This document shows, piece by piece, positions 1 to 64,000 of a stretch of DNA of 64,000 bases. The position numbers were made by a program, and so were the translations under genes. Source of the DNA: a virus; the IMG/VR virus record IMGVR_UViG_3300021399_000004, positions 96,001 to 160,000 of that record; one strand, written 5' to 3'. How positions within the stretch are numbered: position 1 is the stretch's first letter; each line of letters starts with the position of its first letter. The notes beneath the pieces were generated by a model. That model saw only the letters and a list, made by a program, of their open reading frames with translations. It had not been told where the DNA came from and searched no databases.

Positions 1-26
1 AGTTTATCCATCTCACTCATTGCTTA

Positions 27-329
27 TTACCTCTTTCTAAAAACGTCAATAAGAAACGACCAAATTATATAAATAGCCGCAGAGCAGGTGATTGCAACAA
101 AACTCAATAGACAAAAAGGTAAAACGATCGCGGCCAGAAGCATATCTAAAATCCAGAAGGCCCCAGGAATTAGGAAATCAGAGAACTCTTGATAAAAACC
201 AATCATTGGAAGGAAAGCAAGACGAAATGCACTTCGCATATAACCTTCTGCGGTACTATGCGCGAGGTAGGCGTACCGCCGCAAAAGCAGACCCCAAGTA
301 CATCCGCTTAAAAGTAGATAGAAAATCAT
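27..329 (-). CDS. hypothetical membrane protein (100 aa)
   Basis: ORF track. Hydrophobic segments are present (GAFWILDMLLAAIVLPFCLLSFVAI). Its ATG overlaps the TGA of the upstream gene (ATGA at 326-329). Confidence 0.5.
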   Translation of the reverse strand: MIFYLLLSGCTWGLLLRRYAYLAHSTAEGYMRSAFRLAFLPMIGFYQEFSDFLIPGAFWILDMLLAAIVLPFCLLSFVAITCSAAIYIIWSFLIDVFRKR

Positions 330-622
330 AAGTTAGCCTCCCGTTTAATATTAAACCAATCTAATTCCCAAGAGTCAACATCCCTATACCAACTTTTTAA
401 CGCTTCTGCCTTACTTGCGCGTGGATGACTACAATGGCCGCATTGCGTACACTCTACATACCAAACGGGCTACTTGGTTTCAAACCATATCTTACCCTCT
501 TCAACATTTTCCATCGCTAAGCCTTCGCGCAAATAGCGAGGATGCATTGCACCGCAAACAGGACACTCATGGATCTCTTCAACCCATTGCATTGCGTCCG
601 CAGGATTAGTTTTCATTTGCAT
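326..622 (-). CDS. zinc-ribbon protein, 98 aa, one in-frame TAG
   Basis: Hand translation gives MQMKTNPADAMQWVEEIHECPVCGAMH..FETK[TAG]PVWYVECTQCGHCSHP..REANL. The gene is 297 nt (99 codons) and has two Cys pairs. It is missing from the ORF track only because of the TAG. Confidence 0.45.
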
Positions 623-1076
623 AATTTTTTTCTCCTTCTGTTAAAATATCGTATGCCATATTAATATGTTTTAGTTGCAGTCCATTATAAAAAGTAGTTT
701 GGACAAGATGATCCATTAAGTTACCCATATCATTGTCATCATCTAGAATTACAAATTTAGTTACTTCTGGATGCTTAGCAAGCCATGCTTCAATTTGATC
801 CCCTCGGCAACCCGTCTCCTGCTCAGTCCATGAATAAAGAGAAAGACCATACGGCCGTAAATTATCTTGTACTGCTTCGCGCGCGAAAGCTGAAATGCGC
901 CAACTACTTGACAAAACTAGCCGTGCGTTTGTCCAATTCACCAACTCAGTTAAAAGGAACAGAGCCTTTTGGTCTAGGATTGTAACAGCATCAATTCCAT
1001 AGGTATTTAATACTTCTTGCTCCCATTTTGCACTATTCAGCACGCCATCAATATCAAGAAAAATGACCTTTGACAT
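606..1076 (-). CDS. HAD-superfamily phosphatase-like protein
   Basis: ORF track 606..1112. The in-frame ATG at 1076 is preceded by GGAGG. It has HAD motif I, FLDIDGVLNS, and a later ILDDDND motif. Confidence 0.7.
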   Translation of the reverse strand: MSKVIFLDIDGVLNSAKWEQEVLNTYGIDAVTILDQKALFLLTELVNWTNARLVLSSSWRISAFAREAVQDNLRPYGLSLYSWTEQETGCRGDQIEAWLAKHPEVTKFVILDDDNDMGNLMDHLVQTTFYNGLQLKHINMAYDILTEGEKNYANEN

Positions 1077-1115
1077 ATCAATTCCTCCTATTCTATTAAT
1101 ATTATATATCAAAAA

Positions 1116-1331
1116 TTAATGAATGTCAAATAATAGTTTTGCATCATCTTTCTCAATTAGCTTGCGGCCGCAAAAAGGGCAATAGTTAATAAAAGTATGC
1201 CCATATGCGTCTTCAACATTGTAGGCGCCATAAACAAGTTGCGGAGGAATACCAACATTATTCTGAAGATAAAGATAAACATCAGAATTGTCAATCATTT
1301 CTCGATTTTCAGTTTCACAATACTTACACAT
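1116..1331 (-). CDS. zinc-ribbon protein (about 71 aa)
   Basis: ORF track 1116..1406. The preferred internal start, MCKYCETEN.., follows AAAGGAG. It has CKYC...CPFC cysteine pairs. An alternative start lies at 1406. Confidence 0.5.
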   Translation of the reverse strand: MCKYCETENREMIDNSDVYLYLQNNVGIPPQLVYGAYNVEDAYGHTFINYCPFCGRKLIEKDDAKLLFDIH

Positions 1332-1533
1332 TATTTTCGCTTTCTCCTTTTTCAATCCAAGTTCCATTATGGCGAGATCCATGATCTGGTTCATTCCAAT
1401 ATCCAAACTAAGTCATAGTTGTTACTGCCTCATCATAACCTCTATTAAATTCTGCTTCAAGCTAAGCCTCTTTAATTTTATCCGCGACGACAATACCTGC
1501 AATAAACCCCAATAAAAGTAGTAAAGTATCCAA
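1324..1533 (-). CDS. small protein with N-terminal TM helix, two in-frame TAG
   Basis: Hand translation from TTG 1533 after AGGAAGGTGA gives LDTLLLLLGFIAGIVVADKIKEA[TAG]LEAEF..TTMT[TAG]FGYW..ENNV. The gene is 210 nt. Its stop overlaps the start of the next gene (ATGTGTAA). Confidence 0.3.
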
Positions 1534-1558
1534 GGGGATCACCTTCCTGCGCTAATCT

Positions 1559-1759
1559 TCACGCCCTTAAAATCAAATTAATTTTTTCTTGCAAACGTTT
1601 GAGTCCGTCTTTAACGTTCATAATTTTAGTACCCGTAGGAACCGATTTCCTCTATAAATAATTCTAAATTGTTCTTGGAGTACAATGACATTCGCGCGCG
1701 AGAAGTGTAATTGGGATGCCAAATTCAATTAGTTCTTGAAGCTACCACAATTCTCTCAT
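1559..1759 (-). CDS. helix-turn-helix protein, 66 aa, three in-frame TAG
   Basis: Hand translation gives MRELW[TAG]LQELIEFGIPITLLARECHCTPRTI[TAG]NYL[TAG]RKSVPTG..LILRA. The gene is 201 nt. The RBS is GAAGGTGA. The segment ARECHCTPRTIxNYL has an HTH-like pattern. Confidence 0.5.
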
Positions 1760-1833
1760 GTTATCACCTTCTTTTTCAGGAAAATAGGAAAATTGCAGGC
1801 ATAAAATTCCTATTCCCCTAAAATAAAATAAAA

Positions 1834-2082
1834 TTAATGCTTCCAAACGCCGCCGCATCGCGGACAATAGTTAAACTTTTTACTAACCATTGCGCCACAA
1901 TTGCTACAATCGTAAGCAACAGGCTCATCGTCATCCACTTCAAGCCATTCAATTTCTGTAACGTTTTCAAGTGGGCCACCTCTTGCTTGGCGGCCGCAAT
2001 GCGGGCAAAAATTAGTACGTTTTCTTTGTGTATGGCCGCACATTTCGCACCTATATAGGTCAAGCCGCCAATTAGTTCGCAT
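1834..2082 (-). CDS. double zinc-ribbon protein
   Basis: ORF track 1834..2109. The internal start MRTNWRLDLYRCEMCGH is preferred. It has four CxxC pairs (CEMC, CPHC, CSNC, CPRC). Confidence 0.5.
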   Translation of the reverse strand: MRTNWRLDLYRCEMCGHTQRKRTNFCPHCGRQARGGPLENVTEIEWLEVDDDEPVAYDCSNCGAMVSKKFNYCPRCGGVWKH

Positions 2083-2230
2083 TCTTTCCACTTTTAACCA
2101 CCCCATCATAATTATTATCTAATGGTATGATCTGCTTAAACTTACAAATAGGACAATAAATAAAATGTCCCTAATAAATATCATTAAATTGATATGCTAA
2201 AAGAGCTCCACATTGTTCACAAGTAACCAT
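2072..2230 (-). CDS. small zinc-ribbon protein, 52 aa, one in-frame TAG
   Basis: Hand translation gives MVTCEQCGALLAYQFNDIY[TAG]GHFIYCPICKFK... The gene is 159 nt. The RBS is weak. Confidence 0.3.
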
Positions 2231-2271
2231 GAGAGCTGGAGTTTTCTACAAAATTACCTACATCTTAAGCC

Positions 2272-2745
2272 TCAATCCCAAAGCATATAAAATTTATCTG
2301 CAATTTCTTTAAACTGTTCCCTAAGTAAATTACGTGCTTCTTCTGCAATTCGTGCAGATTCATCACAAAACTTATCCACAATATCTTTATCCTTGCAATC
2401 GGTTTGTACCCATAGCGGATACCATGGATTTCTCTTATCCTGTTCTTCTTCTGTACAAGACCTCAAATTATCAGCAGTCTTACGTAGCCATTCCTGCCAT
2501 GACTCAAAGGTCGGAAACTCATCCGTCCCAGGATAGGTATGCGTATGTTCCGCCAGATAATCAAGCATCTCCGGAATAACCTTCAAAAACCAATAATCCA
2601 TGTTCCAAGTATCGCAAGGCGCCCAACCATACTTGCCGCGCAAGTACCTCGCGCGCAAATACTTCCATAAAGAACTAAAAAATTCAAGGGGATGATGCCA
2701 AAACTTAAAAGGATACCAATCCCTAAACTCAAACATAATCGTCAA
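2272..2745 (-). CDS. hypothetical protein (157 aa)
   Basis: ORF track. It is Trp- and Tyr-rich, and I recognise no motif. Confidence 0.55.
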   Translation of the reverse strand: MTIMFEFRDWYPFKFWHHPLEFFSSLWKYLRARYLRGKYGWAPCDTWNMDYWFLKVIPEMLDYLAEHTHTYPGTDEFPTFESWQEWLRKTADNLRSCTEEEQDKRNPWYPLWVQTDCKDKDIVDKFCDESARIAEEARNLLREQFKEIADKFYMLWD

Positions 2746-2950
2746 CCTCCATCAAAAGAGGGAGTAGGTAATCGGGTTCCAAACCAAGTTCTTCCATAAA
2801 ATAACTTTCAACCTCATCCAAATCAGAATTGGCATCCAAATGCGCCAAATAGTCCATAAACTCCTCAACGCAATTCATCGCCTCATTCTCACTCAGACCA
2901 TCTCTCCGCATCAGAATTCTCGCTACTTCCTTCACTGCGCTCATTTTCAT
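2729..2950 (-). CDS. hypothetical acidic protein
   Basis: ORF track 2729..2974. The in-frame start MKMSAVKEV follows AGGAG. Confidence 0.45.
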   Translation of the reverse strand: MKMSAVKEVARILMRRDGLSENEAMNCVEEFMDYLAHLDANSDLDEVESYFMEELGLEPDYLLPLLMEVDDYV

Positions 2951-3677
2951 CACAATCTCCTGCATAATAGCCACTATAATCGATCAAAACAATCTTTCCA
3001 TTAATCATTCCGACATTACCCCAATGAATGTCGTTAATATCAAAGTCAAAGCAAAATTCAGTTAAGGCTTCAAAGTTCTCCAAACCATAGTCTTCCGCGA
3101 AATCCATACCAATTGCGGGAGCACGCTGGCAAAGCGGACTCTTGCTATTCTGAAAATACTTCTTATCGTAACTCGAAGTTCTGGGATTTTCCACATTATC
3201 AAGTTCCGCCCGCATTTGGCAGTACAACGGAATTGAAATTGTGATTTTGTACGGATCGCTCAAGTTCTTCTGAATTTTTTCGCGCCAATACTCAACATCA
3301 TCGTCATCATCCCAACCCATTACTTCCCTAACTTCACAGAAATCCCAGTACCAAATTACCTTCGTATAGGTGCCAAGGAAATAGGTGGGAGCAAGCATAT
3401 CCTCAACAGCGAAATTCTTAGCTTCTTCAAAAAATTTAGCTTCGCGCGCACAGCAACTTCCAAATTGATCTTCCGCGCAATCCCACTTCACAACCCAATC
3501 AAATTCGGGGTCGATGAGGCAGCCACGGCTAGCGCCAAACGCCAGCGTCACATCATCAACTTCCGGATAGTAATCGGCGCTGTACATGCTCTGGAAATAG
3601 GTCTTGTAGAAATCGTAATTGTCGATCATCTTATCCAGAATAGCGGCGTAATGGTTGAAGATTTCCTGCTTCTCCAT
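2889..3677 (-). CDS. protein-kinase-like fold protein (262 aa)
   Basis: ORF track 2889..3704. The start at 3677 follows GGAAAGGAG. The C-terminal segment NDIHWGNVGMINGKIVLIDYSG resembles a kinase/APH catalytic loop (D-x-H-x-x-N) followed by an IDY metal-binding motif. It is a paralogue of 10412..10921. Confidence 0.55.
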   Translation of the reverse strand: MEKQEIFNHYAAILDKMIDNYDFYKTYFQSMYSADYYPEVDDVTLAFGASRGCLIDPEFDWVVKWDCAEDQFGSCCAREAKFFEEAKNFAVEDMLAPTYFLGTYTKVIWYWDFCEVREVMGWDDDDDVEYWREKIQKNLSDPYKITISIPLYCQMRAELDNVENPRTSSYDKKYFQNSKSPLCQRAPAIGMDFAEDYGLENFEALTEFCFDFDINDIHWGNVGMINGKIVLIDYSGYYAGDCDENERSEGSSENSDAERWSE

Positions 3678-3708
3678 AATTTTAACTCCTTTCCTTTGGT
3701 ACATTTAT

Positions 3709-3737
3709 ATTATACCAAAAAAATTTTTAAAAGTCAA
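3709..3737 (-). promoter_or_regulatory. sigma-70/sigma-A type promoter for the leftward module
   Basis: On the minus strand, TTGACT (3732-3737), a 17-nt spacer and TATAAT (3709-3714). It lies about 30 nt upstream of the start at 3677. Confidence 0.7.
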
Positions 3738-3844
3738 GTGAAAAATTTTTAAAGTTTTAAGGGGTTGAGACTGGTACATCTACTCCTGAATTAAAGAAGG
3801 AAAGTTAAGGGTAAACTATACGGCCGACAGGACGTAGGGTGTAA

Positions 3845-3865
3845 GGGAGGGGAGGGGATGGCGGG
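3845..3865 (+). other. G-quadruplex-type motif GGGAGGGGAGGGGATGGCGGG
   Basis: Four G-runs of 3 or more separated by loops of 1-5 nt. The motif sits inside a roughly 70-nt, almost C-free G-rich stretch (3830-3900). Confidence 0.6.
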
Positions 3866-4048
3866 AAAGGTGGTGGAGATAGAGGATACAAGGGGTTGGT
3901 AGTGATTTGGGGTATTGCAAATTTTTTCATTAAAAGTCAAATATTTAACTTAATAAATTTTTTCTTTTTTTAAAGAAAATTTTTCTTTTTAAAAAGATAA
4001 TCTTTTATAAAAATTTTTTTATTTATATTTTTCTTGTTATCCTCCGCG

Positions 4049-4091
4049 GTCGCTTCGCTAGCAAGCGCTAACGCGCTTGCGTCGCTTCGCT
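4049..4091. repeat. direct repeat GTCGCTTCGCT x2 flanking the GC hairpin GCAAGCGC-taac-GCGCTTGC
   Basis: Repeat copies lie at 4049-4059 and 4081-4091. The 8-bp perfect hairpin is at 4061-4080. Confidence 0.8.
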
Positions 4092-4097
4092 CCGCGT

Positions 4098-4164
4098 AAT
4101 ATAATTATATAGTTGTCCGAATCCTGCGCTCCGCGCAGGCTTCTCCCAACTATATAATTATATT
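4098..4164. repeat. 18-bp perfect inverted repeat with nested GC hairpin
   Basis: AATATAATTATATAGTTG (4098-4115) pairs with CAACTATATAATTATATT (4147-4164). The 31-nt loop contains CCTGCGC-tcc-GCGCAGG (4123-4139). Confidence 0.85.
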
Positions 4165-4194
4165 ATATATATAATATATATAATATATAAATGT

Positions 4195-4250
4195 GTGTGC
4201 GATTTCTGAGTATATATATAGGGGGAGGGGGGTACTCAAAAACCGCACAC
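4195..4250. repeat. imperfect 18-bp inverted repeat around TATATATAGGGGGAGGGGGG
   Basis: GTGTGCGATTTCTGAGTA (4195-4212) pairs with TACTCAAAAACCGCACAC (4233-4250); 16 of 18 positions are complementary. Confidence 0.75.
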
Positions 4251-4333
4251 TTTTTTCATTACAATTTTTTTTATAATTATAAGAGTAAAACACAATTATT
4301 AATGTGTAGTTTACTTACATTAAAGATGAACAT

Positions 4334-4362
4334 TTGACACAGAGATAAAGCTGTGATATAAT
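4334..4362 (+). promoter_or_regulatory. sigma-70/sigma-A type promoter with extended -10 for the helicase gene
   Basis: TTGACA (4334-4339), a 17-nt spacer, then TGaTATAAT (4357-4362). The ATG lies 17 nt downstream. Confidence 0.75.
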
Positions 4363-4378
4363 ATAATGGGGTGAAGAT

Positions 4379-5788
4379 ATGGATAATAAAATAATTCCTA
4401 TAACTGTTTCAGATTTACAGTAGCAAAATAAATTAGTTTTTCGCCGCGGCTACTATAACATTTTAGATTGCGGCATTCGCACTGGTAAAACCTATTGGGC
4501 GGTAAACAACTTACAATAGTTTACACGAGATGGGCAGCTTAATCGAATTCTTTTTCTTACAGATACAACTGCGCTAAAAGATAGCATTATTTCTTCTTAT
4601 CCGGATCAGTGTCAAGCTGCTGACATATTTTGGGAATCTACGGATCATGAATGGACTTCTGAAGATTGTAATAAGATTGGAGTTATGTGTTATCAGGCCT
4701 TAGGGATGAAGGCGATGCGAGAAGAAACAGATTGGCTTGAGCATATTGACGTTATCTGTTGGGACGAATGTGATTCAATTTTTGATTTTGCGGCGTCAGC
4801 TTTTGCGAAAGCTCGGAAGCTTGATTATGCGAAAAAGTCCAGCTCGAATGGCGAAATATTAAGTCTTATTCAAGAGCATTCGACTAGGAAAGAATATATG
4901 CCTTTGGCGCTTTTGGGCTTTTGGGAGAATATTATTCAAGAGAATCGCATCCTTTGTATTGGTTTGTCTGCTTCTCCAGACGCAGCTCGTGATTTTTATG
5001 CATCTTTAGTTAGTGCAAGTAATTAGGGTAAACTGGAGACCAGCTTCCGCGCCACTACAGATATATATTATAAAAATATTTTAGATCATGTGCGCGAGCT
5101 CATACCTGTCCCAGGTATTGGATATTGGTGTTTCTCGCCCTCTATAACACATAATTTGAGTATTGTGCGTGCAGCTTAGGAGCAAGGATTTCATGCCATA
5201 GAGATCCATTCGGAAAATAATGCTGATGTGCCTTTAAACGCAGAATAGCAGCGAGTAATTAATTGTATTAAAACTATGCACTTAGTACCTTTTGAATATG
5301 ATTTTGTTGTAGTCACTCGTGCATTTGAAAGAGGGATAGATATATCAGATCCACGTTTTAAACATTTAATTATTGATTCTTATTATCGTACTGATAGAAT
5401 ACAAGCAGCTCGTTAGACATTCCCGTATTAGCGTCATGTAAAGGTGCTGGCCAGTGCTGTTCCAGAAAGCTTTATGAACCGTTGGATTACAGCTCAAGAA
5501 GGCCGCGAATTGGCAGAGTATATGGCAGTCCCAGATGTGGATATAAATAACTCCGCGAATGGACGAGGCCAATCGCGGATAATGACTTGGAATAAGTTGC
5601 AAACTTTATTACCTACAATGGGGTATACTGTAGAAAAGAAACGAAAGCGCGTTAATGGGAGCGCGAATGCTTTAAATTGTTGTATGATTACTGGGTAGTG
5701 GCGTGATGTCGAAGTTACTAAAACACATGATTTTATGGAGCTCGTCGCGGCAAAAACTGCTGATGAATTATTGAAGCTGGATGAATAA
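4379..5788 (+). CDS. SF2 (DEAD/DEAH-like) helicase, 469 codons, 8 in-frame TAG
   Basis: Hand-checked single frame with only TAG interruptions. It joins ORF-track fragments 4685..5026 and 5444..5698. Motifs seen are Walker A GIRTGKT, motif II ICWDECDS, LSASP, and VVVTRAFERGIDI...QAAR[TAG]. The gene ends at TAA 5786-5788. Confidence 0.75.
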
Positions 5789-5810
5789 TAAATTCCAGCT
5801 TCTTTTTTTT
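5773..5810 (+). terminator. rho-independent terminator with the helicase stop codon in its loop
   Basis: The stem is GAAGCTGGA/TCCAGCTTC, followed by T8. TAA 5786-5788 lies in the loop. Confidence 0.8.
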
Positions 5811-5930
5811 ATTTTATAGCGGTTTTTCCTATTTTGTGGAAAGAATCATGTAAAGTCAAATACTTGACTTTCCCGCGAACACTCGTTCAAGAGCTAAAAT
5901 TTCGTTAATCAGAATCATTAAAAAGTGGTC

Positions 5931-5985
5931 ATTTTCACTACGATTTTCACTACAAAATCGGGGGATCGGATCGGATTTTCACTAC
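5931..5985. repeat. direct repeats (G)ATTTTCACTAC x3
   Basis: Copies lie at 5931-5941, 5942-5953 and 5974-5985. CGATTTT-cactac-AAAATCG (5941-5960) is also an inverted repeat. Confidence 0.85.
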
Positions 5986-5991
5986 GATTTT

Positions 5992-6053
5992 TCTCCAGCT
6001 TCTCCAGCTTATCCAGCTTCCAGGTTGGTAAATTTTTCCAGCTTATCCAGCTT
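5992..6053. repeat. tandem 9-bp repeats T(C/A)TCCAGCT (3 adjacent copies plus 2 more)
   Basis: TCTCCAGCT is at 5992 and 6001, and TATCCAGCT at 6010. CCAGCT is at 6038 and TATCCAGCT at 6044. GGGAGGGGAGG follows at 6056-6066. Confidence 0.85.
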
Positions 6054-6134
6054 GTGGGAGGGGAGGTAAAATTTTTTAGTTGGAGTGGTTAGTAAAATAT
6101 TTGACATGGGTTGAATACTTGACATTTTAAGAAG

Positions 6135-6154
6135 TTAGATGTTCAAACATCTAA
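6135..6154. repeat. 20-bp palindrome TTAGATGTT-NN-AACATCTAA, copy 1
   Basis: Centre CA. It lies 19 bp from the + strand -35 TTGACA at 6174-6179 (-10 TATACT at 6197-6202). Confidence 0.95.
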
Positions 6155-6244
6155 CTTAAGGTGAATATAGGTCTTGACAAAATCAATGTTTTTTAGTATA
6201 CTCTAATTGTTCCGAGGGAACGAAATAAAAACCTGGAGGTAAGG

Positions 6245-6634
6245 TTGAGTATGATGTACATGCTGATTGGTTGGACTGACGGTTTCGGTAACGATGCTTA
6301 CGTGAAGAGCGTCTATCAGACGAGGGAAGAGGCACTCGCGGCGGCGATGCTGGATGATGAGATCCCTGACAAAGTTATTCCGTTTGAGTTTGGAGAAGCG
6401 ATTGATTTTGACTATGATGCGGCGGAAGATCTTGTGGAAAGGAAAGAAGAAATCGACTGGTTGCTTGTGGCTATAAACGCGGTGGATGATGATAAGTTTT
6501 ACTCCTTGCACGAAGAATGGTTTAATACTGGCTGCAATGAAGAAGAGGGAGACGGAGATGACGTTGATAAGTTAATTGCAAATCATAAAGATTGGCTGGA
6601 AGAATACTACAAAGAAAAGGGCGGCAAAATTTAA
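6245..6634 (+). CDS. hypothetical acidic protein (about 127-129 aa)
   Basis: ORF track. GGAGG lies at 6235-6239. ATG 6251 is a possible alternative start. No TAG. Confidence 0.55.
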   Translation: MSMMYMLIGWTDGFGNDAYVKSVYQTREEALAAAMLDDEIPDKVIPFEFGEAIDFDYDAAEDLVERKEEIDWLLVAINAVDDDKFYSLHEEWFNTGCNEEEGDGDDVDKLIANHKDWLEEYYKEKGGKI

Positions 6635-6764
6635 GGGAGGCTATGGCCTCCTGGCCGGCCCGCTTCCAAATAAATTTCTCAAACCTCTGACAATCTATCT
6701 CACCTATGTTATAATGAACATGTTGAAAGCAGAAGGACACTGCTCAAACCGGAAAGGAAAGACT

Positions 6765-6959
6765 ATGGAAAAGAACACTAACTCTCGCAACGGCATCGGT
6801 TTTACTGGCCTGCTTACCATTGCTTTCATTGTGTTGAAGCTGTGCGGCGTGATTACTTGGTCTTGGGTATGGGTTCTGTCTCCGATTTGGATTTCTGTTG
6901 GGATTGCTCTGATTGCTACTGGGCTGCTGGTGATTGTCCATCTTATCCGGAAGCATTGA
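6765..6959 (+). CDS. small membrane protein (64 aa)
   Basis: In-frame ATG within ORF 6576..6959, preceded by GGAAAGGAAAG. It has its own cTGACA-N17-TATAAT promoter upstream and two hydrophobic helices. Confidence 0.5.
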   Translation: MEKNTNSRNGIGFTGLLTIAFIVLKLCGVITWSWVWVLSPIWISVGIALIATGLLVIVHLIRKH

Positions 6960-6974
6960 GCATATGAGTATAAT

Positions 6975-6999
6975 AAAAAAGCCGGTCACCGGCTTTTTA
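6975..6999. terminator. bidirectional rho-independent terminator
   Basis: A6-GCCGG-tca-CCGGC-T5, located between convergent genes. Confidence 0.7.
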
Positions 7000-7011
7000 T
7001 TTAGGACGCAT

Positions 7012-7031
7012 TTAGATGTTTAAACATCTAA
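7012..7031. repeat. 20-bp palindrome, copy 2
   Basis: Centre TA. It sits at a convergent gene junction with no adjacent promoter. Confidence 0.95.
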
Positions 7032-7075
7032 AATCCTTTATAAAAAAAGTTAGGTTTCCCTAACTTTATAGTTTA

Positions 7076-7330
7076 TTATTTATACAAAAGGCACAGGAAG
7101 TAAACATTGAGGACAACGCTGGAGAGGTGCATGAGCACGTCATTGACGTGCCTGTGCTGCGACAAGTCCTTGCATACACCGAATAGCGCAATCGCAAGGC
7201 CGAACCATGAGACTTGAAGGCCGAAGAGCATAATCAGGACTACATTCAGGATAGTGATTCCGCACCGAAGATCATTCCATTCAAAGCGATACGGCATTGA
7301 AATGCCAAACCAGTTCTTTACTCGCTCCAT
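7076..7330 (-). CDS. hypothetical membrane protein (84 aa)
   Basis: ORF track. It is hydrophobic. Its start overlaps the upstream stop (TAATG). Confidence 0.55.
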   Translation of the reverse strand: MERVKNWFGISMPYRFEWNDLRCGITILNVVLIMLFGLQVSWFGLAIALFGVCKDLSQHRHVNDVLMHLSSVVLNVYFLCLLYK

Positions 7331-7623
7331 TATTCGTTATCCTCCATCGTGTCCTCGTAGCCGTAAACGTCACCCGCCCAACGGATTTCATCTTCTGCAA
7401 AATCCGTAGGGGCATCGGGATCAACGTCATCCGCGGCAAGCCAGTCTTCCCAAGTGGGGAAGAAGGCGTAGAAATCATCGCACGCTTCAATCGGATCTTC
7501 CATGTGGCACAGATTGCACTGGTCGCAGTAGGGGCAATCGCCATAGGCATTAACAGGGCAGTACACGGGGTCGCCGTTGCGGTAGCCGTCAGTTTCGTAG
7601 TGGTAATCCTTCATCGTGAACAT
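7330..7623 (-). CDS. Cys-rich acidic protein (97 aa)
   Basis: ORF track 7330..7692. The start MFTMKDY at 7623 follows GGAAAGGA in the cassette leader. It contains CPVNAYGDCPYCDQCNLCH. Confidence 0.55.
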   Translation of the reverse strand: MFTMKDYHYETDGYRNGDPVYCPVNAYGDCPYCDQCNLCHMEDPIEACDDFYAFFPTWEDWLAADDVDPDAPTDFAEDEIRWAGDVYGYEDTMEDNE

Positions 7624-7701
7624 ATCTGTCAATCCTTTCCGTTCCTCTCTCGGGAACAATGCTATTATAGCATGGAGGTTAGTATTTGTCAAGGGATAGA
7701 A

Positions 7702-7721
7702 TTAGATGTTTAAACATCTAA
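7702..7721. repeat. 20-bp palindrome, copy 3
   Basis: Centre TA. It lies 9 bp from the minus-strand -35 TTGACA (7687-7692). Confidence 0.95.
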
Positions 7722-7734
7722 CCTTGTTTAAGAG

Positions 7735-7754
7735 AAAAGCCGCCGGGGCGGCGG
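7735..7754 (-). terminator. rho-independent terminator
   Basis: On the minus strand, CCGCCG-ccc-CGGCGG followed by CUUUUCUCUU. It lies directly after the stop at 7759. Confidence 0.7.
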
Positions 7755-7758
7755 TATA

Positions 7759-8229
7759 TTAGTCTGTGTTTCGGTCATTAAGGGTAAAAGAAATCTCTGT
7801 CCACCCATCAGAACAATTGCCTAATTCTTTGGTGAAGCCTTCAAGTTCAAACTTATCCATGAGGAAACTTCGCATTTCTCCTCCCCACCAAGCACAATTA
7901 ACTTTCCAAAATCTGCGGTCTTTCAGTTTTAGATATTTCTTTGCAAGTTTAATATTCCAACCAAGGCCGTTGTCATAGAAGTAAAAGGTTTTATTTTCGG
8001 CGTCCCATTCAGAGTTACGAGGAATGTAATAGTTTAGAATTTTAGCCGCACGTTCTTCATTCCAATTCTCTTTGCTGTTAAGCCATACATGAATTTTTTT
8101 AAGCATGAGACTGCCAATCCAAAATGGAAACAGAATTACACGAAGAATCTTGTAACTATTCTTGTTCCACCACTTGCGAATCTTGTGTTCTTTCTTGCCC
8201 CGCATCGCCTTGATAACTTCATTTGTCAT
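7759..8229 (-). CDS. hypothetical protein (156 aa)
   Basis: ORF track, with cassette promoter and RBS upstream. Confidence 0.6.
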   Translation of the reverse strand: MTNEVIKAMRGKKEHKIRKWWNKNSYKILRVILFPFWIGSLMLKKIHVWLNSKENWNEERAAKILNYYIPRNSEWDAENKTFYFYDNGLGWNIKLAKKYLKLKDRRFWKVNCAWWGGEMRSFLMDKFELEGFTKELGNCSDGWTEISFTLNDRNTD

Positions 8230-8302
8230 AGTGGTTACTTCCTTTCTGTCCTTTGGACAGATTTATTATAGTATAGAATAAAGAGAAAGTCAAGTAGGAA
8301 TA

Positions 8303-8322
8303 TTAGATGTTTAAACATCTAA
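8303..8322. repeat. 20-bp palindrome, copy 4
   Basis: Centre TA. It lies 9 bp from the -35 TTGACT (8288-8293). Confidence 0.95.
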
Positions 8323-8364
8323 TGGGCTGGCCAGGTGACGGTATGATCGCCACCTAATACATTT

Positions 8365-8640
8365 TTAGTCTGTTTCCTTCTCATTTCGATGATACAATGT
8401 GTTAATAGTTTTACCTTCAGGAAGAGCGGCCAACCTCTTAATCCGCACATATTGCCAACGGTCATGAAGCAAGATAGCAGATCGGTAATCATAGTAAGTA
8501 GTGATAGTGTCTGTTTTCTGTGAATTGTAGACTAAAACACGTTCATCGTTAGCGAGATATTCATACAGTCCGTTTTCATAATCTACACGACAGAAGTCGG
8601 GTTGATGATAGTACACTTCCTTGCGCTTATGACTTTTCAT
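8365..8640 (-). CDS. hypothetical protein (91 aa)
   Basis: ORF track. It has no promoter of its own and appears to be co-transcribed with the small ORF upstream. Confidence 0.6.
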   Translation of the reverse strand: MKSHKRKEVYYHQPDFCRVDYENGLYEYLANDERVLVYNSQKTDTITTYYDYRSAILLHDRWQYVRIKRLAALPEGKTINTLYHRNEKETD

Positions 8641-8680
8641 ACTTAGTATCCCCTTTCTTGTTCGGAGAGTGTCCTTCTCT

Positions 8681-8770
8681 TTACTTGTTTTTGTTATTCA
8701 TCAGTTGAATGATTGAGCAGACAATGATTGCGACTTGACAGATGACGATGATGACGGTTCTGGTGGTCAT
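8681..8770 (-). CDS. 29-aa hydrophobic peptide
   Basis: Hand translation gives MTTRTVIIVICQVAIIVCSIIQLMNNKNK. It follows the promoter TTGACA (8835-8840)-N17-TATAAT and the RBS AGAAAGGAAC. Confidence 0.3.
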   Translation of the reverse strand: MTTRTVIIVICQVAIIVCSIIQLMNNKNK

Positions 8771-8849
8771 AGTGGCGTTCCTTTCTGTTTCTCTCTTTCA
8801 GGAACAACTGTATTATAGCATAGGTTGTGGCGATTGTCAAGAGTTTTTT

Positions 8850-9005
8850 TCAAACTGCGCGCCATTCTCCTGTATTTGCGTCTTTAATAAATTCAACCGC
8901 AGGAATATAAATGTAGTTATCTTCGATGATTTCATATTCGGGGAAAGCATTGGGATTGGTTTCAAGAGTGTTATTGATGAAGGTGATGATTTCTTCGCGC
9001 GTCAT
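8850..9005 (-). CDS. hypothetical protein (51 aa)
   Basis: Hand translation gives MTREEIITFINNTLETNPNAFPEYEIIEDNYIYIPAVEFIKDANTGEWRAV. A full cassette leader lies upstream. It is below the ORF-track size cut-off. Confidence 0.45.
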   Translation of the reverse strand: MTREEIITFINNTLETNPNAFPEYEIIEDNYIYIPAVEFIKDANTGEWRAV

Positions 9006-9119
9006 TTGGTTCCCCTTTCTGGTTTATGGTGTTTTCCTTCACCTTTCAATGATAGTATATCATAAGATACATTTTTTGTCAAGGGGTTTTGAAAATTTTT
9101 TGGCGGGCCGGTCTGTAGG

Positions 9120-9139
9120 TTAGATGTTCAAACATCTAA
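9120..9139. repeat. 20-bp palindrome, copy 5
   Basis: Centre CA. It lies 37 bp from the -35 TTGACA (9077-9082). Confidence 0.95.
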
Positions 9140-9187
9140 ATTGGTTCCGGTTAAGCGTGTCTAACTCTTGCATAAAAGAAAAGCCCC

Positions 9188-10198
9188 TTAGTAGGGGCAG
9201 ACGGTGTTTGTGTATTCAGCAAGGCGGTGAAGTTTGTTAATAAGACTTGCGCAATAGTTGCTAATGGTGTCACTTTCCATTTTTGCGTCAAGGTAGGCAG
9301 AAATTGCGTTATAGACCGTTTCGCACTCTTCCATTTTAGGGGTTTTGCGGCGAGTGACAAAATCTACGGTGTCGCCAAGATCACGGAATGGGAAATATTT
9401 GATACCAATTGATACGGCGTGACGCTTTGCAATGCGGGAAAGAATATAAGTTTCAATAATGGCATCGTCCAGGGCTGTGTGACTCTCTATGAAATCATAT
9501 TTGTTACAGAGATATTGATAAGTAGTTTCGGCGCTGGTCTTGAAATAAGTTCCGGAGGCGGTCAGTAGGCCATGTTTGAGGCACTCGGTTTTATAGGTGG
9601 CATTATTCAGAAGATGAGAAGTAGCAAGCCCCCAAAGGTCAAAGAGCGGATAGGTTTCGCCGCGGAAAGTGAAGGCGTCCGGGTTAAAGTCTTTGTCAGA
9701 ATCTTTCTTGTAGGGTTCATTCGCAATCTTCCGGCAGAGATTTTTTTGAATCTGTTCCCACTTCTGATAGTCGGGGCTGTACAGTTTGCGAATATACAAT
9801 TCAGTGAACGGGATGGCCTTCTTAAAGTCAAACATTGCGTTAAAGGCTCCAACAGCGTCAACTTTGTGCAAGTCGTTAATGAAAATTTCCATGACCGTAT
9901 CCCACGGGGCAAGAACGGTTTCTTTATTTTCCAGCATTGCCAGATACCGAGGGCGCTTTTCCGCATAATAGGCGGTATTGAATACGGCGGGAACGGCGAA
10001 CGTTTCGGCAATCAGAAATTGCTTGTTTTCCAGAATATCGCCCTGCCGGTTAGTAATAGTCCAGCCAATATCGTAAATGAGCGGCCTTGCAATAGCGATC
10101 TTCTTCTTCTTTTCGGGATCACCGTCGGCAATTTCAGAGGCGAACGGGAGGGTAGCGGTTTCGGTATCGACAACCATGTACAGACGGCGCTTGCTCAT
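9188..10198 (-). CDS. DnaQ-like DEDDh 3'-5' exonuclease (336 aa)
   Basis: ORF track. Exo I is VVDTETA, Exo II is AFNAMFDF, Exo III is HTALDDAIIE. It is a paralogue of 18141..18902. Confidence 0.75.
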   Translation of the reverse strand: MSKRRLYMVVDTETATLPFASEIADGDPEKKKKIAIARPLIYDIGWTITNRQGDILENKQFLIAETFAVPAVFNTAYYAEKRPRYLAMLENKETVLAPWDTVMEIFINDLHKVDAVGAFNAMFDFKKAIPFTELYIRKLYSPDYQKWEQIQKNLCRKIANEPYKKDSDKDFNPDAFTFRGETYPLFDLWGLATSHLLNNATYKTECLKHGLLTASGTYFKTSAETTYQYLCNKYDFIESHTALDDAIIETYILSRIAKRHAVSIGIKYFPFRDLGDTVDFVTRRKTPKMEECETVYNAISAYLDAKMESDTISNYCASLINKLHRLAEYTNTVCPY

Positions 10199-10308
10199 AC
10201 GGCAGAAGTCCTTTCCGGTTTGAAGTGTTTTCCTTCACTTGATGGGTACAGTATAACATAAGCGGTGATAAAAGTCAATAGGGAAATTTGATGGGCATAG
10301 CCGTATTA

Positions 10309-10328
10309 TTAGATGTTCAAACATCTAA
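10309..10328. repeat. 20-bp palindrome, copy 6 (between divergent promoters)
   Basis: Centre CA. It lies 30 bp from the minus-strand -35 (10273-10278) and 29 bp from the plus-strand -35 TTGACT (10358-10363). Confidence 0.95.
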
Positions 10329-10411
10329 AAATGTTGAAGGAAAATTAAAAATATGGATTGACTTTTTTATAAAGTCGAGTATAATATAATTGTACCAAGA
10401 GAAAGGAGCCA

Positions 10412-10921
10412 ATGAAGATGACTGATTACAAGCAGGAAGCCCGTAAATTTTTGAAAGAATTTTCTCCTGCGTTAGAAAACTATAATGGTTCACTGACGTA
10501 TATGTGGCAGAAAGCCAAAGAATATAATAAAGGTAGAACGAAAATAAATCAAATTGTTTGTAGAAATGGTGCTACTCGGATAGCTCTTATCGGCAAGGAT
10601 TTTGTTGTAAAGATGGATTATGATGCTGATGATGATATAAAAATGTTTGGTGGATGCGGGAAAGAATACGCTTTGTATAGAAAATGTGTTCGTGAAAATT
10701 CGCCTTATTTGCATTGTTTATTGGAAATTGCTAAAATTAAAGTAGGCAATCATTTCTATTACATCATGCCAAAAGCAAACTATTGCGGGCATACTTCCTT
10801 CTTAAATTTCAATTGTGAAGAAAGAAACTGGCTGTATAGTCATGTAAATGATTTACATAATGGAAATATTGGAAAATATAACGGTAAACCTGTGGTTATT
10901 GATTATGCCTGTCAGTTCTGA
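10412..10921 (+). CDS. mini protein-kinase-like protein (169 aa)
   Basis: ORF track. It has FVVKMD (a Lys-containing strand), the catalytic-loop-like NDLHNGNIG, and VVIDYA. It is a paralogue of the C-terminus of 2889..3677. The TGA stop lies inside the hairpin GCCTGTCA-gttc-TGACAGGC. Confidence 0.55.
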   Translation: MKMTDYKQEARKFLKEFSPALENYNGSLTYMWQKAKEYNKGRTKINQIVCRNGATRIALIGKDFVVKMDYDADDDIKMFGGCGKEYALYRKCVRENSPYLHCLLEIAKIKVGNHFYYIMPKANYCGHTSFLNFNCEERNWLYSHVNDLHNGNIGKYNGKPVVIDYACQF

Positions 10922-10944
10922 CAGGCATTTTCATTATTTGTAGA

Positions 10945-10964
10945 TTAGATGTTTGAACATCTAA
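10945..10964. repeat. 20-bp palindrome, copy 7
   Basis: Centre TG. It sits at a convergent junction with no adjacent promoter. Confidence 0.95.
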
Positions 10965-11007
10965 CCTCTCTGGAAAAAAAGAAAAGCGGCCGAAGCCGCT
11001 TTAAGTG

Positions 11008-11340
11008 TTAGCCCTTCACCGTGTAGGTGTTGGGCTTGCCCTCGGTCTTGACAAGCTCGTCAGCCCACAGGCGGGTAATGGCGTACTGCACATTGCCACG
11101 GGTTACGCCGGTGGGCAGGTCATTCTGGCAAGCCTCGTAAACCTCGCTAACCGTCAGCGACACAGGAGTGGACTTGAACACGTTGAACACAATGTCCTTC
11201 ATAGTCGTATACATGTCGGACTTGGCAGCCTTGACCTCGGCGCCACGGTTCAGCTCCTTGTCAACGGCGGCAAGCAGCTCGGTCTGATCGGGCATGGTAG
11301 ACAGGATGTTGCGGATAGCAGTCAGAGAAGCCTTCGTCAT
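11008..11340 (-). CDS. winged-helix-like protein, paralogue family A (110 aa)
   Basis: ORF track. The C-terminus is LTVSEVYEACQNDLPTGVTRGNVQYAITRLWADELVKTEGKPNTYTV. It aligns by eye with 14723..15061 and 17632..17976. Confidence 0.6.
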   Translation of the reverse strand: MTKASLTAIRNILSTMPDQTELLAAVDKELNRGAEVKAAKSDMYTTMKDIVFNVFKSTPVSLTVSEVYEACQNDLPTGVTRGNVQYAITRLWADELVKTEGKPNTYTVKG

Positions 11341-11518
11341 ATGGATACCCTTTCTGGTTTGTGGGGTTTTCCTTCCCCTGTTTTGTTGTTGTCCCTTGGG
11401 ACACTCTTATTGTACCACACTTTAGTGTGCTTGTCAAGGGAGTTTGGAAACTTTTTTTGAGTTTCAACTACGACCTTGCAACGGTGGTGTGGCTTGGAGT
11501 TCCCTCCTGACAGTATTT

Positions 11519-11547
11519 ATTATAGCAAAGGTTTAAGAAAAAGTCAA
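11519..11547 (-). promoter_or_regulatory. distal promoter upstream of the proximal promoter of 11008..11340
   Basis: TTGACT (11542-11547), N17, TATAAT (11519-11524). The next 25 nt (11502-11526) are identical to 15239-15263. Confidence 0.65.
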
Positions 11548-11566
11548 GCAGACTCTTTTTAATGCT

Positions 11567-11586
11567 TTAGATGTTTAAACATCTAA
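11567..11586. repeat. 20-bp palindrome, copy 8
   Basis: Centre TA. It lies 19 bp from the -35 at 11542-11547. Confidence 0.95.
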
Positions 11587-11593
11587 AATGGCT

Positions 11594-11613
11594 GGGAGGG
11601 CGTTAGCCCTCCC
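11594..11613 (-). terminator. GC hairpin with the stop codon in its loop
   Basis: GGGAGGGC-gtta-GCCCTCCC. The TAA of 11603..11815 occupies loop positions 11603-11605. Confidence 0.65.
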
Positions 11614-11815
11614 CAATAATAGCCTCAACCAGAGGATGCCACGTCTTGATATGAGTCACAATCTGTACATCATCAGGATCAATGAAGCCACCGCAACAGC
11701 CGCAGATAATGGTCTGAATTTCATCGCCCTTGTAGATAGCGATACCCGCAATCTCCTGCCGCAATTCGGCAGGCACAGTCAAGTCGTAGAAGGTAATTTG
11801 TTCAGTGTACATCAT
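11603..11815 (-). CDS. hypothetical protein (70 aa)
   Basis: ORF track. It contains CGCCGG and lies 2 nt downstream of 11818..12003, in the same operon. Confidence 0.55.
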   Translation of the reverse strand: MMYTEQITFYDLTVPAELRQEIAGIAIYKGDEIQTIICGCCGGFIDPDDVQIVTHIKTWHPLVEAIIGEG

Positions 11816-11817
11816 AA

Positions 11818-12003
11818 TTAGTCATCCTCCTCTACAATGTAGTCCATCTCAATCAGGTGCTTGGTCGTGGCGGAGTAGGTCAGGAACTGAATGGTGTTGC
11901 CCATGTACAGGCAGATCTGCCAGTAGTCGTCACGCTTGACCTCAATGAAGTTGGTCTTGGGGTTATTCAGAAGGGCATGAATCATGTTTTCGTATTCGGT
12001 CAT
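11818..12003 (-). CDS. hypothetical protein (61 aa)
   Basis: ORF track, with a cassette leader upstream. Confidence 0.55.
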   Translation of the reverse strand: MTEYENMIHALLNNPKTNFIEVKRDDYWQICLYMGNTIQFLTYSATTKHLIEMDYIVEEDD

Positions 12004-12108
12004 CGTGAATCTCCTTTGGTTTGGTGGGTGTCCTTCCCTTGGTACGGTCTTATTATACCATAGCGGGATTTTATTGTCAAGAGATATATGCAGGAAAGTT
12101 AAAGAATA

Positions 12109-12128
12109 TTAGATGTTTGAACATCTAA
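12109..12128. repeat. 20-bp palindrome, copy 9
   Basis: Centre TG. It lies 28 bp from the -35 TTGACA (12075-12080). Confidence 0.95.
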
Positions 12129-12137
12129 TATAAATAA

Positions 12138-12151
12138 GGCCCATTAGGGCC
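12138..12151 (-). terminator. GC hairpin with the stop codon in its loop
   Basis: GGCCC-atta-GGGCC. TAA occupies 12144-12146, and a U-rich tail follows on the minus strand. Confidence 0.6.
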
Positions 12152-12434
12152 GTAGGTAATCAACAATGATTTCACCAGTATCAGCAGCGATGACTTGCAC
12201 TCTCGTGCAGTCTTTATCTCCAAGATAAATAGCAACAGAATGAAGTGCAGATACAATATCAGTAGTAAATTCTTCATAGTATTCTTCGCCATAATAGCGA
12301 AGGAGACAATAGCCTGGAAGGTAACTCAGAGTAATAGTTTCAGTTGGTTTACAATTGTGAATGAAGTCCATGGCAGATTCACGGGTCGCAAACTCTCGGT
12401 CAAGTCCTGTCGTCTCATTTGTAATCTTCCACAT
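12144..12434 (-). CDS. hypothetical protein (96 aa)
   Basis: ORF track. In the leader GTAC-gaaggag-GTAC the RBS sits in the hairpin loop. Confidence 0.6.
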   Translation of the reverse strand: MWKITNETTGLDREFATRESAMDFIHNCKPTETITLSYLPGYCLLRYYGEEYYEEFTTDIVSALHSVAIYLGDKDCTRVQVIAADTGEIIVDYLRP

Positions 12435-12508
12435 ATTTGTGTACCTCCTTCGTACAATGGTATTATACTATGAGATTAGGCGTGTGTCAAGAGGAGTTCT
12501 AATGGCTA

Positions 12509-12528
12509 TTAGATGTTTGAACATCTAA
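12509..12528. repeat. 20-bp palindrome, copy 10
   Basis: Centre TG. It lies 18 bp from the -35 TTGACA (12485-12490). Confidence 0.95.
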
Positions 12529-12547
12529 TCCAGAAAGGCGGTGGCGG

Positions 12548-12940
12548 TTACACCGCCACCTCACGGTCGAGATACTGGTTAGGGTCGTCCTTCTCTTCTT
12601 CTTCCTGAGCCTTGGCGGCCTTGGCGGCCCGGCGGGCCTTGTCAGCGGCAATCTTAGCCGCCTTTTCCTTAGCCTTGGCTTCGGCCTTCGCCGCCTTGGC
12701 GGCCTTTTCCTCTTTCCACGCTTCAGCCTCCACAAAGGGGTCAAACACACCGCCCTTGGCAGTCTCGGTGAAGGACTTGGACTTAACCGTGATCTCAGTC
12801 CAAACCTCCTGACCGTCTACCTCCTGCAACACGGCGAACGAGGCATCACCAAACTGCACAGCGGCAAGCTGTTCCAGAACGTCATGCAGGGCAGTCAGGG
12901 TCATGGCACGAGCGGCGGACTTGGCTTCCAGAATCTTCAT
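12548..12940 (-). CDS. protein with Lys/Ala-rich (histone H1-like) C-terminal tail, paralogue family B
   Basis: ORF track 12548..12946; the start is the ATG at 12940 after the conserved leader. The tail is EEKAAKAAKAEAKAKEKAAKIAADKARRAAKAAKA. Confidence 0.6.
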   Translation of the reverse strand: MKILEAKSAARAMTLTALHDVLEQLAAVQFGDASFAVLQEVDGQEVWTEITVKSKSFTETAKGGVFDPFVEAEAWKEEKAAKAAKAEAKAKEKAAKIAADKARRAAKAAKAQEEEEKDDPNQYLDREVAV

Positions 12941-13041
12941 AGGCAATTCCCTTTCTGGTTTTTTGGGGTTTTCCTTCCCCTTGGTACATGCTTATTATAC
13001 AGGATTCTTTGGTAAAAGTCAAGAATTTTTAGGGAGATAAA

Positions 13042-13061
13042 TTAGATGTTTGAACATCTAA
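13042..13061. repeat. 20-bp palindrome, copy 11
   Basis: Centre TG. It lies 19 bp from the -35 TTGACT (13017-13022). Confidence 0.95.
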
Positions 13062-13093
13062 TTTAGGTTTTAGGTAAAAGCCCTTGCGGGCTT

Positions 13094-14146
13094 TTACTTA
13101 ATAAATTCTTCAAGATGATTTTGATATTCAATAGCAAATTGCTTCTGGGCCGGGTCGGTCACGTCAGCATTGAAACGAGTAAGATACTGGATAATTTTGC
13201 CTTTGTGCGAAACTTCACATGTAATGCAGGGGGTATCTGGGGCAGAAATTTTCCGTACAGTAACAATGTAAGTTTCGTTATGAAATACTTTCGACATATA
13301 GAGATCTTCTACACAATTCTCTTGCGCCTTTGCTTCAATATGAAATGCTTCTTTGTTAAGAATTGGGCGCGCTTCATAATCCCGATATTGGAAGTAGAGG
13401 AATGGCTTGTCATTATTTTTAGTTAAAATAGAATCATAATTTTCTTGCTTATAAATTTTATAAAGATAGACCATTTTAGCATAAGCGGTTAAGAAATTAT
13501 GCGGCACTTTCACTTCATTATACATCATTATACTCATTTTATAATAGTTAATAATCAATTCTTCAAATTTAGGCTGGGCATAATATACATATGGATTATC
13601 ATCAATATTAGCAGAGAATGAATCAACATTTTCAAGAATCATTCGTTGTAGTATGGAGATAACGTAAGTACCGGGGATTTCTTGATGATGATATGCGATA
13701 GAACGAGCAATCTTTTTTGCCCAGTCGGGAAATCTTTCATGAGCAGGATAATTTTTAGAAAAGTTATAGGCGGCGACGGCGTTATCGCTATACATGCCAT
13801 TATAGTTATCTTTGATAAAGCTAACAAGCTCTTTAGTCAGACGGGAAGAGGAATCTAAAGCACTAAAACTTTCCGGAACTAATCCAACGGATATAAGCTG
13901 TTCAAGCCTGTTTGCTCTTGCTCGGGTGTACTTTTCTTTATAAGTTGATTCGTTCATTCTATACATATAGATAACACGAGCAAAAATATTATTACATGTA
14001 AGATTATTATAAGTAAATACTTGTGGAATGGTCTTAACAGGTTTATTAGACTTGCCGATGAAATTTCCAGTAGTGATATGCCACTTGCCCATCATCTCAT
14101 TCGCATGATATGCTACAATGTAATCTTTCTCTTTGATGAACTCCAT
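13094..14146 (-). CDS. hypothetical protein (350 aa), possibly with a PcfJ-like C-terminal region
   Basis: ORF track. GC is very low, about 25-30%. The segment ENCVEDLYMSKVFHNETYIVTVRK...PCITCEV..IIQYLTRFN weakly recalls PcfJ-like domains; this was not verified. Confidence 0.6.
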   Translation of the reverse strand: MEFIKEKDYIVAYHANEMMGKWHITTGNFIGKSNKPVKTIPQVFTYNNLTCNNIFARVIYMYRMNESTYKEKYTRARANRLEQLISVGLVPESFSALDSSSRLTKELVSFIKDNYNGMYSDNAVAAYNFSKNYPAHERFPDWAKKIARSIAYHHQEIPGTYVISILQRMILENVDSFSANIDDNPYVYYAQPKFEELIINYYKMSIMMYNEVKVPHNFLTAYAKMVYLYKIYKQENYDSILTKNNDKPFLYFQYRDYEARPILNKEAFHIEAKAQENCVEDLYMSKVFHNETYIVTVRKISAPDTPCITCEVSHKGKIIQYLTRFNADVTDPAQKQFAIEYQNHLEEFIK

Positions 14147-14241
14147 GCCGGCAACCTTTCTGGTTTGAGGTGTTTTCCTTCACCTTTCGAGAGTAGTATA
14201 CCACCGATTCAAAGGATTGTCAATAAGGAAAAATTCATAGA

Positions 14242-14261
14242 TTAGATGTTCAAACATCTAA
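14242..14261. repeat. 20-bp palindrome, copy 12
   Basis: Centre CA. It lies 18 bp from the -35 TTGACA (14218-14223). Confidence 0.95.
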
Positions 14262-14265
14262 CCTT

Positions 14266-14285
14266 AAAAGCCCGTTAGGGCTTTT
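14266..14285 (-). terminator. hairpin terminator with the stop codon in its loop
   Basis: AAAAGCCC-gtta-GGGCTTTT. TAA occupies 14275-14277. Confidence 0.65.
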
Positions 14286-14562
14286 TCGAGAAGTTCTTTT
14301 TTACATATGCCCGCAAGGTTTTTTCTGCCTGTTCGGGCGTGCGGCGACGAGTTGTGACAACATTCCAACAATCAAATGCCCCTGCTTCTTCACCGTATTC
14401 ATATATATCAGCGGCGCGCCAGGTATCATCGCCCCACCATTCTGTCATGGCATTTGCGTCAAACAAAGCGTAAGCTCCTTCCCACCCACAGTCCCAAGTG
14501 TCTACTACGGAAAGACAAACATACTGATGATTAGGAGTGCGGATTACTTCATGAAGATACAT
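14275..14562 (-). CDS. hypothetical protein (95 aa)
   Basis: ORF track 14275..14676. The start MYLHEVIR at 14562 follows the conserved leader. Confidence 0.55.
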   Translation of the reverse strand: MYLHEVIRTPNHQYVCLSVVDTWDCGWEGAYALFDANAMTEWWGDDTWRAADIYEYGEEAGAFDCWNVVTTRRRTPEQAEKTLRAYVKKNFSKKP

Positions 14563-14660
14563 TTTGAATCCTTTCTGGTTTTCGGGATTTTCCTTTCCCT
14601 TTGGAACGCTTTTAGTATAGCATAAGATGATTTGGAAATCAAGTCTAATTTTTGATGAGT

Positions 14661-14680
14661 TTAGATGTTTTAACATCTAA
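14661..14680. repeat. 20-bp palindrome, copy 13
   Basis: Centre TT. It lies 18 bp from the -35 TTGATT (14637-14642). Confidence 0.95.
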
Positions 14681-14722
14681 TTAGAAGGCAAAGAAAAAGC
14701 GCCCGTAGGCGCTTTGCAGGGA

Positions 14723-15061
14723 TTACGCCCTGCGGTAGCAGTTGACGCCCTTGACGCCCTCAACCTTGACGATGGCGTCACCCCACAGGCGGGTCAGACC
14801 ATAGCTGACCTTGCCCTTGGTAAAGCCCTCGGGGAGCTTGTCAGCGCACTCGTCATAGATCTCAGCGGCAGTCAGCGGGGCAGTGGTCATCGCAAGGACT
14901 TCCAGCACAGCGGCCTTCGCTTCGTCATAGGCGGACTTGCGCTCAGCCTTGGCGGCTTCGCCACGGTGCAGTTCGGCGTTGAGTTCGTCCATGATGGCGG
15001 TATCAGAGTAGCCAGTCTCGGTCAGGTAAGCAACAACAGCGGACAGAGTAGCCTTCTTCAT
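14723..15061 (-). CDS. winged-helix-like protein, paralogue family A (112 aa)
   Basis: ORF track. The C-terminus is LTAAEIYDECADKLPEGFTKGKVSYGLTRLWGDAIVKVEG. Confidence 0.6.
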   Translation of the reverse strand: MKKATLSAVVAYLTETGYSDTAIMDELNAELHRGEAAKAERKSAYDEAKAAVLEVLAMTTAPLTAAEIYDECADKLPEGFTKGKVSYGLTRLWGDAIVKVEGVKGVNCYRRA

Positions 15062-15255
15062 ACGGGAATCTCCTTCTGGTTTGGTGGGTTTTCCTTCCCT
15101 TGATTACGTGGTAATTATACCACAGATTTTGTTGGCTGTCAAGAGGAAGTTTTAAGTTTCGCAAACTTTTTTTTAGCACTTTGCGAAGGTAGAATTTTTA
15201 AGGCGCGGTGTCAAGGTGCTCGCTTGTCTTGTGCCCTTCCCTCCTGACAGTATTT

Positions 15256-15284
15256 ATTATAGCCGATTCTTTGATAAAAGTCAA
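15256..15284 (-). promoter_or_regulatory. distal promoter upstream of the proximal promoter of 14723..15061
   Basis: TTGACT (15279-15284), N17, TATAAT (15256-15261). The 25-nt leader start (15239-15263) is identical to 11502-11526. Confidence 0.65.
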
Positions 15285-15292
15285 ACAGTTAA

Positions 15293-15312
15293 TTAGATGT
15301 TTAAACATCTAA
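15293..15312. repeat. 20-bp palindrome, copy 14
   Basis: Centre TA. It lies 8 bp from the -35 at 15279-15284. Confidence 0.95.
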
Positions 15313-15326
15313 CTAGAAGAGGCACC

Positions 15327-15518
15327 TTAAAGGTGCTCTGCATGAACTTTGCGGCAGTATGGGCAATAAATATCAACGAAGTCATCATCTCCGTCAATGC
15401 AGACAGGTTTCAAATAAGTATAATCTACCATGAAGTAATGGCCACAATGGGGGCAACTGGTTTCATCATAGTAATAGGTAACTTCTTCGTAGTTCTTCTT
15501 CTGATACTTGCTCATCAT
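15327..15518 (-). CDS. zinc-ribbon protein (63 aa)
   Basis: ORF track. It has CPHCGH...CPYCRK. Confidence 0.55.
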   Translation of the reverse strand: MMSKYQKKNYEEVTYYYDETSCPHCGHYFMVDYTYLKPVCIDGDDDFVDIYCPYCRKVHAEHL

Positions 15519-15568
15519 TTGTTAAGCCCTCCGTGTTTTCATTTGATTTTTAAGATACATAATTGTCA

Positions 15569-15769
15569 TTACGTTTTCCCGTTAATGCAGATAATTTCAT
15601 TTACGGTAGGATCAGTAACTATGAGGACTTTCTTGCAATTAATCAGAGCGCCATGCCCAGACAGGGCAATCTTGAGAATATTGAAAGGCATGGGGTTTGG
15701 CGACCGAACAATGAACTTGTCTGCAAATTCATACACATACTTGATATGATTCTCCATTCGGGATTCCAT
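15569..15769 (-). CDS. hypothetical protein (62-66 aa)
   Basis: ORF track. The alternative start MENHIKY at 15757 fits the RBS spacing better. Confidence 0.5.
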   Translation of the reverse strand: MESRMENHIKYVYEFADKFIVRSPNPMPFNILKIALSGHGALINCKKVLIVTDPTVNEIICINGKT

Positions 15770-15841
15770 CCTTTCTGTTCCCTTGGAACAATTGCATTAT
15801 AGCATAAAATTAAATTGCTGTCAAGAGGCCTGGAAATAATA

Positions 15842-15861
15842 TTAGATGTTAAAACATCTAT
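15842..15861. repeat. 20-bp palindrome, copy 15 (last base T)
   Basis: Centre AA. It lies 17 bp from the -35 TTGACA (15819-15824). Confidence 0.9.
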
Positions 15862-15902
15862 ATAATTTAGACTCGTTCTACAACAAGTCTAAATTTATTT
15901 CT

Positions 15903-16211
15903 TTATACTGTGCGCCTTTCAATAAAGTTCTTAAGTAGTTCTGCCAACTCATGAGCAGTATGCATACTCACATCATCATAATCCCATGGGAATCCCATAG
16001 TTTCCCACATTCCTATAGCATTACCATATGAGCCATCATGGAGGATCGCATCTCCAGGAAGTCCTTCAAAGGTAATTTGAAAACCATTCTGGTAAAACCA
16101 AATGTCTTCAATCTTAATATTATATCGATCGAGTTCAGTGAGAAAAGTATGCAGACTATTGACATAAGTCATGTTAAGGGGAACACGAGTAAATTCAGAG
16201 TAAGTACGCAT
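15903..16211 (-). CDS. hypothetical protein (102 aa)
   Basis: ORF track, with the conserved leader upstream. Confidence 0.6.
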   Translation of the reverse strand: MRTYSEFTRVPLNMTYVNSLHTFLTELDRYNIKIEDIWFYQNGFQITFEGLPGDAILHDGSYGNAIGMWETMGFPWDYDDVSMHTAHELAELLKNFIERRTV

Positions 16212-16297
16212 AGATTTTTCTCCTTTTGGTTTAGAGTTTTCCTTCTCCTAATTACAATTGGAGTATACTATATTTATGGTATTTTGTCAACATAAAA

Positions 16298-16317
16298 TTA
16301 GATGTTCAAACATCTAA
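16298..16317. repeat. 20-bp palindrome, copy 16
   Basis: Centre CA. It lies 7 bp from the -35 TTGACA (16285-16290). Confidence 0.95.
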
Positions 16318-16329
16318 TCTACAAGGCCC

Positions 16330-16767
16330 TCACAAGAGGGTCTTGAGAATTTCAATAATACGGTCAGGGGTATAAGCCGTGTCATGCCAATCATCACGGT
16401 TTTTCTGTTCATCATCGAACAGGATTCCGCCGCCGCAAGTTAAATATTTATTAGTTCCATATCTGACAACTTTGATCTCGTCCCATTCAACCGAGGGCAA
16501 GTGATGAATCAGCCATTCCCTTTTTGCCATTTCTACGGCGGTATTAAATGCTTCGCTTCCGGTTTTAGAAGTCCAGCTAATAATACCAATTTTCCAGCCC
16601 TTGTCCTGCAAGCGATTGAGCAGCCTTGCAAGAAGGCTAAAGTTCAGCATGACTTTAGCGTTTTTGTAGGGGAAAGTATCCTCTCTATTCAGATAGTCAA
16701 GCCACCCTTCCACCTCATACAGGGCGGCGATTGTCCCATCCATGTCAAACCAAATTTCTTTCTTCAT
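16330..16767 (-). CDS. HAD-superfamily nucleotidase-like protein (145 aa)
   Basis: ORF track. It has motif I, WFDMDGTIA, a later ILFDDE, and IISWTSKT (motif II-like). Confidence 0.7.
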   Translation of the reverse strand: MKKEIWFDMDGTIAALYEVEGWLDYLNREDTFPYKNAKVMLNFSLLARLLNRLQDKGWKIGIISWTSKTGSEAFNTAVEMAKREWLIHHLPSVEWDEIKVVRYGTNKYLTCGGGILFDDEQKNRDDWHDTAYTPDRIIEILKTLL

Positions 16768-16866
16768 CTTGTTTATCCTTTCTGGCTTTAGAGATTCTTT
16801 CCTTTTGGGAACAATGACAGTATAGCATACATTAAAAAAGAAGTCAAGGTAGAAAATGAAATAAGA

Positions 16867-16886
16867 TTAGATGTTTGAACATCTAA
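16867..16886. repeat. 20-bp palindrome, copy 17
   Basis: Centre TG. It lies 19 bp from the -35 TTGACT (16842-16847). Confidence 0.95.
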
Positions 16887-16919
16887 ATTTTAGGACGAGG
16901 CGTTAGACGCCTCTAATGG

Positions 16920-17285
16920 TTACTGAGTATTTTCCTTCAACTTCTGCTTGGCAGCACGCTTGGCATTGTCGGCCGCAATTTTCGCCGCTTTCTTGGCGTC
17001 GGCTGCCGCCTTCTTCGCCTTCTTCTCTTCCATGTCAAGGCGGTACTCTTCGGCGGCGGCGTAGGCATCGTACTCAATGTAACCGCCCTGTCCGTCACGA
17101 GTACCACGGGGGATAGATACCTTGACAAGTGCAAACTTCTCATTCTGTGCGCTGTCAAGTACGGGGATGGCGATTTCGTTTCCGCTAACGTCAATAGCGT
17201 CTACGTCAAAGTGGGCGGCAAGCGCCTGGCGGATCACGTCAAGAACCTCATTGCGGATGGGGGTGTTCAGTTCTTCCTTGCTCAT
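16920..17285 (-). CDS. protein with Lys/Ala-rich (H1-like) C-terminal tail, paralogue family B (121 aa)
   Basis: ORF track. The tail is EEKKAKKAAADAKKAAKIAADNAKRAAKQK. It shares AAKIAAD(K/N)A(R/K)RAAK with 12548..12940. Confidence 0.6.
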   Translation of the reverse strand: MSKEELNTPIRNEVLDVIRQALAAHFDVDAIDVSGNEIAIPVLDSAQNEKFALVKVSIPRGTRDGQGGYIEYDAYAAAEEYRLDMEEKKAKKAAADAKKAAKIAADNAKRAAKQKLKENTQ

Positions 17286-17355
17286 ACGTTACTCCTTTTG
17301 GTTTAGAGTTTTCCTTCTCTCATCGTGTACAGTATACCATAGTTAGAAAGAAAAG

Positions 17356-17505
17356 TCAAGGGGTATCGTCGCAAAAGCTGGTGAAAATTCCAAAGATACC
17401 CAGCATTATAAATGCAAGCACGCCGAAGATGGTGTCTCCAAAGATTGCAAATGCGGCCAATAGTGCAACGATGATCCCAAAGATCAAGTACCCGATAGCG
17501 TTCAT
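17356..17505 (-). CDS. small membrane protein (49 aa)
   Basis: In-frame start MNAIGYLIFGIIVALLAAF after AAGGAGGAG, within ORF 17356..17562. The -35 of the next promoter overlaps its stop codon. Confidence 0.45.
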   Translation of the reverse strand: MNAIGYLIFGIIVALLAAFAIFGDTIFGVLAFIMLGIFGIFTSFCDDTP

Positions 17506-17569
17506 ACTTGACTCCTCCTTTATTTTCATGTATATTATAGCATAAAATTTTATAGTTGTCAAATAATTA

Positions 17570-17589
17570 TTAGATGTTTAAACATCTAA
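17570..17589. repeat. 20-bp palindrome, copy 18
   Basis: Centre TA. It lies 7 bp from the -35 TTGACA (17557-17562). Confidence 0.95.
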
Positions 17590-17631
17590 CTACTGCTGAT
17601 TAAAAAAAGAGGGCCGAAGCCCTCTTGTGGA

Positions 17632-17976
17632 TTACGCCTTGCGGCTATACAGGGTGGCGCCCTTGCTACCCTTGTCCGCAATCAGTTCGTCTACCCAATA
17701 GCGGGTCATGGCGTACTGCATCTTGCCCTTGGTGAAACCATCGGGCAGCTGGTCAGCAATGCTCTCATACAGCTCACTGACCGTTACGGGGCCAACAGCA
17801 TCCGCAAGACCATTCATCACGACATCATGCGCCTCAGCGTACAGCTCGCGATTCGCCTGCGCCTTGACGGCGTTCTTGTTCAGCTCAGCCTCCAGCTCAG
17901 CCTTGATTTCATCGAGGTTGGTCACAGTCTCGCCGTTGAGGTAGGAAACGAGGGACATCATGGTGGACTTCTTCAT
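17632..17976 (-). CDS. winged-helix-like protein, paralogue family A (114 aa)
   Basis: ORF track 17632..18081. The start MKKSTMMSL at 17976 follows the conserved leader. The C-terminus is VTVSELYESIADQLPDGFTKGKMQYAMTRYWVDELIADKG. Confidence 0.6.
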   Translation of the reverse strand: MKKSTMMSLVSYLNGETVTNLDEIKAELEAELNKNAVKAQANRELYAEAHDVVMNGLADAVGPVTVSELYESIADQLPDGFTKGKMQYAMTRYWVDELIADKGSKGATLYSRKA

Positions 17977-18096
17977 ATGGGGTTCTCCTTTGGTTTGTGA
18001 GGTTTTCCTTCCTCTATTTTTTCTGTCCCCTCTCTTGGGAACAATTGTATTATAGCAAAAGTCATAGTAAAAGTCAAGCAATAAATCAAGAAATAA

Positions 18097-18116
18097 TTAG
18101 ATGTTTAAACATCTAA
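18097..18116. repeat. 20-bp palindrome, copy 19
   Basis: Centre TA. It lies 19 bp from the -35 TTGACT (18072-18077). Confidence 0.95.
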
Positions 18117-18132
18117 CCTAAGAGAGAAAAGG

Positions 18133-18153
18133 GGCGGAGGTTAGCCCTCCGCC
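18133..18153 (-). terminator. GC hairpin with the stop codon in its loop
   Basis: GGCGGAGG-ttagc-CCTCCGCC. TAA occupies 18141-18143. Confidence 0.65.
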
Positions 18154-18902
18154 GTAGTAAATGAATATGTATCATTCTTTACATACTTTTTAATATATCG
18201 TCCTTTGATAACCTGTACTCCGTCAATTTTAATTGTGAAGGGTTTAATCTGTTGCCGTTTCAAAATCTTTTTTACTTCATAATCATGATTCCATTCTGCG
18301 CCACGTTTGATACATTCAAGCAAAATATTGCTTTCAATTTGTGCATCATACAGGCCCATGTGCTTTTCTATAAAATCATATTTGCTTTGGATATATTGAT
18401 ATACAGATTCAGCGCTGCCGCTATAATTGCCCGTATCTGTAAAGCGCTGATTTACTTCACAAAATTGCTTGTACTCGTCTGTATTTGTGATAAAAGCGCT
18501 TGCATAGCCCCAAATATCATGAATGGCTACCGTATCAAAAGGATTCATTGTTCTGAACCAATCACAATTATAGGTTAAGACTTTATCATCGAAAGTTGAG
18601 TTATAGGCATATGCATCAGTGATATTAAATGCTTTAATATCTCGTCTGATAGCTTGCATGATATAGCCCCACTTGTCCATGATCGCCAGCTTGCTTCTCA
18701 TTAGCGTGATATAGTCGGGGCGCTTGTCTTTATAATAGGCGCTTTCAAAAAGAGGGAGATTGTGCCAGACCTGTTCTACAATGTAATGCGCCTGCTTGAC
18801 CAGCTCATTCGATTCAGTATTGATTATTACATAACCAATATCATAGCAGAAGCATTTTTCGAGGCCGGTTGTCTCCGTGTCAAATACCATGATGAATCCC
18901 AT
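18141..18902 (-). CDS. DnaQ-like DEDDh 3'-5' exonuclease (253 aa)
   Basis: ORF track. It has VFDTETTG, AYNSTFDD and HMGLYDAQIE. It shares AYY(A/K)(E/D)KRP(R/D)Y with 9188..10198. Confidence 0.7.
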   Translation of the reverse strand: MGFIMVFDTETTGLEKCFCYDIGYVIINTESNELVKQAHYIVEQVWHNLPLFESAYYKDKRPDYITLMRSKLAIMDKWGYIMQAIRRDIKAFNITDAYAYNSTFDDKVLTYNCDWFRTMNPFDTVAIHDIWGYASAFITNTDEYKQFCEVNQRFTDTGNYSGSAESVYQYIQSKYDFIEKHMGLYDAQIESNILLECIKRGAEWNHDYEVKKILKRQQIKPFTIKIDGVQVIKGRYIKKYVKNDTYSFTTAEG

Positions 18903-18992
18903 ATTGTGTAGCTCCTTTCAAGTATATGGTTTTGGGGAACGGTAGTATTATAACATGACTAAAGATATGTGTCAATAGCCTGGAAGATTAAA

Positions 18993-19012
18993 TTAGATGT
19001 TTAAACATCTAA
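18993..19012. repeat. 20-bp palindrome, copy 20
   Basis: Centre TA. It lies 17 bp from the -35 TTGACA (18970-18975). Confidence 0.95.
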
Positions 19013-19035
19013 CTCTATGTTAAAGGCTGGGGTGG

Positions 19036-19233
19036 TTAATCCCAGTCTTCGTCGTCCGCGTTCAGTACAACATAACCATTGCAATCCTGCACATCGGTGA
19101 CACGCGGCCACAGCAATTCAAAATCATTGTAGTGCGGGCCATATCCCTCATTCTGCCAAAAGGTATCGGGGATCCGAACAATGCTGTCCTGGGGCAGCTT
19201 GAGCAGGGAAGCAATCAGTTCACGTACAGTCAT
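19036..19233 (-). CDS. hypothetical protein (65 aa)
   Basis: ORF track. Confidence 0.55.
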   Translation of the reverse strand: MTVRELIASLLKLPQDSIVRIPDTFWQNEGYGPHYNDFELLWPRVTDVQDCNGYVVLNADDEDWD

Positions 19234-19388
19234 CTTTTTTTACCTCTTTCTTTTTCTTTGTCGGGAGGGAGCGTGAGTCTCATCCACACTGTAGGCTTCC
19301 GAGGAATGCGTTTTCCCTCCCGACAATGGTATAATACCATATTACGGGAAAATTGTCAAGAGGTTTTTTGAACTCGGAAAAAGGCTGT

Positions 19389-19408
19389 TTAGATGTTCAA
19401 ACATCTAA
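19389..19408. repeat. 20-bp palindrome, copy 21
   Basis: Centre CA. It lies 29 bp from the -35 TTGACA (19354-19359). Confidence 0.95.
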
Positions 19409-19449
19409 CCTGGTAAAATGGAATGGGCGGCTTTTCGCCGCCCGGTATC

Positions 19450-19686
19450 TTATCGATAATAATTCTGATTGTAGCGCTCATAAGCGCTCATTTTGCGGTA
19501 TTCATTGTATTCCAGCTCACTAATTTCTTTGCCCTGGATAATGGCGCGGGTGTGCTTAACGCTGGGCATCCGCTTGGCCCTGTCCATAGCTTCCAGCAGG
19601 TTTTCAGCTTTGATGGCGAAGGTGATTTCAGTGCTGTGGCCAATGCCGCAATGCCCCCGGTGGCAAGTAACCTTGTAATACTTCAT
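19450..19686 (-). CDS. hypothetical protein (78 aa)
   Basis: ORF track. Confidence 0.55.
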   Translation of the reverse strand: MKYYKVTCHRGHCGIGHSTEITFAIKAENLLEAMDRAKRMPSVKHTRAIIQGKEISELEYNEYRKMSAYERYNQNYYR

Positions 19687-19780
19687 GGTTTTTTCTCCTT
19701 TCTTTCGGTGGGTTTCCTCTCACCGTGATTAGAGTATAACATAATGGAGGATAAAAGTCAATAGTGCATATTGAGTTCAT

Positions 19781-19800
19781 TTAGATGTTTGAACATCTAA
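19781..19800. repeat. 20-bp palindrome, copy 22
   Basis: Centre TG. It lies 19 bp from the -35 TTGACT (19756-19761). Confidence 0.95.
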
Positions 19801-19819
19801 CCTAAAGGAAACAAAAAGG

Positions 19820-19841
19820 GGCGGAGGTTTATCCCTCCGCC
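19820..19841 (-). terminator. GC hairpin with the stop codon in its loop
   Basis: GGCGGAGG-tttatc-CCTCCGCC. TAA occupies 19829-19831. Confidence 0.65.
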
Positions 19842-20134
19842 TCAATCTTTTTGATCTTATTTCGCAATTCATTAATCTGCTGGTTCAACGCTTTAATCTG
19901 TGCTTGCTTGAGTCTTTTTGCCCGTTCCTTTTCCCAAAAATCCCACGTCATAACGATTTTATAATCTACGTCATGCGTCAACACTTTTGCGCGGAACAGC
20001 GTCATCAAAGAACAGGCGTGATTTTCATGCAGAATGTTTTCAGCTTCTTTTAAGTTCATCGTGCCTTTTTCAAGGCGGGGCAGCAGCAGGGCCATGCCGT
20101 AGGCAACAGCGGGGTTATTGTTTTTCTCTACCAT
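19829..20134 (-). CDS. hypothetical protein (101 aa)
   Basis: ORF track, with a coiled-coil-like C-terminus. Confidence 0.55.
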   Translation of the reverse strand: MVEKNNNPAVAYGMALLLPRLEKGTMNLKEAENILHENHACSLMTLFRAKVLTHDVDYKIVMTWDFWEKERAKRLKQAQIKALNQQINELRNKIKKIEAEG

Positions 20135-20220
20135 CGTTCCAATCTCCTTTTATGTATTTTCTGGGAACGTCTATAATATAGCATAAAGTCATAAGATTGT
20201 CAAGACTTTTTTATGGCAGA

Positions 20221-20240
20221 TTAGATGTTCAAACATCTAA
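20221..20240. repeat. 20-bp palindrome, copy 23
   Basis: Centre CA. It lies 17 bp from the -35 TTGACA (20198-20203). Confidence 0.95.
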
Positions 20241-20261
20241 CTTGGAGAAGAATAAAAAAAG

Positions 20262-20283
20262 GGTGGAGGGTCACCCCTCCACC
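20262..20283 (-). terminator. GC hairpin with the stop codon in its loop
   Basis: GGTGGAGGG-tcac-CCCTCCACC. TGA occupies 20271-20273. Confidence 0.65.
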
Positions 20284-20549
20284 TTCTGAATCTCACCGGT
20301 AAAAATGTTGTAACGCTGACCGGTAGTGTACAGCTCTTTCGCCAGCTGATAGGTCAGACCACGTTCCTGCATGAACCACCGAATGTGGTTAATAGTAGTG
20401 CGGCTATACAGCCCGTTGCAATACAGCCACCCGTTAGAATCAATCTCAATTACAGTGGTGGTGTAGCTGACCAGCTTTCCGGAAAAGCCGTCATTGTTCA
20501 CGTACTCACGCGCCTGCGCATACTCGTGACCGTTCAGTTTCTTCATCAT
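20271..20549 (-). CDS. hypothetical protein (92 aa)
   Basis: ORF track. Confidence 0.55.
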   Translation of the reverse strand: MMKKLNGHEYAQAREYVNNDGFSGKLVSYTTTVIEIDSNGWLYCNGLYSRTTINHIRWFMQERGLTYQLAKELYTTGQRYNIFTGEIQKVEG

Positions 20550-20645
20550 TGTTGTGATCCTCCATTTTTTTATTCTGTACCTCTTTGGTACGGTTATATA
20601 TTAGCATATACGGTTAAAAAAGTCAATAGGATTTTTCGCCTGATT

Positions 20646-20665
20646 TTAGATGTTCAAACATCTAA
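20646..20665. repeat. 20-bp palindrome, copy 24
   Basis: Centre CA. It lies 19 bp from the -35 TTGACT (20621-20626). Confidence 0.95.
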
Positions 20666-20706
20666 AAGAGTTTAATAAAGAGTAGGCGCAAAGCCTACTC
20701 TTTTTA

Positions 20707-20871
20707 TTACTTAATGGCGCAATTGGTATGGCTGTAATGCAACCGCCAATTGAGATATTCGCAGCTGCAAGGGTCAAGAATGTCATCATACCCGCACTCT
20801 TCGGCGTCTTCCCACAGTTCGTCATACGTTACCAAGTTGCCCATCTCTTTGTTCATGTAGTAGAATTCCAT
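20707..20871 (-). CDS. hypothetical Cys-containing protein (54 aa)
   Basis: Hand translation gives MEFYYMNKEMGNLVTYDELWEDAEECGYDDILDPCSCEYLNWRLHYSHTNCAIK. The gene is 165 nt, with a cassette leader ending in GGAGG. The + strand ORF 20728..20931 is judged an antisense shadow. Confidence 0.4.
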   Translation of the reverse strand: MEFYYMNKEMGNLVTYDELWEDAEECGYDDILDPCSCEYLNWRLHYSHTNCAIK

Positions 20872-20950
20872 TGTAGTGACCTCCATTTTTTATTATCCCC
20901 TCGGGACGATTATAGTTTACCATACATATGATATATTGTCAAGATGGAAT

Positions 20951-20970
20951 TTAGATGTTTGAACATCTAA
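20951..20970. repeat. 20-bp palindrome, copy 25
   Basis: Centre TG. It lies 8 bp from the -35 TTGACA (20937-20942). Confidence 0.95.
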
Positions 20971-21061
20971 TAATGTTTTGGGTTTGTGGCGGAGGTATTT
21001 TATACTAAAATGTTTAAGTATATTAAAAATGAAATAGGAGGGAATACCCTCCTATTTCATC

Positions 21062-21364
21062 TTAGCAGTAGGCAAGGCTCATGTTCGCCCACTTGAGAAC
21101 CGAAATCTGATTGTGCTTGCGGCCGATCTCCATCGCCTGCCGCTTAGTCTTGACGCGGAAGCTGTGATCGATGTAGTAAACGCCGTCGCTGTACCAGATC
21201 CCGCAGCTGCCGTTCATCTTCTTTACAGCTTCCGCAGCTTCCGCAGCCGTCTTGCATTCAACCCCGTGATCGGCCACCTGCCAACCCGTCTTGTAGGTGA
21301 TGACCTTGCCGTTCTTCAGGGTGAGACCATCGTTGTTCTTGAGCGCCTTGAGCATTTCCAACAT
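21062..21364 (-). CDS. hypothetical protein (100 aa)
   Basis: ORF track. Confidence 0.55.
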   Translation of the reverse strand: MLEMLKALKNNDGLTLKNGKVITYKTGWQVADHGVECKTAAEAAEAVKKMNGSCGIWYSDGVYYIDHSFRVKTKRQAMEIGRKHNQISVLKWANMSLAYC

Positions 21365-21456
21365 TGTTGCATCCTCTTTTCTTTTTATTCTGTCCCTTCG
21401 GACAAGTATATATTACCATATAGCAAGCAAAAAGTCAAGGGCATTTTTGAGAGGAA

Positions 21457-21476
21457 TTAGATGTTTAAACATCTAA
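21457..21476. repeat. 20-bp palindrome, copy 26
   Basis: Centre TA. It lies 18 bp from the -35 TTGACT (21433-21438). Confidence 0.95.
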
Positions 21477-21508
21477 CATAAGGAAGGCCCTAACAGGGCC
21501 GTAGATAA

Positions 21509-21706
21509 TTAACAATTCCACTGGATATTGCCAGGCTCGAAAATCGCTACGATCTCGCCGGTGCCCTCACGCATGACGTCGGTAGCAAGGTTGCACTCAT
21601 GAAACATGCGGAAGGCCATGATCTTAGCGGCCCATTCGCTATTGAACTTGATACCATAGGTGAAGGGCTGCCGGTTGATGTAGTAAGTCACAGTGTACAT
21701 AATCAA
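21509..21706 (-). CDS. hypothetical protein (65 aa)
   Basis: ORF track. Confidence 0.5.
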   Translation of the reverse strand: MIMYTVTYYINRQPFTYGIKFNSEWAAKIMAFRMFHECNLATDVMREGTGEIVAIFEPGNIQWNC

Positions 21707-21777
21707 TGCCTCCTTTTCTTGGAACGATTATAGTATATCATACTTGTTTTTGTTTGTCAATAGGAAAATAAAAAAGA

Positions 21778-21797
21778 TTAGATGTTGAAACATCTAA
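21778..21797. repeat. 20-bp palindrome, copy 27
   Basis: Centre GA. It lies 17 bp from the -35 TTGACA (21755-21760). Confidence 0.95.
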
Positions 21798-21824
21798 CCC
21801 TGGAGAGAAAAAAGGTAAACCGCC

Positions 21825-21980
21825 TTAGCGGTCTACCTCAACAATGACGTATTTCCAAGTCCGGCCCAGTTGCTGCCCACGTTCCACATAATGCTTGCCA
21901 ATTTTCTCAGCTTCTTCGCGGGTAGAGAACGTATCGGCCATGTTGCACGTGTACTTGCCAATGATGTAAAGCTCGAACAT
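21825..21980 (-). CDS. hypothetical protein (51 aa), paralogue of 22427..22591
   Basis: Hand translation gives MFELYIIGKYTCNMADTFSTREEAEKIGKHYVERGQQLGRTWKYVIVEVDR. The gene is 156 nt. Confidence 0.4.
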   Translation of the reverse strand: MFELYIIGKYTCNMADTFSTREEAEKIGKHYVERGQQLGRTWKYVIVEVDR

Positions 21981-22065
21981 GTTGATTCCTTCCTTTCTGT
22001 TCCCTTTGGAACGATTACATTATAGCATACTTGTGAAGAAAAATCAAGTGGTTTGCACTATTTCA

Positions 22066-22085
22066 TTAGATGTTGAAACATCTAA
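22066..22085. repeat. 20-bp palindrome, copy 28
   Basis: Centre GA. It lies 18 bp from the -35 TTGATT (22042-22047). Confidence 0.95.
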
Positions 22086-22110
22086 CCTTGGTGGAGGATG
22101 GGCGGGCCGA

Positions 22111-22272
22111 TTAGCCCGCCATTTCCTTAACCCACGCCGCGGCGTCCTTCCAATTATCAAAGCTAAGCCGTCCAAAATCATAGTTGAATACTACCCATGT
22201 GCTATGCGAATCAAGGTCATCATAGTAATAGCCCATCTTTTCCATCCGTGCAATGATAGTCCGCTTTGCCAT
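22111..22272 (-). CDS. hypothetical protein (53 aa)
   Basis: Hand translation gives MAKRTIIARMEKMGYYYDDLDSHSTWVVFNYDFGRLSFDNWKDAAAWVKEMAG. The gene is 162 nt. Its stop lies in the loop of GGCGGGC-cgatta-GCCCGCC (22101-22120). Confidence 0.4.
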   Translation of the reverse strand: MAKRTIIARMEKMGYYYDDLDSHSTWVVFNYDFGRLSFDNWKDAAAWVKEMAG

Positions 22273-22378
22273 CGTACATTCTCCTTTCTTTATCCCCTTG
22301 GGACAATATCATTATATAGGATTTTAGTATGTTTGTCAATAGGCATTGTAAAAAAATTAATAGAAAATAAAATTAAGA

Positions 22379-22398
22379 TTAGATGTTTAAACATCTAA
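22379..22398. repeat. 20-bp palindrome, copy 29
   Basis: Centre TA. It lies 39 bp from the -35 TTGACA (22334-22339). Confidence 0.95.
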
Positions 22399-22426
22399 CC
22401 TTCAATTGTTAAAGTGTCTCCCGCGA

Positions 22427-22591
22427 TTAAGCGGGAGCGGAAAGAACGAAGTAATCCCAATCATGGCCCAGCTCGGTGCCCCGGTTAACGTACTGCTTGC
22501 CGGTGTTTTCAGCTTCTTCATTGGTGGAGAACTTACCAATCAAGTAGAAGCTATACTTGCTAACGATGTACAATCTGTAAATGGTGTCCAT
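22427..22591 (-). CDS. hypothetical protein (54 aa), paralogue of 21825..21980
   Basis: Hand translation gives MDTIYRLYIVSKYSFYLIGKFSTNEEAENTGKQYVNRGTELGHDWDYFVLSAPA. The gene is 165 nt. Its stop lies in the loop of CTCCCGC-gattaa-GCGGGAG (22418-22437). Confidence 0.4.
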   Translation of the reverse strand: MDTIYRLYIVSKYSFYLIGKFSTNEEAENTGKQYVNRGTELGHDWDYFVLSAPA

Positions 22592-22676
22592 ATGTTTTCC
22601 TTCCTTTCCGTTCCTCTTGGAACGTCTATATTATAGCATACTCGCAATTACTTGTCAACGTGTTTATGAAAATGAA

Positions 22677-22696
22677 TTAGATGTTCAAACATCTAA
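22677..22696. repeat. 20-bp palindrome, copy 30
   Basis: Centre CA. It lies 18 bp from the -35 TTGACA (22653-22658). Confidence 0.95.
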
Positions 22697-22707
22697 CTCT
22701 TGGAGGC

Positions 22708-22851
22708 TCACGCCTCCTCTTCTACCCGTTCAAAGTTATCACGGCAGAACGATTCATAGGAATCATACCACTTAGAGAAATATTTATACTGCTCATACAT
22801 TTCTTCTTCCGTAATGTATCTTTCCATTTCCCAATCATACCATTTAGCCAT
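22708..22851 (-). CDS. hypothetical protein (47 aa)
   Basis: Hand translation gives MAKWYDWEMERYITEEEMYEQYKYFSKWYDSYESFCRDNFERVEEEA. The gene is 144 nt. Its TGA lies in the loop of GGAGGC-tcac-GCCTCC (22702-22717). Confidence 0.4.
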   Translation of the reverse strand: MAKWYDWEMERYITEEEMYEQYKYFSKWYDSYESFCRDNFERVEEEA

Positions 22852-22940
22852 TTTCTTTTCCTCCTTTTTTGTTCGTTCCTTTGGAACAGTTATATTATAT
22901 CATGGTAGGATAGTCCTGTCAACAGAGTGAGAAAAATAAA

Positions 22941-22960
22941 TTAGATGTTCAAACATCTAA
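22941..22960. repeat. 20-bp palindrome, copy 31
   Basis: Centre CA. It lies 18 bp from the -35 TTGACA (22917-22922). Confidence 0.95.
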
Positions 22961-22976
22961 CAACGTTGGTGGGCCG

Positions 22977-23102
22977 TTAGGCCCACCGCATCAATTCATC
23001 AAATTCCTCAAAAGTCATGGGGTCGTCCTCATCAGTATTCGCCTGATACTCCCAGAACAGATAGATCTGCTCCGCGTCGGTCAGTTCATCCCAATTAATC
23101 AT
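22977..23102 (-). CDS. hypothetical acidic protein (41 aa)
   Basis: Hand translation gives MINWDELTDAEQIYLFWEYQANTDEDDPMTFEEFDELMRWA. The gene is 126 nt. Its TAA lies in the loop of GGTGGGCC-gtta-GGCCCACC (22968-22987). Confidence 0.4.
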   Translation of the reverse strand: MINWDELTDAEQIYLFWEYQANTDEDDPMTFEEFDELMRWA

Positions 23103-23196
23103 TTTTGTTTTCTCCTTCGTTTCTTTATTTTGTCCCTCCGGACAAGTATAGTATACTGTATGTTCAATAAAAAGTCAACATGAATTTTTCAGAGGA

Positions 23197-23216
23197 TTAG
23201 ATGTTTAAACATCTAA
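23197..23216. repeat. 20-bp palindrome, copy 32
   Basis: Centre TA. It lies 18 bp from the -35 TTGACT (23173-23178). Confidence 0.95.
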
Positions 23217-23359
23217 CTTTTGAAAAAAACGATGATAAGTTTCTTTGCTATTTTTTTACCGATAAGTCATGCGGAAGAAATAGCAGAAAGTACTGCCTGA
23301 TTTGATAGAAAAGTCATCACATTCAAATCTATTAAATAATTATTCTAGCTTGTCGGTGT

Positions 23360-23389
23360 CCAGCTGGCGCCCAGCTGGTGTCCAGCTGG
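23360..23389. repeat. three CCAGCTGG palindromes at an exact 11-bp period
   Basis: Copies lie at 23360-23367, 23371-23378 and 23382-23389. They sit inside the transcript of the cassette promoter at 23541-23546. Confidence 0.85.
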
Positions 23390-23564
23390 CTGGCCCGTAG
23401 GGCGCGAGTTGCGCCGCGGCGAGCCTCAAAAAATTTATAGGTAACTATGATAAACAGATCTTCTTGATTCTCTTTTTTAGGTGGTAGTTGGAGAGACATT
23501 GCCCCTCCAATGATGATAGTATACTACATTACACGTTCATTGTCAATCATGATAGCGTGGATAA

Positions 23565-23584
23565 TTAGATGTTCAAACATCTAA
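23565..23584. repeat. 20-bp palindrome, copy 33
   Basis: Centre CA. It lies 18 bp from the -35 TTGACA (23541-23546). Confidence 0.95.
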
Positions 23585-23653
23585 CTACCATGGGCATCCG
23601 GACATCTAACTACTGTTAGATGCGAAAAAAGGGGGGGCTTGCGCCCCTCCTTT

Positions 23654-23965
23654 TTACTTCATTGTTTTGAACCAGTAGTTTTCATTGGTGTTCCAGTAGT
23701 GCAGGCGGCACAGTCGGCTGTTCCAGCTCTTAACAATAGCGTCCGGCGGGCAATCCGTCAAGTGGCGGCTCAGCCCTTCACCGCAGGCAATCTCAACCTT
23801 GAGATAGAACCCTTCGGCGGTCTTACCCTCCCGCGTGATCTTTACCATGGGAGTGGCGCCGCGCCCGCCCTTCAAGTAGTAGTGGCGCGCGGTCTTTTCC
23901 AGCAGGCGAACCATGGTCAGCAGGTTGAAGTAGTCGGGAGCGAAGACGGCGATCAGAATCATCAT
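23654..23965 (-). CDS. hypothetical protein (103 aa), paralogue of 27744..28055
   Basis: ORF track 23654..24028. The start MMILIAVF follows GGAGG. The C-terminus HYWNTNENYWFKTMK resembles HAWNTNDDYWYETKAE in the paralogue. Confidence 0.55.
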   Translation of the reverse strand: MMILIAVFAPDYFNLLTMVRLLEKTARHYYLKGGRGATPMVKITREGKTAEGFYLKVEIACGEGLSRHLTDCPPDAIVKSWNSRLCRLHYWNTNENYWFKTMK

Positions 23966-24069
23966 GATGGACACCTCCAAATTTTTTTCTGTTCCCCCTT
24001 GGAACAATTGTATTATAGCATACATCATTCATCCTGTCAACCCCTATTTTACATCTAAAAATGCATTAG

Positions 24070-24089
24070 TTAGATGTTGAAACATCTAA
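24070..24089. repeat. 20-bp palindrome, copy 34
   Basis: Centre GA. It lies 29 bp from the -35 TTGACA (24035-24040). Confidence 0.95.
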
Positions 24090-24105
24090 TTACTGTTTAA
24101 GGATT

Positions 24106-24143
24106 TAACTAATATTTAAACATCTAACTAATATTTAAACATT
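24106..24143. repeat. tandem 19-nt direct repeat TAACTAATATTTAAACAT(C/T)
   Basis: Copies lie at 24106-24124 and 24125-24143. The first copy, read into the start of the second, spells the palindrome half-site AAACATCTAAC; the second has the diverged AAACATTTAAG. Confidence 0.85.
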
Positions 24144-24428
24144 TAAGAATAAAATTCATCGCTGGAAGAGTTGATTAAAAACTGTAAAATAAAGTCAAGC
24201 GCGCAAAAATTATAATAGTTAAGTTCGTCAAATAAGGTCTTAATTTCACTTATTATGGCACAGATTTTAAAATAGAATGCGATGGCTACTGGTAGATAGG
24301 TGTAATAAAAAGATTTCCTTGATAATATATTTTTCTAACTGTGGGTGCTATCTTGGAAATGATATTATATTATAGTTTACAATTATTGTTAATTGAGTTT
24401 TGGGAAAATTAAATATGTTAAGATTAGA

Positions 24429-24448
24429 TTAGATGTCTAAACATCTAA
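24429..24448. repeat. 20-bp palindrome, copy 35 (one mismatch, TTAGATGTCTAAACATCTAA)
   Basis: Located in the AT-rich non-coding region with no clear promoter next to it. Confidence 0.9.
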
Positions 24449-24690
24449 CATGAAATAGTTAAATGTTGTAAAATTTTATATTAGTTGAGGGGGAAATGAA
24501 TGATATTTAAAATTAATAAAATATTATATAGATATGGGAATTGATTATTTGAAAATTTTTATTCCAAATAAAATAGCATTGAAAATGAAATATGCCCAGC
24601 TCGCATATAATTATAAAAATAATATTTTTTCTTCGGTCGATGCAAGCAGTTGGCGATAACAAAATATAATAATAAATGATAATAATAATT

Positions 24691-24719
24691 ATTATACCAC
24701 ATTTTGGGATAAAAGTCAA
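24691..24719 (-). promoter_or_regulatory. orphan cassette promoter (no ORF downstream)
   Basis: TTGACT (24714-24719), N17, TGGTATAAT (-10 at 24691-24696). Confidence 0.6.
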
Positions 24720-24727
24720 GAGACTAA

Positions 24728-24747
24728 TTAGATGTTAAAACATCTAA
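24728..24747. repeat. 20-bp palindrome, copy 36
   Basis: Centre AA. It lies 8 bp from the -35 at 24714-24719. Confidence 0.95.
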
Positions 24748-24926
24748 CTTGAAAATGAAATTGTAGGATTTTAAATTAGGAATTTTTATAATTTTATTTG
24801 AATAATAATTTAAAATAAAATTATGTTATTTTGCCAGCTCGCATTATTATGTTTATAGGAAAACATTCTTCGTTAATAATATTAAGTATCTGATATGAAA
24901 AGAAAATAAAATTAAAGATATTATTT

Positions 24927-24955
24927 ATTATACCACGTTTCAGGAAAAAAGTCAA
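24927..24955 (-). promoter_or_regulatory. orphan cassette promoter (no ORF downstream)
   Basis: TTGACT (24950-24955), N17, TGGTATAAT (-10 at 24927-24932). Confidence 0.6.
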
Positions 24956-24963
24956 GTCTTAAA

Positions 24964-24983
24964 TTAGATGTTTAAACATCTAA
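24964..24983. repeat. 20-bp palindrome, copy 37
   Basis: Centre TA. It lies 8 bp from the -35 at 24950-24955. Confidence 0.95.
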
Positions 24984-25182
24984 CTTGGAAATGAAATAAG
25001 ACTGTTATGGGAGAAAATTTTTTATATATTCAACTTATATATTTTGTCTATTTAAAAATAAAATAATAATGTAATTAAAATAATACGAGCTTCAGCTTGC
25101 ATATCATTTCGGGTTTTACTCTTGCTTTCGTGGATCAATGATAACATTTGAAAACTAAATTGAAATCAAAAAGTAATTATCT

Positions 25183-25211
25183 ATTATACCATATTTTGGG
25201 AAAAAAGTCAA
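25183..25211 (-). promoter_or_regulatory. orphan cassette promoter (no ORF downstream)
   Basis: TTGACT (25206-25211), N17, TGGTATAAT (-10 at 25183-25188). Confidence 0.6.
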
Positions 25212-25219
25212 CCTTAAAA

Positions 25220-25239
25220 TTAGATGTTCAAACATCTAA
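25220..25239. repeat. 20-bp palindrome, copy 38
   Basis: Centre CA. It lies 8 bp from the -35 at 25206-25211. Confidence 0.95.
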
Positions 25240-26148
25240 CTTCAAAATGAAATAACATCTAACTAAATATTTAAACATCTAACTAGACATATAAATATTA
25301 AAATAATTTAAAACTGCTTTAAGAATTTTAGGATTATGGCAAATGAAAAGAACATTCCAAAATAAAATAGTGATTGAAATGAAATTAACATTTAATATTT
25401 GGGATTTTTATTATTTAATTTTATCTAAGAGAAAAAATAGTGCTAGAAAATAAAATTATATTAAATTTTTAGAGTAAAAATTATTTCAAAGACATCTAAC
25501 AAGGCAGATGTATTATGGGATCTATAGTTGTAATATTTTGTTATATAAAAATATTACAATTAAATTTCAAATTGATAGAATTTAAAGAGTGCTTTCAGTT
25601 TTATTTTTAAAATATAATTATGGGTTTTGGTCTGTTTAAAAATATATTAATAAAAATAAAATAAAATGAAATGAAATTAAATCATGATTAATTAAAGTTG
25701 TATACTATTTAATTTATTATATAGAATTTATACTTCATTTTAAATTTAGAAGTTTTAGGACTACTATTATAAAATAAAATGAATAGAAAAAATAAATAAA
25801 ACAAAACGAAATTAGAATTAATTTTAAAATACTAATTTACATTATAATATTGGGATTTAAAAGATAGCATATTAGTTATAATTTTTAAATATTTTATAAA
25901 ATGAAATTGTAAAAATTTAGTTTTGGGTTTTTTCTTTTTCTTTTTTTAATTCTAAAAAATATTTAAAAATAAAAATGAAATTATAGGATTAAGCAAAAGG
26001 TTTAAAATAATTATTTTTTTATAGTTTTTAAAAATGAAATTGTGTTTTGGGATTTAGCATTTTTTTTATAATCTTAATAAAAATAATAAAAATAAAATAA
26101 AATTACTTTACTATGTTTTGATTTAACTATACATTATTTTACTGTATA

Positions 26149-26470
26149 TTATATATACACATATATGTATATACATATGTATATATGTATATATGTATAT
26201 ATGTATATGTATATGTATATATGTATTATATGTATATATGTATGTATATATGTATACATATATGTGTATATGTGTATATATATGTATATGTATATATGTA
26301 TATGTATATATGTATATATGTATGCATGCATTATATGTATATGTATATGTATATGTATATATAGACTTGTATAAATATATGTATATACATATAAATATAT
26401 TTGTACATACATGTATATATAAGTATATTTAATTATATGTATATATTTATGTATACTTACATCTAACTAT
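26149..26470. repeat. imperfect (TATATG/TATACA)n alternating pyrimidine-purine microsatellite, about 320 bp
   Basis: A nearly unbroken Y-R alternation built of TATGTATATA-type units. The three overlapping ORF-track entries here are translations of the repeat. Confidence 0.9.
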
Positions 26471-26588
26471 GTATAAATGCATAAAAAGATCTATATGTAT
26501 ATATGTATAAATATAAATAATTATCAATATTTTTATTTATTTATATGTAAGGAATGAATAAATATATTAATAATCATAAACAATATAC

Positions 26589-26625
<37 letters not shown>

Positions 26626-27158
26626 TCTTTTATTGTAAAATCTATCATTATTATAAAGCGACAAATATTATAATGTTTATTATAAATATTAATATTACTT
26701 ATTATATTTTGATTATTTAATTTATTTTAATTAGCAGCTGCGAAAATTTTATTAATAATATATTATTATCGCTGATCTATTTATCTCTTGTTCATTAATA
26801 TATTATAATAACTCACGTGCCTGACACTGGCTATGTATAAAGTTAAGAAACTTTTCCATAAAGGCGCCCTTCCTACATAGTTCTTTGAAGAAGAAGAAGA
26901 TGAATAACTAAATAATCTTAACATCTAAAAAGATACATCTAAAAATTCTGAGTTTGTTTAGCTCTTTTATTTATAAACATAAAGTAGCTTGCTCTTTTGG
27001 ATATAAATGTAATGTGGCTTATCGGTTATTGTTAGATGTGTTAAAAATTATATGATGGTTATTTTTCAGCTCGTTTTTAGATCATTTTTTATTGCGACTT
27101 TATTCAACTGTATATGCACACATCTAAATAATGAGTTAGAAGAACCATACAAAAAGTC

Positions 27159-27182
27159 CCTCTGCCCGGCGGGGCAGAGGGT
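27159..27182 (-). terminator. strong GC hairpin terminator at the end of the GC-rich operon
   Basis: CCCTCTGCCC-ggcg-GGGCAGAGGG. On the minus strand it is followed by ACUUUUUG. Confidence 0.7.
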
Positions 27183-27196
27183 GGAAGGGAAGGGGC

Positions 27197-27400
27197 TCAC
27201 CCCTTCCTGCAGCAGAAGTGAGTGGTCACGGGGTAGAGCCGCATGATATGCTTAACGATTTCGTAGGTGCCGCGGTAGGACGTCTCGTCATTGACTTCCC
27301 ACTCTTCACCGGTTTCAACGACGCGGAGGCGGTAACCGAGGCAGAGGTAGTTGGTGGCAGTGGCATAGTCGCCATGGGAAATCTTGAATTCCTTCATCAT
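27197..27400 (-). CDS. hypothetical protein (67 aa)
   Basis: In-frame start MMKEFKISHGDY after GAAAGGAAGG, within ORF 27197..27616. The TGA lies in the loop of GGAAGGGG-ctca-CCCCTTCC (27188-27207). Confidence 0.5.
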   Translation of the reverse strand: MMKEFKISHGDYATATNYLCLGYRLRVVETGEEWEVNDETSYRGTYEIVKHIMRLYPVTTHFCCRKG

Positions 27401-27464
27401 TGTATGTACCTTCCTTTCATTTGATGGGTCGGGCGGGGAGGGGGTGTGCCCCTCCCCGTTCGTC

Positions 27465-27683
27465 TTACCACAACCACTGGCGGATTTCCTGCATGATGCC
27501 GCGGTTCCAGTTGCGGCGGTCTTCGAAGTAGAACCCGCGCGCCTCGGGGTAGTGTTCGCGCGCCTTGCTGTACTTGCGCTCCTTCCACAGGTCAAGTTCG
27601 TCTTCGTCGAGGTCAAGGTTCAAGGTGTAGCGGTCGATCTCGATCTCGTCGCCGCACTCGTCAATCATAATCAGTACCATCAT
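27465..27683 (-). CDS. hypothetical acidic protein (72 aa)
   Basis: ORF track, in the GC-rich island. Confidence 0.5.
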   Translation of the reverse strand: MMVLIMIDECGDEIEIDRYTLNLDLDEDELDLWKERKYSKAREHYPEARGFYFEDRRNWNRGIMQEIRQWLW

Positions 27684-27743
27684 TTTTGTATCCTCCTTTT
27701 TTGTGGTGGGGAGGGGAGGGCTTGCGCCCTCCCCCGAGGGGCT

Positions 27744-28055
27744 TTACTCGGCTTTGGTCTCGTACCAGTAATCGTCGTTGGTGTTCCAGGCGTGGAACTT
27801 GTGCAACCACTCATTGTTCCAGAACTTGATCACGTCCTTGTAGTTCCAGTAACCGCGGTACCACGCATACAGGTGGGTGGTGTAGGTGAAGGAAACGGTG
27901 GCGGTGTAACCGGTGCTGTCCTTCGCGTCGCCCTCGAAGCGGAGGGTCAGCGGGCGGCGGTCGGTGTAGAAGAAGGAGCAAGCGGTGGCGAGCCAGCGGA
28001 GCATGTTGATCAGGTCGGTGTAGCAGGGGGCATGGACGGTGATGGTGCACTTCAT
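27744..28055 (-). CDS. hypothetical protein (103 aa), paralogue of 23654..23965
   Basis: ORF track. It shares the C-terminal WNTN(D/E)xYW motif with the paralogue. Confidence 0.55.
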   Translation of the reverse strand: MKCTITVHAPCYTDLINMLRWLATACSFFYTDRRPLTLRFEGDAKDSTGYTATVSFTYTTHLYAWYRGYWNYKDVIKFWNNEWLHKFHAWNTNDDYWYETKAE

Positions 28056-28125
28056 GGTGTTTTCTCCTTTCGTGGTTGAAGAGATTTGAGGTGGGTGGGG
28101 AGGGCTCGCGCCCTCCCCGTGGGAA

Positions 28126-28782
28126 TTACCCCAGCAGGTTGTACGGGTTCTCAGCGATCCAGCGGGTCTTGGCCGGGGCCTTGGGGTTGAGCCAGTTCTG
28201 AATGGACATCGTGGTGGTGCCCTTGCTGCTCACCTTGAAGGTGTCCGTGCGGAACCAGTAGAGGGGGTCGCCCTTGGCCCGAGGGAACTCGGCGAGCCAG
28301 TCCATCCAGTCGCACCAGCGGGCGAGGACGAACACATCGTTGGCGGGGTTGAACACGACCAGCAGGGACGTCCGGGCGGCGAAGTTGTTGACGAGCGCCT
28401 CCGGGGAAGGCAGGACCCCGTGATAGGTCAACCACGTCCCGCCGCCGCTCTTGCACTCGACCGGACGACCTTCCCAGTACAGGTCGGTCTTGCCCTGCGA
28501 GCGGGGGAACAGGTCGCCCCAGTGGCAGGTGGTGGCCTTGCGCCAGTACAGGCGCAGCATCGCCTCGGCCGTCTTGCCGCCCCGGCCCCAGTCCGCGGTG
28601 TTCCACAGACCGCTGACCCAATTGATGGCGGGCATCCACAGGTCGCGGGGCACGATGGTCTTGTTGAAGTCGAGGCCCTGTTCGGCCAGCCACTCCCACG
28701 CCTTGCCACCGCACAGGTCGGCGGGCAGGGTGGACTGCAGAGTGGCGAGAATCTCGGGGGTCAGGCGGGTGATCATGGACAT
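28126..28782 (-). CDS. hypothetical protein (218 aa), possible PD-(D/E)xK-type nuclease
   Basis: ORF track 28126..28974. The start MSMITRLTPE follows AGGAGG. GKTDLYWEGRPVECKSG fits a D...ExK pattern; this is weak evidence. Confidence 0.5.
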   Translation of the reverse strand: MSMITRLTPEILATLQSTLPADLCGGKAWEWLAEQGLDFNKTIVPRDLWMPAINWVSGLWNTADWGRGGKTAEAMLRLYWRKATTCHWGDLFPRSQGKTDLYWEGRPVECKSGGGTWLTYHGVLPSPEALVNNFAARTSLLVVFNPANDVFVLARWCDWMDWLAEFPRAKGDPLYWFRTDTFKVSSKGTTTMSIQNWLNPKAPAKTRWIAENPYNLLG

Positions 28783-29076
28783 GGAATAGCCTCCTTTTTC
28801 GGTCGTCCTGCCGGTTTTCCTAATTCCGGCAGGGGGGGTGGGGGATGTCCGGGAGGCGGTGGGGCTTGCCTGCCCTGCCGTTTTCCCTCCCGGCAACCAT
28901 AGTATAGCACACCGCCCCCAAATCCCGGTTTTTTCTTTTTTCCCAGCCGGGGGTATGGATTTGGGAGGCATCACCCCCGGAAAACGGTTCTCGCGCGCAC
29001 CTGCACTTTTTCCACCAACTTTTTATTTTCACAACTTTTATTCCAAAACTTTTATTTCAACAAACACCTCAAAGAC

Positions 29077-29106
29077 TTGACATCCCTAATCCCCACGTGC
29101 TATAAT
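29077..29106 (+). promoter_or_regulatory. sigma-70/sigma-A type promoter at the head of the rightward module
   Basis: TTGACA (29077-29082), an 18-nt spacer, TATAAT (29101-29106). GGAGG and the start follow within 30 nt. Confidence 0.7.
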
Positions 29107-29132
29107 ATAAATATCAGGAGGTGTTAACATGT

Positions 29133-30428
29133 ATGAAAAAACCCTATTCATTGGACTTTAGCATAGAACGTGATATCGACCGCGTAACCGCCGTGGCTGA
29201 CATCCTTGACCAATTACCAAAAACGCCATCCGATACCGAACTCGAACAGATGGCTTCCTATATTCTTTGGGGCAAAGACGAAGACGGCTATAATGCCGTC
29301 CAACGGGGAGAAGTTACAAACGGTAATACCCGCTTCTCAAGCTACCGCCGCAAAGACGACAAACTTCTCTCCCTTGACGAAATCGTTGATAACCCACTTT
29401 CCGACCAACAAGCTCTCGCTTCTCCTCACGTCCGCACCGTTTATACCAATAAAAAACCCCAAATTGTGCGGCCGCACCGTGGCAAGGGCGGGGTATGGGA
29501 TCCAGGAGATAGCGAAATTCCTGGCATGACAGAACTTTGGGAACGTATAGACCGCCTTGATCATTAGCTTGCCGTCCTCGAAGGAAAAGTTCCCCCAGAT
29601 GAAACCGTCCAAGTTTGGTTGGATAGTTACCGCATTTACCAACTTAAACATATTTTAATTGACTTACGGCGTCACCAATACTATCTTAAAGATAGCTACA
29701 AGCCAACCCTTCATTTCCTCAATATCGACCACCCAAAACCCCAATTTGTTGATTGGGACTCGGATTCCTTTTACTGGATTCCATACGAAGAATGGTCCGC
29801 GCGCGTAACCTCTTCCCTCCTCCCTATCTCCCAAAACCTAGAAGATTATGAAACAAAAGATTGCGGCGGGAAAATTTTTGTTAAATGGATTGTATCTCGT
29901 CACCACTTTAATTGGGAAGATCCACTTCATGTGCGCGCGCTCATCAACAACTACGATGCGCTTTACGATTAGCTTTACGAAAAGCTAGACACAAGCGGCC
30001 GCACCCTTATCTTTGACTTTGAACGCTACCGTGAAATGGCACATTTTAGCGAAATTCGCAATTATTTGCTTGACCTAAAAATCGCCCGCTATTCTTACGC
30101 CACCATCTCCCAAATGCTTTTATCTACCTACGGCCTTTACTATAATGAAAATCACCTAAGTACAATTTTTGCCAAAGAAATCCCTCAACAATTGGCAGAC
30201 ACGGCAAAGAAACACCGCCTTATCTTGGAAACACCGCCAGATCAACTAAAAACATGTTTCCGTTGCGGCCGTGCCTTACCCCGTGACCCATTATTCTTTA
30301 CACGTAACCGCAGCCGCAAAGATAAATTTTCCTCCAATTGTAAAGAATGTGAGCGATTGAGGCGTATAAAAGGAGGTTAGCCGCAACATGACAGAAGAAG
30401 TAAAGAAGCGACTTTGCATTCGTTGTAA
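29133..30428 (+). CDS. sigma-region-4-like HTH and zinc-ribbon protein (putative late regulator), 3 in-frame TAG
   Basis: One frame joins ORF-track fragments 29121..29567, 29619..29972 and 30036..30380. IRNYLLDLKIARYSYATISQMLLSTYGLYYNENHLSTIF looks like a sigma region 4 HTH. It also has CFRCG...CKECE. The first non-TAG stop is TAA 30426-30428. Confidence 0.5.
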
Positions 30429-31335
30429 GCAAGAACGCGACCCTAGTCAATTTTAGTATACGCCTTCTCCATTCTTCCCTCGTCATCGCTCTTTAATTTG
30501 CACGCCTTGCTTAGAAGCAATGGTTAAACCAGATAACTTCAATTAGGTTGACGCACTTTGCCGCTATTTAGACCTGCCCTTCGATTTAAACAAATGGACT
30601 GCATTGTATGCTACCCATAAGGAGCATACACTTACCGCCTATTTTAATACAATTCTTGATACCCACTATCAAGCATTAAGTTGGGAAGATGAGAATGAAC
30701 GGTGGAAGCTCGCCAAGGAAGAAGGCACCATTGATGATGAAATTAAAGCAATTAGTGAAGCAAAAATGCGGCAACTCAAGAAAACATGGTCTGCCGCCTA
30801 CACTCCAGAAGAACTTATATTCCTTGATACCTTCTATAACCAAATTATAACAACCCAAAATGTTTCTACTCCAATTTTATAGCATTACGCGCGCGACCTT
30901 TGCGAAATTGAGTTAAGAATTAAAAAGGGCTTGCGCGAAGGCGTAGATGTAAAGAAAGACATGGATGCCCGCGACAACATTATTAAAATTGCCCACTTCG
31001 AGGCAAGTAATGCTAAAAACGCGGCTGACTTTGAATCTGTCGGAGAGCTAATGGTTTATTATGGAAAGAAGGGGTGGCATCCGCAATGGCATACCGAGCC
31101 TAAAGACTCTATTGACTTTATGATGGAAAACATTCAAAATTATTTGAAGAGACTGGCTATAAATGAAGGAAACTTTGCTGAACAAGTAGAAGATAAAAAA
31201 TAGAGATATAATATGACGGAGCGCTTAGAGGCTATTGAAAATGAGCAAGTTGAATTTGATGAAAGCGCAGGCATTACATATGAAGGGGAAGATGAATTTG
31301 CAGCAGAATTAACAGGAGGCACTGCCGATGGATAA
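30388..31335 (+). CDS. hypothetical protein, possible small terminase by position, 4 in-frame TAG
   Basis: ATG 30388 lies 11 nt after GGAGG. One frame joins 30604..30882 and 30931..31203. It has an N-terminal CIRC...CTPC ribbon. It ends at TAA 31333-31335, overlapping the terL start (ATGGATAA). Confidence 0.45.
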
Positions 31336-33103
31336 TTCAGTACAAGAAACTATCCCAATTGAAAAAGGTGTCGTCCTTAGTAAAGAATTTTTGGATAAAA
31401 ACGAAAAACTTTTCACTAAATATTTAAACTATTGGCTTTTATATCCAGACGCCTTCTTAGACGCAATTCAAAAAAAGGATGATGCAAAAAATTTTCACCT
31501 ACTTCCATATTAGCGTATAGCTTTGCGCGCGTCCCTACGTTACAGATACCACTATTGGACTGCAACGCGCGCGGCATCTAAATCTTTTACCGCATATTTA
31601 GCAAGCTACGTCCGAGCAACTCTATTACCAAATTCTACTATAATGATTGCCTCTGATACGAAAGGCACCGTTATCAAAATTGCGCAAGCAAAATTTGAGG
31701 AGATTTTTACACATTGGCCGCTATTACGTAACGAACTCACTACTAGGGTAGATGATGGAAAAACAGGACAAAAAACCAGCGGCAACTACTATGAGCTATA
31801 TTTAAAAAATGGTTCTATGATTTCTGTCGTTTCTAAGGATACAAGCCGTGGTTTGCGCGCGAACGCCGCAATTCTTGAAGAGGCCGCTCAAATTTCCGAA
31901 GAAGCATATACAGAAGTTCTTTTGCCGCAAATGAACGTAAAAAGAAGAGAAGTAGATGGCACATTAAATTAGGAAGAGCCATCTAGCCCTCAAATTTTTA
32001 TAACAACAGCCACTGACCGCACTGCCTTTATGTATAGCAAACTAATAGAATGTGCAGTAAATATGGTTTTGCGGCCGAAGGAGTACTTTGTCTGGGGTTT
32101 AAGTTACGAAGTACCACTACATTATGGCCTTATCGATCGCGCAACAATAATGGACCAAAGATATTCAAATAATGTAAGCGATGAATCGTTTTTGCGCGAG
32201 AATATGAGTGTTTGGACTGGCAACAATAAGGAGGCTTGGCTCGATTCTAAGCGCCTTGTCAATCGACGTACTTTATTAAAATGTGAGCGAAAAGCGCAAG
32301 AGAATCCATAGAATCCAGATACTTTTTATTTACTAAGCTGTGACGTAGGCCGCTATAATGCGAATACAGCAATAATGGTTTTTAAGGTTTTACCGCGCGA
32401 AAACTATTTCCAAAAAAATCTTATCTATACAGAAGTCATCCATGGCGCAAATTATATAACCGAATAGGCGCCAAGAATTAAAAAATTAATTGAGTTATAT
32501 CATCCACGAGAGGTTGTGATCGATGGAAACGGGCCAGGAATTGGTCTACTCGACGCGATGGCGCTTCCCTCTTTTAATGCTAAAACTGGTGAGCAATTCC
32601 CGGCTTATTATGTCTTTAATAATGATCATCACTTGCCGCCAGAGATGAAAGCAGGAGCAGAAGAGCCAAAGCCAGAATATAGCGCAATTATTTATGACAT
32701 AAAAGCTGGCGCGACTAATGATGATGAAATCCATTCTAATTTCTTTACTCAAATTAATAATGGTACGGTATCATTACTGGCGAATGAGCGCATTGTAAAA
32801 GATAAATTATTATAGACAAAAAAGGGATAGCGGATGAGTCTATATGATAGAAGAGTATTTTTGTTACCCTATGAAATGACTTCTCGTTTAATAGACGAAT
32901 TAAATAATTTAAAATTAAAGCCAACTGGAGTTTAGAATCAATTTAAAATTGAAAGAATCTCACATTCCTTAGAGAAAGACCGCTTTAGCTCTATGGAATA
33001 TGGTTTATATAGAATTAAACATTATGAAGAGAAAGCATATTAGAAGAAACGCCGCTTTGACGGTAAAAGATTTGCTTTCTTCTCTCCTAAAAAGAGGGGG
33101 TGA
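31328..33103 (+). CDS. terL: terminase large subunit, 591 aa, 8 in-frame TAG
   Basis: One hand-checked frame joins 31328..31513, 31523..31972, 32030..32311 and 32516..32815. It has FHLLPY[TAG]R (the conserved Q of the TerL adenine-binding motif), a Walker A-like TATRAASKS, a Walker B-like AAILEEAA, and nuclease-domain-like SCDVGR and VVIDGNGPG. It ends at TGA 33101-33103. Confidence 0.85.
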
Positions 33104-33108
33104 TAATC

Positions 33109-34662
33109 TTGAGCCATGATAAAAATTAGTTCCATTAGTTTCGAGTGGCACTAAAACCTATTATGCGCGCGCCCTTAACTACCCGAGCATATACAACTCG
33201 TAATGGCTATAGGATAACTGAGCCCGTAGCCGAAGACTTTACTATTGAACAAATTGAAGAGATAATTCGATCTGGAAATTTAGAAGCGATTCGTGAACTT
33301 TCTAGATATTATTATCGGACAAATAGCGAGTATAAGAATAATATAGATTTCCTTGCACACTTATCTCTATATGACTGGGCAATTATCCCATTGTTTTCTG
33401 AAGATGAGAAAGGTTCACGTACATAGATTCTAAAAACCTTTTATAACGCATGTAATTTCATAGAGAAATTAGATTTACCTGTTACTCTTGCGCGAATAAC
33501 TACTGAATGGTTAATATCCGGAGTATATTATGGTATTTTAAGGACAACTGGCAATAAAGTTACCATACAAGATTTACCTATTGAGTATTGCCGTAGCCGT
33601 TTTAAGGATTTCAATAATTTAAACATTCTCGAATTTAATTTACGTTATTTCGAGCAAATTCGTGATGAAGTAATGCGCGAGGAAGCTATATCAACCTTCC
33701 CGCAAATCGTTCAGAAAGCATGGAAGTTGTATATTGCACATAAGCGCAAAGAAGGTGAATGGGTCGCAATTCCTCCAACTGAAGGAGGGATAAGTTTTAG
33801 TTTTGTTAATGACCCGATTCCTGCACTTATTGCCGCGTTACCAGAACTAAAAAAGTTAGACGATGCAACTAAACGAGAAGGCAAACGTGATGAAAATGAG
33901 CTATATAAATTATTAATTTAGCGCATGCCTATTGATAGCAATGGAGAGTTAGTATTTTAGCTAGATGAGGTCGCTGAAATCCATTCTTCAGTTGCTGAAA
34001 TGTTGGCAGATACTGACACTGTTGATGTTTTGACCACTTTTGGTGAGACAAGTCTAGAAAGTTTACAAGATTCTTCTGCCGCAACGTAGTCTAATGATCG
34101 TATGGCAAAATATAAAACTAATGCTTATGGTGCATTAGGGCGTGGAGAAATTTTATTTAATGCAACTAATAGCACTTCTTTAGGATTATAGATTAAAAAA
34201 GATGAAGCACTAATACGAGCATATTTAGACGTGTACGAAGCCTTTATTAGATTTTACCTTAATGACAATTTTATTAGAAAAGGAGTTACCTTTTCTTTCT
34301 AGATTTTGCCAACCACTGTATTTAACCGTAATGAAATACAGACTAGCTATTTCCGTGGAGCACAGTATGGTTATTCTAAAATGCTTGCTGGTGTTTCCAT
34401 GGGAGTATCTTAGATGGAGCAATTAAGTTTGATGCACCTAGAGAATGAATTTTTGGAAATGTCTGCAAAGATGGTTCCTCTTCAATCTTCATATACTACT
34501 TCTGGCACGGCAGTATCTGAAGAAGAAAAAACTCAATCTTCGGTGAAAAAAACATCAACTACATAGACAATAAATGACATAACTAATACAGGGGGACGTC
34601 CTGAGCTTCCTGACGATCAAAAATCGGAAAAAACTCAGGCTAATATTGAAGCTATTTAGTAA
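33109..34662 (+). CDS. portal protein (about 517 aa), about 11 in-frame TAG
   Basis: It lies immediately after terL. One hand-checked frame joins 33145..33426 and 33673..33921. TTG 33109 lies 9 nt after GAGGGGG; GTG 33145 is an alternative start. It ends in the tandem TAG-TAA at 34657-34662. Confidence 0.65.
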
Positions 34663-34676
34663 GGGGGTGAAGAAAA

Positions 34677-35894
34677 ATGGAAAAGAAAATTCCGGTATAT
34701 TTTGATGGAGCTATTCTTTCTTCTCCTCTTGAATAGATTACCCCAAATATTGGGCGGGCAAAAGTTAGAGTATTTACAAAATATGGAAATCGCAATGGTT
34801 CTTATATAACCGACGCAGTAGCTGAATAGCTTATAAAAAGTGCAATTAACGCGCCAGTCATCGGGTTCTTTGATCCTAGCACTCAGTAGTGGGCATCACA
34901 TACGGGCCCAACATTAGCGAGTGCCTATGGCTTTATTGAGTCATTTGTGGGTTGGGAGCCATATGAGGACACAGATGGCGTAAGCCGTGACTATGCAGTT
35001 TTCACTACTGTATTATTTACTAAATATTTTGATGAAGCTAATAAAATTATTGGTCAAAATCAAAGTATGGAGTTAGATATCAACACCATTACTGGTGATT
35101 GGGCAGATATTGATGGCCAAGAATATTTTGTATATACTACGGCAGAGATTCTAGGATGCTGTGTTATTGGTAATCACGAACCGTGTTTCTCTGTTTCGAC
35201 TTTCTTTGCCCTGAACGATCAAGAATATAAAACATAGTATGATAAATTTTCTGCCTTATGTGCTTCTATGGCAGAAGAGTTGAAAAATAACATGCTAAAA
35301 GGAGGGGAAGCGACAATGGACGAGCTTGAAAAGACCACTCCCGTAGAAGAGCAAAATGACGTGGAGCCTAGCGTGGAATATGAGGCTCCTGTTGATACAG
35401 ATAAAGTTGATGATGAGCCTTCTGTGGAAGAGGAAAAAGATGAAGTAAATAATTTTGAGGTCGCTCTGAATGAATTGCAGGCTAAGTTTGATGAACTTAC
35501 TGCTAATTATCAAACTCTAGAAAATAATTATAATGAAGCGATTAATCGTATTAATGAGTTAGAAACAAATAATGCTAATGAAGTAAATACGCTTAATCAG
35601 ACAATTTCTGATCTCCGTGCGGCAGTAGCTACTTATGAGCAGAAGCAAAATGAGCTAGACGCGAGCCGCAAGGAAATGCTAATAGAAAAATATGAAAAAA
35701 TAATTAACGACGCAGAAGAAATTAATAATATTAAAGCGTCTTCTAGTGACTTTTCATATGAAGAATTGGAGAGCAAATTGGCGATAGCTTTTGCAAATCA
35801 AGCTATTAATGAAACCAATGAACAAAAGATCCCGCTACCTGATCCTCAGGTATCTCAATTTGCTTTATTCATGAAAAAATATAAGAAGAATTAA
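34677..35894 (+). CDS. scaffolding protein, possibly fused to a prohead protease domain (405 aa), 4 in-frame TAG
   Basis: One frame joins 34947..35237 and 35268..35894. The C-terminal half is acidic and coiled-coil-like (NELQAKFDELTANYQTLENNYNEAINRINELE). It lies between the portal and capsid genes. Confidence 0.55.
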
Positions 35895-35907
35895 GGAGGA
35901 AACTATT

Positions 35908-36522
35908 ATGGGTATGAACAGGTTTCCATTGACCACTAGCGACAGTTATTCTAGTGTATATCGTCATGGAGAAAAGTTATATGCTACTTTAGAGCTAAAT
36001 CAGGTAGCTTTCCCTAAGACCGGCATGGTTGTTTCTCAGGTCCCTCTAGGCAGTGCCTTTACTGAGGCTGCTCCTTGTGAGAACGGAATGTGGGTCGTGG
36101 CTGATAAGGCCAAGGGCGTAATTGAGGCTCCCGCTGCTGTCGGCGATAAGCCTATTGGTATTGTTTACACTACTGAGAAGGAATATGATAATTATCATTA
36201 TGGCCTTCAGACCTTTGGTCGCAAGATTGCTGGCGACTACCCTCGTGTTGGTTTGCTTGGCGTAGGCGATACTGTAACCACAAATTGCTTACAGTATAAC
36301 ACCGATAATTTCGCTAACGACGCTGCTTTAGATACTTATCTAAAGGGTGATCTAACTGCTGCTGCCACTGCTGCTTATGTAGTAATAAAGGCTGGTTCTG
36401 CAATTCCTGAAATTGTTAAGGCTCTACCGCAGAATTATGCTGGCGCTTATGGCAGAGTTGTAAAATATTACACCGTGCCGAACGGTGCTCCTGGTGTAAA
36501 ATACCAGATGATAAGAGTATAA
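35908..36522 (+). CDS. head protein of unknown role (204 aa), no TAG
   Basis: ORF track, with GGAGG upstream. It lies between the scaffold and capsid genes. Confidence 0.55.
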   Translation: MGMNRFPLTTSDSYSSVYRHGEKLYATLELNQVAFPKTGMVVSQVPLGSAFTEAAPCENGMWVVADKAKGVIEAPAAVGDKPIGIVYTTEKEYDNYHYGLQTFGRKIAGDYPRVGLLGVGDTVTTNCLQYNTDNFANDAALDTYLKGDLTAAATAAYVVIKAGSAIPEIVKALPQNYAGAYGRVVKYYTVPNGAPGVKYQMIRV

Positions 36523-36537
36523 TAGGAGGTGCGAACT

Positions 36538-37605
36538 ATGGATAATTTAAGTATTTTAATGAATGGTGTATTCGGCCGCAAGGTTCCCGCAGAGTTCGCT
36601 GCCGCCGATTATGATTATGAAGCTGCTCTACATGATGAGCTAGTAAAGCTTCTATGCGATGATAAGGGCAAGTTTAATCGTTATAAGTTTGAGAAGAACA
36701 AGTATGACTTGTTTGCCCTATTGACTGAGAATCTAGATGAGGTTCTCCCTCAGAGTCTAAGCTCTGCCTTAGATATGTTTACTGAGGTTATTCGTTTCCC
36801 TCAGGGTTCTCGTCCTGAGTTTGTTGTAAAGCGTGGTAAGCAACGCGGCAAGCAGTTTGTAACTCGTGCTACCGAGTCTGGTAACTATGAGACCTTCAGA
36901 CTAGACCGCGATCGCTTTGATGTATATATTCAGGCTATTGGCGGCGCTGGCTATGTAGACTTTGAGCGCTATCTAGATGGTCTAGAGAGTCTAACTGACA
37001 TTTATGAAGTTATTACCGAGGGCATGGTTGACCGTATTTTCGAGATGGTTATGGAAGCTCTAATGAGCACTTGGAAGCTAGTTCCTACTGCTAACAAGAT
37101 TGCCAGCAACCAGTTCGACCCAACCGCCATGGTAAAGCTTTGCAATGTTGTGGCTGCTTATGGTGTGCCTACTATCTATTGCTCTCCTCAGTTCGCTGCT
37201 GAGATGACCAATGCGATTGTATATAACAATACCACCAAGATTTCTGATCAGGATATGGTGGATGTGCGCGAGCGCGGCTACATTGGTAAGTTCCATGGCG
37301 TGAATGTAGTATTGCTACCTCAGTCCTTTAAGGATGAGACCAATTCTGAGCTAGTGATGAACCCCGCTTTGGCTTTCGTTATCCCAAGCGGCCGCGAGAA
37401 GCTAGTTCGTCTTGCTTTCGAGGGCAATTCTTATTTCCGTGAGTGGGATGACCATGAGGGTGATAACTCTATTACTCTACAAGCTTACACTAAGGTTGGT
37501 GTTGGTATTGTTGGCACTCCTAATTATTGGGGTCTATATTACAATAAGGCTCTAAATAATGCTGATACAGCATGGGGCACTTATAATACTACCAATTTAA
37601 TTTAA
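36538..37605 (+). CDS. major capsid protein (355 aa), no TAG
   Basis: ORF track 36529..37605. ATG 36538 follows AGGAGG. The call rests on size and position, and a very strong terminator follows. Confidence 0.6.
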   Translation: MDNLSILMNGVFGRKVPAEFAAADYDYEAALHDELVKLLCDDKGKFNRYKFEKNKYDLFALLTENLDEVLPQSLSSALDMFTEVIRFPQGSRPEFVVKRGKQRGKQFVTRATESGNYETFRLDRDRFDVYIQAIGGAGYVDFERYLDGLESLTDIYEVITEGMVDRIFEMVMEALMSTWKLVPTANKIASNQFDPTAMVKLCNVVAAYGVPTIYCSPQFAAEMTNAIVYNNTTKISDQDMVDVRERGYIGKFHGVNVVLLPQSFKDETNSELVMNPALAFVIPSGREKLVRLAFEGNSYFREWDDHEGDNSITLQAYTKVGVGIVGTPNYWGLYYNKALNNADTAWGTYNTTNLI

Positions 37606-37613
37606 TATAATAA

Positions 37614-37646
37614 GGGGATGGATGGCATCCATCCATCCCCAATTTT
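37614..37646 (+). terminator. rho-independent terminator after the capsid gene
   Basis: A 12-bp stem, GGGGATGGATGG-cat-CCATCCATCCCC, followed by AATTTT. Confidence 0.8.
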
Positions 37647-37669
37647 GAGGTAAAAGGAGGATTATTATT

Positions 37670-38107
37670 ATGAAAGACATTAGCATTAAGAATGTTAGTA
37701 CAGCAACAGTTGTAATAACATTGCCTGATTTGCACTTCCGCCGCGAATTAACTCCTGGCAGAAGCGCTACGATACCTGAAGAGATTTATAATGAACTACG
37801 ATTTGATCCTGGCACCGCAGGACTATTAGATGATCATTATTTAGTTATTAGCGGCATTGACGATGAAGGTGTAAAGATTACAACAGATGCAGTTGATAGC
37901 ACCGAAATTAGTCGCATGTTTGATGAGCAAGATATAACTGCTTTTGCTAAATTTATTCCTAACGCCGCTCAGGCTGAACGTGATACTGTAATTCGTCTTG
38001 CTATTGATAAGGGCGTAACTGCTCCTGCATTTGTAAGCCTTATTAAAAAGTATTGCGGTACAGATATTATTCAGGCAATTAATTTTAAGCATCTTGCTGA
38101 GGAGTAA
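37670..38107 (+). CDS. hypothetical head/neck protein (145 aa), no TAG
   Basis: ORF track, with AAGGAGG upstream. Confidence 0.55.
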   Translation: MKDISIKNVSTATVVITLPDLHFRRELTPGRSATIPEEIYNELRFDPGTAGLLDDHYLVISGIDDEGVKITTDAVDSTEISRMFDEQDITAFAKFIPNAAQAERDTVIRLAIDKGVTAPAFVSLIKKYCGTDIIQAINFKHLAEE

Positions 38108-38109
38108 TA

Positions 38110-38610
38110 ATGGCTACTTCTTTTTTGAAAGTGTATGATGCCTTTTTGGCTCGTATTACTGCTGATGAATGGACATTGGAAGAAGAGTTAGCCATTGTTG
38201 AGCGGGATTGGCAAGAGCTTTTGAAAATGGCCATCTTCAGATTTAAATATCCAAGGGTTGGGCTTGAAGTAGAAGAAGTAACAGTTGATGATAATAATCC
38301 GCCAACCTTGGCTTCTGAGACAATTAGTGCCTATGAATTTGTAAATGATTTAACAAATGATGAAATTTAGCTCTTAGCTTTATATATGAAACATGAATGG
38401 GTAAAACGTTGTATTGCTAGTTGGGAAAATATTAGATAGCTTTATGCTGATAAAGATTTTAGCCAGGCAAATCATTTAGCAAAGCTAAACGATTTGCAAG
38501 AGGCTGTCGCTTTAGAAGTGCATAAGGCAGAAGGAATATATGATCGTTCACGAGAAAAGCGTCCAGCAAATTTGTTTAAAAAGTTGGCAGGTAAGAAGAA
38601 TGTCGTATGA
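38110..38610 (+). CDS. head-tail connector-like protein (166 aa), 2 in-frame TAG
   Basis: The frame of 38110..38370 continues through TAG to TGA 38608-38610. The role is assigned by position only. Confidence 0.5.
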
Positions 38611-38875
38611 TGTCACTTTTGATGGATATAAGAATAAATTAAAAGGACGTTTATATGGATTACTCTGTGAAAAAGAAAAAGACGGAGAATGGGAAAAATT
38701 CTTAGATGCAATTATTATTGAAATAATGGGCATGAAAGGTGACTCTATTAATTGGTGGCCTTTAATAGGAAAATTACATTCTCTACGTTTCTTATCATAT
38801 GAGTATTTTAGAAAGACAATTTTTGAATGTATGAATTTAATTGGTGGACTAGAGGTGCCAAATGAGTTATCTTAA
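38600..38875 (+). CDS. hypothetical protein (91 aa)
   Basis: In-frame ATG within ORF 38540..38875, overlapping the previous stop. Confidence 0.45.
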   Translation: MSYDVTFDGYKNKLKGRLYGLLCEKEKDGEWEKFLDAIIIEIMGMKGDSINWWPLIGKLHSLRFLSYEYFRKTIFECMNLIGGLEVPNELS

Positions 38876-38894
38876 TAATGTATATTATTAGAGA

Positions 38895-40124
38895 TTGAAT
38901 CATATGGGTGAAACAACTGGCGAGCGCATCCGTAGCGGAGGAATTAGATCTTTTGAAAAATGGATGGCTGAATCGCCTCATACTGTTCAAAATTTATCTG
39001 TTGAACGAGGCATATATTTTCCTGGACTAATCCTAACTAGTAAAGATAAAGAATACGAAAAAATCATGTTTTTAAATGTAAGCAATAATATCCCAATAAA
39101 AGTAGGAGATATTATGACTTGGCCATTAGAAGATGGTACAAATGAAAAATGGTTATTAATTCAAGAAGAAAAAAAGGTAAATGGGACTTACAGAACATTT
39201 TGGATAATTCGTTGTAATTATTTTATTAAATGGATTGATGGACTAGGGCATATATAGAAATCATGGGCATATGCAGTAAGTTCAGTGGATTCTAAGGTAA
39301 AAGGTAATTTTAGAACGTGGAATAATTTAATAACTCCACAACCAAATAAATATATGGAGATTATTTTACCACGATATAATATTAATAGATCTACAAACTT
39401 CCTTATAGAAGATGAATCTTGGCTATTAGTAGAGTACGATTATACCAGCGTTCCTGGAGTAATATATTTATCATTAACTGAAAATAAAGTTAATACTGAA
39501 TATGATAAACCAGATATAGATTTGGCTGACACAGATAAATTAGCTGTTTATAAATTAGCCGTGCCTGCCGAGCATGAAACATTTAAGGTAAATGAACCAA
39601 TCATTCCTACTTGTACATTGCTCAAATCTGGGCAATTAATAAATCTAGAATTGACTTATACCTCTACTGATACTAAAAAGGCAAAAGTGATTGATGGCGT
39701 TTTAACAGCTATCGCGCCAGGAGAAGTTACTTTAATAGTATCTACAAAAGAATTTCCTCACATTCAGCAAGAATGTGTTATTGAAATAATTAATAATGAT
39801 GAATTTGTAGAATCTGCTTATATTGAAGGCCCAGACTGGATTCGTCTTGGAAGGGTCGCAGAATATAAATTAATAATTACACCTGAACCAAATGAACCTA
39901 CAATTGTTTTCTCTATAGATCCATTGGTTGAATAGAAATAGAATTATGATGGAGAAAAGGTGCATTATTTCTCAATCAATAATTTAATTAGTGGCGAATA
40001 GACTAAGAATAATTTATATGTAGTAACAGCAAACGAAACAAATACATTAGGAAGTTGTAAACTTTTAGCAACATATAACGGACATACTTATGAAAAAGAA
40101 ATAACAATTAAACCATTATGGTGA
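38895..40124 (+). CDS. structural protein with an Ig-like (Big_2-type) segment, 4 in-frame TAG
   Basis: One frame joins 38895..39257 and 39285..39935 and continues to TGA 40122-40124. KAKVIDGVLTAIAPGEVTLIVS resembles a bacterial Ig-like domain. ATG 38904 is a possible start. Confidence 0.5.
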
Positions 40125-40135
40125 GGTGATTTTAA

Positions 40136-40645
40136 ATGGGAACGAATAAAGAGCCAACTTAGCGGCATTTCTCGGTTATGGGAGAAAATACATTTAAAAT
40201 TGCCAATAAAATTCTAGAAGATCAAACTATTTGTAGATTATTAAAATATCAAGTAAGAGATCCTCTGGATAAAAATAAGTATGCTGAGGTTGATGGAACT
40301 GATTTAATTAATAAACAAATTTTAATCGTGCCTAAAATATATGATGACAGTATTGAAAAGATGTCATATTTAGTTATTATTTTTAACGATTATGTTGTAA
40401 ATTAGTTAAACCCAGAGTTTAAAACTTCTACTATTAGATTCGATATTGCTTGTCCGTATGATGAATGGTTACTGGATGCATAGACTTTACGCCCGTATTT
40501 AATAATGCAACGAATTGATGATTTATTCAATGAAAGTAAGTTGGCTGGAATTGGAACTTTACAATTTTGGCGGGCTGACCCATTGGTTCTATCTCCGCAA
40601 ATTGGCGGTTACTCTATGAGGTATAGAATAGATGAATTTAACTGA
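40136..40645 (+). CDS. hypothetical tail-module protein (169 aa), 3 in-frame TAG
   Basis: The frame from ATG 40136 joins 40178..40405 and ends at TGA 40643-40645. Confidence 0.5.
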
Positions 40646-41405
40646 TGACGATACCTTACGATTTTAGTTTGGTATACCAGTCTTTCTTGAAGATGTATGT
40701 GCTATTTACCCGGCAACATTAAGAGAGATCGCAGAAGTTGGTTATAGCAATTTCCAAAAGTATCTTGGATTATTAACTATGGAAAAACCTGCTAAATTTG
40801 ATAACATGGATAAAGAACTCGGACAAATGTTTCGTGATATGACAGATTTTTAGTATTTTTTAAGTTTAACACTCTTAGATCCTACTTTAATCTCTACTAT
40901 TTAGCAAGCTTTTAAATTTTTTATCCATGAAGATATAATTTTTTTAATGGAGCCGCCGCAAATTATGGTTGGCCCCAAAGAAGAAAAACACATAATTGAT
41001 GAACATAATTTCTATGATTTTTAGAGAATTTTAAAGCGGATGTATTTCATAGAGCAAGATGGCGAAGAAATTATTATTGAGGAGAGCGATGATCCAAAAG
41101 TGCGGCAATTAAAAATGAAAATGAAGGAGAATCGTGAAAAAGTTAGGCGCGCCAAAGCTAATAAAGCAGCTCGTGAAAAAAGTGATTTAAAATTTTCTGA
41201 TTTGATTGGAAGTGTGACTTTAAACAACTGTAATCTAAATATGAAAAATATTTAGGATATTACTTATTATGCTTTTCATGATTAGCTTAAGCGCATGGGT
41301 TGGCGTGATGCATTTAATATTAATCATTAGGCTGCTTTAGCCGGGGCTAAGATGAAAAAAGATGAATTAAAACATTGGATACGAACTATATCTAATGATA
41401 AATAA
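40632..41405 (+). CDS. hypothetical tail-module protein (257 aa), 7 in-frame TAG
   Basis: ATG 40632 overlaps the previous gene. The hand-checked frame joins 41040..41255 and ends at TAA 41403-41405. Confidence 0.5.
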
Positions 41406-41421
41406 AAAGGGGGTAACTCTT

Positions 41422-42405
41422 ATGGCTGTAAATATTTTTGATAAATATGGTATAAAAGAGGTTGCCAATGTATATTTTGAGGCTCTAGACGATGATGAAG
41501 CCGCTGGTGTATACAAGGGCGATATCGTACTATTCTTGGATACTCTAAAAGTTTCTACCATAGAGACTACTGCTGAAAATACCGCGGCACAAGGTGGCTG
41601 GGGCAATCCTAAATTAATTCAGTGGGACTATGGCAAGGAAATCAATATTACTCTAGAGGACGCTTTAATGTCTCTAGAATCTTTACGTTTCATGCTTGGT
41701 GGCGCCATTAAGCGCCCTGGCGCTGACAGCAATAAAATTTATGTACGGCATACTGAGGAAGTCGTATGTGGCTCTAATGGTGAAGTACGTCTCCCTGAAG
41801 ACCACTTAACGGGTCAAATTCTTCATCCAGTAGCAACTTATGAACATCCTATTCGTCTTATTAACCTAACTACTGGTGCTCGTACTCAATTAGTAGCGGA
41901 GTCTAAGGGAGCGACTATTGCTTTAACTGGAGAAAAACCAATTACATTTAAAAATCCTTCTATGATTAGTGGTAAAGACCATGAGCAAGTTACCGCTGCT
42001 AATGACCACATTCGTATTTTCTGGGAGGAAGAGATTTCTACGGAAGCAGGGAAAGAACTTGGAAGCAACAGCGGAGTTGTAGAAAATGCAGTCGAAGTTA
42101 CTATTTCTCCTAGTACTTTCCCAGGCACTTATCGTGTAATTGGTGATACATTCATACGTTCTGAAAAGACTGGTAAGAATGAAGCATTCCAGTTTATTAT
42201 TAATAAAGCTAAGGTAGCTTCTGAGGTTACTCTAACTCTAGAAGCTGAAGGCGATCCTACCACTTTTGAGATGACTCTAAATGTATTACGCTCTACTAAT
42301 GATGCTGGTAAGGACGAGATGATGAAGCTTGTTCGTTATACTATTACAAAGGCGAGCAGCGGAATCGCTGATAATGACTATGGTTCCATACCTGGTGGAT
42401 CTTAA
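41422..42405 (+). CDS. putative major tail (tube) protein (327 aa), no TAG
   Basis: ORF track 41395..42405. ATG 41422 follows AAAGGGGG. It is followed by a terminator and is a paralogue of the next gene (GGWGNPKLIQWDYGKEINITLEDA vs GGWANMPHVIWDSRSEVTFTLSEG). Confidence 0.5.
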   Translation: MAVNIFDKYGIKEVANVYFEALDDDEAAGVYKGDIVLFLDTLKVSTIETTAENTAAQGGWGNPKLIQWDYGKEINITLEDALMSLESLRFMLGGAIKRPGADSNKIYVRHTEEVVCGSNGEVRLPEDHLTGQILHPVATYEHPIRLINLTTGARTQLVAESKGATIALTGEKPITFKNPSMISGKDHEQVTAANDHIRIFWEEEISTEAGKELGSNSGVVENAVEVTISPSTFPGTYRVIGDTFIRSEKTGKNEAFQFIINKAKVASEVTLTLEAEGDPTTFEMTLNVLRSTNDAGKDEMMKLVRYTITKASSGIADNDYGSIPGGS

Positions 42406-42420
42406 TTTAATAATTTTAAT

Positions 42421-42452
42421 GAGGGCATATGAAAATATGCCCTCTTTTTTTT
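42421..42452 (+). terminator. rho-independent terminator
   Basis: GAGGGCATAT-gaaa-ATATGCCCTC followed by T8. Confidence 0.85.
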
Positions 42453-42464
42453 ATAGGTGATTTT

Positions 42465-43376
42465 ATGATTGATCAATATTTTGGTATAAAAGAATTATCA
42501 GAAGTTACCTTACGTGCACAAAGTCAAATGCAATTTGGCTAGCGTGTATTGGAGATTGGTGAGCCAGTTTTATATTTTGAAAATGTAAGTATGGCAGTTT
42601 TAAATGAAGGAAACCGTCCGATAATGGCTCGTGGTGGCTGGGCAAATATGCCACATGTAATTTGGGATAGTAGATCAGAAGTAACCTTCACTCTTTCTGA
42701 AGGCGTCATGTCTTCAGTTGGTATGGGTATATTACTTGGTACTAATATATTAACTGAGAAAGAGGAAGAAGAAGTTTTAATTAACAAGAGAATTGGGCCG
42801 CAAGAAGCAGAAGAATGCCCATGGAATAACCTTTAGTTAAATAATAATGAACCTTATCCAGTTGGTTTTATTATCCCAGAAATTCCAATTCCATATCCAA
42901 AGAAAAAAACATTCATATTTGAATATACAAGAGATACAATTTAGAAAAAGGTATACGGTAAAATTTTTACACGTAATACTGATTTTGGACCACAATATTT
43001 TCTTGGTATTTATGAAGATAAAAACTGTAGTGTTCCGGTGAAAGAAGGCACAACTTATTTGGTAGACTACTACTATAAATATGAGGACAAAGCGCTAACT
43101 TATAGTTTACAGAAAGAGCGCTTTAATGGATTATTTTCTTTAGAAGGAAAATTCTATTCTAAAGATGAGAATGAGGGTAAAAATTATACAAATATAATTT
43201 ATATGCCTCGTGTACGAGTTGTAAGTGATATAAATTTACACTTGGGAGAAAGGGCGAATCCTACAGTTGGAGTATTTAATATTATTGGTCTACCTGAAAC
43301 TACTGCAACTGGAAAAAATGGATTAATTGTAGATATAAGACGTTTGAACACAGACGTTGATGAAGAAATAATTTAA
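42465..43376 (+). CDS. tail tube paralogue (303 aa), 3 in-frame TAG
   Basis: One hand-checked frame joins 42549..42836 and 43038..43376. Confidence 0.5.
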
Positions 43377-43410
43377 GGCCGCTCCTAATTGGAGCGGCCT
43401 ATTTTTGTTT
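43376..43410 (+). terminator. rho-independent terminator
   Basis: AGGCCGCTCC-taatt-GGAGCGGCCT followed by ATTTTTGTTT. Confidence 0.8.
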
Positions 43411-43433
43411 ATGCGGAAAAGGAGATGAGGGGT

Positions 43434-46400
43434 ATGGCGGATACAGTTGTATCAGTTGGTGTTAAATTTGAAGCTTTGTAGAGTTCGATTAATAATTTGA
43501 AATCTATATTGGCAAATTTAGAGCCGAAAAGTGGAGGATATAAAAATTTTTCTAAGGTAATAAATGGAATTATCAGTGATTTTTAGTCATTACAGGTAGC
43601 GATGAGCAAGCCCTTTATAGATTAGAAGCAATTTGATAATGTTGATCGTCGTATAGACTTATTAACTGATAAAGTTAATGGTCTGTAGTTAAAGGCGACA
43701 GATTTAAATTTTAAAGATTTAAAGCTGAATGATTCTGAATTAGCGAAATATAAAGAATTGGCTGCCGCCATTGATGGCGCAAAAACTGCTATTAAAGATT
43801 TAAAAGATGAAGAACAAAAAGCTTTTAGGCGCAATAATGCGAGTTCATTGGAAAAATTCTTGCCTAATGCAGAGAATATGTCTTTAGACAAAATTATTAG
43901 TTAGTTAACTAAAGACGAGCAGACTATAGGGAAAAAAGTTAAATCAATGAATGAATAGCTTGCTACCATAGGCCAAAATTAGAATAAGCGTAGTTTAGCT
44001 GAAACATTGTCTACTGAGTCTTTAAAGACAGCTATGGGAGACTTATATAAAACAGTTGGTACGTAGACAGAGTAGGCTTATGTTAGAGGTGGCAGAGATA
44101 ATCTTGTAAAATTTTTATCTGAATAGTTTGGATTAAGTGGCCCCGAATGGGATGACTTAATAGCAAAAATTAATGATAAGAAAAACTCAATAAAAGTTAT
44201 TTAGAAAGAGATTAATAGCTTTTTTACAAATTTTACTTCTAATCAAAAAAATAGTCAGTTTGAAGCCTGGGGAAATGCAATTAATAGGACTCTCGCTAAA
44301 TTTGATGATGGCAGTATTACTAACGTTGAAGATGCAAAAAAGAGACTATTAGAATTACAATCAACATTAACTGAACTATAGAATTTAAAAGCTAACGCAG
44401 CTTCTACTAGAACAAGGGTAGAAGGTATCGGAAAAGAAGGTACTGTCGAAAAAAGTGCTGTGGACAGCGCGACTGCTGCATTAGAAAAATATTATCAAGA
44501 GTTAGTTAAAATTCGTTAGGGACATATTCAAACTAATACTACTCAACTTACGAGTCAATTATAGCAGTTAAAAGATGCTGCTGCGAACGCGAATGTTGAA
44601 TTTTTAAAATTAGAGCGGACTAATCGTACATTAAGTTCTATGAAAATGACTGTCTCTAACTTTTTAGGGTTTACATAGGTTTTAAATTTAGTCAGACGGG
44701 CAGTCAGAGAAGCAGCTAATCATATTAAAGAATTAGATAATGTTATGAATAGCATAGCTATTGTTACAAATATGACTACTGCTGACTTATGGGCTTAGGT
44801 AGATGTCTATACATAGATTGCACAAAAATTTGGTGTAACGATTTAGGGTGCATATGAAGTTTCTAAAATTTATTATCAGCAAGGTCTATAGACAAATGAT
44901 GTTTTAAATTTAACTAATGAAACATTAAAGTTGGCAAAAATTTCTGGTTTAGATTATGCAACAACAACAGACTATATGACCACAGCTCTTCGTGGTTTTA
45001 AAATGGAAATGTCTGATGCCGCGCATGTAGTTGATGTATATAGTAACTTGGCTTCACATACTGCTGTTAACCAGCAAGAGCTTGCAGAAGCAATGACAAG
45101 AACAGCTTCTTCTCTTGAATCAGTTGGAACAAGTTTTGAAGAAGCCTCTTCTATGATTGCTACGATTGTAGCTGTTACTCGTGAAACTGCAAATAATATT
45201 GGTAGTGCTCTAAAATCAATTGCATCACGTTATGGTGAATTAACTAAAGACCCAATGAAGTTAATTGATGAAGAGGGCGAAGCTGTAAGCTTCAATAAAG
45301 TAGATGAAGCTTTACAATCTGTAGGCATTTCATTGTAGGATTCTGACCATTAGTTTAGAAAGTTCACTGACGTTGTTAGAGAATTGGCGAAAGCTTGGGA
45401 TACTCTAGATTCAACTCAACAGCGTTATATCGCAACACAATTTGCAGGAAATAGACAGCAATCTCGTTTCTTAGCCTTAGTTAGCAACTCAGAATTATTT
45501 GAAGAGAACCTAGAATATGCAAATGCAAGTGAAAATGTTGGTACATTATAGGCTATTGAGAGCTTAGATACAGTTAGCGCTAAATTAAATCAGGTTTAGG
45601 TTGCGTATCAACAATTTTATACTACTATTGGCGCAGAATCAGCTTGGAAAACTGTGCTAGATAATGTAACTTCTATTATTAATACTTTAAATTCTCTACC
45701 TAAAGTATTTGGGAAAATACCTACTGGAGCAATTGTAGTTATTTATGATATTATTACATTAGTTAAATCTATTGCATTAAGAGGCTTAACTAATATCACA
45801 AAAATAATGGTTGATACAATTACTCAGACGGCATTAGCGGCTAAAGAGAAGGCAGCCTAGACTGGCGGAAGCGCGGCAGATGAGGCGACACGTGAGGTAA
45901 ATGCTCGTTCTTCAGCTATGGAAGCGGCCGGTCAGACTTTCTGGGGTAAATTTTTCCATCCTCTTTCAGAAATGAAAAATAGAATGAAAGCTGAATGGAA
46001 TGACATACAAACATTCGGAAAAGAATATAATAATGCAAAGAACTAGTCCCCAGTAACTGAAAATAAAAAAGAGGAAGAAAGGGCTCAGGGAGAGTCTGCA
46101 AATGCTGCAGAGAATGCAAATGAACGTGTTGCAAAAGCGGAGCAAGACGCTGGAACAGCAGTAGCAGAAACTAATAAAACGATAGAAACGTAGAGTGAGG
46201 TTCTTTCTTCTGTTGGCTCAGCCGCTGAGACAACTACTCAATAGGTAATAAAAGGTGAACAAGAAAAACAAGAAGCGATTCAAAAAACTGCTGAGGTTGC
46301 TCAATAGTCTAATCCTAATGGAAATACAGCTTACAATCCGCCCTTAACCTTTGAGTCACCAAAAGAACAACAAGAAAGAAGGAGTCAAGAACTAGTGGCG

Positions 46401-49400
46401 ACTCAACAGAGAGAAGCAAAGCAGGAGGCTATAAAAGAAAAATATATTAAGGATAATAATTTATATCCGTTACTTACAGCGCCGTCTGCGACACCTTTTT
46501 CTGCATTAACGTCTAATCCCGAAGCTATGAAATGGCTATTAGCTTCTGAATATAATCCTATTCAAGATCCAAAACAGATTTAGGAAATGTTTGGTAAGAT
46601 GGATAAAAGTATGCCAGGCTTTTTCTTTGGCACTGGTTTGTCTGGTAGTACGGCTACACCACTTGCAGGAAAAACCGATGCGTATGATATTTACTAGAGA
46701 TGGCACGACTTTGCCGCAAAAATGACAGATCCAAAAATATTAAAGAGCTTTGACGAACTTGGTTTGTTTAGCCAAACAGAATAGTTCCTCGGACGAATGA
46801 GGGCTAAATATTCTGATGCAAAATATCCTCAATACCCTAACCCGGAGACAATACCAAAGTATTAGGAGGAGTAGAGAAAATTTTAGGATGAAATAGAGCC
46901 ACAATTTAGACGATTTTTATCTGATAACGGGTTAAAAAATGATTTTCCATTAAATGGTGGTTTAAGCGAGCTTGTTAAAAATATTTATGCTTTTTAGCAA
47001 GCACTCCAATATATTTCACAATAGCAGCCATAGACTCCATCGCCTGCTTCTACTCCTACTCCTACTCAAGCTACTTAGGTACAGCAAACCGCTGAAGAAA
47101 ATGCTGCACAAGGCAAGAGTAACTTAGCTGAGGCAAATAAAGAAGTAGCAAATTCCGAGTAGGAAGTAACATAGGCTGTAAATGGCACAGTCGATGCTTT
47201 GAATAAACAGGGAGAAGCTATAGAAAATGTTACTTCTGCTTCTTCACAGCAGGCACTGAATTCTCCTGCTGACGCTTAGGCGGTATGGAACGAGATTGGG
47301 CCAACAACTCTTTTGAATATACAAGACTTGTAGACAGCTTTAGAGTTATTAAAAGAATAGAGCAATGTAGATATTAAAATTAGTAATAGCTCTTTAAATG
47401 CTGAAGAACTAGAAAAAGTTAAAGAAAAGATAGCTCAGATTCTAGCGTAGAGCGAGCAGTTAAATAATTAGAAAATTATAATAACAATTGATTCTAAAGC
47501 GGTTGAATAGGTTGAACAATAGGCAAAATAGGCTAATGAAGAGTTACAAAAAATGGAAGATACTAGTTAGTAGGCAATGGCGGCAACTAGCTAGACAGGA
47601 AATTAGCAGATATTAAATAATCAATATCCTAATTAGGCTGCCGCGCGTGAAGCGGCGCTTGCTAGTGCAGAAGCATCTTTAAATAAGCTACATGCAGATG
47701 ATGCAGCAGGTAATGGTCCTGCTACAGCAGAAGAACGCATGCAATAGTTGCTAGCAATTGTTAATTAGATTAAAGCGATTGCTCCTGGGATGCTAAAGCC
47801 TGGGATCGACACTATGCAAGATGTTGATAAATTAGAAGAAACTCTAACTAAGATTATTAGTATATCAAAAACTAACGGTTCGGAAACTAAATTTATCTGG
47901 AGCGACTTAACAGTAACTAGGAATCAGTTAGATGAATTGGGTTATTCTTATGATGCTGCTAGCGGGAAAATTTAGGCTTTAAATTTTGCAAATTAGCAAT
48001 ATCAAATTACACAAGAATAGCTCCAATATTTAATCTAGAATCATATATCATCAGAATAGGCAATCCCAGCATTATTATAGGCACATGAGCAGGGTGTATT
48101 AAAACTAACATAGGCTGAAAAGGAACGTCTTGAAACACTTATGGCCTTAAATGCAGAATAGGAGCGTTTAAGCAAGGGAGCGCCTGCAGGCGGCGCACCT
48201 GTAGGTGATGCTAATGGAGGCAATGAAAAGGCAGGATGGTGGGCTGCTCTTCGTGGTGCTGCAAAAGGTGGGCGACTCGCTTCTTACGGTAGCGCTGCAC
48301 GTATGGCCGGAAATTTCTTAGGATCTATACAGGACACATCCACAAGAGCAGGTCAATAGGCTAGCGGATTTTTTTAGGGAGCTGGCGCTATAGCTTCTAT
48401 TGCTATGAATCCATATAATCCAGTAAACTGGATAATGGGTATATAGTCACTCTGGAGTGCAGTAGAAACTTTTAATGAAAGTGCAAAAGAAGAAGCGGAG
48501 CGCTTAAAGAAAGAAGCCGAAGAAGCACGAACTGCCGCAAAAACTGCAGCAACTGAAGTTAGAAGTTTAGAAGAAGGATAGAAAAAAATAAAGAAGTTAG
48601 CTGAATCACGTTATGACTCAGAAGAAGCTGCGCAAGAATACTAGGATACGGTTGACTCATTAGTAGATCAATTTCCATAGCTAATTGCCGGGTATGATGC
48701 AATGAATAATGCTGTTATAACCGAAACTTCTCTTACTTTAGCGTTAAGCGAGGCTAGACGTGAATCAGCGGAGGCAACTTATGATGCTTTATAGGCTGAA
48801 CGAAAGGCGGCAGATAAACGAGCTGAATCAGCTGAAAAAGAAATTATTGCTGCTAATGAATTAAGCCCTTATTCTGGTACGAATGACCAGCTTGCTGAGT
48901 TTGACTATGAACTTAGTAATTCATTAGCCAGGTATCTTGATTCTTCTAATGATTTAAAGGGAGCTTTATAGCAGTTAACTATAGAGAGACAAGGCAATGA
49001 AGATGTATCATGGAGCGATTTAATAAATCAGTTAGAGCCTGAGAATATAGCATAGGTAAATAATTTAAAGGAAAACGTCGCTCTTTTAATGGGGCTAGCA
49101 AGTGGCAGTGAAATTAGCAATGATTGGTTTAACTCTTTCATGGATTTATACTTGAGTCAAAAGGATGATACGAGTGCATTTAGTTCTCGCGCAGGAATTT
49201 TTGATATATTGTTTATGACTGATAAATAGTAGGATGAGTCACAATTAAATGATGTTATAAAGAACTTTAATAAGGCTAAATAGGAAAAAAAATATTCGGA
49301 TTTAATTGATTATGGTAATCAACTTATTACGTTAATTCAAACTACTGAAGCTAGAGACCAAAACGAACAAGAGTGGCGTACTAATATTATTGGTGAAGTA

Positions 49401-52400
49401 TAGTCAATATTAGAAGATGCTATTACATATCAAAAAGAATCTGGAACTGCAGCTTCATTAACATAGGCTGAATTAGTTGCATGGCAACGTAAAAATATTA
49501 ATTCTAAAACTTATGTTAAAGATAATGATGTCACAGCATTTACAGATCTAGCGGCAATAGACTTATAGTAGTAGGCACAAGCAAGTACAAAATCAGTTTC
49601 TGATTTAGAAGCAGATTGGCTTGCATAGCCACCAGCGATTTTAACTACTATACAAGAATTTTATGAAAAATTAGAAATAATAGATGCTGAAACAGGGAAA
49701 CGTGCAAATATATTATTTGATCAATATTATAATGATATGCAGCATTGGACCGGTACAGATTTGATTAGTAGATTTGGTCTTGACGAAGACGAAGATAAAG
49801 AAATCATTGAGTTATTGAGAAAGCGTTATACGGAATCTTCAACTACTTTTATTAATAATATAAATAAAAAAATAAATGACCTTGATTTTATAACCAATAA
49901 AGATGAGTATTTATTAACAACTATCGAAAAAGGCGGCTAGTAGATATCAGGTATATAGTACGATCTATATATTAGTGCTATAAATCAAGCACAAAAATTT
50001 GCTTAGCGCGGTTTAACTGCTACTGCTAATTCATACTTAGGTTAGACTTTATCATTATTAGGATGGATTGAAGAACATATTACTGATCCTGAACAATAGA
50101 ATCAAATTTATGATATTTTAGTAAAAAATGAAGCTTTTACAAGCAAAGAAGGCTGGGCTAAGGCTGCACAGGCTTTAACAGATGCCGGTTTTGATGATAC
50201 AGGTTTAATTGAACAAGTGACGGCAGCTGGTAAAACATTTTTAACAAATGTTTCTTTAAGTTTGCAAGCGGCTACATCTAGCTTATTTGAATCGCTAGAA
50301 GATTAGAGTAAAAATCTATCTAAAGCATTTTCTGGGATGTCTGTTAAAGAAGCTAATGATTTTCTAGACACATTAAAAAATTATAATATAAATACGTTTA
50401 GCTGGTCTGATCTTGAATTAAATAGTAGTGGGAAATTAGCATTAAAATCGAGTAGCGTTAGTGGCTATAGAAATGCAGTATAGACATGGGTTGATAAATA
50501 GTTAGAATAGGCAGCAACTGCTAGAGATGATGTATATAGACAACTTTTTGACATTGATAATAGGGGTAATATTACTGGAAATATATCAGATAGAGCTTCT
50601 GAATTGATTCGACAAACATTGGGTACAGAACTTGAAACAATTCCAGAGAATAATAAATAGTATATTGAATCATTAATTGAATATGGATTTTTAAGTGTTG
50701 ATGATAAAGGTAAAGTATAGATAGCTAAAGAATATAATAAAAATAACAATGTAGCAGAGTCAATTAAGGAGTTCAGAACTGCAACTGATAAATCATATAA
50801 TGTCCTAGCTCAGGGCGCTCAAACAATTGTGGATATGGTTACTTATTCTGCAGAATGGGCGCAGGGTATTTATACTTCATTGTTTAGAAACTTCGGTGAA
50901 GGCGCAAATAAAGATTAGCTGTTGTTACAAGCTTTAACTGGCACTCTTAGTTCAACTGACTATGATAAACTTACTGATTTTGATAAGGCAGGTATTAAAA
51001 ATGCGGCTAGCGCTGCAGAACAAGCGGTTTAGGATTTTATTTCTAAACGCGGCCAAAATATGCATGTGAGTGATTACGCCGCGGCACCACAATATATAAA
51101 GAAAAACTTAAAGTCGGCATTAGATAATTTAGGGAAAAGCTATGACAATTTTGAATTATATGTATTAAATTTAACAAAAGATTATACTTCAGAAATTCAA
51201 ACTATCGTTAATAACTAGGTTTCTGCAATAAACTCTTTATATGAGGTAGGCAATTAGGGTCTTTATGCTATTAATGGAAAAACTGCGATTTCAGCTGATG
51301 AAGCTGGTAAGTTAGCATCATTTTTAGGCTATAAGGGCGATGGAACTTTAAGAGAATATTTAGCTGCTCAAGGTTTAGTTTATAATTCTTTAACAAATGA
51401 GTTCGATATAACATCTGGTTTTATTACTGATGTTGTAATTCCTGCTTATTAGAAAATTGCTGAAACTGCTAGTAATGAGCAAGAGAAGGAGCAAGCCCAA
51501 GCTTAGATTGATAAATATACTAATTTAATGAAAAAAAATGGACAATCAGCTATCGCTACATTAATTAAAAATCGCAAAAATGTTTCTGAAGAAGATATAT
51601 CAAATGTTGCTAATGCTTTTGAAGGATTAGACTATAATCAAGTTTCAAGTGTTGTCCATGATGGCGTTCTCAATATCGGAGAATTGATAAGTTTATTTTC
51701 ACAAATTGATAAGCAAACAGCTAAAGAACTCTATACTGCCTATGGGGCAGATCTGGATGAAAGTTTAGGTTTTTTAAATAAAGCGGTTGGCTATGTAGCT
51801 AATGGAACGACTAATTAGAGTGAAATTGCAGCTTTTACTAGTGAATATTTAGACGTTGTAGGAGAAGTGCTCGAAGCAGGGAATTGGGTCTATGATAGCG
51901 TATTAAAAACTACGACGTTAAGCGGTGATGCTGCATAGAGATACATTTAGGCAAAGCGGGCTAAATTAACAAAAGAGTATGGTGAAGGAAACAAATAGTT
52001 TATTGATGAATATTTAAAGAATAATATCATAAGTTAGATGGTTGATACTGGTACTTTAGTTAATGTTGCCACTGGCAAGAGCACTCCATTAGATTCTTAT
52101 AAATTAGAAAAAAATTTAATGGCCGCATATAGCGCATTAGGGTATGGACCTGGCTTAGCAGCTGGTAGAGCTTCTTGGGCTAAGACAGCGTTATCAGAAG
52201 CATCAGGGACTAAACGAGTTGAGGCTTTAAAGAGCCTTTCAGAAGAATTAAGTTTACAAATTACTCCCGAACAATACCAGTAGGTATATGAAGCTCGAAC
52301 TTAGTCATTGATGGATCTTCAAAATAGTATACATGACATTGAAGCAGGTACTATAATAACTTCTTAGGCAAATGCTCAATTATTAGCTAAAGCTGGATAT

Positions 52401-55400
52401 TAGATTAAAAATAATCAAGATGGTACATATCTAATAGAAACTGTTGGTGGCATGGTCGAAGCATATTATTTAATGTATTAGGAATTATCACAAGAAGCAA
52501 GTTCTACGACAGCCCAATTAAATTCAGTTTATGCAGCAATGTTAAGTGAACGAGAAAAATCATAGAGTACTGCAATTGAAGCTTTATAGAATGCTGCTAA
52601 AATGTCTTATGAACAATTAGGAACATTATTAGCTTCTATGGGTATGAAACTTGAGGATGTAGCCAAAAATTTTGAAGAGTATGGAATTAAATAGCTTGGT
52701 GCTGGGCAGATTCGTATTTATGATTTTGAGGCGTTCGCGGGCAAATTAAACTTAAGTAAGGATTCTGAAGAATATTTATCTGCTTATTCAACCTGGGTAG
52801 ATTCTATGATTACTGTTAATAAAACAGTAGAAGAATAGATTCTCTCTGAAGTAGATAAAATTAAAGAGGCAAAAATTGGTGATCAAATTAATGTCACTTA
52901 TTTAGTAGATGCATTTGGTGAAGAACTTCTAGAACTTTTATTCGGTGAGAATAGTATTGCTAATGGTATTTTAACAGTTACCAGCCAATTCACACGTGAG
53001 TCTATGGTTGGTTTATACCATGCGCTTAAATCCAGTGATAAAGTTAACTTTAACGAACGCGATTTGGCTAAATTTAAAGATGATTTTTAGACTAATTTTA
53101 TTAACAAATTATCTGAAGGTATTAATAAGGCTTTAGCAGGAACGTTAACAAATGTTGAAATGCAAGAATTAATTGAAAATCATACTGGTATAACTTCAGA
53201 TTATTTTATTAAAACTGAATAGGGCTTAAAACTAACAATTGCTCAAGCTACAAAGTTATATTTCTAGTTAAAAGAGATTGATACTATTGCATCTAATATT
53301 GTATTAAAAGAATTAATTAAGAGTATGCAAGAAACTGATTCTAATTATAAGACAATGGAATCTACTTTAAGAAGAATCGCTGAGTTACATGAATTAATTA
53401 ATGCTGCAGATAGTGAAAAAAATAGTGCTAAAAAAGAATAGTATGAAGAAGAATTGAATCTTGCGTTAGAAATTCAACGTGTACGCGCAACTACTCGTGA
53501 TGATGAATCTTGGGATTTCATGAGTCGTAAAATGCCAGAAGTATTAAATAATCCATTTAATGCTCTCAAGAGCGTTGGCGCAATGATGACGAATTTCAGA
53601 AATTCTTGGAAAGAAACAACACAATATTTTGATTTAAATAGCGGACGATGGACTAAGAGTAAGGGCATGATGGGCTTTGATTAGTTCTATAGTATGGCTA
53701 ACATGATGAATGAACTAGCTCTTAAGACTGGAAATAAATTAGTATTAGCAGGCCATACATTAGACGGTGGCGCCTAGGAATTTGCTAAATTAGTCACTTC
53801 TACATATAAGACTTTGGGCATGTTAGAAGATGGCTCAGCTGTAGTTAATTTAGGTGCAATTGGATTAAATTTTGAAACTGGCGCGGATCAAATGCGGCTG
53901 GGAATTGAAAATGGTCTTCAAGAGGCAGCAAAGGGTCAAGTACAGATGCTTGATGGAATGATCCAAGTTGTCGAGACTATGGCCGCTATGGAAGAGCTTG
54001 GTCAGATTGCTGGCGAAGATATAATGTTGCAATTACCGACAATTGATTTCGATGCCGAAGAAAATCAAGATACTTTAGCCAAGATGAATGAATGGCGTCT
54101 AAAATATGTACAAAAATTTATTGAAGGTAGCGAAGAATACGATGAAGATGTAGCAAAAGCTGTAAATAACATTAAATATAAAAATGAAAAAGGCGCAACA
54201 ATAGCATTAGCAGATATATTTAAGAAAGACATTGCAGATTGGACTGAATTAGAAAAAGCAATAATGTCAGGCTATTATAAAGCTGCTAAATCAGGTAAAT
54301 TAAATGATCAAAATTAGATCTGGGAAAGTATTCAAGAAGCCTTAGCAGGTGCCGGTCTTGACGGTCAAACAATTACTTTACCTCTTGGTGAGAATGGAAC
54401 CGAGATTACTTATTTTTATAAAGATGGCTTTGCTATTGAAGTTACTAGTAACGGATTTAAAGTTGGCGATAAGACTTATCCTAGTGAGAAGCAGGCAATT
54501 CAGGCTGCTATTCTAAAAAATTTAGGGCAAGTTAACTTAGATGAGGTAACAGATGATAAAACTCCAGTTACTGGCACACTAAAATTGGGCAGTCAAGGTA
54601 TCAAAGTTAGTTTTGACGATAATGAGCATGTTTAGTATGAATATAATGGAGTAACTTCTAACTCTATTAATGGTTTATTAACGGAACTTTGGAAGCAGGA
54701 TGAAACGAAAGGCGAGCTAACACTTGAAGAGTGGAAAATTCAATAGGAGTTTACTATTGTTCCTGAGTTCAATAAGGATATTGAATTAACAAATGCTTAG
54801 AAAGCAAATCTGGCGGGAAAGTCGGCATTAAATTTACAACAGGAGTGGGCTGATGCCGTAGAAAAAAATACAACAGTTCAATTTGAAGCTAAATATGGCT
54901 TTAAGTTAACCAACAGTAGTCAACTTACTGATGAAGCTTTAGAATAGCTATTAGCAGGGAATAAAATAACTGAAACTACAACAGATTTAACTGTTAAACT
55001 AAATTCTAATAGCTCACCTATTGCATCCGTGTTAGAAGCTGGTAAAACTACCGTCGATGTTACACTGAATGTAGCGGTAGTAGGCCCTGGTGCGGGCTTA
55101 GCTCAAGCCATGTTCGGAGGATAGACGACTTCTGAACAATAGTAGCCACAAAAACCAGCGCCAGGTAAATAGCCTCCACCAAGTTAGCAGCCACCTTCTG
55201 GCGCAATATATGATACACCAGATTCATATCGTACTACGCCAACAGTTACTACTAAGTCTGTCGGTGTTGAAGGCGCAGTTATTGTTGGCACCTTTACTAC
55301 TGAAAGTATGGTGGCTAATTTTGTTTAGCCAGATGGTAGTATTTCACAAACAATAACTATCCTTGGTGTACCAGTGGCTGTCGAAGGCGGAGCTACTAGC

Positions 55401-58400
55401 GAAGATGTAACATTAGTATATACTGGAGAAACAACTGGCTTTACATTATATAAAGGTGGCGTGCCGGTTGCATAGTTCACGACCGAACAAATTCTAACAG
55501 CATTGAATGTAGCTGACTTAGGTGAGTATTAGGGCCATCGTCTTGTATATAATTTTTAGACAGAAGAATTTGAATTATGGAAGGGTAGTACTCGTATAAC
55601 TGCTTTTTCTACAGAAGAAATTGCTTCTAAATTACTCCTTGATAAAAATGTCACGCCTCTATCAAGAAATACTGTATTACAATACAGAGGCGAGACAGAA
55701 GGCTTCCAAGTTATTGATCAAACAACTGGTTAGCCTCTTGTAATTTTGGGTACTGGCGAAGGAAAAATTGAAGAAGTTGAAGGAACTATAGTTAAAGATG
55801 CTGATGGTAATGTTCACTTTGAATTTACTGATGATACTGGTACTATATACACTGTAGATTTATCTCAATTTTCTGGTTTAGTAGGCACTGGCGCTACAAT
55901 TGATCCTACAAAATGTAAAGCGAAATTTAATAGTGACACTGGCACAATAACATTTTCATATGAAGCCGGTGGCGAAACTATAAGTGAAGAAGTACCAATA
56001 ACTGGTGTTAATTTAACTGGTACTGCTGCATTAACTGATGCAAAAGTTACAGAAATAAAGGCAGCTATCGCTAATGCTAAAGGGTTAACTCCAGACGAAA
56101 AATTAGCATTGTTAAATGCATTAGGTGTAGATAGTTCAGATTATACAATAGATTTAGGAACAGTGACGCCAATCGCAACGGTAGGAACTCCTGAATTTTA
56201 CGGCTTATCTGAAGGTGATAGGTTCTTAGCGAGTATGACTTCTGCTAATTGGACAGAAAGTGCTGCTTAGAGTCATGTGGCAAGTAAAGTATATAGTCCG
56301 TTAAATGGCACTTTATCACATGAGCTCACTCCAGAAGCAACAGCCGCCTATCATGATATTGAAACAAAAGTTAGAAATGGACAAACTCTAACATCCACAG
56401 AAAAAAAGTTTTTAAACTATTTAACACATTCACAACGGCAAAATTCACATTATAAAAATGAAAAAGGTGAAAACGTATTCGTAAGTAAACAAGCTCAAGA
56501 TTTATTAAATGCTAACGCTCTTATTGAGGAAGAATTAATGACATCTTTAATTCCAGCTTTAGCTGGCCTAACAGATATTAATTATGATAAAATTCTTTCT
56601 TTAAGTCAAGCTTTAGGAACAATTGCTATGTCTGGTATGGATATTCAAAAAATTAATTGGCAAGACATAGTTACAAATTTAAGTGCATTGTCTGGTATTA
56701 ATATTGCTCCTAAAGCGCTACAAGATCTAGGTTAGCTTGCAGGCGTGATGGCTTTAATCAGCGGTGGCACCGTAAAAAACCAATTTGGTGTGGAAGTACA
56801 ATCAAACGGTTTACCAGCATTGGCTACTAGTTTAGGTAATTTATCTAATATTTCTTATCCAAAAATTAGTGAAGGTTTAAATAGTATTGCCACTGCATTA
56901 AGTAAAATATCATCTGTTTTATATCCAGTTGATAATAAAGTACCTTTTAAGTCTACTTAGACTGATACCACTAATACTAAAAAATAGGAATTATAGGCAC
57001 TCTTAGATGGCGACTGGAGTGAGCTTGATCCAAGTCAATTAGAATCAGCTGTTGAGGATATGAATCATATTCTAGATGAATAGGCCGCTGAGGATACATC
57101 ATTCTCTGACCGTTTTTAGACAGCTACTGAGAAGTTTACAATAAATGCAAAAATGTTTAACCATATGATTCAATTAGCTAATGATGCACTTGGTTCTACT
57201 CAAATGCCACAAGGTTTAATTGATCTCAAAGGTATGATTTTACAGTTAGTTGGTATTGCTCCAGATACTGAAGAAGCAAAGCATTTAACTGATTTATTCA
57301 AAGGTAGTGTAGAAGATTTCGCTAATACGCCAATCGGACAAATTAATGCTGGCTTTAATGAGTTATAGAAGTCAATTGATAAATTATCTAGTGCAAACTT
57401 TAACGGCGGTTCTAGTGGATTAATTGACGTAAGAGGCGCTATATCATTATTAGCAAAAGCTAGTTTTGGTGCAGTAGCTAGTGGATTAAGTAGTATAAAG
57501 AGCGCTTTAGCAGGATGGAGCTTCCCACAAATACCAGCCTCTTCTGGCGGCAATACGGCTTCTTCTAATGCAAGTCAATCTGCTTAGATGCATACTGCTG
57601 TAGATGCAAAAGGAACAATTGGCCCCGCACAAGCAACTGGCACTCTAATGGGCGAACTCGGCCCTGAACTTTATGTATCAGGTGGCCGGTATCATATCGC
57701 TGGTCAAAATGGTGCAGAATTTGTTGATTTACCTGATGATGCAATTGTCTTTAATCATTTACAAACTAAGAAATTATTACAAACTGGCGTGGCTGGACGC
57801 GGAACGGCTATTACTAATGAACGTACAGCAGTAGCCTATGCAAAAGGCACTGGCCCTGCGATGGCTAGCGCAAGTGCTGTATTGGCTACATTAAAAGAAT
57901 TGCGTGATGCATGGTAGCGTTTAACTGATTTACCACTAAGTTAGCTAGCTGGCATGGGCGGCGGCGGTGGTGGCGGCGGTGGCAGCCAATTCACTAAAGA
58001 CCTCGAACGGTGGTTTAATATACTTTAGAGAATTGCACGCCTTGAAAAACTTATTACGCACGAAGAACAATTATAGTCAAAATTAGAGAATGATCGTTTA
58101 ATTCATGGAAATTAGATATATGCTAGTTAGCAGCGAGAGGCTCAAGCGTTACAGTAGACAATCAATGAAAATCGTGAATTACTTTCTTTATAGCAAGGTC
58201 GTTATCAAGAGCGTATTGACTAGCTCATGCGAGATAATGCATTCTTCCAACGTGTATATACTATTGATTAGAATACCGGAGCTATTTAGTTAAGAAATAG
58301 AGAAAATACACCAGAAGGTGAAGCAATTACATATAATGGTAGAACTTATGATGATGCGTATGCTATTTTAGCTGAAATTGCTGGTGTTAATCCAAACACA

Positions 58401-60260
58401 AATGAACCATTACATAATGCTAAAGAACAACTAGCTATGCTACGCGAAGTATTTGGTGATGCATTAGTAGATTAGTATACTACTTATGATTCTTCTGGCA
58501 AGAAGATTACAAGTGATGAAGAGCGTGTACGCGCTTTCTTTGACATGGCTGATGGATTAAAAACTGAAGTAACTACTTTATAGGATACTTTAGAAGAAAC
58601 CGAAAATGGTATTTTAGAGAATCAACAAAAATTATCTGAAATTCTTTAGAAATATGTAGATAACTAGTTGGCGGTGGAATAGGAGCTTACTGAGGCTATT
58701 GAATCACGTGAATAGGCTGCAATTGATGAAGCATAGAAAGAACGTGATGCATTTAGTAAGCAATAGACAGCATTAATTGATGGTTTAAGTGCATAGTTAG
58801 ATAAAGAGCGTAAAATGTATGAACGGCAACAAGCCGGAGAAGATTTAAATAAAATGCGGCGTTAGCTAGCTATTTTATAGAGATCTGGCGGCTCTCAATC
58901 TCAAATTCGTTCTTTGCAAGATCAAATCAATTCTGCTTCTTAGGAAGCATATTTTACTGCACAGCAAGATCAAATTGATGCAATTAAAGAAGCCTCTGAT
59001 TTATAGTTAGAGCGTATGGATACTCAAATTGAATTAATGACAGAAACATTGGAATATTAGAAAGAAAATGGATTATTCTGGCCCGAAGTTACTTAGATTA
59101 TGCAGCAAAGTCCAGAAGAAATTATGAATTTTATTTAGACTTATAAGCCTAATTATCGTAGTGATTCTGAGTTGCAAATTGAAGAGAATTTACGTCAATT
59201 AAGGAATATTGTAGAGCAATGGACAACAAGGAGAGATGACCCGAATGCTCTTGACGTTAATGGCAATATTACTGAAACTCCAAATGACGTCTATTCAATG
59301 TATAGTAACTGGTATACAAATACAGCATATCGTCAATTTAGTACCGCATTGTTCTCTGAGAATTATGCTGAACGAGATAAATTAAATTAGGATGCTATTA
59401 ATGCATTCTACGAAACTTGGAATAGAACAGGCGATTTACGGTCTGCACAAGACGCGGCTGCCGCGGTATTCTAGTCACATGAGGATAGATTGAGTGAGAG
59501 CGATAGGAATAATCATGCATGGTAGATTGAGTAGAGGAATAATCCTCCTGGTGGCGGAAGCAGTGGAAGCAGTGACTCTGGAGCTTCAGATAACAATGCA
59601 ACTCTCAAGGTAATCGTATATGTAGATGGAGAAATAGAGTCAAGAAAAGCATATGTATATGCTGAACCTTTTATTGTCATGCCAAGGTTCTTCGGGATGC
59701 CTCGTGAAGGGTATGATGTTAGTATTACTCCATCAGAAGGCTTTACAATTTTACCTGGAGAGACAAAACAACTTACAGTTAAGTATACTAAAAATGCAAC
59801 AACTTCTTATTCGACTGTTACAGAAACACCGCCTACGGATGAGTTAACTCCTCATACATTCCAGGGGCAAAAAGATAACACCATTGCATCAAAAGGAATA
59901 GGATATACTGCAACATAGAGTTATGCTAGTGGTAATAGTGATTATAGAACTCGATTAAATAATTTACTAAATCGTCTCAATTCTTCTTCAACATCGTTCG
60001 CACCAGACTTAAATAATTTAACAACAGGTATTGTTATGCAATCTTTCCTCAACTCTTTAGCGTCTTTAGATAATTTTTCTACTTCAATGGAAGTTTTGCG
60101 ACAATTGCAACAAGAGGCTGGTAATTAGGTCACTAATATAGTGAACGTAAATAATCCTGTTATCAGAGATGAAGATGATATATAGAAAATTTCTGATACT
60201 ATTGAATAGAAATTATTATCAATAGCTAAGAAAACTGGAGCTTACATGAACGTGCGTTAA
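43434..60260 (+). CDS. tail tape measure protein, 5,608 codons, about 179 in-frame TAG
   Basis: I read every codon of this frame by hand from ATG 43434 (after GGAGATGAGGGG) to TAA 60258-60260. There is no TAA or TGA, and the only interruptions are TAG, including a TAG-TAG-TAG run at about 49566-49574. The 16 in-frame ORF-track fragments from 44931.. to 59679.. all share the frame. A TP901-type TMP core-like segment is present (NSIAIVTNMTTADLW..LKLAKISGLDYATTTDYMTTALRGFKM..AVNQQELAEAMTRTASS..NIGSALKSIASRYGEL). A C-terminal GPELYVSGGRYHIAGQNGAEFVDLPDDAIVFNH motif and a Gly10 run are also present. Confidence 0.8.
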
Positions 60261-60273
60261 AGGAGGAGTTAAG

Positions 60274-61929
60274 ATGGCTATGAATACATTAATAGGGCAA
60301 GAAATTCCCTAGACCGGACCTAAACGAACTTAGGTCTGGCAAGCGACTCATTATGAGGGAGGCAATCGCCTCCCTCTAATGAACCGCTCTTTTATTAGTT
60401 TTAATTATGATAATCATTGGTGTGAAGATATGGGAGTAATCGCTACAATAGATGGAGATATGATGTCAAAATCTATTTACGGCAATTTTAATGATGTTGT
60501 AAGCGATTTAGAAGGAGTCGATGGCCAATTATATTGGAGCACGCATTTTACTAATAATACTTTATCTTTTACATTATCTACTGACGCCGTGACTGAGCGC
60601 CAATTGGATGAAATTAAAAGGTGGTTAAAACCGGGAAAGATTGCCCCTTTAGTACTTGCAGAGAATCCTAATCGAGAAATTTTAGCTCGTATTAGTGATA
60701 ATCCTCCTGAATATAATATGTTGCCTTTTGAACAAAAAGAAAAAATTAAGCTTGGCGGATATGAATATACAACAAGCACAACGGTATATCGGGGAAGCTT
60801 TTCGGTGACTTTTATAATGGATGAACCGTTCTGGCATGCTAAAAAAAATATTCTAGATATGGATAAGATTTTATATTGGAATAACGCTAATGATAATAGA
60901 AGTGAAATTATTAAAGATAAGGATGCATTAAAAATTATTTTAGAAGATGGTATCCCATTTGGCTCTGTTATGTTAGAGAATGAAAATATGTTATATGGCG
61001 TTCCAAAGAAATATAAAGAAGCATCGAATGATCCGGGCACTCTTCCAATTGTCGGAAAAGCAAAGGTCGGCTTAGCGAAGTTAGGCAGCTGGTTCCATTC
61101 CTATGACAATATAGAAAATTTCAAATTTTTAGGCGGGGAAAGCCAAGCTCAATATTTTTATTATCCTGGAACTGCGCCTTCCGCGCCGACTCTTAAATTT
61201 AAACTAACTCCAGTTTTTGATTTAAATGGTTATATTACAATGCCAAATAATTCTTATTCTAGCCTTAATAATAAAGGATATAATACAATCACAATTGAAG
61301 GGTATAATAAAAAAGAATTGCATTTAACAACGCCGACAGTTTATACTGCTTATAATTAGGCTATTGCTATTGTGAAGTAGGCTGTTGAAGGGCAAAGTAA
61401 TATTAATAATAAAATTAAAATTGATGCTGGCGAATTACGTTAGCTATTAAGAGATGGCGTTAATCATTGGGCTGTACGAAGTTATGCAATTGCAACTTTT
61501 GATAGAATAAAAAGTACGGCTCAAGAGGGTGAAGATTGGTTATCTTCATTAATCGGAGAAATGAAGGGATTCTTTACAGATGACTCAAATGAATTGACTT
61601 CTGCATCTTTTGTCATTAATTGTGAGACTGGAGAAGCTCTTGGCACTTTTAAATATCGAGTATATAATGCGGCTTCTACTAAGAGTAATAAATTTGAGAT
61701 TACAGAGCATACCGAGCAAGTTGGAGATATGATCTTATCTAATAATTTTATTATTGAGGAACGTAATTACTTCTCAGAAGATGGCTTTATTCGCGCGTGG
61801 AGTAATGAGCATAAAAATTACAGCCATCGTATTTATCATGATTTTGGAGTTATGTCTAATGGAGAATTAGTAGAATCAGAAATGGGGCTGCAAGATTTCT
61901 TAATTGAGTATAGATATTATTACTATTAA
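60274..61929 (+). CDS. distal tail protein (Dit-like, Sipho_tail type), 5 in-frame TAG
   Basis: AAAGGAGG lies upstream of ATG 60274. One frame joins 60379..61359 and 61561..61929. SFISFNYDNHWCEDMGVIATIDG is typical of Dit N-termini. The alternative start is ATG 60379. Confidence 0.6.
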
Positions 61930-61948
61930 GAAAAAGGAGATGAAAGGA

Positions 61949-64000
61949 ATGAATATAGAGGAAAGAAAATATGAATTGTCTGTATGGACAATTTAGGATG
62001 AATACATTGTTACTTTGACTAAAGGGGCTGGTCAGGTACAAAAGGCAGAATTTAAGAATAATGTTGATGGTACTATGAGCCTTAATTTTGAGATTCCTAT
62101 GTATATTAGGAGAAATGGAGAACGAATTGAAAACCCCATTTGGTGCAATACAATTAATGGTGTAATAATGGCAGACCTCAAAAAGATTAAATTAATTTTT
62201 AATAAACATACTGACGATGAAGCAATCTATGAATTTATTATTACAAAAGTAACTGAATCACATGAAAAGGATATTTTAACCTGCAAAGTTGAATGTGAAG
62301 GATTAGCTTTCCATGAGTTAGGTAAGCGAGGATATAAAATTTCTTTAACAACAGATGATTATATTAATGATGTAAATGATTGGTTTCATAATGTACCAAA
62401 AGAAGAATAGACAATTTTATTAGCCAATCCTGACGCCGATTCTGTTACATTAACTTTTTCTTCTTTAGTTGCTAGTAAAAGATATTATAGCGTTGGGCAG
62501 TCTCCTACAACTGGGTAGGTTATTGATCCAGAACCAGTAGATGGTGAAACTTATCATCGTATTATAAAATTAACTGATTTGAAACCGGGCACTCAAATTA
62601 ATATTAACAGTGAAGATGGCACACTTGCTCGGCCATGGATTTTAATAGATCAAACTGATAATAGCATGATTACTTGCGCGCAAAGCAAACGCGCATATAA
62701 TGAGACAATAGTAGTTCCTAGTGAATATGTTGTTAATAATATTAAGAAAATAATTACAAAAGCAATTTTAATTGTTTAGTTTAGAGAAAATGTTGGCGGC
62801 ATGACAATAAATGATGCTTTTGTTACAAAAATGATTAATCAGAGCTATGGGCCACTTCCGCAGGCAAATATTGAATACTGGTTAAATAAATTTTTATCTC
62901 CATATCCAAGTTATGGTGTTAATTTATTATAGCCTAATGTATCTTATGATAACATAACGGCTGGGATGAGTGTGCCAATCAATCCAAGAAAATGGTACTA
63001 TACAATAAGAATGAATTGGGGCGGATTTTCAGAATATACTGTTAGATAGCCTAATAAAATTTATGAAGAAGAATATGTTGGCTCATGGGAATACGACAGT
63101 GAGAATGAAGCAATTTATGCTAATGCAATGGTCGATAAGCAAGAAAAATATCGTTTAGTTGATCTACAAGAAAGCAATATTTATAACCTAACGCAAGACC
63201 TTGCAAAAACTTTTGGCGTGTTTTGCCGCTATGAATATTTATATGATTAGCAATATCATATTATTGGGCGCTTAATTGTATTTTATAATAGTTTTTTTGA
63301 AGAACAGAATGGTTATTTAGATATAACTTATCCATATTCTACAGATACAATTACTCGTGAAATGGACGGCAGCGAAATAACTACTAAATTATTTGTAAAG
63401 CCAGTAAGTTTAGAAGAAAATGAAGAAGTAGATATAATGAATTTAGATACTAATAAAACTTTAGAAGATTATATTCTTAACTTTAATTATTTAAAAACAA
63501 TTGATTCGCTTACGGAAGAATAGAGACAAGGCATAGATAATTTTGAAGTTTAGATGAGACAATTGAATAAAGAAATTATTAAATATAGTGAAATGGAAAT
63601 TAGCTTTAATGAGCCATTGGTTGATCTTGAAGCAAAACGAACAATAATTGAAAATTCTATCAATGAGAATACAAAAGCATTAGAAGAAATAGCACGTTCG
63701 CGCGCGGCATTAACATAGACAGGATACTTAACTGTTGGTTATGGTTTTGTCCTTTCTGAAGAAGATGACCCCCATTTTGCAGAACGCGGTAAATCTAACA
63801 AAATGCCTGAATTAACAATTATTACTGCAATGGAAGGGCAAGCAGAATTTGATGATTCGGCCTTTTAGGATGATGCAGTTGTTAGGTTTTCTTCGTCCTC
63901 AGTTACTGGGAAAAAAGAATATTATTCAGTTGGCGAAAGCCCAGTGGCTGGTCAAGAGATTACTAATGTTACACAAGATGCAGATCATACTCATTATATT
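61949..64000 (+). CDS. tail-associated (Tal / prophage tail endopeptidase-like) protein, 5' part, at least 15 in-frame TAG
   Basis: ATG 61949 follows AAAGGAGATGAAAGG. The hand-checked frame joins 62015..62410 and 62579..62779 and runs open to the window end. YELSVWT...DGTMSLNFEIPMY is a Tal-like N-terminus. Confidence 0.6.

What the first reader, a model, noticed from the sequence alone, without database searches (positions are those of the whole stretch)
6135..25239. 38 copies of a 20-bp palindrome whose distance to the -35 box is quantised in helical turns
TTAGATGTT-NN-AACATCTAA occurs 38 times within 19 kb and is absent from the recoded structural module. The two 9-bp arms are invariant and only the central dinucleotide varies (TA, CA/TG, GA, AA/TT). 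I located the adjacent TTGACA-like -35 hexamer for 36 palindrome-promoter pairs. The gaps fall into four groups. Nine pairs measure 7,7,8,8,8,8,8,9,9. Twenty pairs measure 17-19. Five pairs measure 28,29,29,29,30. Two pairs measure 37 and 39. No pair falls at 10-16, 20-27 or 31-36. Steps of about 10.3 bp keep the site on one face of the helix relative to RNA polymerase. Such quantised spacing is classically seen with factors that contact RNA polymerase, for example CRP class I sites at -61.5, -71.5, -82.5 and -92.5. It is not expected of an RNA hairpin or a terminator. One copy (10309-10328) serves divergent promoters at 30 and 29 bp. I read this as a phage-wide operator network for one dimeric DNA-binding protein that switches about 35 promoters together. 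The protein is unidentified. Candidates in the window are the three winged-helix paralogues, the recoded HTH gene 1559-1759 and the regulator 29133-30428.
Basis: partly seen in the sequence, partly recalled or inferred. Interest (0 to 1): 0.9.

Follow-up and report, generated by a model that had tools for sequence, protein, structure and literature searches.

The report
Helically phased operator upstream of phage early promoters
A rumen phage carries 38 copies of one 20-bp palindrome, each sitting a whole number of DNA helical turns upstream of a strong early promoter, which is best read as the docking site of a still-unidentified phage regulator that touches RNA polymerase and controls about 36 early genes together.

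Summary
TTAGATGTT-NN-AACATCTAA occurs 36 times exactly and twice with one mismatch between 6135 and 25239, and nowhere else in 74 kb of this phage. A scripted promoter scan and the independent scan tool give 37 palindrome-promoter pairs. Gaps to the -35 box are 7-9, 17-19, 28-30 and 36-39, with a best period of 10.2 bp and p about 1e-12. Spacer sequences are unrelated, so this is not copy-paste.

Relatives from rumen viromes replicate the pattern. Each lineage has its own palindrome (TTAGATGT, TTAGGTGT, TTGGATGT and others). In 509 further unique pairs, the centre lies 18.5 bp from the -35 box or about 10, 21 or 32 bp further out. No pair falls between these classes.

The palindrome sits in the untranscribed gap between a GC-rich terminator and the promoter. 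It is therefore most likely a DNA operator for a phage-encoded dimer that contacts RNA polymerase.

The binder is not identified. The best candidate is the three-paralogue winged-helix family. Its genes co-occur with palindrome arrays and are typically driven by palindrome-less promoters. Whether it activates or represses is unresolved.

The palindromes also mark cassette-swap boundaries, as PeSLs do in T4-like phages.

The parts
6135..6154 (.). palindrome copy; partner promoter on + strand, -35 at 6174, gap 19
7012..7031 (.). palindrome copy without promoter, between convergent terminators
7702..7721 (.). palindrome; - strand promoter, -35 at 7692, gap 9
8303..8322 (.). palindrome; - strand promoter, -35 at 8293, gap 9
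9120..9139 (.). palindrome; - strand promoter, -35 at 9082, gap 37
10309..10328 (.). palindrome serving divergent promoters: + strand -35 at 10358 (gap 29) and - strand -35 at 10278 (gap 30)
10945..10964 (.). palindrome copy without promoter, between convergent terminators
11567..11586 (.). palindrome; - strand promoter P1 of winged-helix gene wA, -35 at 11547, gap 19
12109..12128 (.). palindrome; -35 at 12080 (-), gap 28
12509..12528 (.). palindrome; -35 at 12490 (-), gap 18
13042..13061 (.). palindrome; -35 at 13022 (-), gap 19; its distal edge is the breakpoint of a strain-level cassette swap
14242..14261 (.). palindrome; -35 at 14223 (-), gap 18
14661..14680 (.). palindrome; -35 (TTGATT) at 14642 (-), gap 18
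15293..15312 (.). palindrome; P1 of winged-helix gene wB, -35 at 15284 (-), gap 8
15842..15861 (.). one-mismatch palindrome copy; -35 at 15824 (-), gap 17
16298..16317 (.). palindrome; -35 at 16290 (-), gap 7
16867..16886 (.). palindrome; -35 at 16847 (-), gap 19
17570..17589 (.). palindrome; -35 at 17562 (-), gap 7
18097..18116 (.). palindrome; promoter of winged-helix gene wC, -35 at 18077 (-), gap 19
18993..19012 (.). palindrome; -35 at 18975 (-), gap 17
19389..19408 (.). palindrome; -35 at 19359 (-), gap 29
19781..19800 (.). palindrome; -35 at 19761 (-), gap 19
20221..20240 (.). palindrome; -35 at 20203 (-), gap 17
20646..20665 (.). palindrome; -35 at 20626 (-), gap 19
20951..20970 (.). 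palindrome; -35 at 20942 (-), gap 8
21457..21476 (.). palindrome; -35 at 21438 (-), gap 18
21778..21797 (.). palindrome; -35 at 21760 (-), gap 17
22066..22085 (.). palindrome; -35 at 22047 (-), gap 18
22379..22398 (.). palindrome; -35 at 22339 (-), gap 39
22677..22696 (.). palindrome; -35 at 22658 (-), gap 18
22941..22960 (.). palindrome; -35 at 22922 (-), gap 18
23197..23216 (.). palindrome; -35 at 23178 (-), gap 18
23565..23584 (.). palindrome; -35 at 23546 (-), gap 18
24070..24089 (.). palindrome; -35 at 24040 (-), gap 29
24429..24448 (.). one-mismatch palindrome copy; -35 (TTAACA) at 24392 (-), gap 36
24728..24747 (.). palindrome; -35 at 24719 (-), gap 8
24964..24983 (.). palindrome; -35 at 24955 (-), gap 8
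25220..25239 (.). palindrome; -35 at 25211 (-), gap 8
11008..11340 (-). winged-helix paralogue wA (110 aa), candidate binder; also has a palindrome-less proximal promoter P2 with -35 at 11437
14723..15061 (-). winged-helix paralogue wB (112 aa), candidate binder; palindrome-less proximal promoter P2 with -35 at 15142
17632..17976 (-). winged-helix paralogue wC (114 aa), candidate binder; this is the protein that was modelled
29133..30428 (+). sigma-factor-like gene (TAG-recoded) at the head of the late module; a likely late regulator, not the palindrome binder

Best explanation
The palindrome is a DNA operator for one phage-encoded, sequence-specific, probably dimeric DNA-binding protein. It lies in the untranscribed gap of each early cassette. 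The cassette order is GC-rich terminator, palindrome, spacer, near-consensus sigma-A promoter (TTGACa-17-TGnTATAAT), 5' leader hairpin, ribosome-binding site, small ORF.

The dyad centre lies 18, 28, 39 or 47 bp upstream of the -35 hexamer. Assuming a start site 7 nt after the -10 box, that is about -53.5, -63.5, -74.5 and -83. The bound protein therefore always faces RNA polymerase from the same side of the helix. In the displaced classes an A-tract that resembles a UP element often lies between the operator and the -35 box. This geometry is the one expected for a regulator that touches RNA polymerase, most likely through the alpha C-terminal domain, as at CRP class I promoters. One protein would thereby control about 36 early promoters together.

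Shown:
- the copies, their placement and the quantised spacing;
- replication of the pattern in relatives;
- lineage-specific operator sequences;
- absence of the motif from late and operonic regions.

Inferred:
- protein binding;
- contact with RNA polymerase;
- the transcription start sites.

Not resolved:
- The direction of control. I lean towards activation or recruitment (about 0.5) over contact repression or early shut-off (about 0.35).
- The identity of the binder. The best candidate is the winged-helix family wA/wB/wC, at about 0.4. Its genes would be expressed first from palindrome-less promoters.

Secondary consequence: the repeated palindrome and the repeated leader serve as homology points for swapping ORF cassettes.
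For: Copies and chance expectation.

Cassette anatomy.

Promoter calls by two methods agree.

Periodicity: 10.2 bp with p about 1e-12.

Spacer sequences within a class are unrelated, so the classes are not recent duplicates.

Replication in relative L005: gaps of 8 x17, 9 x2, 18 x3, 28 x2 and 39 x1.

Orthologous genes carry gap 18-19 in the window but gap 8-9 in L005.

In 509 unique non-window pairs, centre-to-(-35) distances are 16-19.5 (433 pairs), 26.5-32.5 (20), 37.5-42.5 (31) and 48.5-56.5 (16). None lies in between. Only one promoter carries two palindromes.

Lineages carry different arms (TTAGATGT, TTAGGTGT, TTGGATGT, TTATGTT, long inverted repeats), each uniform within its genome.

Relatives without palindromes have phased A-tracts at the same place.

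No array or regulon of the motif exists in 185,579 bacterial and archaeal species genomes, nor in IMG/VR or metagenome contigs apart from relatives.

The centre is a pyrimidine-purine step in 31 of 37 copies.

For the winged-helix candidate:
- The AF2 model has pLDDT 93.5, with a long helix followed by a winged helix.
- The best structural matches are the Fur/Zur/PerR, ArsR and MarR DNA-binding domains.
- The family is present in 12 of 14 palindrome-rich loci. It is absent from 9 of 10 palindrome-free loci (the tenth has one weak 20-bit hit) and from phAss-1.
- 45 of 50 family genes have a palindrome-less proximal promoter, and 24 of these are in tandem with a palindrome-linked one. The odds ratio is 4.9 with p = 7e-11.
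- The window examples are shown.
Against: No binding, footprint or transcript data exist.

The window promoters are already near consensus, so they should not need an activator. An upstream site, on the other hand, is unusual for a simple repressor.

Two copies (7012 and 10945) have no promoter.

Identical arms are found with 1, 2 or 3 central bases in different phages. A rigid dimer would have to adapt to this, whereas a hairpin would not care.

Evidence for the winged-helix candidate is circumstantial and confounded by phylogeny:
- The Foldseek E-values are only 0.008-0.05.
- No single orthologous subfamily is present in all palindrome-bearing loci.
- No subfamily tracks operator class cleanly.

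The displaced class in relatives is broader (best period 11.7 bp, R = 0.56 for displaced sites alone). Some of it reflects extra conserved elements inserted between the palindrome and the -35 box.
Confidence: 0.7

Rival explanations
1. The palindrome is only a recombination and cassette-boundary element, like the PeSLs of T4-type phages. On this reading it gives homology for shuffling small early ORFs and has no role in transcription control.
For: A 99.6%-identical strain (L121) has the ORF and terminator at 13062-14155 replaced by an unrelated 122-aa ORF. The breakpoints fall exactly at the Shine-Dalgarno sequence and at the palindrome edge. Two promoter-less copies sit at gene junctions. The cassette layout resembles PeSLs (PMC2839356 and PMC4122927).
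Against: Recombination homology does not require a fixed helical phase relative to the -35 box. It also does not explain arms that are invariant while the centre and flanks are free to vary.
Confidence: 0.08
2. The palindrome is the binding site of a host transcription factor or nucleoid protein that the phage exploits. Lineage differences would then reflect different hosts.
For: Early promoters use the host sigma-A form. The binder has not been identified in the phage. An early activator would be needed at the moment of infection.
Against: No representative bacterial genome carries more than one copy of the motif. Closely related phages from the same rumen sample sets carry different arms. 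Palindrome arrays co-occur with a phage winged-helix family.
Confidence: 0.1
3. The palindrome works without a dedicated protein. It could be a cruciform or hairpin, or a bent or 'super-UP' DNA element that tunes supercoiling or alpha-CTD binding at strong promoters.
For: The element occupies the UP-element position. It is AT-rich with a flexible YR centre. The number of central bases varies between phages while the arms stay the same.
Against: The G and C positions are strictly invariant in 38 copies. No compensatory arm variants occur within a genome. Flank positions show no pairing covariation. The hairpin is weak, at -5.7 kcal/mol. Any palindrome would serve a purely structural role, yet each genome keeps exactly one sequence.
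Confidence: 0.07
4. The palindrome is a back-up transcription terminator or an RNA hairpin at the 3' end of the upstream transcript.
For: The terminator scan flags four copies as terminator-like because T-rich DNA follows them.
Against: A separate GC-rich terminator precedes most copies. The stem has only 2-3 GC pairs. The spacing is fixed relative to the downstream -35 box, not to the upstream gene. No Rfam family matches.
Confidence: 0.03

Closest known systems
CRP (CAP) class I promoters, and other activators that contact the alpha-CTD (own knowledge: permitted CRP sites at -61.5, -71.5, -82.5 and -92.5)
   Same: A dimer-type palindromic site lies upstream of the -35 box. The permitted positions differ by whole helical turns. 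In the displaced classes there is room for an alpha-CTD/UP-like A-tract between the site and the -35 box.
   Different: The modal position across the family is about -53.5, which is not a CRP position. The core promoters in the window are near consensus rather than weak. The binder is unknown and apparently phage-encoded. About 36 promoters sit within 19 kb.
SPbeta repeated element (SPBRE) bound by the master repressor MrpR/YopR (PMC10516654)
   Same: It belongs to a distantly related large siphophage lineage (major capsid protein 24-31% identical to SPbeta-like phages). One short conserved element is repeated in many early promoter regions and is read by a single phage regulator.
   Different: SPBRE has about 10 sites and a 15-bp motif, and its binder has a recombinase fold. 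Here there are 38 sites of a perfect 20-bp palindrome with strict helical phasing. No MrpR-like gene or integrase was seen in the 74 kb examined. Sequence similarity to SPBRE was not tested.
PeSL (promoter-early stem-loop) cassettes of T4-type phages (PMC2839356, PMC4122927)
   Same: Dozens of small early ORFs each have their own sigma-70-type promoter, an upstream stem-loop-forming repeat and a terminator. The repeats mark cassette exchange points, as in the strain swap.
   Different: In PeSLs the stem-loop is the GC-rich terminator itself. Here the terminator is separate and variable, and the invariant AT-rich palindrome is an additional element whose distance to the -35 box is quantised.
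Phage regulators that act from upstream through RNA polymerase contact: phi29 p4 (activates A3, represses A2c), GalR at OE (-60.5), P2 Ogr at a dyad near -55 (own knowledge, not checked here)
   Same: The site lies upstream of the -35 box. Action depends on the face of the helix. Both activation and repression of strong promoters by over-stabilising contacts are known for these regulators.
   Different: Those systems involve one to six promoters. None shows a natural series of four phased positions within one genome.

Membership tests
Class I-type (RNA-polymerase-contacting) upstream operator | The site is centred upstream of the -35 box at positions that differ by integral helical turns, with half-turn positions excluded | tested here: met
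   In the window the period is 10.2 bp with p about 1e-12. Across the family, 509 pairs leave the zones between classes empty.
Class I-type (RNA-polymerase-contacting) upstream operator | A regulator dimer binds the site and contacts the alpha-CTD or sigma | not testable with these tools
   This needs EMSA, footprinting and in-vitro transcription with alpha-CTD mutants.
Class I-type (RNA-polymerase-contacting) upstream operator | The core promoter is suboptimal and depends on the activator | tested here: inconclusive
   The window promoters are near consensus. In relatives many adjacent-site promoters have weak -35 boxes of the TTGCnn type.
PeSL cassettes | A sigma-70-type early promoter with an upstream repeat, flanking small ORFs in a plastic region | tested here: met
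PeSL cassettes | The repeated stem-loop is itself the GC-rich terminator | tested here: not met
   Separate, variable GC-rich terminators lie upstream of the palindrome. The palindrome has 2-3 GC pairs and folds at -5.7 kcal/mol.
PeSL cassettes | The repeats are the points of cassette exchange | tested here: met
   One strain-level swap has breakpoints at the palindrome edge and at the conserved leader/SD.
SPBRE-MrpR network of SPbeta | A conserved element is repeated in early promoter regions of one phage | tested here: met
   38 copies, of which 36 lie next to promoters.
SPBRE-MrpR network of SPbeta | The binder is a tyrosine-recombinase-fold repressor (MrpR/YopR homologue) | tested here: inconclusive
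   No such hit appeared among the proteins scanned with Pfam and PHROGs. Only 74 kb of about 129 kb was seen.
SPBRE-MrpR network of SPbeta | The motif resembles the 15-bp SPBRE consensus | not tested
   The SPBRE sequence was not retrieved.
Intrinsic terminator | A GC-rich stem directly followed by a U-tract at the end of a transcription unit | tested here: not met
   The element lies downstream of the true terminators.
UP element | An A/T-tract at -40 to -60 with no fixed G/C positions, read by the alpha-CTD alone | tested here: not met
   The G and C positions are invariant in all copies. True A-tract upstream regions are seen in palindrome-free relatives.
Winged-helix transcription factors (Fur/ArsR/MarR-like), for candidates wA/wB/wC | A winged helix-turn-helix fold | tested here: met
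   The AF2 model has pLDDT 93.5. Foldseek matches the DNA-binding domains of Zur, Fur, PerR, ArsR and MarR at rmsd about 2 A over 63-66 residues, but with E-values of only 0.008-0.05.
Winged-helix transcription factors (Fur/ArsR/MarR-like), for candidates wA/wB/wC | Binds this palindrome as a dimer | not testable with these tools
   Support is indirect only: co-occurrence and promoter architecture.

The most novel reading that the evidence does not exclude
A previously undescribed phage winged-helix regulator family has replaced the generic UP element of early promoters with a private, phase-locked operator. This would create an immediate-early to delayed-early cascade: the regulator genes are expressed from palindrome-less promoters, and 20-40 cassettes follow from palindrome-linked ones. 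The operator and the regulator would then co-evolve to new specificities across all sites of a genome at once (TTAGATGT, TTAGGTGT, TTGGATGT and others).
Probability: 0.3. Interest if true: 0.75.

Novelty: new variant of a known kind. Interest (0 to 1): 0.62.

Why it matters
The face-of-the-helix rule was mostly established with engineered promoters. This element gives a natural series with hundreds of replicates: one operator at four phased distances within a single genome, and more than 500 further cases in relatives.

It defines a large, coordinately controlled early regulon in an uncultivated group of TAG-recoded rumen phages. It points to a testable candidate regulator family with no annotation.

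It also offers compact parts for synthetic biology: a 20-bp operator with known permitted positions, and naturally orthogonal variants.

Finally, it shows how regulatory repeats double as cassette-swap points in a Firmicutes-type phage.

Tried and rejected
Searches that found nothing useful:
- Megablast of the region against GenBank phages gave no hit.
- Exact-motif scans of IMG/VR, metagenome contigs and bacterial genomes gave only single chance hits, apart from two relatives.
- tRNA and Rfam scans of the window were empty.
- Pfam and PHROG scans of about 40 early and flanking proteins gave almost no function.
- PDB sequence searches with three conserved small proteins were empty.
- A related-locus search with the helicase failed.
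- A literature search to check the P2 Ogr analogy returned nothing useful.

Candidates and tests that did not hold up:
- The conserved 100-aa protein (21062-21364) is rejected as the binder because its homologues also occur in palindrome-free phages.
- I looked for co-variation between the recognition helix and the operator class. One subfamily shows KGK..TH versus RH(K/N)/RYK..NN between the A and G classes. However, that subfamily is missing from the window phage and from many others, and phages with unrelated motifs share the A-class helix. It is not used as evidence.
- I tested whether the flanks extend the stem through covariation. They do not.
- I tested whether displaced sites are simply second copies behind a proximal one. 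This is the case only once in 546 pairs.
- phAss-1, the nearest GenBank relative, lacks the system.

Full report
**Observation.** The pattern TTAGATGTTNNAACATCTAA has 36 exact matches in the window, all between 6135 and 25239. Shuffles give none. Allowing mismatches adds two one-mismatch copies, at 15842 and 24429, and one 3-mismatch relic at 25263. There is no copy in the TAG-recoded late region. There is also none in 9.4 kb further left on the same contig. A few orphan half-sites lie in the AT-rich zone at 24.1-27.1 kb.

**Anatomy.** Nearly all genes from 7 to 25 kb are on the minus strand. Read on that strand, each unit has the following order:
- a GC-rich terminator of variable sequence;
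- 5-15 nt of spacer;
- the palindrome;
- a variable spacer;
- TTGAC(A/T), then 17 bp, then usually TGn, then TATAAT;
- a short GTNCC...GGNAC leader hairpin;
- a strong ribosome-binding site;
- a small ORF.

The palindrome therefore lies in DNA that should not be transcribed. Two copies (7012 and 10945) sit between convergent terminators and have no promoter.

**Spacing.** A weighted -35/-10 scan gives one clear promoter per site, scoring 17-20.7 against 15 or less for the runner-up. The independent scan tool places the same hexamers. The 37 gaps are:
- 7-9 (n=9);
- 17-19 (n=20);
- 28-30 (n=5);
- 36-39 (n=3).

The best period is 10.2 bp with Rayleigh R = 0.87 and p about 8e-13. None of 20000 uniform nulls reaches this value. 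The slope between classes is 10.03 bp. Spacers within a class are not alignable, so the classes are not recent copies. Many 17-19-bp spacers carry an AAAAA(T/G) or T-tract next to the -35 box. If the start site is 7 nt after the -10 box (an inference), the dyad centres lie near -53.5, -63.5, -74.5 and -83.

**The phage.** The late genes use TAG as a sense codon. They include a 5623-aa ORF that is probably the tape measure (compare PMC10607447). The window is 100% identical to part of a 129-kb ENA scaffold whose sample label is SHIW14-1. The major capsid protein is 36% identical to that of the code-15 phage phAss-1 and 24-31% identical to SPbeta-like Enterococcus and Staphylococcus phages. The promoters, ribosome-binding sites and terminators are of the Firmicutes type.

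**Relatives.** Protein-guided searches retrieved about 90 loci from large (120-190 kb) virome contigs.
- Each lineage has its own repeated palindrome upstream of early promoters. Examples are TTAGATGTT-N-AACATCTAA (same arms, one central base), TTAGATGT-N3-ACATCTAA, TTAGGTGT..., TTGGATGT..., TTATGTT... and longer inverted repeats.
- Other lineages, including phAss-1, have none and carry phased A-tracts at the same position.
- In L005 the gaps are 8 x17, 9 x2, 18 x3, 28 x2 and 39 x1, with a period of 10.1 bp and R = 0.98.
- Four of six orthologous genes have gap 18-19 in the window and 8-9 in L005.
- Pooling 509 unique non-window pairs gives centre-to-(-35) distances of 16-19.5 (433 pairs, mode 18.5), 26.5-32.5 (20), 37.5-42.5 (31), 48.5-56.5 (16) and 75.5-77.5 (8). 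None lies at 20-26, 33-37, 43-48 or 57-75.
- Only one promoter has two palindromes, so displaced sites are not second copies.
- For the displaced sites alone the periodicity is looser (best period 11.7 bp, R = 0.56). Some displaced sites contain extra conserved elements, and some are orthologous across phages, so they are not all independent.

**Why a DNA operator read by a protein.**
- Within a genome the arms are fixed, while the centre and flanks vary. In the window only 2 of 684 arm positions deviate.
- Between lineages the arms change.
- The centre is a pyrimidine-purine step in 31 of 37 copies.
- The flanks show no pairing covariation.
- The hairpin is weak, at -5.7 kcal/mol, against -9.4 for a neighbouring terminator.
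- No Rfam family matches.
- The distance is fixed relative to the -35 box. It does not track the 16- or 17-bp spacer length, so the -10 box is not the reference point.
- No bacterial genome of 185,579 species has more than one copy, which argues against a host regulon and against sequenced prophages.

**Candidate binder.** The three paralogues at 11008-11340, 14723-15061 and 17632-17976 belong to an unannotated family with more than 220 homologues.
- The AF2 model has pLDDT 93.5 and shows a long helix followed by a winged helix.
- The best structural matches are the DNA-binding domains of Zur, Fur, PerR, ArsR and MarR proteins. The rmsd is about 2 A over 63-66 residues, with E-values of 0.008-0.05.
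- In loci chosen through an unrelated gene, the family is present in 12 of 14 palindrome-rich loci. It is absent from 9 of 10 palindrome-free loci (the tenth has one weak 20-bit hit) and from phAss-1.
- In the window, wA and wB have tandem promoters. The distal one is palindrome-linked. The proximal one is palindrome-less and has an A-tract.
- Across the family, 45 of 50 such genes have a palindrome-less proximal promoter, and 24 of these are in tandem. Promoters upstream of these genes are palindrome-less far more often than others (odds ratio 4.9, p = 7e-11 after removing duplicates).

This pattern fits a regulator that must be made independently of its own site. It remains circumstantial and confounded by phylogeny. 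I found no clean co-variation between recognition helix and operator.

The gene at 29133-30428 matches a phage sigma-factor family and is more likely the late regulator. The recoded 66-aa HTH protein at 1559-1759 has only a weak HTH_3 match and could not be traced in relatives.

**Secondary role.** A 99.6%-identical strain (L121) has the ORF and terminator at 13062-14155 replaced by an unrelated 122-aa ORF. The breakpoints fall exactly at the conserved leader/SD and at the palindrome edge. This is the behaviour described for PeSLs in T4-type phages (PMC2839356 and PMC4122927). In PeSLs, however, the stem-loop is the terminator itself.

**Comparison with known systems.**
- CRP class I: the geometry matches the rule of whole-turn displacement, although the modal -53.5 position is not a CRP position (own knowledge).
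- SPbeta: one repeated element (SPBRE, about 10 promoters) is read by the master repressor MrpR (PMC10516654). This is the closest precedent in a related phage lineage. No MrpR-like protein was seen here.
- Upstream-acting, contact-dependent regulators such as phi29 p4, GalR at OE and P2 Ogr are functional analogues (own knowledge; a literature check for Ogr returned nothing useful).

**Direction of control.** This is open. The precision of +/-1 bp over hundreds of promoters, and the weak -35 boxes next to adjacent sites in relatives, favour activation or recruitment. The near-consensus promoters of the window, and the need to shut early genes off before the recoded late phase, favour contact repression.

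**Verdict.** The system is a new variant of a known kind of regulatory architecture, and its regulator is unidentified.

Noticed in passing
window, e.g. 22609-22624, 22875-22887, 23990-24006, 21391-21404, 11390-11403, 8245-8261 (minus-strand transcripts): Most early transcripts begin with a short hairpin, GTNCC-N3-5-GGNAC, a few bases after the -10 box. The variants look compensatory (GTTCC/GGAAC, GTCC/GGAC, GTACC/GGTAC). It may be a 5' stabiliser or a second operator.
   Followed up: partly
window leaders upstream of 11340, 15061, 17976, 12946, 14146, 14565, 10198, 9005 (minus strand): About ten genes, including all three winged-helix genes, share the leader motif G(A/G)GG-AAGGAAAA-CC(N)C...AAACCAGAAAGG just before the start codon. 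One end of a strain-level cassette swap lies at its 3' edge.
   Followed up: partly
window 24100-27150: A 3-kb non-coding zone has GC of about 0.21. It contains short repeats (GAAATGAAAT, TGGGATTT), an (ATGTATAT)n microsatellite at 26140-26500, and orphan half-sites AACATCTAA at 24119, 25254, 25274 and 26920. It separates the early and late modules and may be an origin or a genome end.
   Followed up: no
window 27190-29000, minus strand: An island with GC of 0.54 holds four small genes and no palindrome. One of these genes is a paralogue of the gene at 23654-24028 (shared HxWNTNxxYW motif). It looks like an acquired cassette.
   Followed up: partly
window 5925-6090: Iteron-like direct repeats (GATTTTCACTAC x3 and TCCAGCTT x5) lie just before the first palindrome.
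   Followed up: no
window 29106-64000 and 1-5800: TAG is a sense codon in the late genes and in the genes on the left flank. These include a 5623-aa ORF (43389-60260, probably the tape measure), a ResIII helicase (4379-5788) and a 66-aa HTH protein (1559-1759). The early cassettes use the standard code. No suppressor tRNA lies in the window.
   Followed up: partly
L121 11764-12158 versus window 13062-14155: A near-identical strain carries a different ORF in one cassette. A 350-aa PcfJ-like gene is replaced by a 122-aa acidic protein.
   Followed up: yes
L014 9043-9567: One relative has a tandem array of about 48-bp units. Each unit holds GTTAGTTAGTCATAACTAAC (12 copies). The array lies directly upstream of the sigma-like gene, with no clear sigma-70-type promoters.
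   Followed up: no
L104 18299, L144 8374, L156 8375, L168 8373, L177 5611, L178 193, L136 5122, L145 8356: At one apparently orthologous promoter a second conserved element (TTGTATACAGAATACA-like) sits between the palindrome and the -35 box. In L167, L103 and L106, direct repeats of TTAAC abut the -35 box.
   Followed up: no
window 12548-12946 and 16920-17285, minus strand: Two paralogous early proteins have lysine/alanine-rich, histone-H1-like tails and are probably general DNA binders. The second is driven by a palindrome-less promoter with its -35 box at 17359.
   Followed up: no

Follow-up and report, generated by a model that had tools for sequence, protein, structure and literature searches.

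We find that an mRNA leader of ~45 nt upstream of 13 early genes of an uncultured phage carries a small hairpin close to the SD. It is strongly supported that this hairpin is under selection as an RNA structure with a conserved SD-like loop. The leader resembles a portable signal, not described before, that would act on mRNA stability or translation, and it is found at several hundred genes in related phages of Clostridia from gut and rumen. The window, i.e. the whole stretch of DNA that we analysed, is 64,000 nucleotides long and corresponds to positions 96,001 to 160,000 of the IMG/VR record IMGVR_UViG_3300021399_000004.

The 5' part of the leader consists of a host-type TTGACA-17-TATAAT promoter, followed after 8-15 nt by a 3-5-bp stem that closes the loop AAGGAAAA. 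After another 6-7 nt follows AAACCAGAAAGG, which contains the SD, and the ATG begins 8-10 nt further downstream. The leader is nearly devoid of U, and the SD is predicted to be mostly unpaired. Searching the window with a covariance model and counting copies at E<1e-3, we detected 13 copies, all located within 6.7-18.0 kb. These are listed here, with one borderline variant at the end:

9014..9047, minus strand, leader module: hairpin GGUG-AAGGAAAA-CACC (9028-9043) and AUAAACCAGAAAGG; ATG at 9005; promoter 9082-9054; 56.1 bits, E=2e-14
10210..10243, minus strand, leader module: hairpin AAGUG-AAGGAAAA-CACUU (10223-10240) and CAAACCGGAAAGG; ATG at 10198, DnaQ-like exonuclease gene; promoter 10278-10250; 50.1 bits
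11349..11382, minus strand, leader module: hairpin GGGG-AAGGAAAA-CCCC (11363-11378); ATG at 11340, winged-helix family F1; upstream +1 hairpin GUCCCAAGGGAC; promoter 11437-11409; 55.5 bits
12950..12984, minus strand, leader module: hairpin GGGG-AAGGAAAA-CCCC (12965-12980); ATG at 12940, family F2; promoter 13022-12994; 42 bits
14155..14188, minus strand, leader module: hairpin AGGUG-AAGGAAAA-CACCU (14168-14185); ATG at 14146, PcfJ-like gene; promoter 14223-14195; 56.7 bits
14570..14603, minus strand, leader module: hairpin GGGA-AAGGAAAA-UCCC (14584-14599); ATG at 14562; 50.7 bits
15071..15104, minus strand, leader module: hairpin GGG-AAGGAAAA-CCC (15086-15099) and ACCAAACCAGAAGGAG; ATG at 15061, family F1; promoter 15142-15114; 41.4 bits
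16222..16252, minus strand, leader module: hairpin (G)GAG-AAGGAAAA-CUC(U) (16234-16247) and AAACCAAAAGGAG; ATG at 16211; promoter 16290-16262; 25 bits, E=3e-5
17294..17324, minus strand, leader module: hairpin AGAG-AAGGAAAA-CUCU (17305-17320) and AAACCAAAAGGAG; ATG at 17285, family F2; promoter 17359-17331; 24.5 bits, E=5e-5
17987..18018, minus strand, leader module: hairpin GAGG-AAGGAAAA-CCUC (17999-18014) and ACAAACCAAAGGAG; ATG at 17976, family F1; upstream +1 hairpin GUUCCC..GGGGAC; promoter 18077-18049; 40.2 bits
12013..12043, minus strand, variant leader: hairpin GGG-AAGGACA-CCC and ACCAAACCAAAGGAG; ATG at 12003; promoter 12080-12052; 20.3 bits, E=8e-4
8652..8684, minus strand, variant leader within an operon: hairpin AGAG-AAGGACA-CUCU, which overlaps the end of an ORF of 29 codons at its stop codon (8769-8683), then GAACAAGAAAGGGG; ATG at 8640; 21.2 bits, E=4e-4
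6725..6757, plus strand, variant leader: hairpin GCAG-AAGGACA-CUGC and UCAAACCGGAAAGG; ATG at ~6765; promoter 6687-6715; 33 bits, E=1e-7
16777..16806, minus strand, borderline variant: AAAGCCAGAAAGG with a poor hairpin; ATG at 16767; 15.6 bits, E=0.02

In the first of these, the plus strand at 9028-9043 reads GGTGTTTTCCTTCACC, which on the minus strand gives GGUG-AAGGAAAA-CACC. All ten hairpins reported in the first-pass annotation are present on the minus (mRNA) strand with a loop of exactly AAGGAAAA; as described there, they precede the start codon closely (26-35 nt upstream of the ATG in all ten), and each is followed by N1-3 and AAACC(A/G)(G/A)AA(A)GG. Of the looser variants that had been suspected, the one at 12029 is supported (E=8e-4), the one at 16790 is borderline (E=0.02) and the one at 19705 is unsupported (E=3.7). 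Two copies had been overlooked, namely 8652-8684 (minus strand, within an operon) and 6725-6757 (plus strand). The genes had been called unrelated, which is only partly the case: the ten listed genes fall into 7 protein families, with three paralogues of one family and two of another. That the leader serves a subset of genes is right, as ~17 other early cassettes in the window carry a different hairpin, which is placed at +1.

Chance can be excluded as the origin of the motif, since AAGGAAAA occurs 19 times in the window compared to 6.5 expected occurrences, and the composite motif AAGGAAAA-N4-9-AAACCRRAA occurs nine times compared to 0.01 expected. The covariation of the stem that had been claimed is upheld in the ten window copies and also in a set of 150 distinct copies found on other contigs. 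Among the window copies, two-sided changes are found at all four core pairs (9 cells with two-sided changes compared to 2.4 in shuffles), and the covariation score is 0.578 compared to 0.216 when shuffled (0/500), with slid controls at 0.03-0.13. For the 150 distinct copies, the score is 0.605 compared to 0.173 in shuffles (0/500). The same 4-pair hairpin is predicted independently by RNAalifold.

The family also occurs elsewhere. We detected 338 unique copies outside the window, with 43 different stems and upstream of 101 of 116 gene clusters, which bears out the earlier argument for selection on RNA structure. The leader precedes at least 100 unrelated gene families on more than 100 IMG/VR contigs and on contigs of Clostridia MAGs. 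These contigs are 4.5-240 kb long, and the genes that follow the leader are hypervariable (90 singleton families). One copy resides in an inovirus-like (Zot/Rep) prophage of a cultured Ruminococcus. Between phages, the leader is kept even where upstream palindromes and promoter spacers are completely different. Searching Rfam 15 with the whole window gave no match at the gathering score, and at E<=5 the region 6-26 kb gave 12 weak matches, none of them on a leader. We also found no match to the leader in cultured phages or the literature.

When comparing the copies across the family, we find that the loop comprises 7-9 nt and is not invariant, contrary to what had been stated from the window. 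Its only constant part is AAGG on the 5' side, and AAGGACA, AAGGAAA, AAGGGAAA and AAGGAACAA are common variants. Nearly all copies contain GGA in the loop, the exceptions being the variants AAGGC, AAGGG and AAGGT. Conserved bases are also found further 3' within the loop, as AAAA or ACA in its second half, and ahead of the SD, as AAACC or AACACC. The stem has 3-5 bp in 268 of 338 copies; the hairpin is predicted to be weak (-2.4 to -7.0 kcal/mol), with a probability of formation between 0.03 and 0.97 in predicted ensembles. The SD of 280 copies reads AAGGA in 168, AAGGG in 72 and AAGGC or AAGGT in 40, such that an A follows in 60% of the copies and the remaining 40% lack GGA at the SD.

The leader is anchored to the SD and not to the promoter. 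The end of the loop is separated from AAACC by 6-7 nt in 244 of 280 copies, in most of these 280 the start codon follows the SD after 8-10 nt, and the two AAGG motifs in the loop and the SD are rigidly spaced at 22-23 nt. In the 241 promoter-linked copies, the first base of the stem lies 7-42 nt (mostly 8-15) behind the end of the -10 element, and most of them have a predicted 5' tail of ~2-9 nt before the stem, with transcript starts inferred from the -10 element. By comparison, 5'-terminal stem-loop stabilisers of the ompA/aprE type carry their hairpin a few nt from the start of the transcript. Furthermore, 19 of 283 copies are located at internal cistrons that have no promoter, including window copy 8652-8684 right behind a stop codon. 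In two window cassettes and at two further loci (L059 and L096), the leader is found downstream of a separate +1 hairpin and is thus not merely a 5'-end cap. The loop had been described as SD-like, in agreement with the complementarity of AAGGA to UCCUU in the anti-SD of Clostridia (PMC10783764). An ATG lies 4-13 nt downstream of the loop in only 4 of 283 copies, which argues that the loop is a non-initiating SD; it is thus a separate upstream SD-like site lacking a start codon, as in STAB-SD elements. Two kinds of roles had been proposed for the hairpin. A role in initiation fits the anatomy, given the rigid distance between loop and SD, the variable distance to the promoter and the use at internal cistrons. 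The phage-encoded RNA-binding protein is left with no candidate: the 34 early proteins of the window contain no known RNA-binding domain.

To explain the observed architecture, covariation, spacing and distribution, we tentatively favour a cis-acting initiation and stability module that would engage the 30S subunit, with 30S binding, enhancement and stabilisation as its putative activities. Such a portable 5'-UTR module would serve genes of phages and other mobile elements in gut and rumen Clostridia, behind promoters of the host sigma-A type. Its weak 3-5-bp hairpin, with a 7-9-nt loop starting with AAGG, would be followed 6-7 nt past the loop by single-stranded AAACC and then by the real SD, AGAAAGG(A), to which the last 7-8 nt of Firmicute 16S rRNA are complementary. 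Both AAGG(A) in the loop and AGAAAGG(A) match the anti-SD at the 16S 3' end (PMC10783764 for Clostridia). By packing the upstream RNA into a defined fold, the hairpin may keep the A-rich SD region open whatever the gene or the upstream sequence, i.e. it may dock as an insulator where the ribosome-binding site has its 5' edge. AAGG(A) in the loop could be a second, non-initiating SD-like site of the standby or STAB-SD type, where a held 30S subunit would speed up initiation and keep 5'-to-3' decay from entering the SD. We favour the host machinery as partner because the leader is common to very different elements of one host group and no gene for an RNA-binding protein was found; its presence in the unrelated inovirus-like prophage likewise points to a host factor, for instance the ribosome or a host protein.

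Precedents for a 30S-engaging module are the 5' stem-loop and strong RBS of aprE in Bacillus subtilis, the STAB-SD of cryIIIA, the polypurine stabiliser of phage SP82 and the hbs mRNA, which a ribosome protects from RNase J1 (PMC3997798, references 106, 109, 179 and 180); the first three elements protect mRNA from 5'-to-3' decay (PMC3997798). Like these three, our element is a short Firmicute leader that has, ahead of the real RBS, a hairpin predicted to lie close to the 5' end and/or a purine tract resembling an SD, where ribosomes would bind but not initiate, and it shares with SP82 the occurrence on phage early RNA. It differs from them in that the SD-like tract is within the hairpin loop, that its position is fixed relative to the SD, at 6-7 nt, and not to the 5' end, and that it forms a sequence family with hundreds of repeats in many phages and with the additional conserved AAACC and loop tail. 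Some observations speak against the 30S module. Anti-SD pairing accounts for AAGG(A) alone and for neither the 3' half of the loop nor AAACC or AACACC, and our search for a 16S tail lengthened by GGUU, with which AAACC could pair, found none. Five nucleotides of anti-SD complementarity in a loop are a modest ribosome site, the hairpin is weak over the range of energies and probabilities given above, and the rigid spacing of the AAGG motifs also fits a dimeric protein.

The main rival reading, which we consider less probable, is that the leader is a two-site operator for such a protein, be it host CsrA or another host or phage protein, with one subunit on the loop AAGGA and the other on the SD AAGG(A), so that all genes with the leader would be repressed or timed together. 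In CsrA/RsmA targets such as glgC of E. coli and hag of B. subtilis, a hairpin that typically has <=4 pairs lies just upstream of the SD and contains GGA in its loop, and a second site at a distance of 10-63 nt covers the SD (PMC7652899). The architecture of the leader matches these targets (PMC7652899), with its short stems, loop GGA in nearly all copies, a second GGA within the SD in the AAGGA copies and a rigid spacing within the 10-63-nt range; the conserved AAACC and loop tail would also require a partner besides the anti-SD. However, the flanks of the SELEX consensus RUACARGGAUGU (ACA 5' and GU 3' of GGA) are absent from the leader, which reads (stem)G-AAGGAAAA-C(stem) and has a loop of 8 nt instead of 6, and loops and SD sites that are not GGA occur as described above. 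No CsrA-like ORF was found in the window and 1.74 Mb of motif-bearing loci, nor any CsrA in IMG/VR with the B. subtilis protein as query, and none of the early proteins of the window has a known RNA-binding domain. Moreover, the leader is found on mobile elements and not on host flagellar or metabolic genes, and the repression of all early genes of a phage by a host protein would be of no obvious benefit. We regard as doubtful a further reading, in which unrelated mobile elements of Oscillospirales-type Clostridia, among them tailed phages whose late genes are recoded as well as the inovirus-like prophage, would horizontally share the double-AAGG leader as a translational 'address label'. It would be read by a dedicated partner, either an RNA-binding protein of the host or a specific docking site on the 30S platform of which host mRNAs make no use. 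If so, invading elements would have a selective or switchable translation, and that partner would make contact with AAACC and the loop tail.

The remaining explanations concern RNA cleavage, DNA recombination and transcription. T4 RegB cuts the SD-like GGAG in early leaders, and a comparable endoribonuclease might use the hairpin to inactivate early mRNAs once late expression sets in. Only leaders of early genes that are transcribed from host promoters show the SD-like purine motif in a loop, and a sharp early-to-late switch is likely given that the phage encodes its own sigma-like factor and has recoded late genes. Nevertheless, such cleavage is quite improbable: the motif is AAGGA(A) and not GGAG, in the 34 early proteins we found no RegB-like or other nuclease domain, and the inovirus-like prophage carries the leader without having an early/late programme. 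Conservation mainly at the level of DNA, with an incidental hairpin within a repeated cassette of palindrome, promoter and leader that is spread and homogenised by recombination, appears improbable as well. The same palindrome and promoter at 38 cassette boundaries of the window and the hypervariable genes behind the leader would agree with it, and PeSL cassettes of T4-like phages are a precedent for gene shuffling by such cassettes (PMC4122927); but compensatory stem changes are not a product of recombination, 43 stem versions occur with the loop intact, and the leader is conserved where palindromes and promoter spacers differ and is retained where promoter or palindrome is missing. The module may be both a functional RNA and a recombination hotspot, as the two are compatible. 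Finally, it is highly improbable that the hairpin is a boxB-like site from which RNA polymerase would acquire an antitermination protein. Like the N-utilisation hairpins of lambda, the leader hairpin is small and purine-rich, has covarying stems and a conserved loop and lies in early transcripts just 3' of the promoters, and the window cassettes terminate in intrinsic terminators. Yet the loop of 8 nt (7-9 in the family) differs in size and sequence from the GNRA-like pentaloop on a 5-bp stem in lambda, the early leaders contain no boxA-like CGCTCTT(T)A, no N-like protein was identified, and the genome has 13 copies, all of them at a fixed spacing from an SD and some within operons. Read-through is also not needed, since each cassette has its own promoter.

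The PeSL arrangement itself resembles the window in that small repeated regulatory cassettes with a stem-loop and an early promoter lie between hypervariable early ORFs (PMC4122927). The stem-loop of PeSL is a terminator upstream of the promoter, a place that is taken in the window by the palindrome TTAGATGTT..AACATCTAA, so that the arrangement holds for the unit of palindrome and promoter. In contrast, the hairpin described here adjoins the SD within the mRNA leader and thus lies downstream of the promoter; it is a neighbour of a PeSL-like cassette and not its stem-loop.

The genes between ~6 and 25 kb of the window are organized in ~38 small cassettes on the minus strand. Each cassette has the same order of parts: a palindrome, a promoter, a short leader (hairpin, SD and ATG) and often an intrinsic terminator. 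The perfect palindrome TTAGATGTT-NN-AACATCTAA occurs in 38 copies (6136-25238), and 3' of each lies a near-consensus TTGACA-17-(TG)TATAAT promoter, with the -35 at a distance of 9-40 nt. The remaining window contains structural genes on the plus strand, including those of a portal protein, a virion protein and a sigma-factor-like protein. These late genes (27000-62000, plus strand, e.g. 43389-60260) form open frames only when TAG has a sense meaning. An ORF of 5,623 codons has TAG in frame 178 times, and other late genes, that of the portal among them, have it 3-11 times each. ARAGORN found no tRNA genes in the window. As the structural genes require TAG as a sense codon and the cassette promoters are of the host type, our finding concerns early-gene leaders of a TAG-recoded uncultured phage.

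The first-pass annotation listed ten leader hairpins, whose positions and mRNA-strand sequences are all correct. Their typical loop, AAGGAAAA, is found 19 times in the window (6.5 expected), and the composite AAGGAAAA-N4-9-AAACCRRAA nine times (0.01 expected). It was also claimed that the stems covary, and indeed all four core pairs show both-side changes among the ten copies. The covariation score of 0.578 falls to 0.216 after shuffling (0/500 shuffles reach the observed value) and to 0.03-0.13 with the 3' partner slid. A covariance model, as had been suggested, was trained on 34 copies, of which 29 lie on other contigs and 5 in the window, and run without filters. At E<1e-3 it places 13 copies in the window, confined to 6.7-18.0 kb: the ten listed hairpins, one of three proposed looser variants (12029) and two further copies. 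Of the other looser variants, 16790 is borderline (E=0.02) and 19705 lacks support (E=3.7). The two further copies, both at E<1e-3, are:

6725-6757, plus strand, leader copy absent from the first-pass annotation
8652-8684, minus strand, leader copy absent from the first-pass annotation

The leader is not restricted to this phage. In IMG/VR, the pattern AAGGAAAA-N4-9-AAACCRRAARGG occurs in at least 120 stretches and, among the matches listed, many loci carry 4-6 copies on contigs of 4.5-240 kb. We rejected a general host feature, since the stricter pattern AAGGAAAA-N4-9-AAACCAGAAAGG was found in only 101 stretches across 185,579 genomes, one per species, and the multi-copy matches are phage-like contigs in gut and rumen MAGs named Acutalibacteraceae, Oscillospiraceae, Christensenellales, Eubacteriales or Clostridia. 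The single matches in unrelated phyla (Ruegeria, Maribacter and similar genera) have no hairpin. One canonical leader resides in a cultured organism, a possible starting system for the element, within an inovirus-like prophage that encodes a Zot-family ATPase and a Rep bearing an SF3 helicase domain:

L182:3645-7332 (Ruminococcus sp. Marseille-P6503, NZ_UWPB01000002.1 at ~1.00 Mb), canonical leader with promoter, AGGA-AAGGAAAA-UCCU, AAAAACCAGAAAGG and ATG

Among the matches listed, 283 of 338 unique copies (84%) have a stem of at least three pairs adjoining the loop, compared to only ~18% after re-pairing of the 5' and 3' halves between copies. For 150 distinct non-window copies, taken solely for a downstream start codon, the covariation score is 0.605 compared to 0.173 in shuffles, none of which (0/500) reached the observed value, and 189 cells are changed on both sides compared to 60. 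Slid controls, which keep the relatedness of the copies, give 0.04-0.17. The same four stem pairs were independently predicted by RNAalifold. Covariation was estimated on sets of equal-length leaders; MAFFT on unequal lengths had placed gaps within the stem. Among the copies listed there are 43 stem versions, of which each large downstream gene family carries 9-16, and the hairpin is found in front of 101 of 116 gene clusters and of 75 of the 90 singleton families among them. Thus, shared descent of gene and leader cannot account for the pattern. G-U pairs in the stems are no commoner than A-C mismatches and are hence uninformative as evidence for the RNA strand.

We next consider the anatomy of the element. 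A sigma-A-type promoter is present at 241 of 283 hairpin copies, with the end of the -10 mostly 8-15 nt before the stem, so that a 5' tail of ~2-9 nt is predicted. Of 280 copies, 244 have 6 or 7 nt between the loop end and AAACC, and the SD GG mostly precedes the start codon by 8-10 nt. This spacing sets the loop GG and the SD GG 22-23 nt apart. The hairpin is linked far more tightly to the SD than to the promoter. Moreover, 19 promoterless copies lie at most 60 nt past the end of an upstream ORF, and the hairpin at 8684-8652 (minus strand) overlaps the stop codon of a 29-codon ORF (8769-8683). In two window cassettes (11409 and 18049, named by promoter end) and at two loci elsewhere (L059 and L096), a different hairpin is situated at +1 and the AAGG-loop hairpin follows beside the SD. 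From the tight SD spacing, the promoterless copies and the copies behind a +1 hairpin, we conclude that the element belongs to the translation-initiation region and not to the promoter or the extreme 5' end. The 29-codon ORF (minus strand) encodes a hydrophobic peptide (MTTRTVIIVICQVAIIVCSIIQLMNNKNK) and has its own promoter (8840-8812) and +1 hairpin.

The loop was initially described as invariant, which does not hold: in hairpins adjacent to AAACCAGAAAGG, loops other than AAGGAAAA are AAGGACA, AAGGAAA, AAGGGAAA, AAGGAACAA, AAGGATA, AAGGCAA and AAGGTCA. What stays constant is AAGG on the 5' side, with A/C-rich bases after it. Among AAGGAAAA-loop hairpins with at least four pairs, 246 of 298 are followed by AAACCRRAARGG and most others by AACACCAGAAAGG or AAACCAGAGAGG, so that the conserved core is CCAGAAAGG. 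The hairpin alone has a folding energy of -2.4 to -7.0 kcal/mol; when ensembles of the whole leader are predicted, its probability ranges from 0.03 to 0.97, and the SD is mostly unpaired. A second leader class (~17 cassettes) has a hairpin GTYCC-(AAG/AAAG/GAGAGA)-GGRAC that starts 6 nt past the -10, at ~+1, and is directly followed by the SD AGAAAGGA. Here, too, the stem sequence changes while the pairing is retained (GTTCC/GGAAC, GTACC/GGTAC, GTCC/GGAC):

7664, 8265, 8812, 12462, 15796 and 20600-24012, minus strand, examples of the second leader class

The last 7-8 nt of the Firmicute 16S rRNA 3' end are complementary to AGAAAGG(A), and the loop AAGG(A) matches the same region. An ATG lies at initiating distance from the loop in only 4 of 283 copies. 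Clostridia use ACCUCCUUU as anti-SD region (PMC10783764). In Firmicutes, a hairpin at the 5' end, an SD-like tract occupied by a ribosome, or both, ahead of the coding region, are known to stabilize the mRNA and to allow good expression. The aprE leader, STAB-SD and the SP82 polypurine element are examples, as is hbs mRNA, on which RNase J1 is stopped by the bound ribosome (PMC3997798). Our best reading, though a tentative one, is that the module may be a portable cis-acting element for initiation and stability that engages the 30S subunit. The hairpin would insulate and position the RNA, and the loop would offer a non-initiating SD to the 30S. The conserved loop tail and AAACC have no pairing partner in the anti-SD. 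Pairing of AAACC with a 16S tail ...CCUUUCUGGUU was rejected, as GATCACCTCCTTTCTGGTT matched 41 times in 241 million metagenome records and never at a 16S end; all 41 are antisense of RBS regions. In the course of this test we came across ~29 soil metagenome contigs (L231-L271) that share the conserved gene start AACCAGAAAGGAGGTGATC-CTGTG.., an RBS with complementarity to the entire anti-SD region.

The main rival explanation is a CsrA-type operator, in which the two AAGG sites would be read by a CsrA-like protein. CsrA targets typically have GGA in the loop of a short hairpin close 5' of the SD, and paired sites (PMC7652899). The leader resembles them in its two AAGG motifs at a rigid 22-23 nt, its weak stems and the GGA in the loop just 5' of the SD. 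However, the consensus flanks are absent, some copies lack GGA, and the leader could not be linked to any CsrA; none was found in IMG/VR with the B. subtilis protein or among the ORFs of 1.74 Mb of motif-bearing loci. These points weaken the operator, which we consider somewhat less likely than engagement of the 30S subunit. A phage-encoded RNA-binding protein was rejected more generally: besides the missing CsrA, a Pfam search of 34 early proteins matched no known RNA-binding domain, and the commonest protein family behind the leader, F1, looks like a DNA binder. A second family behind window leaders, F2, has no detectable relatives. As very different mobile elements of one host group carry the leader and no known RNA-binding protein is encoded nearby, we favour the host machinery as partner.

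Three other readings are less likely. A target of a RegB-type RNase is at odds with a motif other than GGAG and with the negative search for a nuclease gene. A boxB-type antitermination site does not fit the loop, the absence of boxA and the tie of every copy to an SD. Purely recombinational conservation, for which PeSL cassettes are the comparison (PMC4122927), could not produce compensatory stem changes and leaves unexplained that the leader is conserved where the flanking cassette differs.

No leader matched Rfam 15 (gathering score and E<=5), a comparison also proposed in the first-pass annotation. Megablast, tblastn with the F1 protein and short-blastn against 50,697 GenBank phage records revealed no cultured relative, and the exonuclease protein has a single match, an unannotated faecal 'Bacteriophage sp.' contig. 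A full-text literature search for the leader sequence and for conserved early-gene leaders returned nothing relevant. A leader hairpin and SD that act on initiation or stability are a known kind of element, and an enhancing or stabilizing leader would not surprise a specialist. The present design is not a known one: an SD-like loop at a fixed distance to an extended SD that recurs in hundreds of copies among uncultured phages of Clostridia. The case for covariation is strong, and the motif is widespread; the function is what we infer. If functional as proposed, the leader would add a new and widespread motif to the cis-regulatory RNAs, and its hundreds of covarying copies would be specific to never-cultured phages of gut and rumen Clostridia. 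It would then mark early host-transcribed genes in such phages and hint at their hosts, and promoter and leader together would form a compact natural expression cassette for hard-to-engineer Clostridia. The leader would also be a defined RNA bait in a search for its partner, which could start in Ruminococcus sp. Marseille-P6503.

Lastly, we return to the F1 family, with 109 members in the loci. Its profile has weak matches among winged-helix DNA-binding domains (Hop2 N-terminus, E=4e-4; BlaI, E=0.06). By sequence, F1 resembles winged-helix DNA binders like Hop2 and BlaI, and it is a candidate binder of the cassette palindromes. The window contains three paralogues of ~110 aa, and two paralogous winged-helix genes have, 5' of their promoter, an extra promoter followed by a ~90-nt RNA starting AATACTGTCAGGAGGGAA:

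11340-11008, 15061-14723 and 17976-17632, F1-family genes
11547-11440 and 15284-15145, minus strand, extra promoter and ~90-nt RNA

Similar GGTTGAGGGAA hairpins occur in six MAG loci (L139, L150, L167, L179, L188 and L219). The cassette palindrome is probably either a phage-specific operator or a recombination cassette akin to PeSL. In the search for relatives, the palindrome TTAGATGTTNNAACATCTAA was of no use, with single chance matches only in IMG/VR; relatives have different palindromes at the equivalent position (TTAGATGTTAAACATCTAA; TTAGGTGG..CCACCTAA; GAAAATTTTC). In a region of 21% GC (24000-26000), 3-4 palindrome-plus-promoter cassettes have no ORF and share a common sequence (..ATGCGAGCTGG..) and may encode small RNAs:

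24392, 24719, 24955 and 25211, -35 hexamers of the ORF-less cassettes

Follow-up and report, generated by a model that had tools for sequence, protein, structure and literature searches.

The 64,000 nucleotides analysed here (the window) very probably constitute about half of a siphovirus genome of ~130–180 kb from the sheep rumen which translates TAG as glutamine, that is, uses genetic code 15. This code is already known in gut phages, and the window phage adds one more member reading TAG as Gln. The surprise lies in its near kin, which appear to read TAG as glutamate or to retain the standard code. The readable portion of the source contig amounted to 74 kb out of 129 kb (the window and 10 kb beyond its left end), and the large terminase TerL was compared with 29 relatives from IMG/VR which are 69–79% identical, contain 0–12 TAG and lack TAA and TGA. 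Relatives whose same genes are free of TAG (L002, L005, L016, L133) provided a fair control. One exact window protein that was looked up is present on 7 contigs from at least four independent assemblies and thus the recoding is not an assembly artefact.

The hosts of the relatives are presumably Bacillota. A megablast search with positions 29133–43400 against 50,697 phage records gave zero nucleotide matches, that is, no genus-level similarity to a described phage. At the protein level, the portal, the protein at the capsid position, the tail tube and Tal have homologues and are, together with a giant tape measure, arranged in the same order as in phAss-1 and the SPbeta-like siphoviruses of Bacillota; the identities are remote (21–44%).

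TAG as a sense codon in the late operon

On the plus strand between positions 29133 and 64000 we defined 18 consecutive genes (R1–R18), each of which starts behind a Shine–Dalgarno-like AGGAGG or GGAGG. These genes comprise 11,561 codons with 244 in-frame TAG and not a single in-frame TAA or TGA. The rate of TAA and TGA in the two other frames is 8.3% per codon, at which chance alone predicts ~964 (log10 P of finding none, −437). All 17 complete genes terminate at TAA (13) or TGA (4) and none at TAG. Hence, the statements of the initial annotation that the frames are interrupted by TAG alone and that the genes end at TAA or TGA are both borne out. When TAG is taken as a stop, table 11 shreds the late region into 262 pieces with a median length of 23 aa, a lesson for annotation; 61 of these pieces reach 60 aa or more, in agreement with the about 60 fragments counted originally. 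With identical frames the coding density increases from 48% under table 11 to 99.2% with TAG as sense, in the comparison which the initial annotation had asked for. Likewise, open reading frames cover 45.7% of the region under the standard code, 52.9% with TGA as sense, which is almost no gain, and 99.8% with TAG as sense. In addition, full-length profile matches span TAG codons: PHROG 2739 (portal) is matched by residues 51–515 of the portal protein across 11 TAG (E = 2.8e-67), and the match of residues 463–672 of the tape measure to PF10145 PhageMin_Tail (E = 3.7e-30) supports read-through of TAG as well. Within the readable 74 kb, comprising the late genes, 24 genes of the left flank and the long early open reading frames, there are zero cases of TAG as a terminator.

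A candidate sigma-70-like promoter was read by eye on the plus strand at 29077–29106 (TTGACA at 29077–29082, a spacer of 18 nt, TATAAT at 29101–29106), followed by AGGAGG and located ahead of the first TAG-containing late gene. This gene, R1 (29133–30428, 431 aa, 3 TAG, stop TAA), codes for a putative late regulator with a sigma-factor-like region and a C-terminal zinc ribbon; residues 257–408 match PHROG 5767 'sigma factor' (E = 1e-14) and the protein is kept in 22 relatives with 58–66% identity. R2 (30388–31335, 315 aa, 4 TAG, stop TAA) is a conserved YonG-like protein (PHROG 3314, E = 2.5e-37) whose orthologue adjoining TerL in locus L137 carries PF27269 YonG_N; it is possibly the small terminase. 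Its stop overlaps the start of the TerL gene in ATGGATAA at 31328, as had been pointed out. TerL (R3, 31328–33103, 591 aa, 8 TAG, stop TGA) is conserved within the family in 29 relatives and has weak matches to terminase PHROGs; its two halves match two separate PHROGs of 'unknown function', which may be fragments of the kind that table 11 produces. The portal gene R4 (33100–34662, 520 aa, 11 TAG, stop TAA) also finds, by tblastn, the annotated portals of Enterococcus, Bacillus, Lactococcus and SPbeta-like phages.

The following genes form the head region. R5 (34677–35894, 405 aa, 4 TAG; PHROG 3313, E = 1.4e-16) has an acidic, coiled-coil-like C-terminal half and is a scaffold by position only. 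R6 (35908–36522, 204 aa, no TAG) is a head-region protein in which every Gln codon is CAG. R7 (36538–37605, 355 aa, no TAG; PHROG 4088, E = 1.7e-50) is, judged by its position, the putative major capsid protein; its homologues in phAss-1, Enterococcus and SPbeta-like phages are annotated merely as hypothetical and a search against PDB sequences gave no match. R8 (37670–38107, 145 aa, no TAG) is followed by the conserved head–tail region protein R9 (38110–38610, 166 aa, 2 TAG, stop TGA; PHROG 3853, E = 4.9e-25), the small protein R10 (38540–38875, no TAG), which probably starts at the ATG at 38600, and R11 (38862–40124, 420 aa, 5 TAG, stop TGA), a structural protein with an Ig-like region whose PHROG matches include 'structural protein with Ig domain'.

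R12 (40136–40645, 169 aa, 3 TAG, stop TGA) and R13 (40632–41405, 257 aa, 7 TAG) are tail-region proteins; across the relatives of the Gln lineage TAG accounts for 46% of the Gln-type codons of R13. R14 (41422–42405, 327 aa, no TAG) is the tail tube (major tail) protein, with 30–33% identity over 91% of its length to annotated tail tube or major tail proteins of Bacillus phages (tblastn). R15 (42465–43376, 303 aa, 3 TAG) follows the tube gene and precedes the tape measure gene, where a chaperone is usually encoded. The tape measure R16 (43434–60260) is a single uninterrupted frame of 5,608 aa, whose Gln-type codons are 178 TAG, 179 CAA and 48 CAG. The TAG-TAG-TAG runs mentioned in the initial annotation correspond to one in-frame run (49566–49574), and four TAG-TAG doublets are found in addition inside the tape measure gene. 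R17 (60274–61929, 551 aa, 5 TAG) occupies the Dit position, in synteny with genes of 643–736 aa between the tape measure and Tal in the loci L133 and L134. R18 (61949–64000, 11 TAG) is the tail-associated protein Tal, which is cut by the window end and has 35 homologues; the homologue P0127 has PF06605 Prophage_tail and R18 itself has a faint YOMG_N match. The gene order originally proposed (TerL, portal, scaffold, capsid, tail, tape measure, Dit, Tal) largely holds: the assignments of TerL, portal, tail tube, tape measure and Tal are backed by profile or homologue matches, whereas small terminase, scaffold, capsid, connector and Dit are positional guesses. Thirteen of the 18 late genes use TAG as sense, and so do a helicase gene and an endolysin gene (see below). 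The initial annotation was correct in this respect but not in extending it throughout the structural module, as the five genes R6, R7, R8, R10 and R14 contain no TAG and genes with TAG are also found outside 29133–64000.

The meaning of TAG in the window phage and in a sister lineage

Codon alignments of 15 genes with the IMG/VR relatives contained 49 columns with a window TAG. Gln is the majority residue in 27 of these columns, with Glu second (five columns). The log-likelihood of the profile of aligned residues is −102.5 for Gln and −158.5 for Glu; Gln is ahead of Glu or Lys by 56 units, and its lead over any other amino acid exceeds 50. The other window TAG columns are variable positions, as is the case for ordinary Gln codons, which in the control are paired with Gln in 54%. 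The assignment of TAG to Gln proposed in the initial annotation and the expectation that homologues would place TAG in Gln columns are both upheld by this tabulation. The example highlighted there also holds: the TAG at 31511–31513 (codon 62 of TerL) occupies the conserved Gln position in the N-terminal motif LPY-Q-R, which precedes the Walker-A-like TATRAASKS, and across 19 sequences this column (61) has TAG 9 times, CAA 6 times and CAG 4 times. The TerL columns 47, 221, 276 and 381 consist, like column 61, exclusively of TAG, CAA and CAG.

The codon usage points in the same direction. In the window genes Gln makes up 2.6% of the residues if TAG is left out and 3.7% if it is counted, as compared with 3.8–4.3% in the TAG-free relatives, and the Glu content of the window genes is 8.3%; the depletion hits Gln codons and not Glu codons. 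The Gln-type codons of the late operon are TAG (244, 39%), CAA (293) and CAG (86). CAG is depleted in genes using TAG, which is expected if changes from CAG to TAG are silent. The TAGs of the tape measure pair most often with Gln in the standard-code homologue of 4,085 aa (13 of 63), a weak signal as the identity to the homologues is only 20–40%. Taken together, these comparisons at the sequence level show that TAG occupies Gln positions and most likely stands for Gln in the window phage.

A sister lineage (contigs IMGVR_UViG_3300021399_000108 and _000301; loci L023, L025 and L030) clearly puts TAG at Glu columns including invariant glutamate columns. This lineage has its own CUA tRNA, which sits in a tRNA array near the replication genes. 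ARAGORN labels any CUA tRNA as 'Pyl'. The tRNA of the sister lineage is of the tRNA-Glu type in every feature tested (U11-A24, U13-G22, A46, no nucleotide 47, G1-U72 with A73), and a comparison of its 18-nt D-arm with 185,579 prokaryotic species genomes gave 10 occurrences, 9 of them inside tRNA-Glu genes. We therefore consider it probable that this rumen phage family, with ~75% protein identity in the compared genes, captured amber with at least two meanings, Gln in the window phage and most relatives and Glu in the sister lineage, while others kept the standard code. If true, TAG as Glu would be a code variant for which the literature searched holds no report in phages or bacteria.

Distribution of TAG among the genes and the decoding machinery

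To the left of the late operon, the plus-strand gene at 4379–5788 codes for a superfamily-2 helicase-like protein of 469 aa (PF04851 ResIII, E = 2.1e-6) with 8 TAG and the stop TAA; in the public gene call for the source contig it is likewise 469 aa long. An endolysin gene left of the window has 5 TAG. The block of early and accessory genes at 27–24028 lies mostly on the minus strand, as indicated by conservation of this strand, has no TAG and uses TAA or TGA as stops; its long minus-strand open reading frames are delimited by TAA or TGA and all contain zero TAG. By Pfam this block codes for PcfJ-like, HAD and NT5C-like proteins; it also contains three paralogues of a small family of 110 aa and two DEDD-exonuclease-like proteins which were judged from the sequence without a Pfam match. 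Beyond the left window end 24 early genes terminate at TGA (16) or TAA (8). The recoding is thus biased to the late operon and the endolysin, and the early genes are free of TAG with the helicase as the one exception. Being TAG-free, the divergently transcribed early genes can be translated correctly in an unmodified host.

Within the late operon TAG accounts for half of the Gln codons in the terminase, yet R6, R7 and R14 have no TAG in any lineage of the family. In 8 relatives of the Gln lineage none of the 43 Gln-type codons of R6 is TAG, and the counts for R7 across the lineages are 0/73, 0/52 and 0/76. Of the virion proteins, R6, the putative capsid protein and the tail tube are presumably made in the largest amounts. 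This contrast within one operon bears on the cost of suppression and on the proposed lock on the late genes.

ARAGORN and Rfam found no tRNA in the 64-kb window, in line with the initial annotation, which had seen no suppressor tRNA there, and the readable 74 kb of the source contig contain no CUA tRNA. Neither a CUA tRNA nor a release factor or synthetase gene was found when the window, the 10 kb to its left and four loci (~80 kb) of the closest long contig of the Gln lineage were examined. The loci in which no CUA tRNA was found comprise L031 and the Gln-lineage loci L027, L212, L289 and L357. Among the 20 largest open reading frames of the left half, all of which were translated and 10 of which were scanned against Pfam, there is no release factor or synthetase gene. 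These results are consistent with decoding machinery that would lie outside the window, as the initial annotation had inferred.

It could be argued that TAG remains a stop and that the region consists of decayed, fragmented pseudogenes or is expressed by rare programmed read-through, as table 11 splits it into many pieces and a suppressor was not found in the window. The probability of this explanation is negligible: the frames are broken by one type of stop codon only (244 TAG versus none of the ~964 expected TAA or TGA), the interrupted genes are conserved at the protein level in 29 relatives with interchange of TAG, CAA and CAG, no gene ends at TAG, and a gene of 5,608 codons with 178 TAG is beyond low-efficiency read-through. 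TAG might also be a sense codon for glutamate, or for pyrrolysine, lysine, tyrosine or tryptophan. The usage in L023, L025 and L030, the five columns with a Glu majority and the 'Pyl' label of ARAGORN speak for such a meaning. Nevertheless, the 56 log-likelihood units in favour of Gln over Glu or Lys, the invariant Gln columns occupied by window TAGs and the depletion of Gln rather than Glu codons make it very unlikely for the window, and a non-standard residue such as Pyl is not expected at conserved Gln positions.

Two codes might also be used in one genome, with TAG terminating the early genes and being sense in the late block only; the early minus-strand genes are indeed compatible with the standard code, and a block-wise use of codes has been reported for crAss-like phages (Mgcod preprint). 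However, no early gene ends at TAG and the TAG-rich helicase gene lies inside the early region; therefore the early block is TAG-free rather than TAG-terminated, and the two-code explanation is likewise improbable, about as much so as a meaning other than Gln. Less improbable than these, though still unlikely, is that the decoder comes from the host, a rumen Bacillota lineage which reads TAG as Gln or bears a natural amber suppressor. For a host decoder speaks that no CUA tRNA was found in the regions searched and that only 35–40% of the recoded phages have suppressor tRNAs (Borges et al.). Against it, half of the phage genome is unread, no bacterium is known to read TAG as Gln, the near relatives use the standard code or read TAG as Glu, the Glu lineage carries its own suppressor, and the avoidance of TAG in early genes is sensible only if TAG is not decoded as Gln in a newly infected cell.

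We favour a phage-encoded decoder, which the CUA tRNA of the sister lineage makes plausible. We suggest that late in infection a suppressor tRNA with CUA anticodon and carrying Gln would outcompete release factor 1, and that this tRNA is most likely encoded in the unread part of the phage genome. Full-length late regulator, terminase, portal, tape measure, tail tip and endolysin would then be possible only after suppression begins, and the recoding would lock late and lytic functions at the level of translation, in line with the proposal of Borges et al. TAG could be selected against in genes which need a very high output, since suppression is proposed to be slower or leakier than ordinary decoding.

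Many Bacillota have no GlnRS and produce Gln-tRNA by a non-discriminating GluRS and GatCAB. By this route Gln and Glu may be the meanings most easily acquired by a CUA tRNA, which would explain why TAG is Glu in the sister lineage. If the Glu assignment is true, the pair of meanings would suggest that amber is captured by way of the GluRS/GatCAB route of Bacillota.

Comparison with known systems

Phages using code 15, both crAss-like and other gut phages, have been described (Ivanova 2014; Yutin 2021; Borges 2021/22) and validated by metaproteomics (Peters 2022). As in the window phage, TAG stands at Gln positions and is concentrated in genes for virion structure, packaging and lysis; their early genes can be read with the standard code, and their kin include phages which retain it. 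In contrast to the crAss-like phages, which infect Bacteroidota, the window phage is a large rumen siphovirus of the Bacillota type. It also differs from the code 15 gut phages in that no suppressor tRNA was seen in 74 kb, the tail tube and the putative capsid gene are strictly TAG-free, and a sister lineage has another meaning of TAG.

The nearest phage in GenBank and the best annotated match is phAss-1 (OQ749652; proposed genus Phassvirus; 'Caudoviricetes code 15 clade' at NCBI; Babkin et al. 2023), with 29% identity in the portal and 36% in the protein at the capsid position. In phAss-1 TAG is Gln in TerL, portal and tape measure, the tape measure is very long (3,149 aa), and the phage encodes DNA polymerase III alpha and is predicted to infect Clostridia. 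Nevertheless, phAss-1 is distant kin without a nucleotide match, stems from the human gut and has 36 tRNAs with three CUA suppressors, whereas the window family has few tRNAs and the tape measure in the window reaches 5,608 aa. Bacillota siphoviruses with the standard code, that is, the SPbeta-like, Enterococcus EF1/VRE9, Bacillus PBC2/Kirov/Thrax and Lactococcus 949/P1048 groups, share with the window the portal (21–29%), the tail tube (30–33%), YonG-like and YomG-like proteins, a similar order and a giant tape measure, but they use the standard code and the homology is remote.

A working model for the proposed decoding step is supE (glnV) of E. coli, an amber suppressor tRNA with CUA anticodon which is charged with Gln and competes with RF1 for UAG codons. 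However, supE is a partial suppressor and TAG is still a stop in the cell, while the phage genes do not use TAG as a terminator at all, and the corresponding tRNA was not found in the 74 kb. TAG is read as glutamate in the nuclear code of peritrich ciliates (NCBI table 30), which only the sister lineage resembles; table 30 is eukaryotic and TAA is also reassigned.

The family is a natural experiment on the capture of a stop codon, on the amino acid which it receives and on how often its meaning changes, because the members with the standard code, with TAG as Gln and with TAG as Glu are otherwise syntenic and ~75% identical. Finally, tape measure genes in relatives have 4,085 aa (in a TAG-free genome) and 5,008 aa, both running off the locus ends. 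The length of a phage tail follows its tape measure with 0.15 nm per residue. For 5,608 aa this rule predicts an exceptionally long tail of ~0.8 micrometres.

TAG as a sense codon in the late operon

For each choice of stop codons we determined how much of the region 29133–64000 is covered by open reading frames of at least 100 codons. With the three standard stops these frames cover 45.7% of the region, and with TAG as a sense codon they cover 99.8%. Assigning TGA as the sense codon raises the coverage only to 52.9%, and TAA as a sense codon likewise brings no real gain, so both readings were rejected. When only TAA and TGA are stops, the plus-strand frames are unbroken from 29106 to the end of the window, the longest of them having 5,623 codons, and in each late frame the start codon is preceded by AGGAGG or a close variant. 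The 18 late genes (R1–R18) contain 244 in-frame TAG codons and no in-frame TAA or TGA. As TAA and TGA make up 8.3% of the codons in the two other frames, ∼964 would be expected, and the probability of finding none is ∼1e-437. The 17 complete late genes terminate with TAA (13 genes) or TGA (four genes) and none ends at TAG. We also rejected the readings of the TAG codons of the window as marks of pseudogenes, as read-through or as the sign of a genome with two codes.

These results agree with the initial annotation, which had read TAG as a sense codon in this region. With TAG as a stop, R1–R18 fall into 262 pieces, and the 61 pieces of at least 60 amino acids explain the "about 60" short fragments that it had described for the standard code. 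The comparison of coding density which it had proposed yields a large gain in the late-gene frames, from 48% with table 11 to 99% with table 15. Its individual sites, namely ATGGATAA at 31328 and the TAG at 31511–31513, which is column 61 of the large terminase (TerL, R3) alignment and lies in the motif LPY-Q-R, are present in the sequence, and a run of three TAG codons inside coding sequence is found at 49566–49574 in the tape measure gene.

The gene order that had been proposed largely holds. The portal (R4) matches the PHROG portal family over residues 51–515 and across 11 TAG codons (E = 2.8e-67), and the tape measure protein (R16, 43434–60260) matches PF10145 at residues 463–672 (E = 3.7e-30). 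TerL is assigned by weak matches to terminase PHROGs together with strong conservation in the family. The names scaffold, capsid, connector and Dit follow from position only. In addition, R1 appears as a late regulator with a sigma-factor-like region and a zinc ribbon, R2 is YonG-like by a YonG_N domain on an orthologue adjoining TerL, and R14 has homologues in Bacillus phages which are annotated as tail tube or major tail protein. For Tal (R18) 35 homologues were found, one of them with the PF06605 prophage-tail domain, and the exact protein has no entry in the protein database. R7 is a putative capsid protein by its position and by remote homology to unannotated genes; all homologues found are unannotated, and a comparison with the PDB sequences gave no match.

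The N- and C-terminal halves of the terminase (31328–33103) match two different PHROGs, 15503 and 24618, both of "unknown function", which may have been built from standard-code fragments of TAG-recoded terminases. In a single frame, the tape measure gene codes for a protein of 5,608 amino acids, which predicts an unusually long tail of ∼0.8 µm. Two relatives have tape measure genes of 4,085 amino acids (L133:1-8042, a TAG-free genome) and 5,008 amino acids (L134:1-7758), both running off their locus. The large size is therefore shared by the family and does not result from reading through TAG. There is no match to the phage collection at the nucleotide level. The phage phAss-1, filed at NCBI under "Caudoviricetes code 15 clade", comes first among the nearest records yet is remote (portal 29%), and it is followed by standard-code large siphoviruses of Enterococcus, Bacillus, Lactococcus and Staphylococcus, which are remote as well.

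Neither end of the window has an exact match in IMG/VR or in GTDB genomes. The source contig, traced by way of a protein of the window, is scaffold_147 of ENA ERZ28612961 (SHIW14-1_SAMN02144230-S010), a sheep rumen assembly, and is 129,144 bp long; identical genes are found on six other contigs. We read 10 kb of it to the left of the window. There, 24 small genes stop at TGA (16) or TAA (8), and beyond them a SpoIID/NlpC-P60/PG-binding endolysin gene contains five in-frame TAG codons. The long minus-strand early open reading frames of the window contain no TAG and end at TAA or TGA, and the plus-strand helicase gene 4379–5788 contains eight TAG codons. As the early frames neither contain nor end at TAG and the helicase and endolysin genes do contain it, TAG is a sense codon genome-wide, nowhere a stop in the readable sequence, and is merely avoided in the early block.

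The statement that TAG is used throughout the structural module needs to be restricted, as TAG occurs in 13 of the 18 late genes and is absent from the other five, R6, R7 and R14 among them. In the window R6/R7 (35908–37605) and R14 (41422–42405) have a higher G+C content and favor CAG over CAA, unlike their neighbors. This uneven distribution along the late operon is conserved across relatives. In relatives reading TAG as glutamine, it makes up 50% of the glutamine-type codons in TerL, 46% in R13 and 43% in R11, and none in R6 (0/43), in the gene at the capsid position (0/73) and in the tail tube gene (0/26). The three genes are essentially free of TAG in low-TAG relatives and in the sister lineage described below too, the exception being a single TAG in R6 of one relative of that lineage.

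Glutamine and glutamate as probable meanings of TAG

A TerL-based scan of IMG/VR yielded 29 relatives with 69–79% identity, all of them from a limited number of metagenome samples, which we would guess from the sample numbers to be rumen. Their TerL genes contain between 0 and 12 TAG codons and never TAA or TGA in frame. In the codon alignment the columns 47, 61, 221, 276, and 381 are occupied exclusively by TAG, CAA, and CAG. The codon alignments were widened to 15 genes (R1–R15), which gave 49 scorable TAG columns of the window with the majority residue being Gln in 27, Glu in five, Ser in five, and Lys in four. As a control, the partners of each ordinary amino acid were tabulated in the same alignments and the TAG profile was scored against each of them. 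Glutamine fits best with a log-likelihood of −102.5, followed by glutamate (−158.5) and lysine (−159.0). CAA and CAG together account for 2.6% of the codons in the window genes versus 3.8–4.3% in TAG-free relatives, and counting TAG as glutamine restores a normal share. Even in the tape measure protein, which is poorly conserved, glutamine is the commonest partner of the window TAG codons in a standard-code homologue (13/63). Glutamate as the meaning of TAG in the window was rejected, both by its log-likelihood and by the normal glutamate content of the window genes. Thus, it is very probable from these alignments that TAG in the window means glutamine, as the initial annotation had considered likely. 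Such recoding is a known phenomenon, and the window adds a new and remote member to the code 15 phages.

When the log-likelihood test was carried out for each relative, glutamine was preferred for 17 of them and glutamate for three loci (L023, L025, and L030). In these three, TAG is aligned with glutamate in 57%, 39%, and 55% of the cases, respectively, and with glutamine in ∼6% (tabulated for L023), and many of their TAG columns are E in every other sequence. The codon usage points in the same direction: glutamine codons are at a normal 3.5–4.6%, and glutamate is low at 7.6–7.8% until TAG is added. L023 and L030 are 91% identical. L025 is only 78–79% identical to both, so that this lineage comprises more than one genome. 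IMGVR_UViG_3300021399_000108 (163.5 kb) is one of its contigs. In the replication module the TAG partners were taken from selected genes, and a tabulation of all open reading frames was dropped because of contaminating antisense frames. On the contig IMGVR_UViG_3300021399_000301 (locus L392), TAG columns read E in 8/8, 7/8, and 12/28 homologues and never have a glutamine majority, and L408 has a TAG in a column reading E in 29/30. The sister lineage thus apparently uses a code in which TAG means glutamate. Borges et al. saw only TAG → Gln and TGA → Trp in phages with a code unlike that of their host, and in the literature searched we found no report of TAG as glutamate in a phage. This family context adds to the interest of the window, as its close relatives differ in whether TAG is read as in the standard code, as glutamine or as glutamate.

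Search for a decoding tRNA

ARAGORN (default, intron-tolerant, and relaxed) and Rfam gave no credible tRNA candidate in the window, in agreement with the initial annotation, which had seen no suppressor tRNA or release factor. No release factor or synthetase gene was found there, with the 20 largest open reading frames of the left half translated and 10 of them compared with Pfam. The 10 kb to the left of the window contain no tRNA either, and no Rfam family, release factor or synthetase gene was found in them. We therefore scanned ∼5 Mb of family loci around seven anchor genes (TerL, a small multi-copy early gene, the endolysin, Tal, DNA polymerase III alpha, the Sak4-like ATPase, and the GyrB-like gene), and none of the 35 tRNAs found has a CUA anticodon. 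A scan with a ClpP-like query revealed tRNA arrays 6–10 kb upstream of ClpP with 78 tRNAs, two of which are CUA tRNAs, both from the glutamate lineage. On IMGVR_UViG_3300031992_000015 (179.6 kb), the contig of the glutamine lineage that was followed furthest, there is no tRNA at the equivalent place. For the window we infer a suppressor tRNA rather than see it, as ∼55 kb of its 129-kb contig lie outside the sequence read.

In the family the early accessory genes are located on one strand and the late operon on the other, followed by a divergent replication module with RuvC, dUTPase, NrdD/G, DNA polymerase III alpha, the Sak4-like ATPase, the GyrB-like protein, permeases, PhoH, ClpP, and ligase. 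An unusual phage cargo in this module of relatives is a tandem of two xanthine/uracil permease genes (PF00860) beside a nucleoside deoxyribosyltransferase gene (L437:19438-22021, L441:10638-13215, and L289:3929-6525).

The two CUA tRNAs are found at L408:5922-5996, on the same contig as L030 (GGCGGTGTCTTCTAGTGGTTAGGAAAGCGGTCTCTAAAACCGCGAACCTGAGTTCGATTCTCAGTACCGCTACCA; Rfam 56.6 bits), and at L392:2961-3035. Both have U11-A24, U13-G22, A46, A37, and a variable region of four nucleotides that lacks nucleotide 47, which a review names as the major structural determinants of identity in E. coli tRNA-Glu (PMC9976931). Their G1-U72 and A73 are also found in the tRNA-Glu(UUC) of the family. The tRNA-Gln genes of the family differ in having U1-A72 or A1-U72 together with G73, and their variable region is longer (5 nt); it is by the U1-A72 pair that the amidotransferase recognizes Glu-tRNA-Gln (PMC2777447). 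A search for the 18-nt D-arm in 185,579 prokaryotic species, with one genome each, gave 10 occurrences, nine in tRNA-Glu genes (seven CUC and two UUC) and none in tRNA-Gln genes, and both suppressors align without gaps to these matching tRNA-Glu genes. The simplest reading of the tRNA sequences is that the suppressor is a tRNA-Glu(CUC) whose anticodon was changed to CUA and which would read TAG as glutamate. The glutamate reading in the sister lineage has two independent lines of support.

In the phage of the window, TAG is very probably decoded as glutamine in the late, the lysis and some replication genes. No suppression is required for the early genes, and TAG is avoided in R6 and in the genes of the tail tube and the putative capsid protein. 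A phage-encoded CUA tRNA might be expressed from an unread array on the replication side, as in the sister lineage, and would let the late regulator and the packaging, tail, and lysis proteins reach full length. TAG might have been purged from the genes of highest output because competition by RF1 would make it costly. In Bacillota without GlnRS, a tRNA-Gln-like suppressor would first be charged with glutamate and then amidated. A CUA tRNA could yield glutamine or glutamate according to its acceptance by GatCAB, which would make these two amino acids easy meanings for TAG to reach.

Further features of the window

The early region harbors a 20-bp palindrome, TTAGATGT-N4-ACATCTAA, with 37 copies between 6135 and 25239 versus 0.07 expected. 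It is found in nearly every intergenic gap of this region, for example, at 7012–7031, 17570–17589, and 24964–24983. Some relatives, the glutamate lineage among them, carry 11–28 copies of the palindrome arm in their early regions, and others have a variant arm (TTAGGTGT) or none. The palindrome could serve as an operator or terminator, or as a site of recombination. A non-coding stretch of 3 kb (24080–27130) with 17–23% G+C separates the early genes from the late operon. Within it are further palindrome copies, "AAATGAAAT" motifs and, at 26143–26509, a degenerate (TGTATA/TATATATG)n microsatellite ∼350 bp long. The stretch may act as an origin or serve in packaging.

The whole window has a G+C content of 38%, and the adjacent block 27130–28900 stands out with 53–64%. 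On its minus strand are four small genes, each with G-rich hairpins (GGGGAGGG...CCCTCCCC) on either side; Pfam gives no match for them, and two relatives give a weak one only. The block looks recently acquired. Paralogues of a 110-amino-acid protein are encoded on the minus strand at 11008–11340, 14723–15064, and 17632–17976, each in a locally G+C-rich island. The protein database lists 1,789 members of this protein family, and most of those inspected stem from rumen assemblies. Copies of this family in relatives often have a single tRNA gene, mostly tRNA-Lys (CUU or UUU), within ∼500 bp.

Follow-up and report, generated by a model that had tools for sequence, protein, structure and literature searches.

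[quoted passage not shown] The gene is of a known sort rather than a new one and stands out by its very large, near-record size. The best explanation, which we consider likely, is a single giant TMP gene in which TAG encodes glutamine and the whole chain, composed of anchor blocks and spacers, serves as the tail ruler.

The frame starts with ATG, continues for 5,608 sense codons (16.8 kb) and ends with TAA at 60258–60260; the closest in-frame stop 5' of the ATG is a TAA at 43386. It contains 178 TAG codons, no TGA and no internal TAA. A first-pass annotation made from the letters alone had described one frame uninterrupted except by TAG, which holds, and had put the TAGs at about 179. From base composition, ~323 TAA/TGA codons are expected, and the probability of finding none is ~1e-145. 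Each of the two other frames has 13–70 TAA/TGA per full 1.5-kb tile, and the coding signal is uniform along the gene, with GC1>GC2>GC3 in 12/12 tiles of 1.5 kb. The first-pass annotation had also worried about a collapsed or expanded repeat. We found no tandem or dispersed DNA repeats in the gene and no internal repeats in its 5,608-aa product; thus, repeat expansion or collapse does not account for the gene length and was rejected. The predicted product has a mass of ~617 kDa, a pI of 4.7 and 1 Cys. On the same DNA, a standard-code gene caller returns 14 short ORFs, so genes of this kind are invisible to routine annotation.

Alignment to relatives that use the standard code indicates that TAG is read as glutamine in the late genes of this phage, a code of the genetic code 15 type, and thus that all 178 TAGs in the TMP frame specify an amino acid. 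Across 97 TAG columns from nine genes and 12 standard-code relatives, Q makes up 47% of the observations opposite window TAGs versus a background of 4.0% (11.7-fold), and the next residue after Q is only 1.4-fold enriched. Combined TAG, CAA and CAG usage in recoded relatives approximates CAA plus CAG usage in standard-code relatives. The complete late genes examined terminate in TAA or TGA (14/14) and none in TAG. Late genes such as those for terminase, portal and TMP are intact only if TAG is read through, and standard-code ORFs within 29–64 kb of the window are fragments. ARAGORN detected no suppressor tRNA, nor any other tRNA, in the 64-kb window, which is about one third of the ~170-kb genome, or in 60 relative loci; an Rfam scan of the window gave no match. 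Without suppression, TMP translation would halt at codon 16, so that the gene would stay silent until the decoding state of the phage is set up. We calculate that fewer than half of the chains would be completed if each of the 178 TAGs were read through with an efficiency below 0.996; this many amber codons in one essential gene set a strong quantitative limit on the efficiency of stop-codon reassignment.

The TMP identity proposed by the first-pass annotation is backed by domain content, synteny and equally large single ORFs in relatives. A TP901-like core had been placed near residues 420–640; Pfam PF10145 matches at aa 463–672 (E 6.4e-30; score 105 bits, cut-off 33.2), and the PHROG TMP families phrog_4211, 28, 1533, 1272 and 167 are matched with a best E of 5.5e-34. 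The gene sits after tube genes and before genes in the Dit and Tal slots (Table 1). A 184-kb rumen contig has the same gene order (tube, tube paralog, TMP, Dit slot, Tal slot), with Pfam matches to YonB/YomW/YomV/YomU_Tube in the genes upstream of its TMP. The order recurs in Tsamsa, 949 and PJN02, whose tail tube proteins are 30–33% identical to that of the window. The structural module belongs to the type found in Bacillus SPbeta, Tsamsa and lactococcal 949. In relative L078, the gene 3' of a 5,744-aa TMP encodes a protein 43% identical to the Dit-slot product, and a 1,932-aa protein is 35% identical to the Tal-slot product. We infer that the hairpin between the tube paralog and the TMP start probably lets only part of the transcription through to the low-copy TMP gene.

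Table 1. Features of the tail module and of the TMP gene in the window.
Feature	Position	Strand	Remarks
Gene with 59% identity to YomV_2nd-family protein	40632–41405		PJN02 counterpart annotated as putative tail assembly chaperone
Major tail tube protein	41395–42405	+	0 TAG; 70% identical to rumen relative's YomU_Tube (PF27173) protein
Terminator-like hairpin and T-run	42421–42444	+	Directly 3' of tail tube gene
Divergent tube-protein paralog (phrog_2729)	42429–43376	+	Slot directly 5' of TMP gene
Intrinsic-terminator-like hairpin, then T-run	43376–43409	+	10-bp stem, 8 GC pairs; between tube paralog and TMP start
Shine-Dalgarno AAGGAG	43419–43424	+	9 nt 5' of ATG at 43434
Tape measure protein gene	43434–60260	+	5,608 codons and TAA; 178 TAG read as Gln
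TMP core, PF10145 PhageMin_Tail (aa 463–672)	44820–45449	+	Inside conserved block A (aa ~380–830)
Most hydrophobic segment (aa 765–785), GAIVVIYDIITLVKSIALRGL	45726–45788	+	Candidate membrane-inserting helix
Conserved block B (aa ~1600–1830)	48231–48923	+	Gly-rich, hydrophobic; GWWAALRGAAKGG...GAGAIASIAMNPYNPVNWIMG
Conserved block C (aa ~3207–3650)	53052–54383	+	Common to 3,000–5,700-aa public-metagenome proteins
Beta-rich stretch (aa ~3640–4300), ~700 aa	54351–56333	+	Pro/Gln-rich linker at aa ~3900–3925
Conserved block D (aa ~4720–5340)	57591–59453	+	GPELYV...FNH motif, Gly9, then coiled-coil-like sequence
Distal-tail-protein (Dit) slot gene	60274–61929	+	RBS AAGGAGG just after TMP stop
Tail-tip (Tal) slot gene, runs off window	61940–64000	+	Weak, sub-threshold YOMG_N match

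Four conserved blocks, A–D, are separated by spacers. The motif MGELGPELYVSGGRYHIAGQNGAEFVDLPDDAIVFNH in block D (aa 4739–4775, nt 57648–57758) is kept in relatives, as expected of the conserved near-C-terminal GPELxV...FNH segment already pointed out at first pass. The glycine run, read then as Gly10, is Gly9 (nt 57957–57983) and is conserved in relatives, at 6 to 13 residues. Over most of the chain, windows of 100 aa show hydrophobic periodicity of the alpha type; it is beta-type at aa ~3600–4300, ~4700–4800 and ~5400–5500. AlphaFold2 models of two short fragments, both of low confidence, show mostly long helices for block C (pLDDT 56) and beta hairpins for the beta-rich stretch (pLDDT 58), and this secondary-structure evidence is crude. 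A Foldseek search of the PDB with the two models returned nothing below E 1e-3; top matches such as PCNA and SAMHD1 were dismissed as noise. Beta-type segments may differ in length per residue or not act as a ruler.

The same module is present in uncultured rumen viruses (IMG/VR UViGs 3300021399_000002/_000003, 3300028833_000067 and others; ENA WILK20-1 scaffold_186) known from contigs of ~160–190 kb in rumen metagenomes and absent from the literature searched. Their tube proteins are 57–72% identical to that of the window, and they share the four-block TMP, in full-length cases a single ORF of 3,539, 4,146, 4,915, 5,012, 5,129, 5,232 or 5,744 aa. On these sequences, giant TMP size is a trait of the clade. 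Blocks A–D occur once each and in the same order. The spacers between them measure 105–859, 787–2808 and 425–1516 aa, and those of the relatives differ from those of the window in length and sequence. They appear to be fast-evolving and mostly helical, and their expansion and contraction would tune TMP length within the clade. Many of these viruses are TAG-recoded, and the genetic codes of the relatives are standard, weakly recoded (0.6% TAG) or heavily recoded (up to 3.7% TAG), with the standard code in about one quarter to one third; the 4,146-aa and 5,129-aa TMPs have 0 TAG and are open in the standard code. Because close relatives span this range, the group is well suited for studying the evolution of code switching. 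Searches of INPHARED by megablast with the TMP gene and by tblastn with a 109-aa GPELYV fragment returned nothing, as did related-loci searches with a mid-gene tile and with the Dit-slot protein.

From what is known of the family, a few TMP copies would bind the tail-tip initiator via their C-terminal region, tube protein would then polymerise around them until the chain ends, and chain length would set tail length. Three experimentally characterised phages, Tsamsa (3,123-aa TMP, which mass spectrometry detected in virions; 440-nm tail; PMC3903500), 949 (3,276 aa; 500 nm; PMC3888941) and P23-45 (5,002 aa; 800 nm; bioRxiv 10.1101/2022.12.01.518664), give 0.141–0.160 nm of tail per residue. Extrapolated from these other phages, a chain of 5,608 aa predicts a tail of ~790–900 nm, near the longest known and in agreement with the ~800 nm estimated at first pass. 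Such a tail would indeed be extreme for a siphovirus, as that annotation put it, but not unprecedented: ~5,000-aa TMPs do build tails nearing a micrometre in the Thermus phages P23-45 and P74-26, whose 5,002-aa TMPs go with the longest tails known, from 800 nm up to almost 1 µm (PMC10770324, PMC10034513).

The first-pass annotation had offered a shorter ruler with embedded non-ruler domains as an alternative. The TMP would then be composite: measuring would be left to some of the chain, while other parts, above all the beta-rich stretch at aa ~3640–4300, would be cargo or an effector ejected into the host. Muralytic domains in other TMPs are a precedent. Another is P23-45 gp96, in which aa 327–1124 of the 5,002-aa TMP are an active RNA polymerase (PMC10770324). 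The stretch combines beta-type periodicity and a low-confidence beta-hairpin model with a flanking Pro/Gln-rich linker. From ~aa 3900 it is missing in 6/6 aligned relatives and has no homolog in the databases searched, and the window TMP is unique against the rumen relatives from aa ~3900 to 4650. No match to aa 3630–4433 was found among 5.8 billion database proteins, a search in which the 5-mer word filter was probably limiting and which equally returned nothing for aa 3200–3640. However, the segment is internal, at ~65–77% of the chain, and must therefore fit inside the ~4-nm tube lumen, and tail length follows from the full chain in all three calibration phages, the polymerase domain of P23-45 included. 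The checks for an embedded enzyme (Pfam, PHROG, PDB, motif scans, and Foldseek on two fragments) all came back without one. Pfam finds no domain besides PF10145 in the whole TMP; outside the N-terminal core there are no Pfam, PHROG or PDB sequence matches, including in a PDB search with aa 4560–5608; the chain has a single Cys and neither an RNA-polymerase-type DxDxD nor an HExxH motif; and Foldseek gave nothing significant. A virion RNA polymerase domain of the P23-45 type was rejected, since the best E against gp96 is 0.3 and DxDxD is absent. Of the alternative raised at first pass, the enzymatic domain is thus not borne out and the beta-rich stretch stays a candidate; overall, we regard a composite TMP as unlikely.

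We give still less credence, and very little, to one gene with several mature products, in which cleavage of the 617-kDa precursor or partial termination at TAG would leave a ruler shorter than the ORF. The C-terminal region of TMPs is needed at the tail tip, and block D is the most strongly conserved part apart from the core, which argues that full-length synthesis is under selection. The 178 TAGs, with their read-through threshold, would favour incomplete chains. In virions of Tsamsa the TMP (3,123 aa) gives two bands, of 280 kDa and 100 kDa (PMC3903500), so by analogy processing of the mature TMP is possible; yet the Tsamsa tail still fits the full ORF at 0.141 nm per residue. An assembly or annotation artefact, either a mis-joined contig or adjacent genes fused by ignoring TAG, is already largely refuted and the least credible reading. 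The sequence is metagenomic, the standard-code caller breaks it into 14 ORFs, and an exact 40-mer from the C-terminal part is absent from IMG/VR and JGI metagenome contigs. Against this stand the negligible chance of 5,608 codons free of TAA and TGA, the lack of repeats to mediate a mis-join, the presence of every conserved block once and in family order, the stop-free ORFs of the two standard-code relatives, and the adjoining late genes, which also need read-through of TAGs that align to Gln. JGI metagenome contig 3300002641 (9,290 bp) is 100% identical to positions 45846–55135, a match that covers 9.3 kb of the gene only and possibly comes from an assembly that is not independent.

A single giant TMP acting as the ruler has published counterparts, since giant TMPs (P23-45) and TAG-recoded siphoviruses with TMPs >3,000 aa (phAss-1) are already on record. 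The TMPs of the giant Bacillota siphoviruses Bacillus phage Tsamsa (gp226, 3,123 aa), Lactococcus phage 949 (ORF130, 3,276 aa) and Bacillus phage PJN02 (3,080 aa) share a PF10145-type core with the window TMP at 24–25% identity, and here too very long TMPs match very long tails (440–500 nm). The window TMP is 1.7–1.8 times as long, and it is TAG-recoded whereas the code of these cultured phages is the standard one. Neither BLASTP nor regex detected blocks B, C and D, with GPELxV...FNH and poly-Gly, in the cultured phages. As a further difference, no muralytic domain was detected in the window TMP. P23-45 gp96 and the P74-26 TMP belong to the same functional class and size range, but gp96 has no detectable sequence similarity to the window TMP, which lacks the polymerase domain and is 12% longer; P23-45 also differs in host phylum, structural module and its use of the standard code. 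The phAss-1 / proposed Phassvirus group comprises human gut phages of 133–138 kb with TAG-to-Gln recoding and TMPs of 3,149–3,209 aa (PMC10607447). Like the window, these are large siphovirus-type genomes with amber codons in the TMP and other late genes, and the phAss-1 TMP core is 32% identical to that of the window. They are nonetheless distant relatives: their TMPs are ~2,400 aa shorter, their genomes carry tRNA-Sup-CTA genes whereas this window has none, and they inhabit the human gut rather than the rumen.

At 5,608 aa, and 5,744 aa in a relative, these TMPs are larger than the 5,002-aa TMP of P23-45, itself described as giant in the literature, and would mean that tails of the micrometre class occur in the ordinary, anaerobic habitat of the gut and not in a hot spring. 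A bolder joint reading, which we think improbable, holds that mesophilic gut viruses with TMPs of >5,000 aa build tails at least as long as the P74-26 record of nearly 1 µm, that the ~700-aa beta-rich insert is a foldable payload, and that TAG is decoded with at least 99.6% efficiency per codon. If true, the insert would join the P23-45 virion RNA polymerase as a second, unrelated case of cargo fused into a tape measure, and such TAG-to-Gln decoding would mean that host release factor 1 is neutralised almost completely. The clade is a natural series of 3.5–5.7 k aa TMPs with fixed anchors and variable spacers, on which the ruler rule and the part played by the conserved internal blocks could be probed at extreme lengths.

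[quoted passage not shown] The uninterrupted frame proposed in the first-pass annotation, running from 43434 to a TAA that ends at 60260, holds: it contains no TGA and no internal TAA, where base composition predicts ~323 TAA/TGA codons (P of none ~1e-145). Two details of that annotation change slightly, with 178 in-frame TAGs instead of ~179 and a run of nine instead of ten glycines. The coding signal is uniform, with GC1>GC2>GC3 in all 1.5-kb tiles; the two alternative frames each carry 13–70 TAA/TGA per full tile. Tandem Repeats Finder and a dispersed-repeat search detected no DNA repeats beyond a short GGC/GGT run, and self-BLASTP no internal protein repeats; repeats therefore do not account for the length of the gene. 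Window positions 45846–55135 are matched at 100% identity by a JGI metagenome contig of 9,290 bp (3300002641). Its public standard-code annotation lists 14 ORFs of 6–165 aa without a Pfam match, which illustrates how recoded giant genes vanish from protein databases.

On the + strand from ~29.1 kb to the window end, long ORFs appear only with TAG read-through, and 14/14 complete late genes examined stop at TAA or TGA. We scored the residues opposite window TAGs in alignments of nine window genes with proteins of 12 standard-code relatives (497 observations). Gln accounts for 47% of these observations vs a 4.0% background (11.7-fold); other residues are enriched at most 1.9-fold. TAG is therefore read as Gln in the window genes, the assignment of genetic code 15. 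In the TMP gene 44% of Gln codons are TAG, the first being codon 16; in other late genes the share is roughly a quarter to half. The tail tube gene, the major capsid gene (36538–37605) and the gene at 35908–36522 contain none. These three are presumably the late genes with the highest expression, and their lack of TAG suggests selection against this codon where translation efficiency is most needed.

For half of the chains to be completed across 178 amber codons in this one essential gene, a per-codon read-through of at least 0.996 is needed by computation, which adds to its interest. We found no tRNA or Rfam family within the 64-kb window and, using ARAGORN, no tRNA in 60 relative loci; a suppressor tRNA was therefore not observed in the approximately one third of a ~170-kb genome that is visible. 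IMG/VR relatives whose tube proteins are 57–72% identical to that of the window (L002–L073) include both TAG-rich and strictly standard-code members. Their TMP genes carry no in-frame TAG in 16 loci, 0.6% in one (L009) and 1.4–3.65% in ~38, so that standard, weakly recoded and heavily recoded members coexist in one clade, a second point of interest. The switch to code 15 appears to have been recent or repeated inside it.

The only Pfam domain in the 5,608-aa window protein is PF10145 (PhageMin_Tail, aa 463–672, E 6e-30). The N-terminal ~840 residues match five PHROG families of tail-length tape-measure proteins, the best being phrog_4211, a profile of 2,625 positions. Gene order agrees with this assignment. 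The window tube protein is 30–33% identical to annotated tail tube or major tail proteins of giant Bacillus siphoviruses (Tsamsa-like phages, PJN02 and FADO) and of lactococcal phage 949. The whole module, which begins with portal and reaches the Tal slot (the place of the tail-tip protein gene), is collinear at 35–70% identity with a 184-kb rumen contig (ENA WILK20-1 scaffold_186), whose genes have precomputed Pfam matches to YonB, YomW, YomV_2nd and YomU_Tube, names that come from SPbeta prophage genes. The product of the divergent tube-protein paralog is 20% identical to the YomU_Tube protein of this contig. The gene that immediately precedes TMP in 949 and in PJN02 carries the annotation 'putative site specific recombinase'. 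The Tal-slot protein of the rumen contig (29279–35077, 1,932 aa) gives weak or faint Hint/intein-type Pfam matches; its window homolog starts at 61940 and continues past the window end. Judged from the layout, the two terminators, after the tube gene and before the TMP start, may make expression fall between the tube protein (high copy) and the TMP (low copy).

Features of the window and of the TMP (nucleotide positions in the window; aa, residues of the window protein)
Feature	Position	Strand	Remarks
TMP gene	43434-60260	+	one frame from ATG to TAA; 5,608 sense codons
Tail tube protein	41395-42405		upstream of TMP gene; by homology
Tube-protein paralog, divergent	42429-43376		directly upstream of TMP gene; phrog_2729
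Hairpin + T-run terminator, strong	42421-42444		after tube gene
Hairpin + T-run terminator, strong	43376-43409		immediately before TMP start
AAGGAG site	9 nt before TMP ATG
Block A	aa ~380-830		PF10145 core and the protein's most hydrophobic segment (aa 765-785)
Block B	aa ~1600-1830		hydrophobic, Gly-rich
Block C	aa ~3207-3650
Block D	aa ~4720-5340		MGELGPELYV...DDAIVFNH, poly-Gly run, then coiled-coil-like sequence
Left-arm genes	609-1112; 13097-14146	-	standard code
Left-arm ORF	4379-5788	+	8 in-frame TAGs; translation helicase-like by eye only
AT-rich tract	24001-27000		~3 kb, 11-26% GC, no ORFs
Tandem repeat	24080-24146		AAACATCTAACTAATATTT x3.5; related unit at 25254-25295
(TGTATATATATA)n-like array	26143-26509		inside the AT-rich tract
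GC-rich segment	27250-29000		~1.8 kb, 55-67% GC vs window mean 38%

Giant TMP size is a trait of the clade. Wherever the flank of an IMG/VR relative was long enough, it contained an ORF that began ~1 kb past the tube gene and, at ~3,000 codons or more, extended beyond the 10-kb flank. Joining loci anchored on the tube gene with loci anchored on the TMP C-terminus yielded six complete relative TMPs of 3,539, 4,146, 4,915, 5,012, 5,129 and 5,232 aa. Those of 4,146 and 5,129 aa have zero TAG and are thus single standard-code ORFs. Exhaustive searching by HMMER, with a TAG-free part of the window protein as query, retrieved 58 proteins, most of 2,700–5,700 aa; the longest (5,744 aa, 83–84 TAG) lies on the 184-kb rumen contig described above, and another has 5,273 aa. 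The window protein is the second longest among the proteins found here and, since relatives reach 5,744 aa, no outlier.

Between the window protein and seven full-length relatives, four blocks (A–D) are conserved, each present once and in the same order. Lengths differ rather little at the two ends (N-terminus to A, 451–613 aa; D to C-terminus, 276–545 aa) and greatly in the internal spacers (A–B, 105–859; B–C, 787–2,808; C–D, 425–1,516 aa). Constant anchors joined by variable spacers are the pattern expected if selection acts on length, not sequence, between functional anchors. Tsamsa, 949, PJN02 and P23-45 gp96 have neither the GPELxV...FNH motif nor the poly-Gly run.

TMPs act as rulers, and giant ones are already known from P23-45, P74-26, Tsamsa and 949. 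Tails measure 440 nm for a TMP of 3,123 aa in Tsamsa (0.141 nm per residue; PMC3903500), 500 nm for 3,276 aa in 949 (0.153 nm; PMC3888941) and 800 nm for 5,002 aa in P23-45 (0.160 nm; bioRxiv 10.1101/2022.12.01.518664); the Tsamsa TMP was found in virions by mass spectrometry (PMC3903500). Extrapolated to 5,608 residues, these ratios predict a tail of 791–897 nm, consistent with the ~800 nm of the first-pass annotation and assuming that a residue in the beta-rich segments adds as much length as one elsewhere in the chain. Siphovirus tails are mostly 50–200 nm long; the longest known, almost a micron, is ascribed to P74-26 (PMC10034513). By analogy with these phages, the whole chain would probably serve as a ruler for a tail of ~0.8–0.9 µm.

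The first-pass annotation had weighed a shorter ruler combined with embedded non-ruler domains, and P23-45 offers a precedent: residues 327–1124 of its 5,002-aa gp96 are a virion RNA polymerase inside the TMP (PMC10770324). In the window protein an orphan beta-rich stretch could, at low probability, be such a domain. Hydrophobic-moment periodicity is alpha-type along most of the window protein and beta-type at aa ~3600–4300, 4700–4800 and 5400–5500. We modelled TAG-free fragments with AlphaFold2, which yielded beta hairpins for aa 4101–4278 (pLDDT 58) and, from a 16-sequence alignment, long helices for aa 3449–3627 (pLDDT 56); Foldseek returned nothing significant for either model. The region aa ~3900–4650 has no counterpart in the aligned relatives, and a query with aa 3630–4433 found no match in a 5.8-billion-protein index. 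An embedded enzyme is unsupported, because the window protein lacks similarity to gp96 (best E 0.3), a polymerase-type DxDxD motif, an HExxH motif, Pfam domains outside PF10145, PHROG matches in its C-terminal 2,808 aa and PDB sequence matches at aa 4560–5608. It has one Cys among its 5,608 residues. A single recoded TMP gene whose whole chain acts as the ruler is the best combined explanation, and we consider it likely.

The gene is a near-record representative of an already known type. The phAss-1 group combines large siphovirus-type genomes and TAG-to-Gln recoding with TMPs of 3,149–3,209 aa (PMC10607447), and the TMP core of phAss-1 is 32% identical to that of the window. In the literature searched, neither the rumen clade nor any TMP >5,002 aa is described, which does not prove that both are undescribed.

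Outside the tail module, the AT-rich tract might be an origin or genome-end region. The GC-rich segment directly after it, just upstream of the packaging genes, has long overlapping ORFs on both strands with low-complexity translations, and no Pfam (ORF translations) or Rfam matches were found in it. The standard-code minus-strand genes of the left arm include those for a HAD_SAK_2 domain protein and a PcfJ-like protein.
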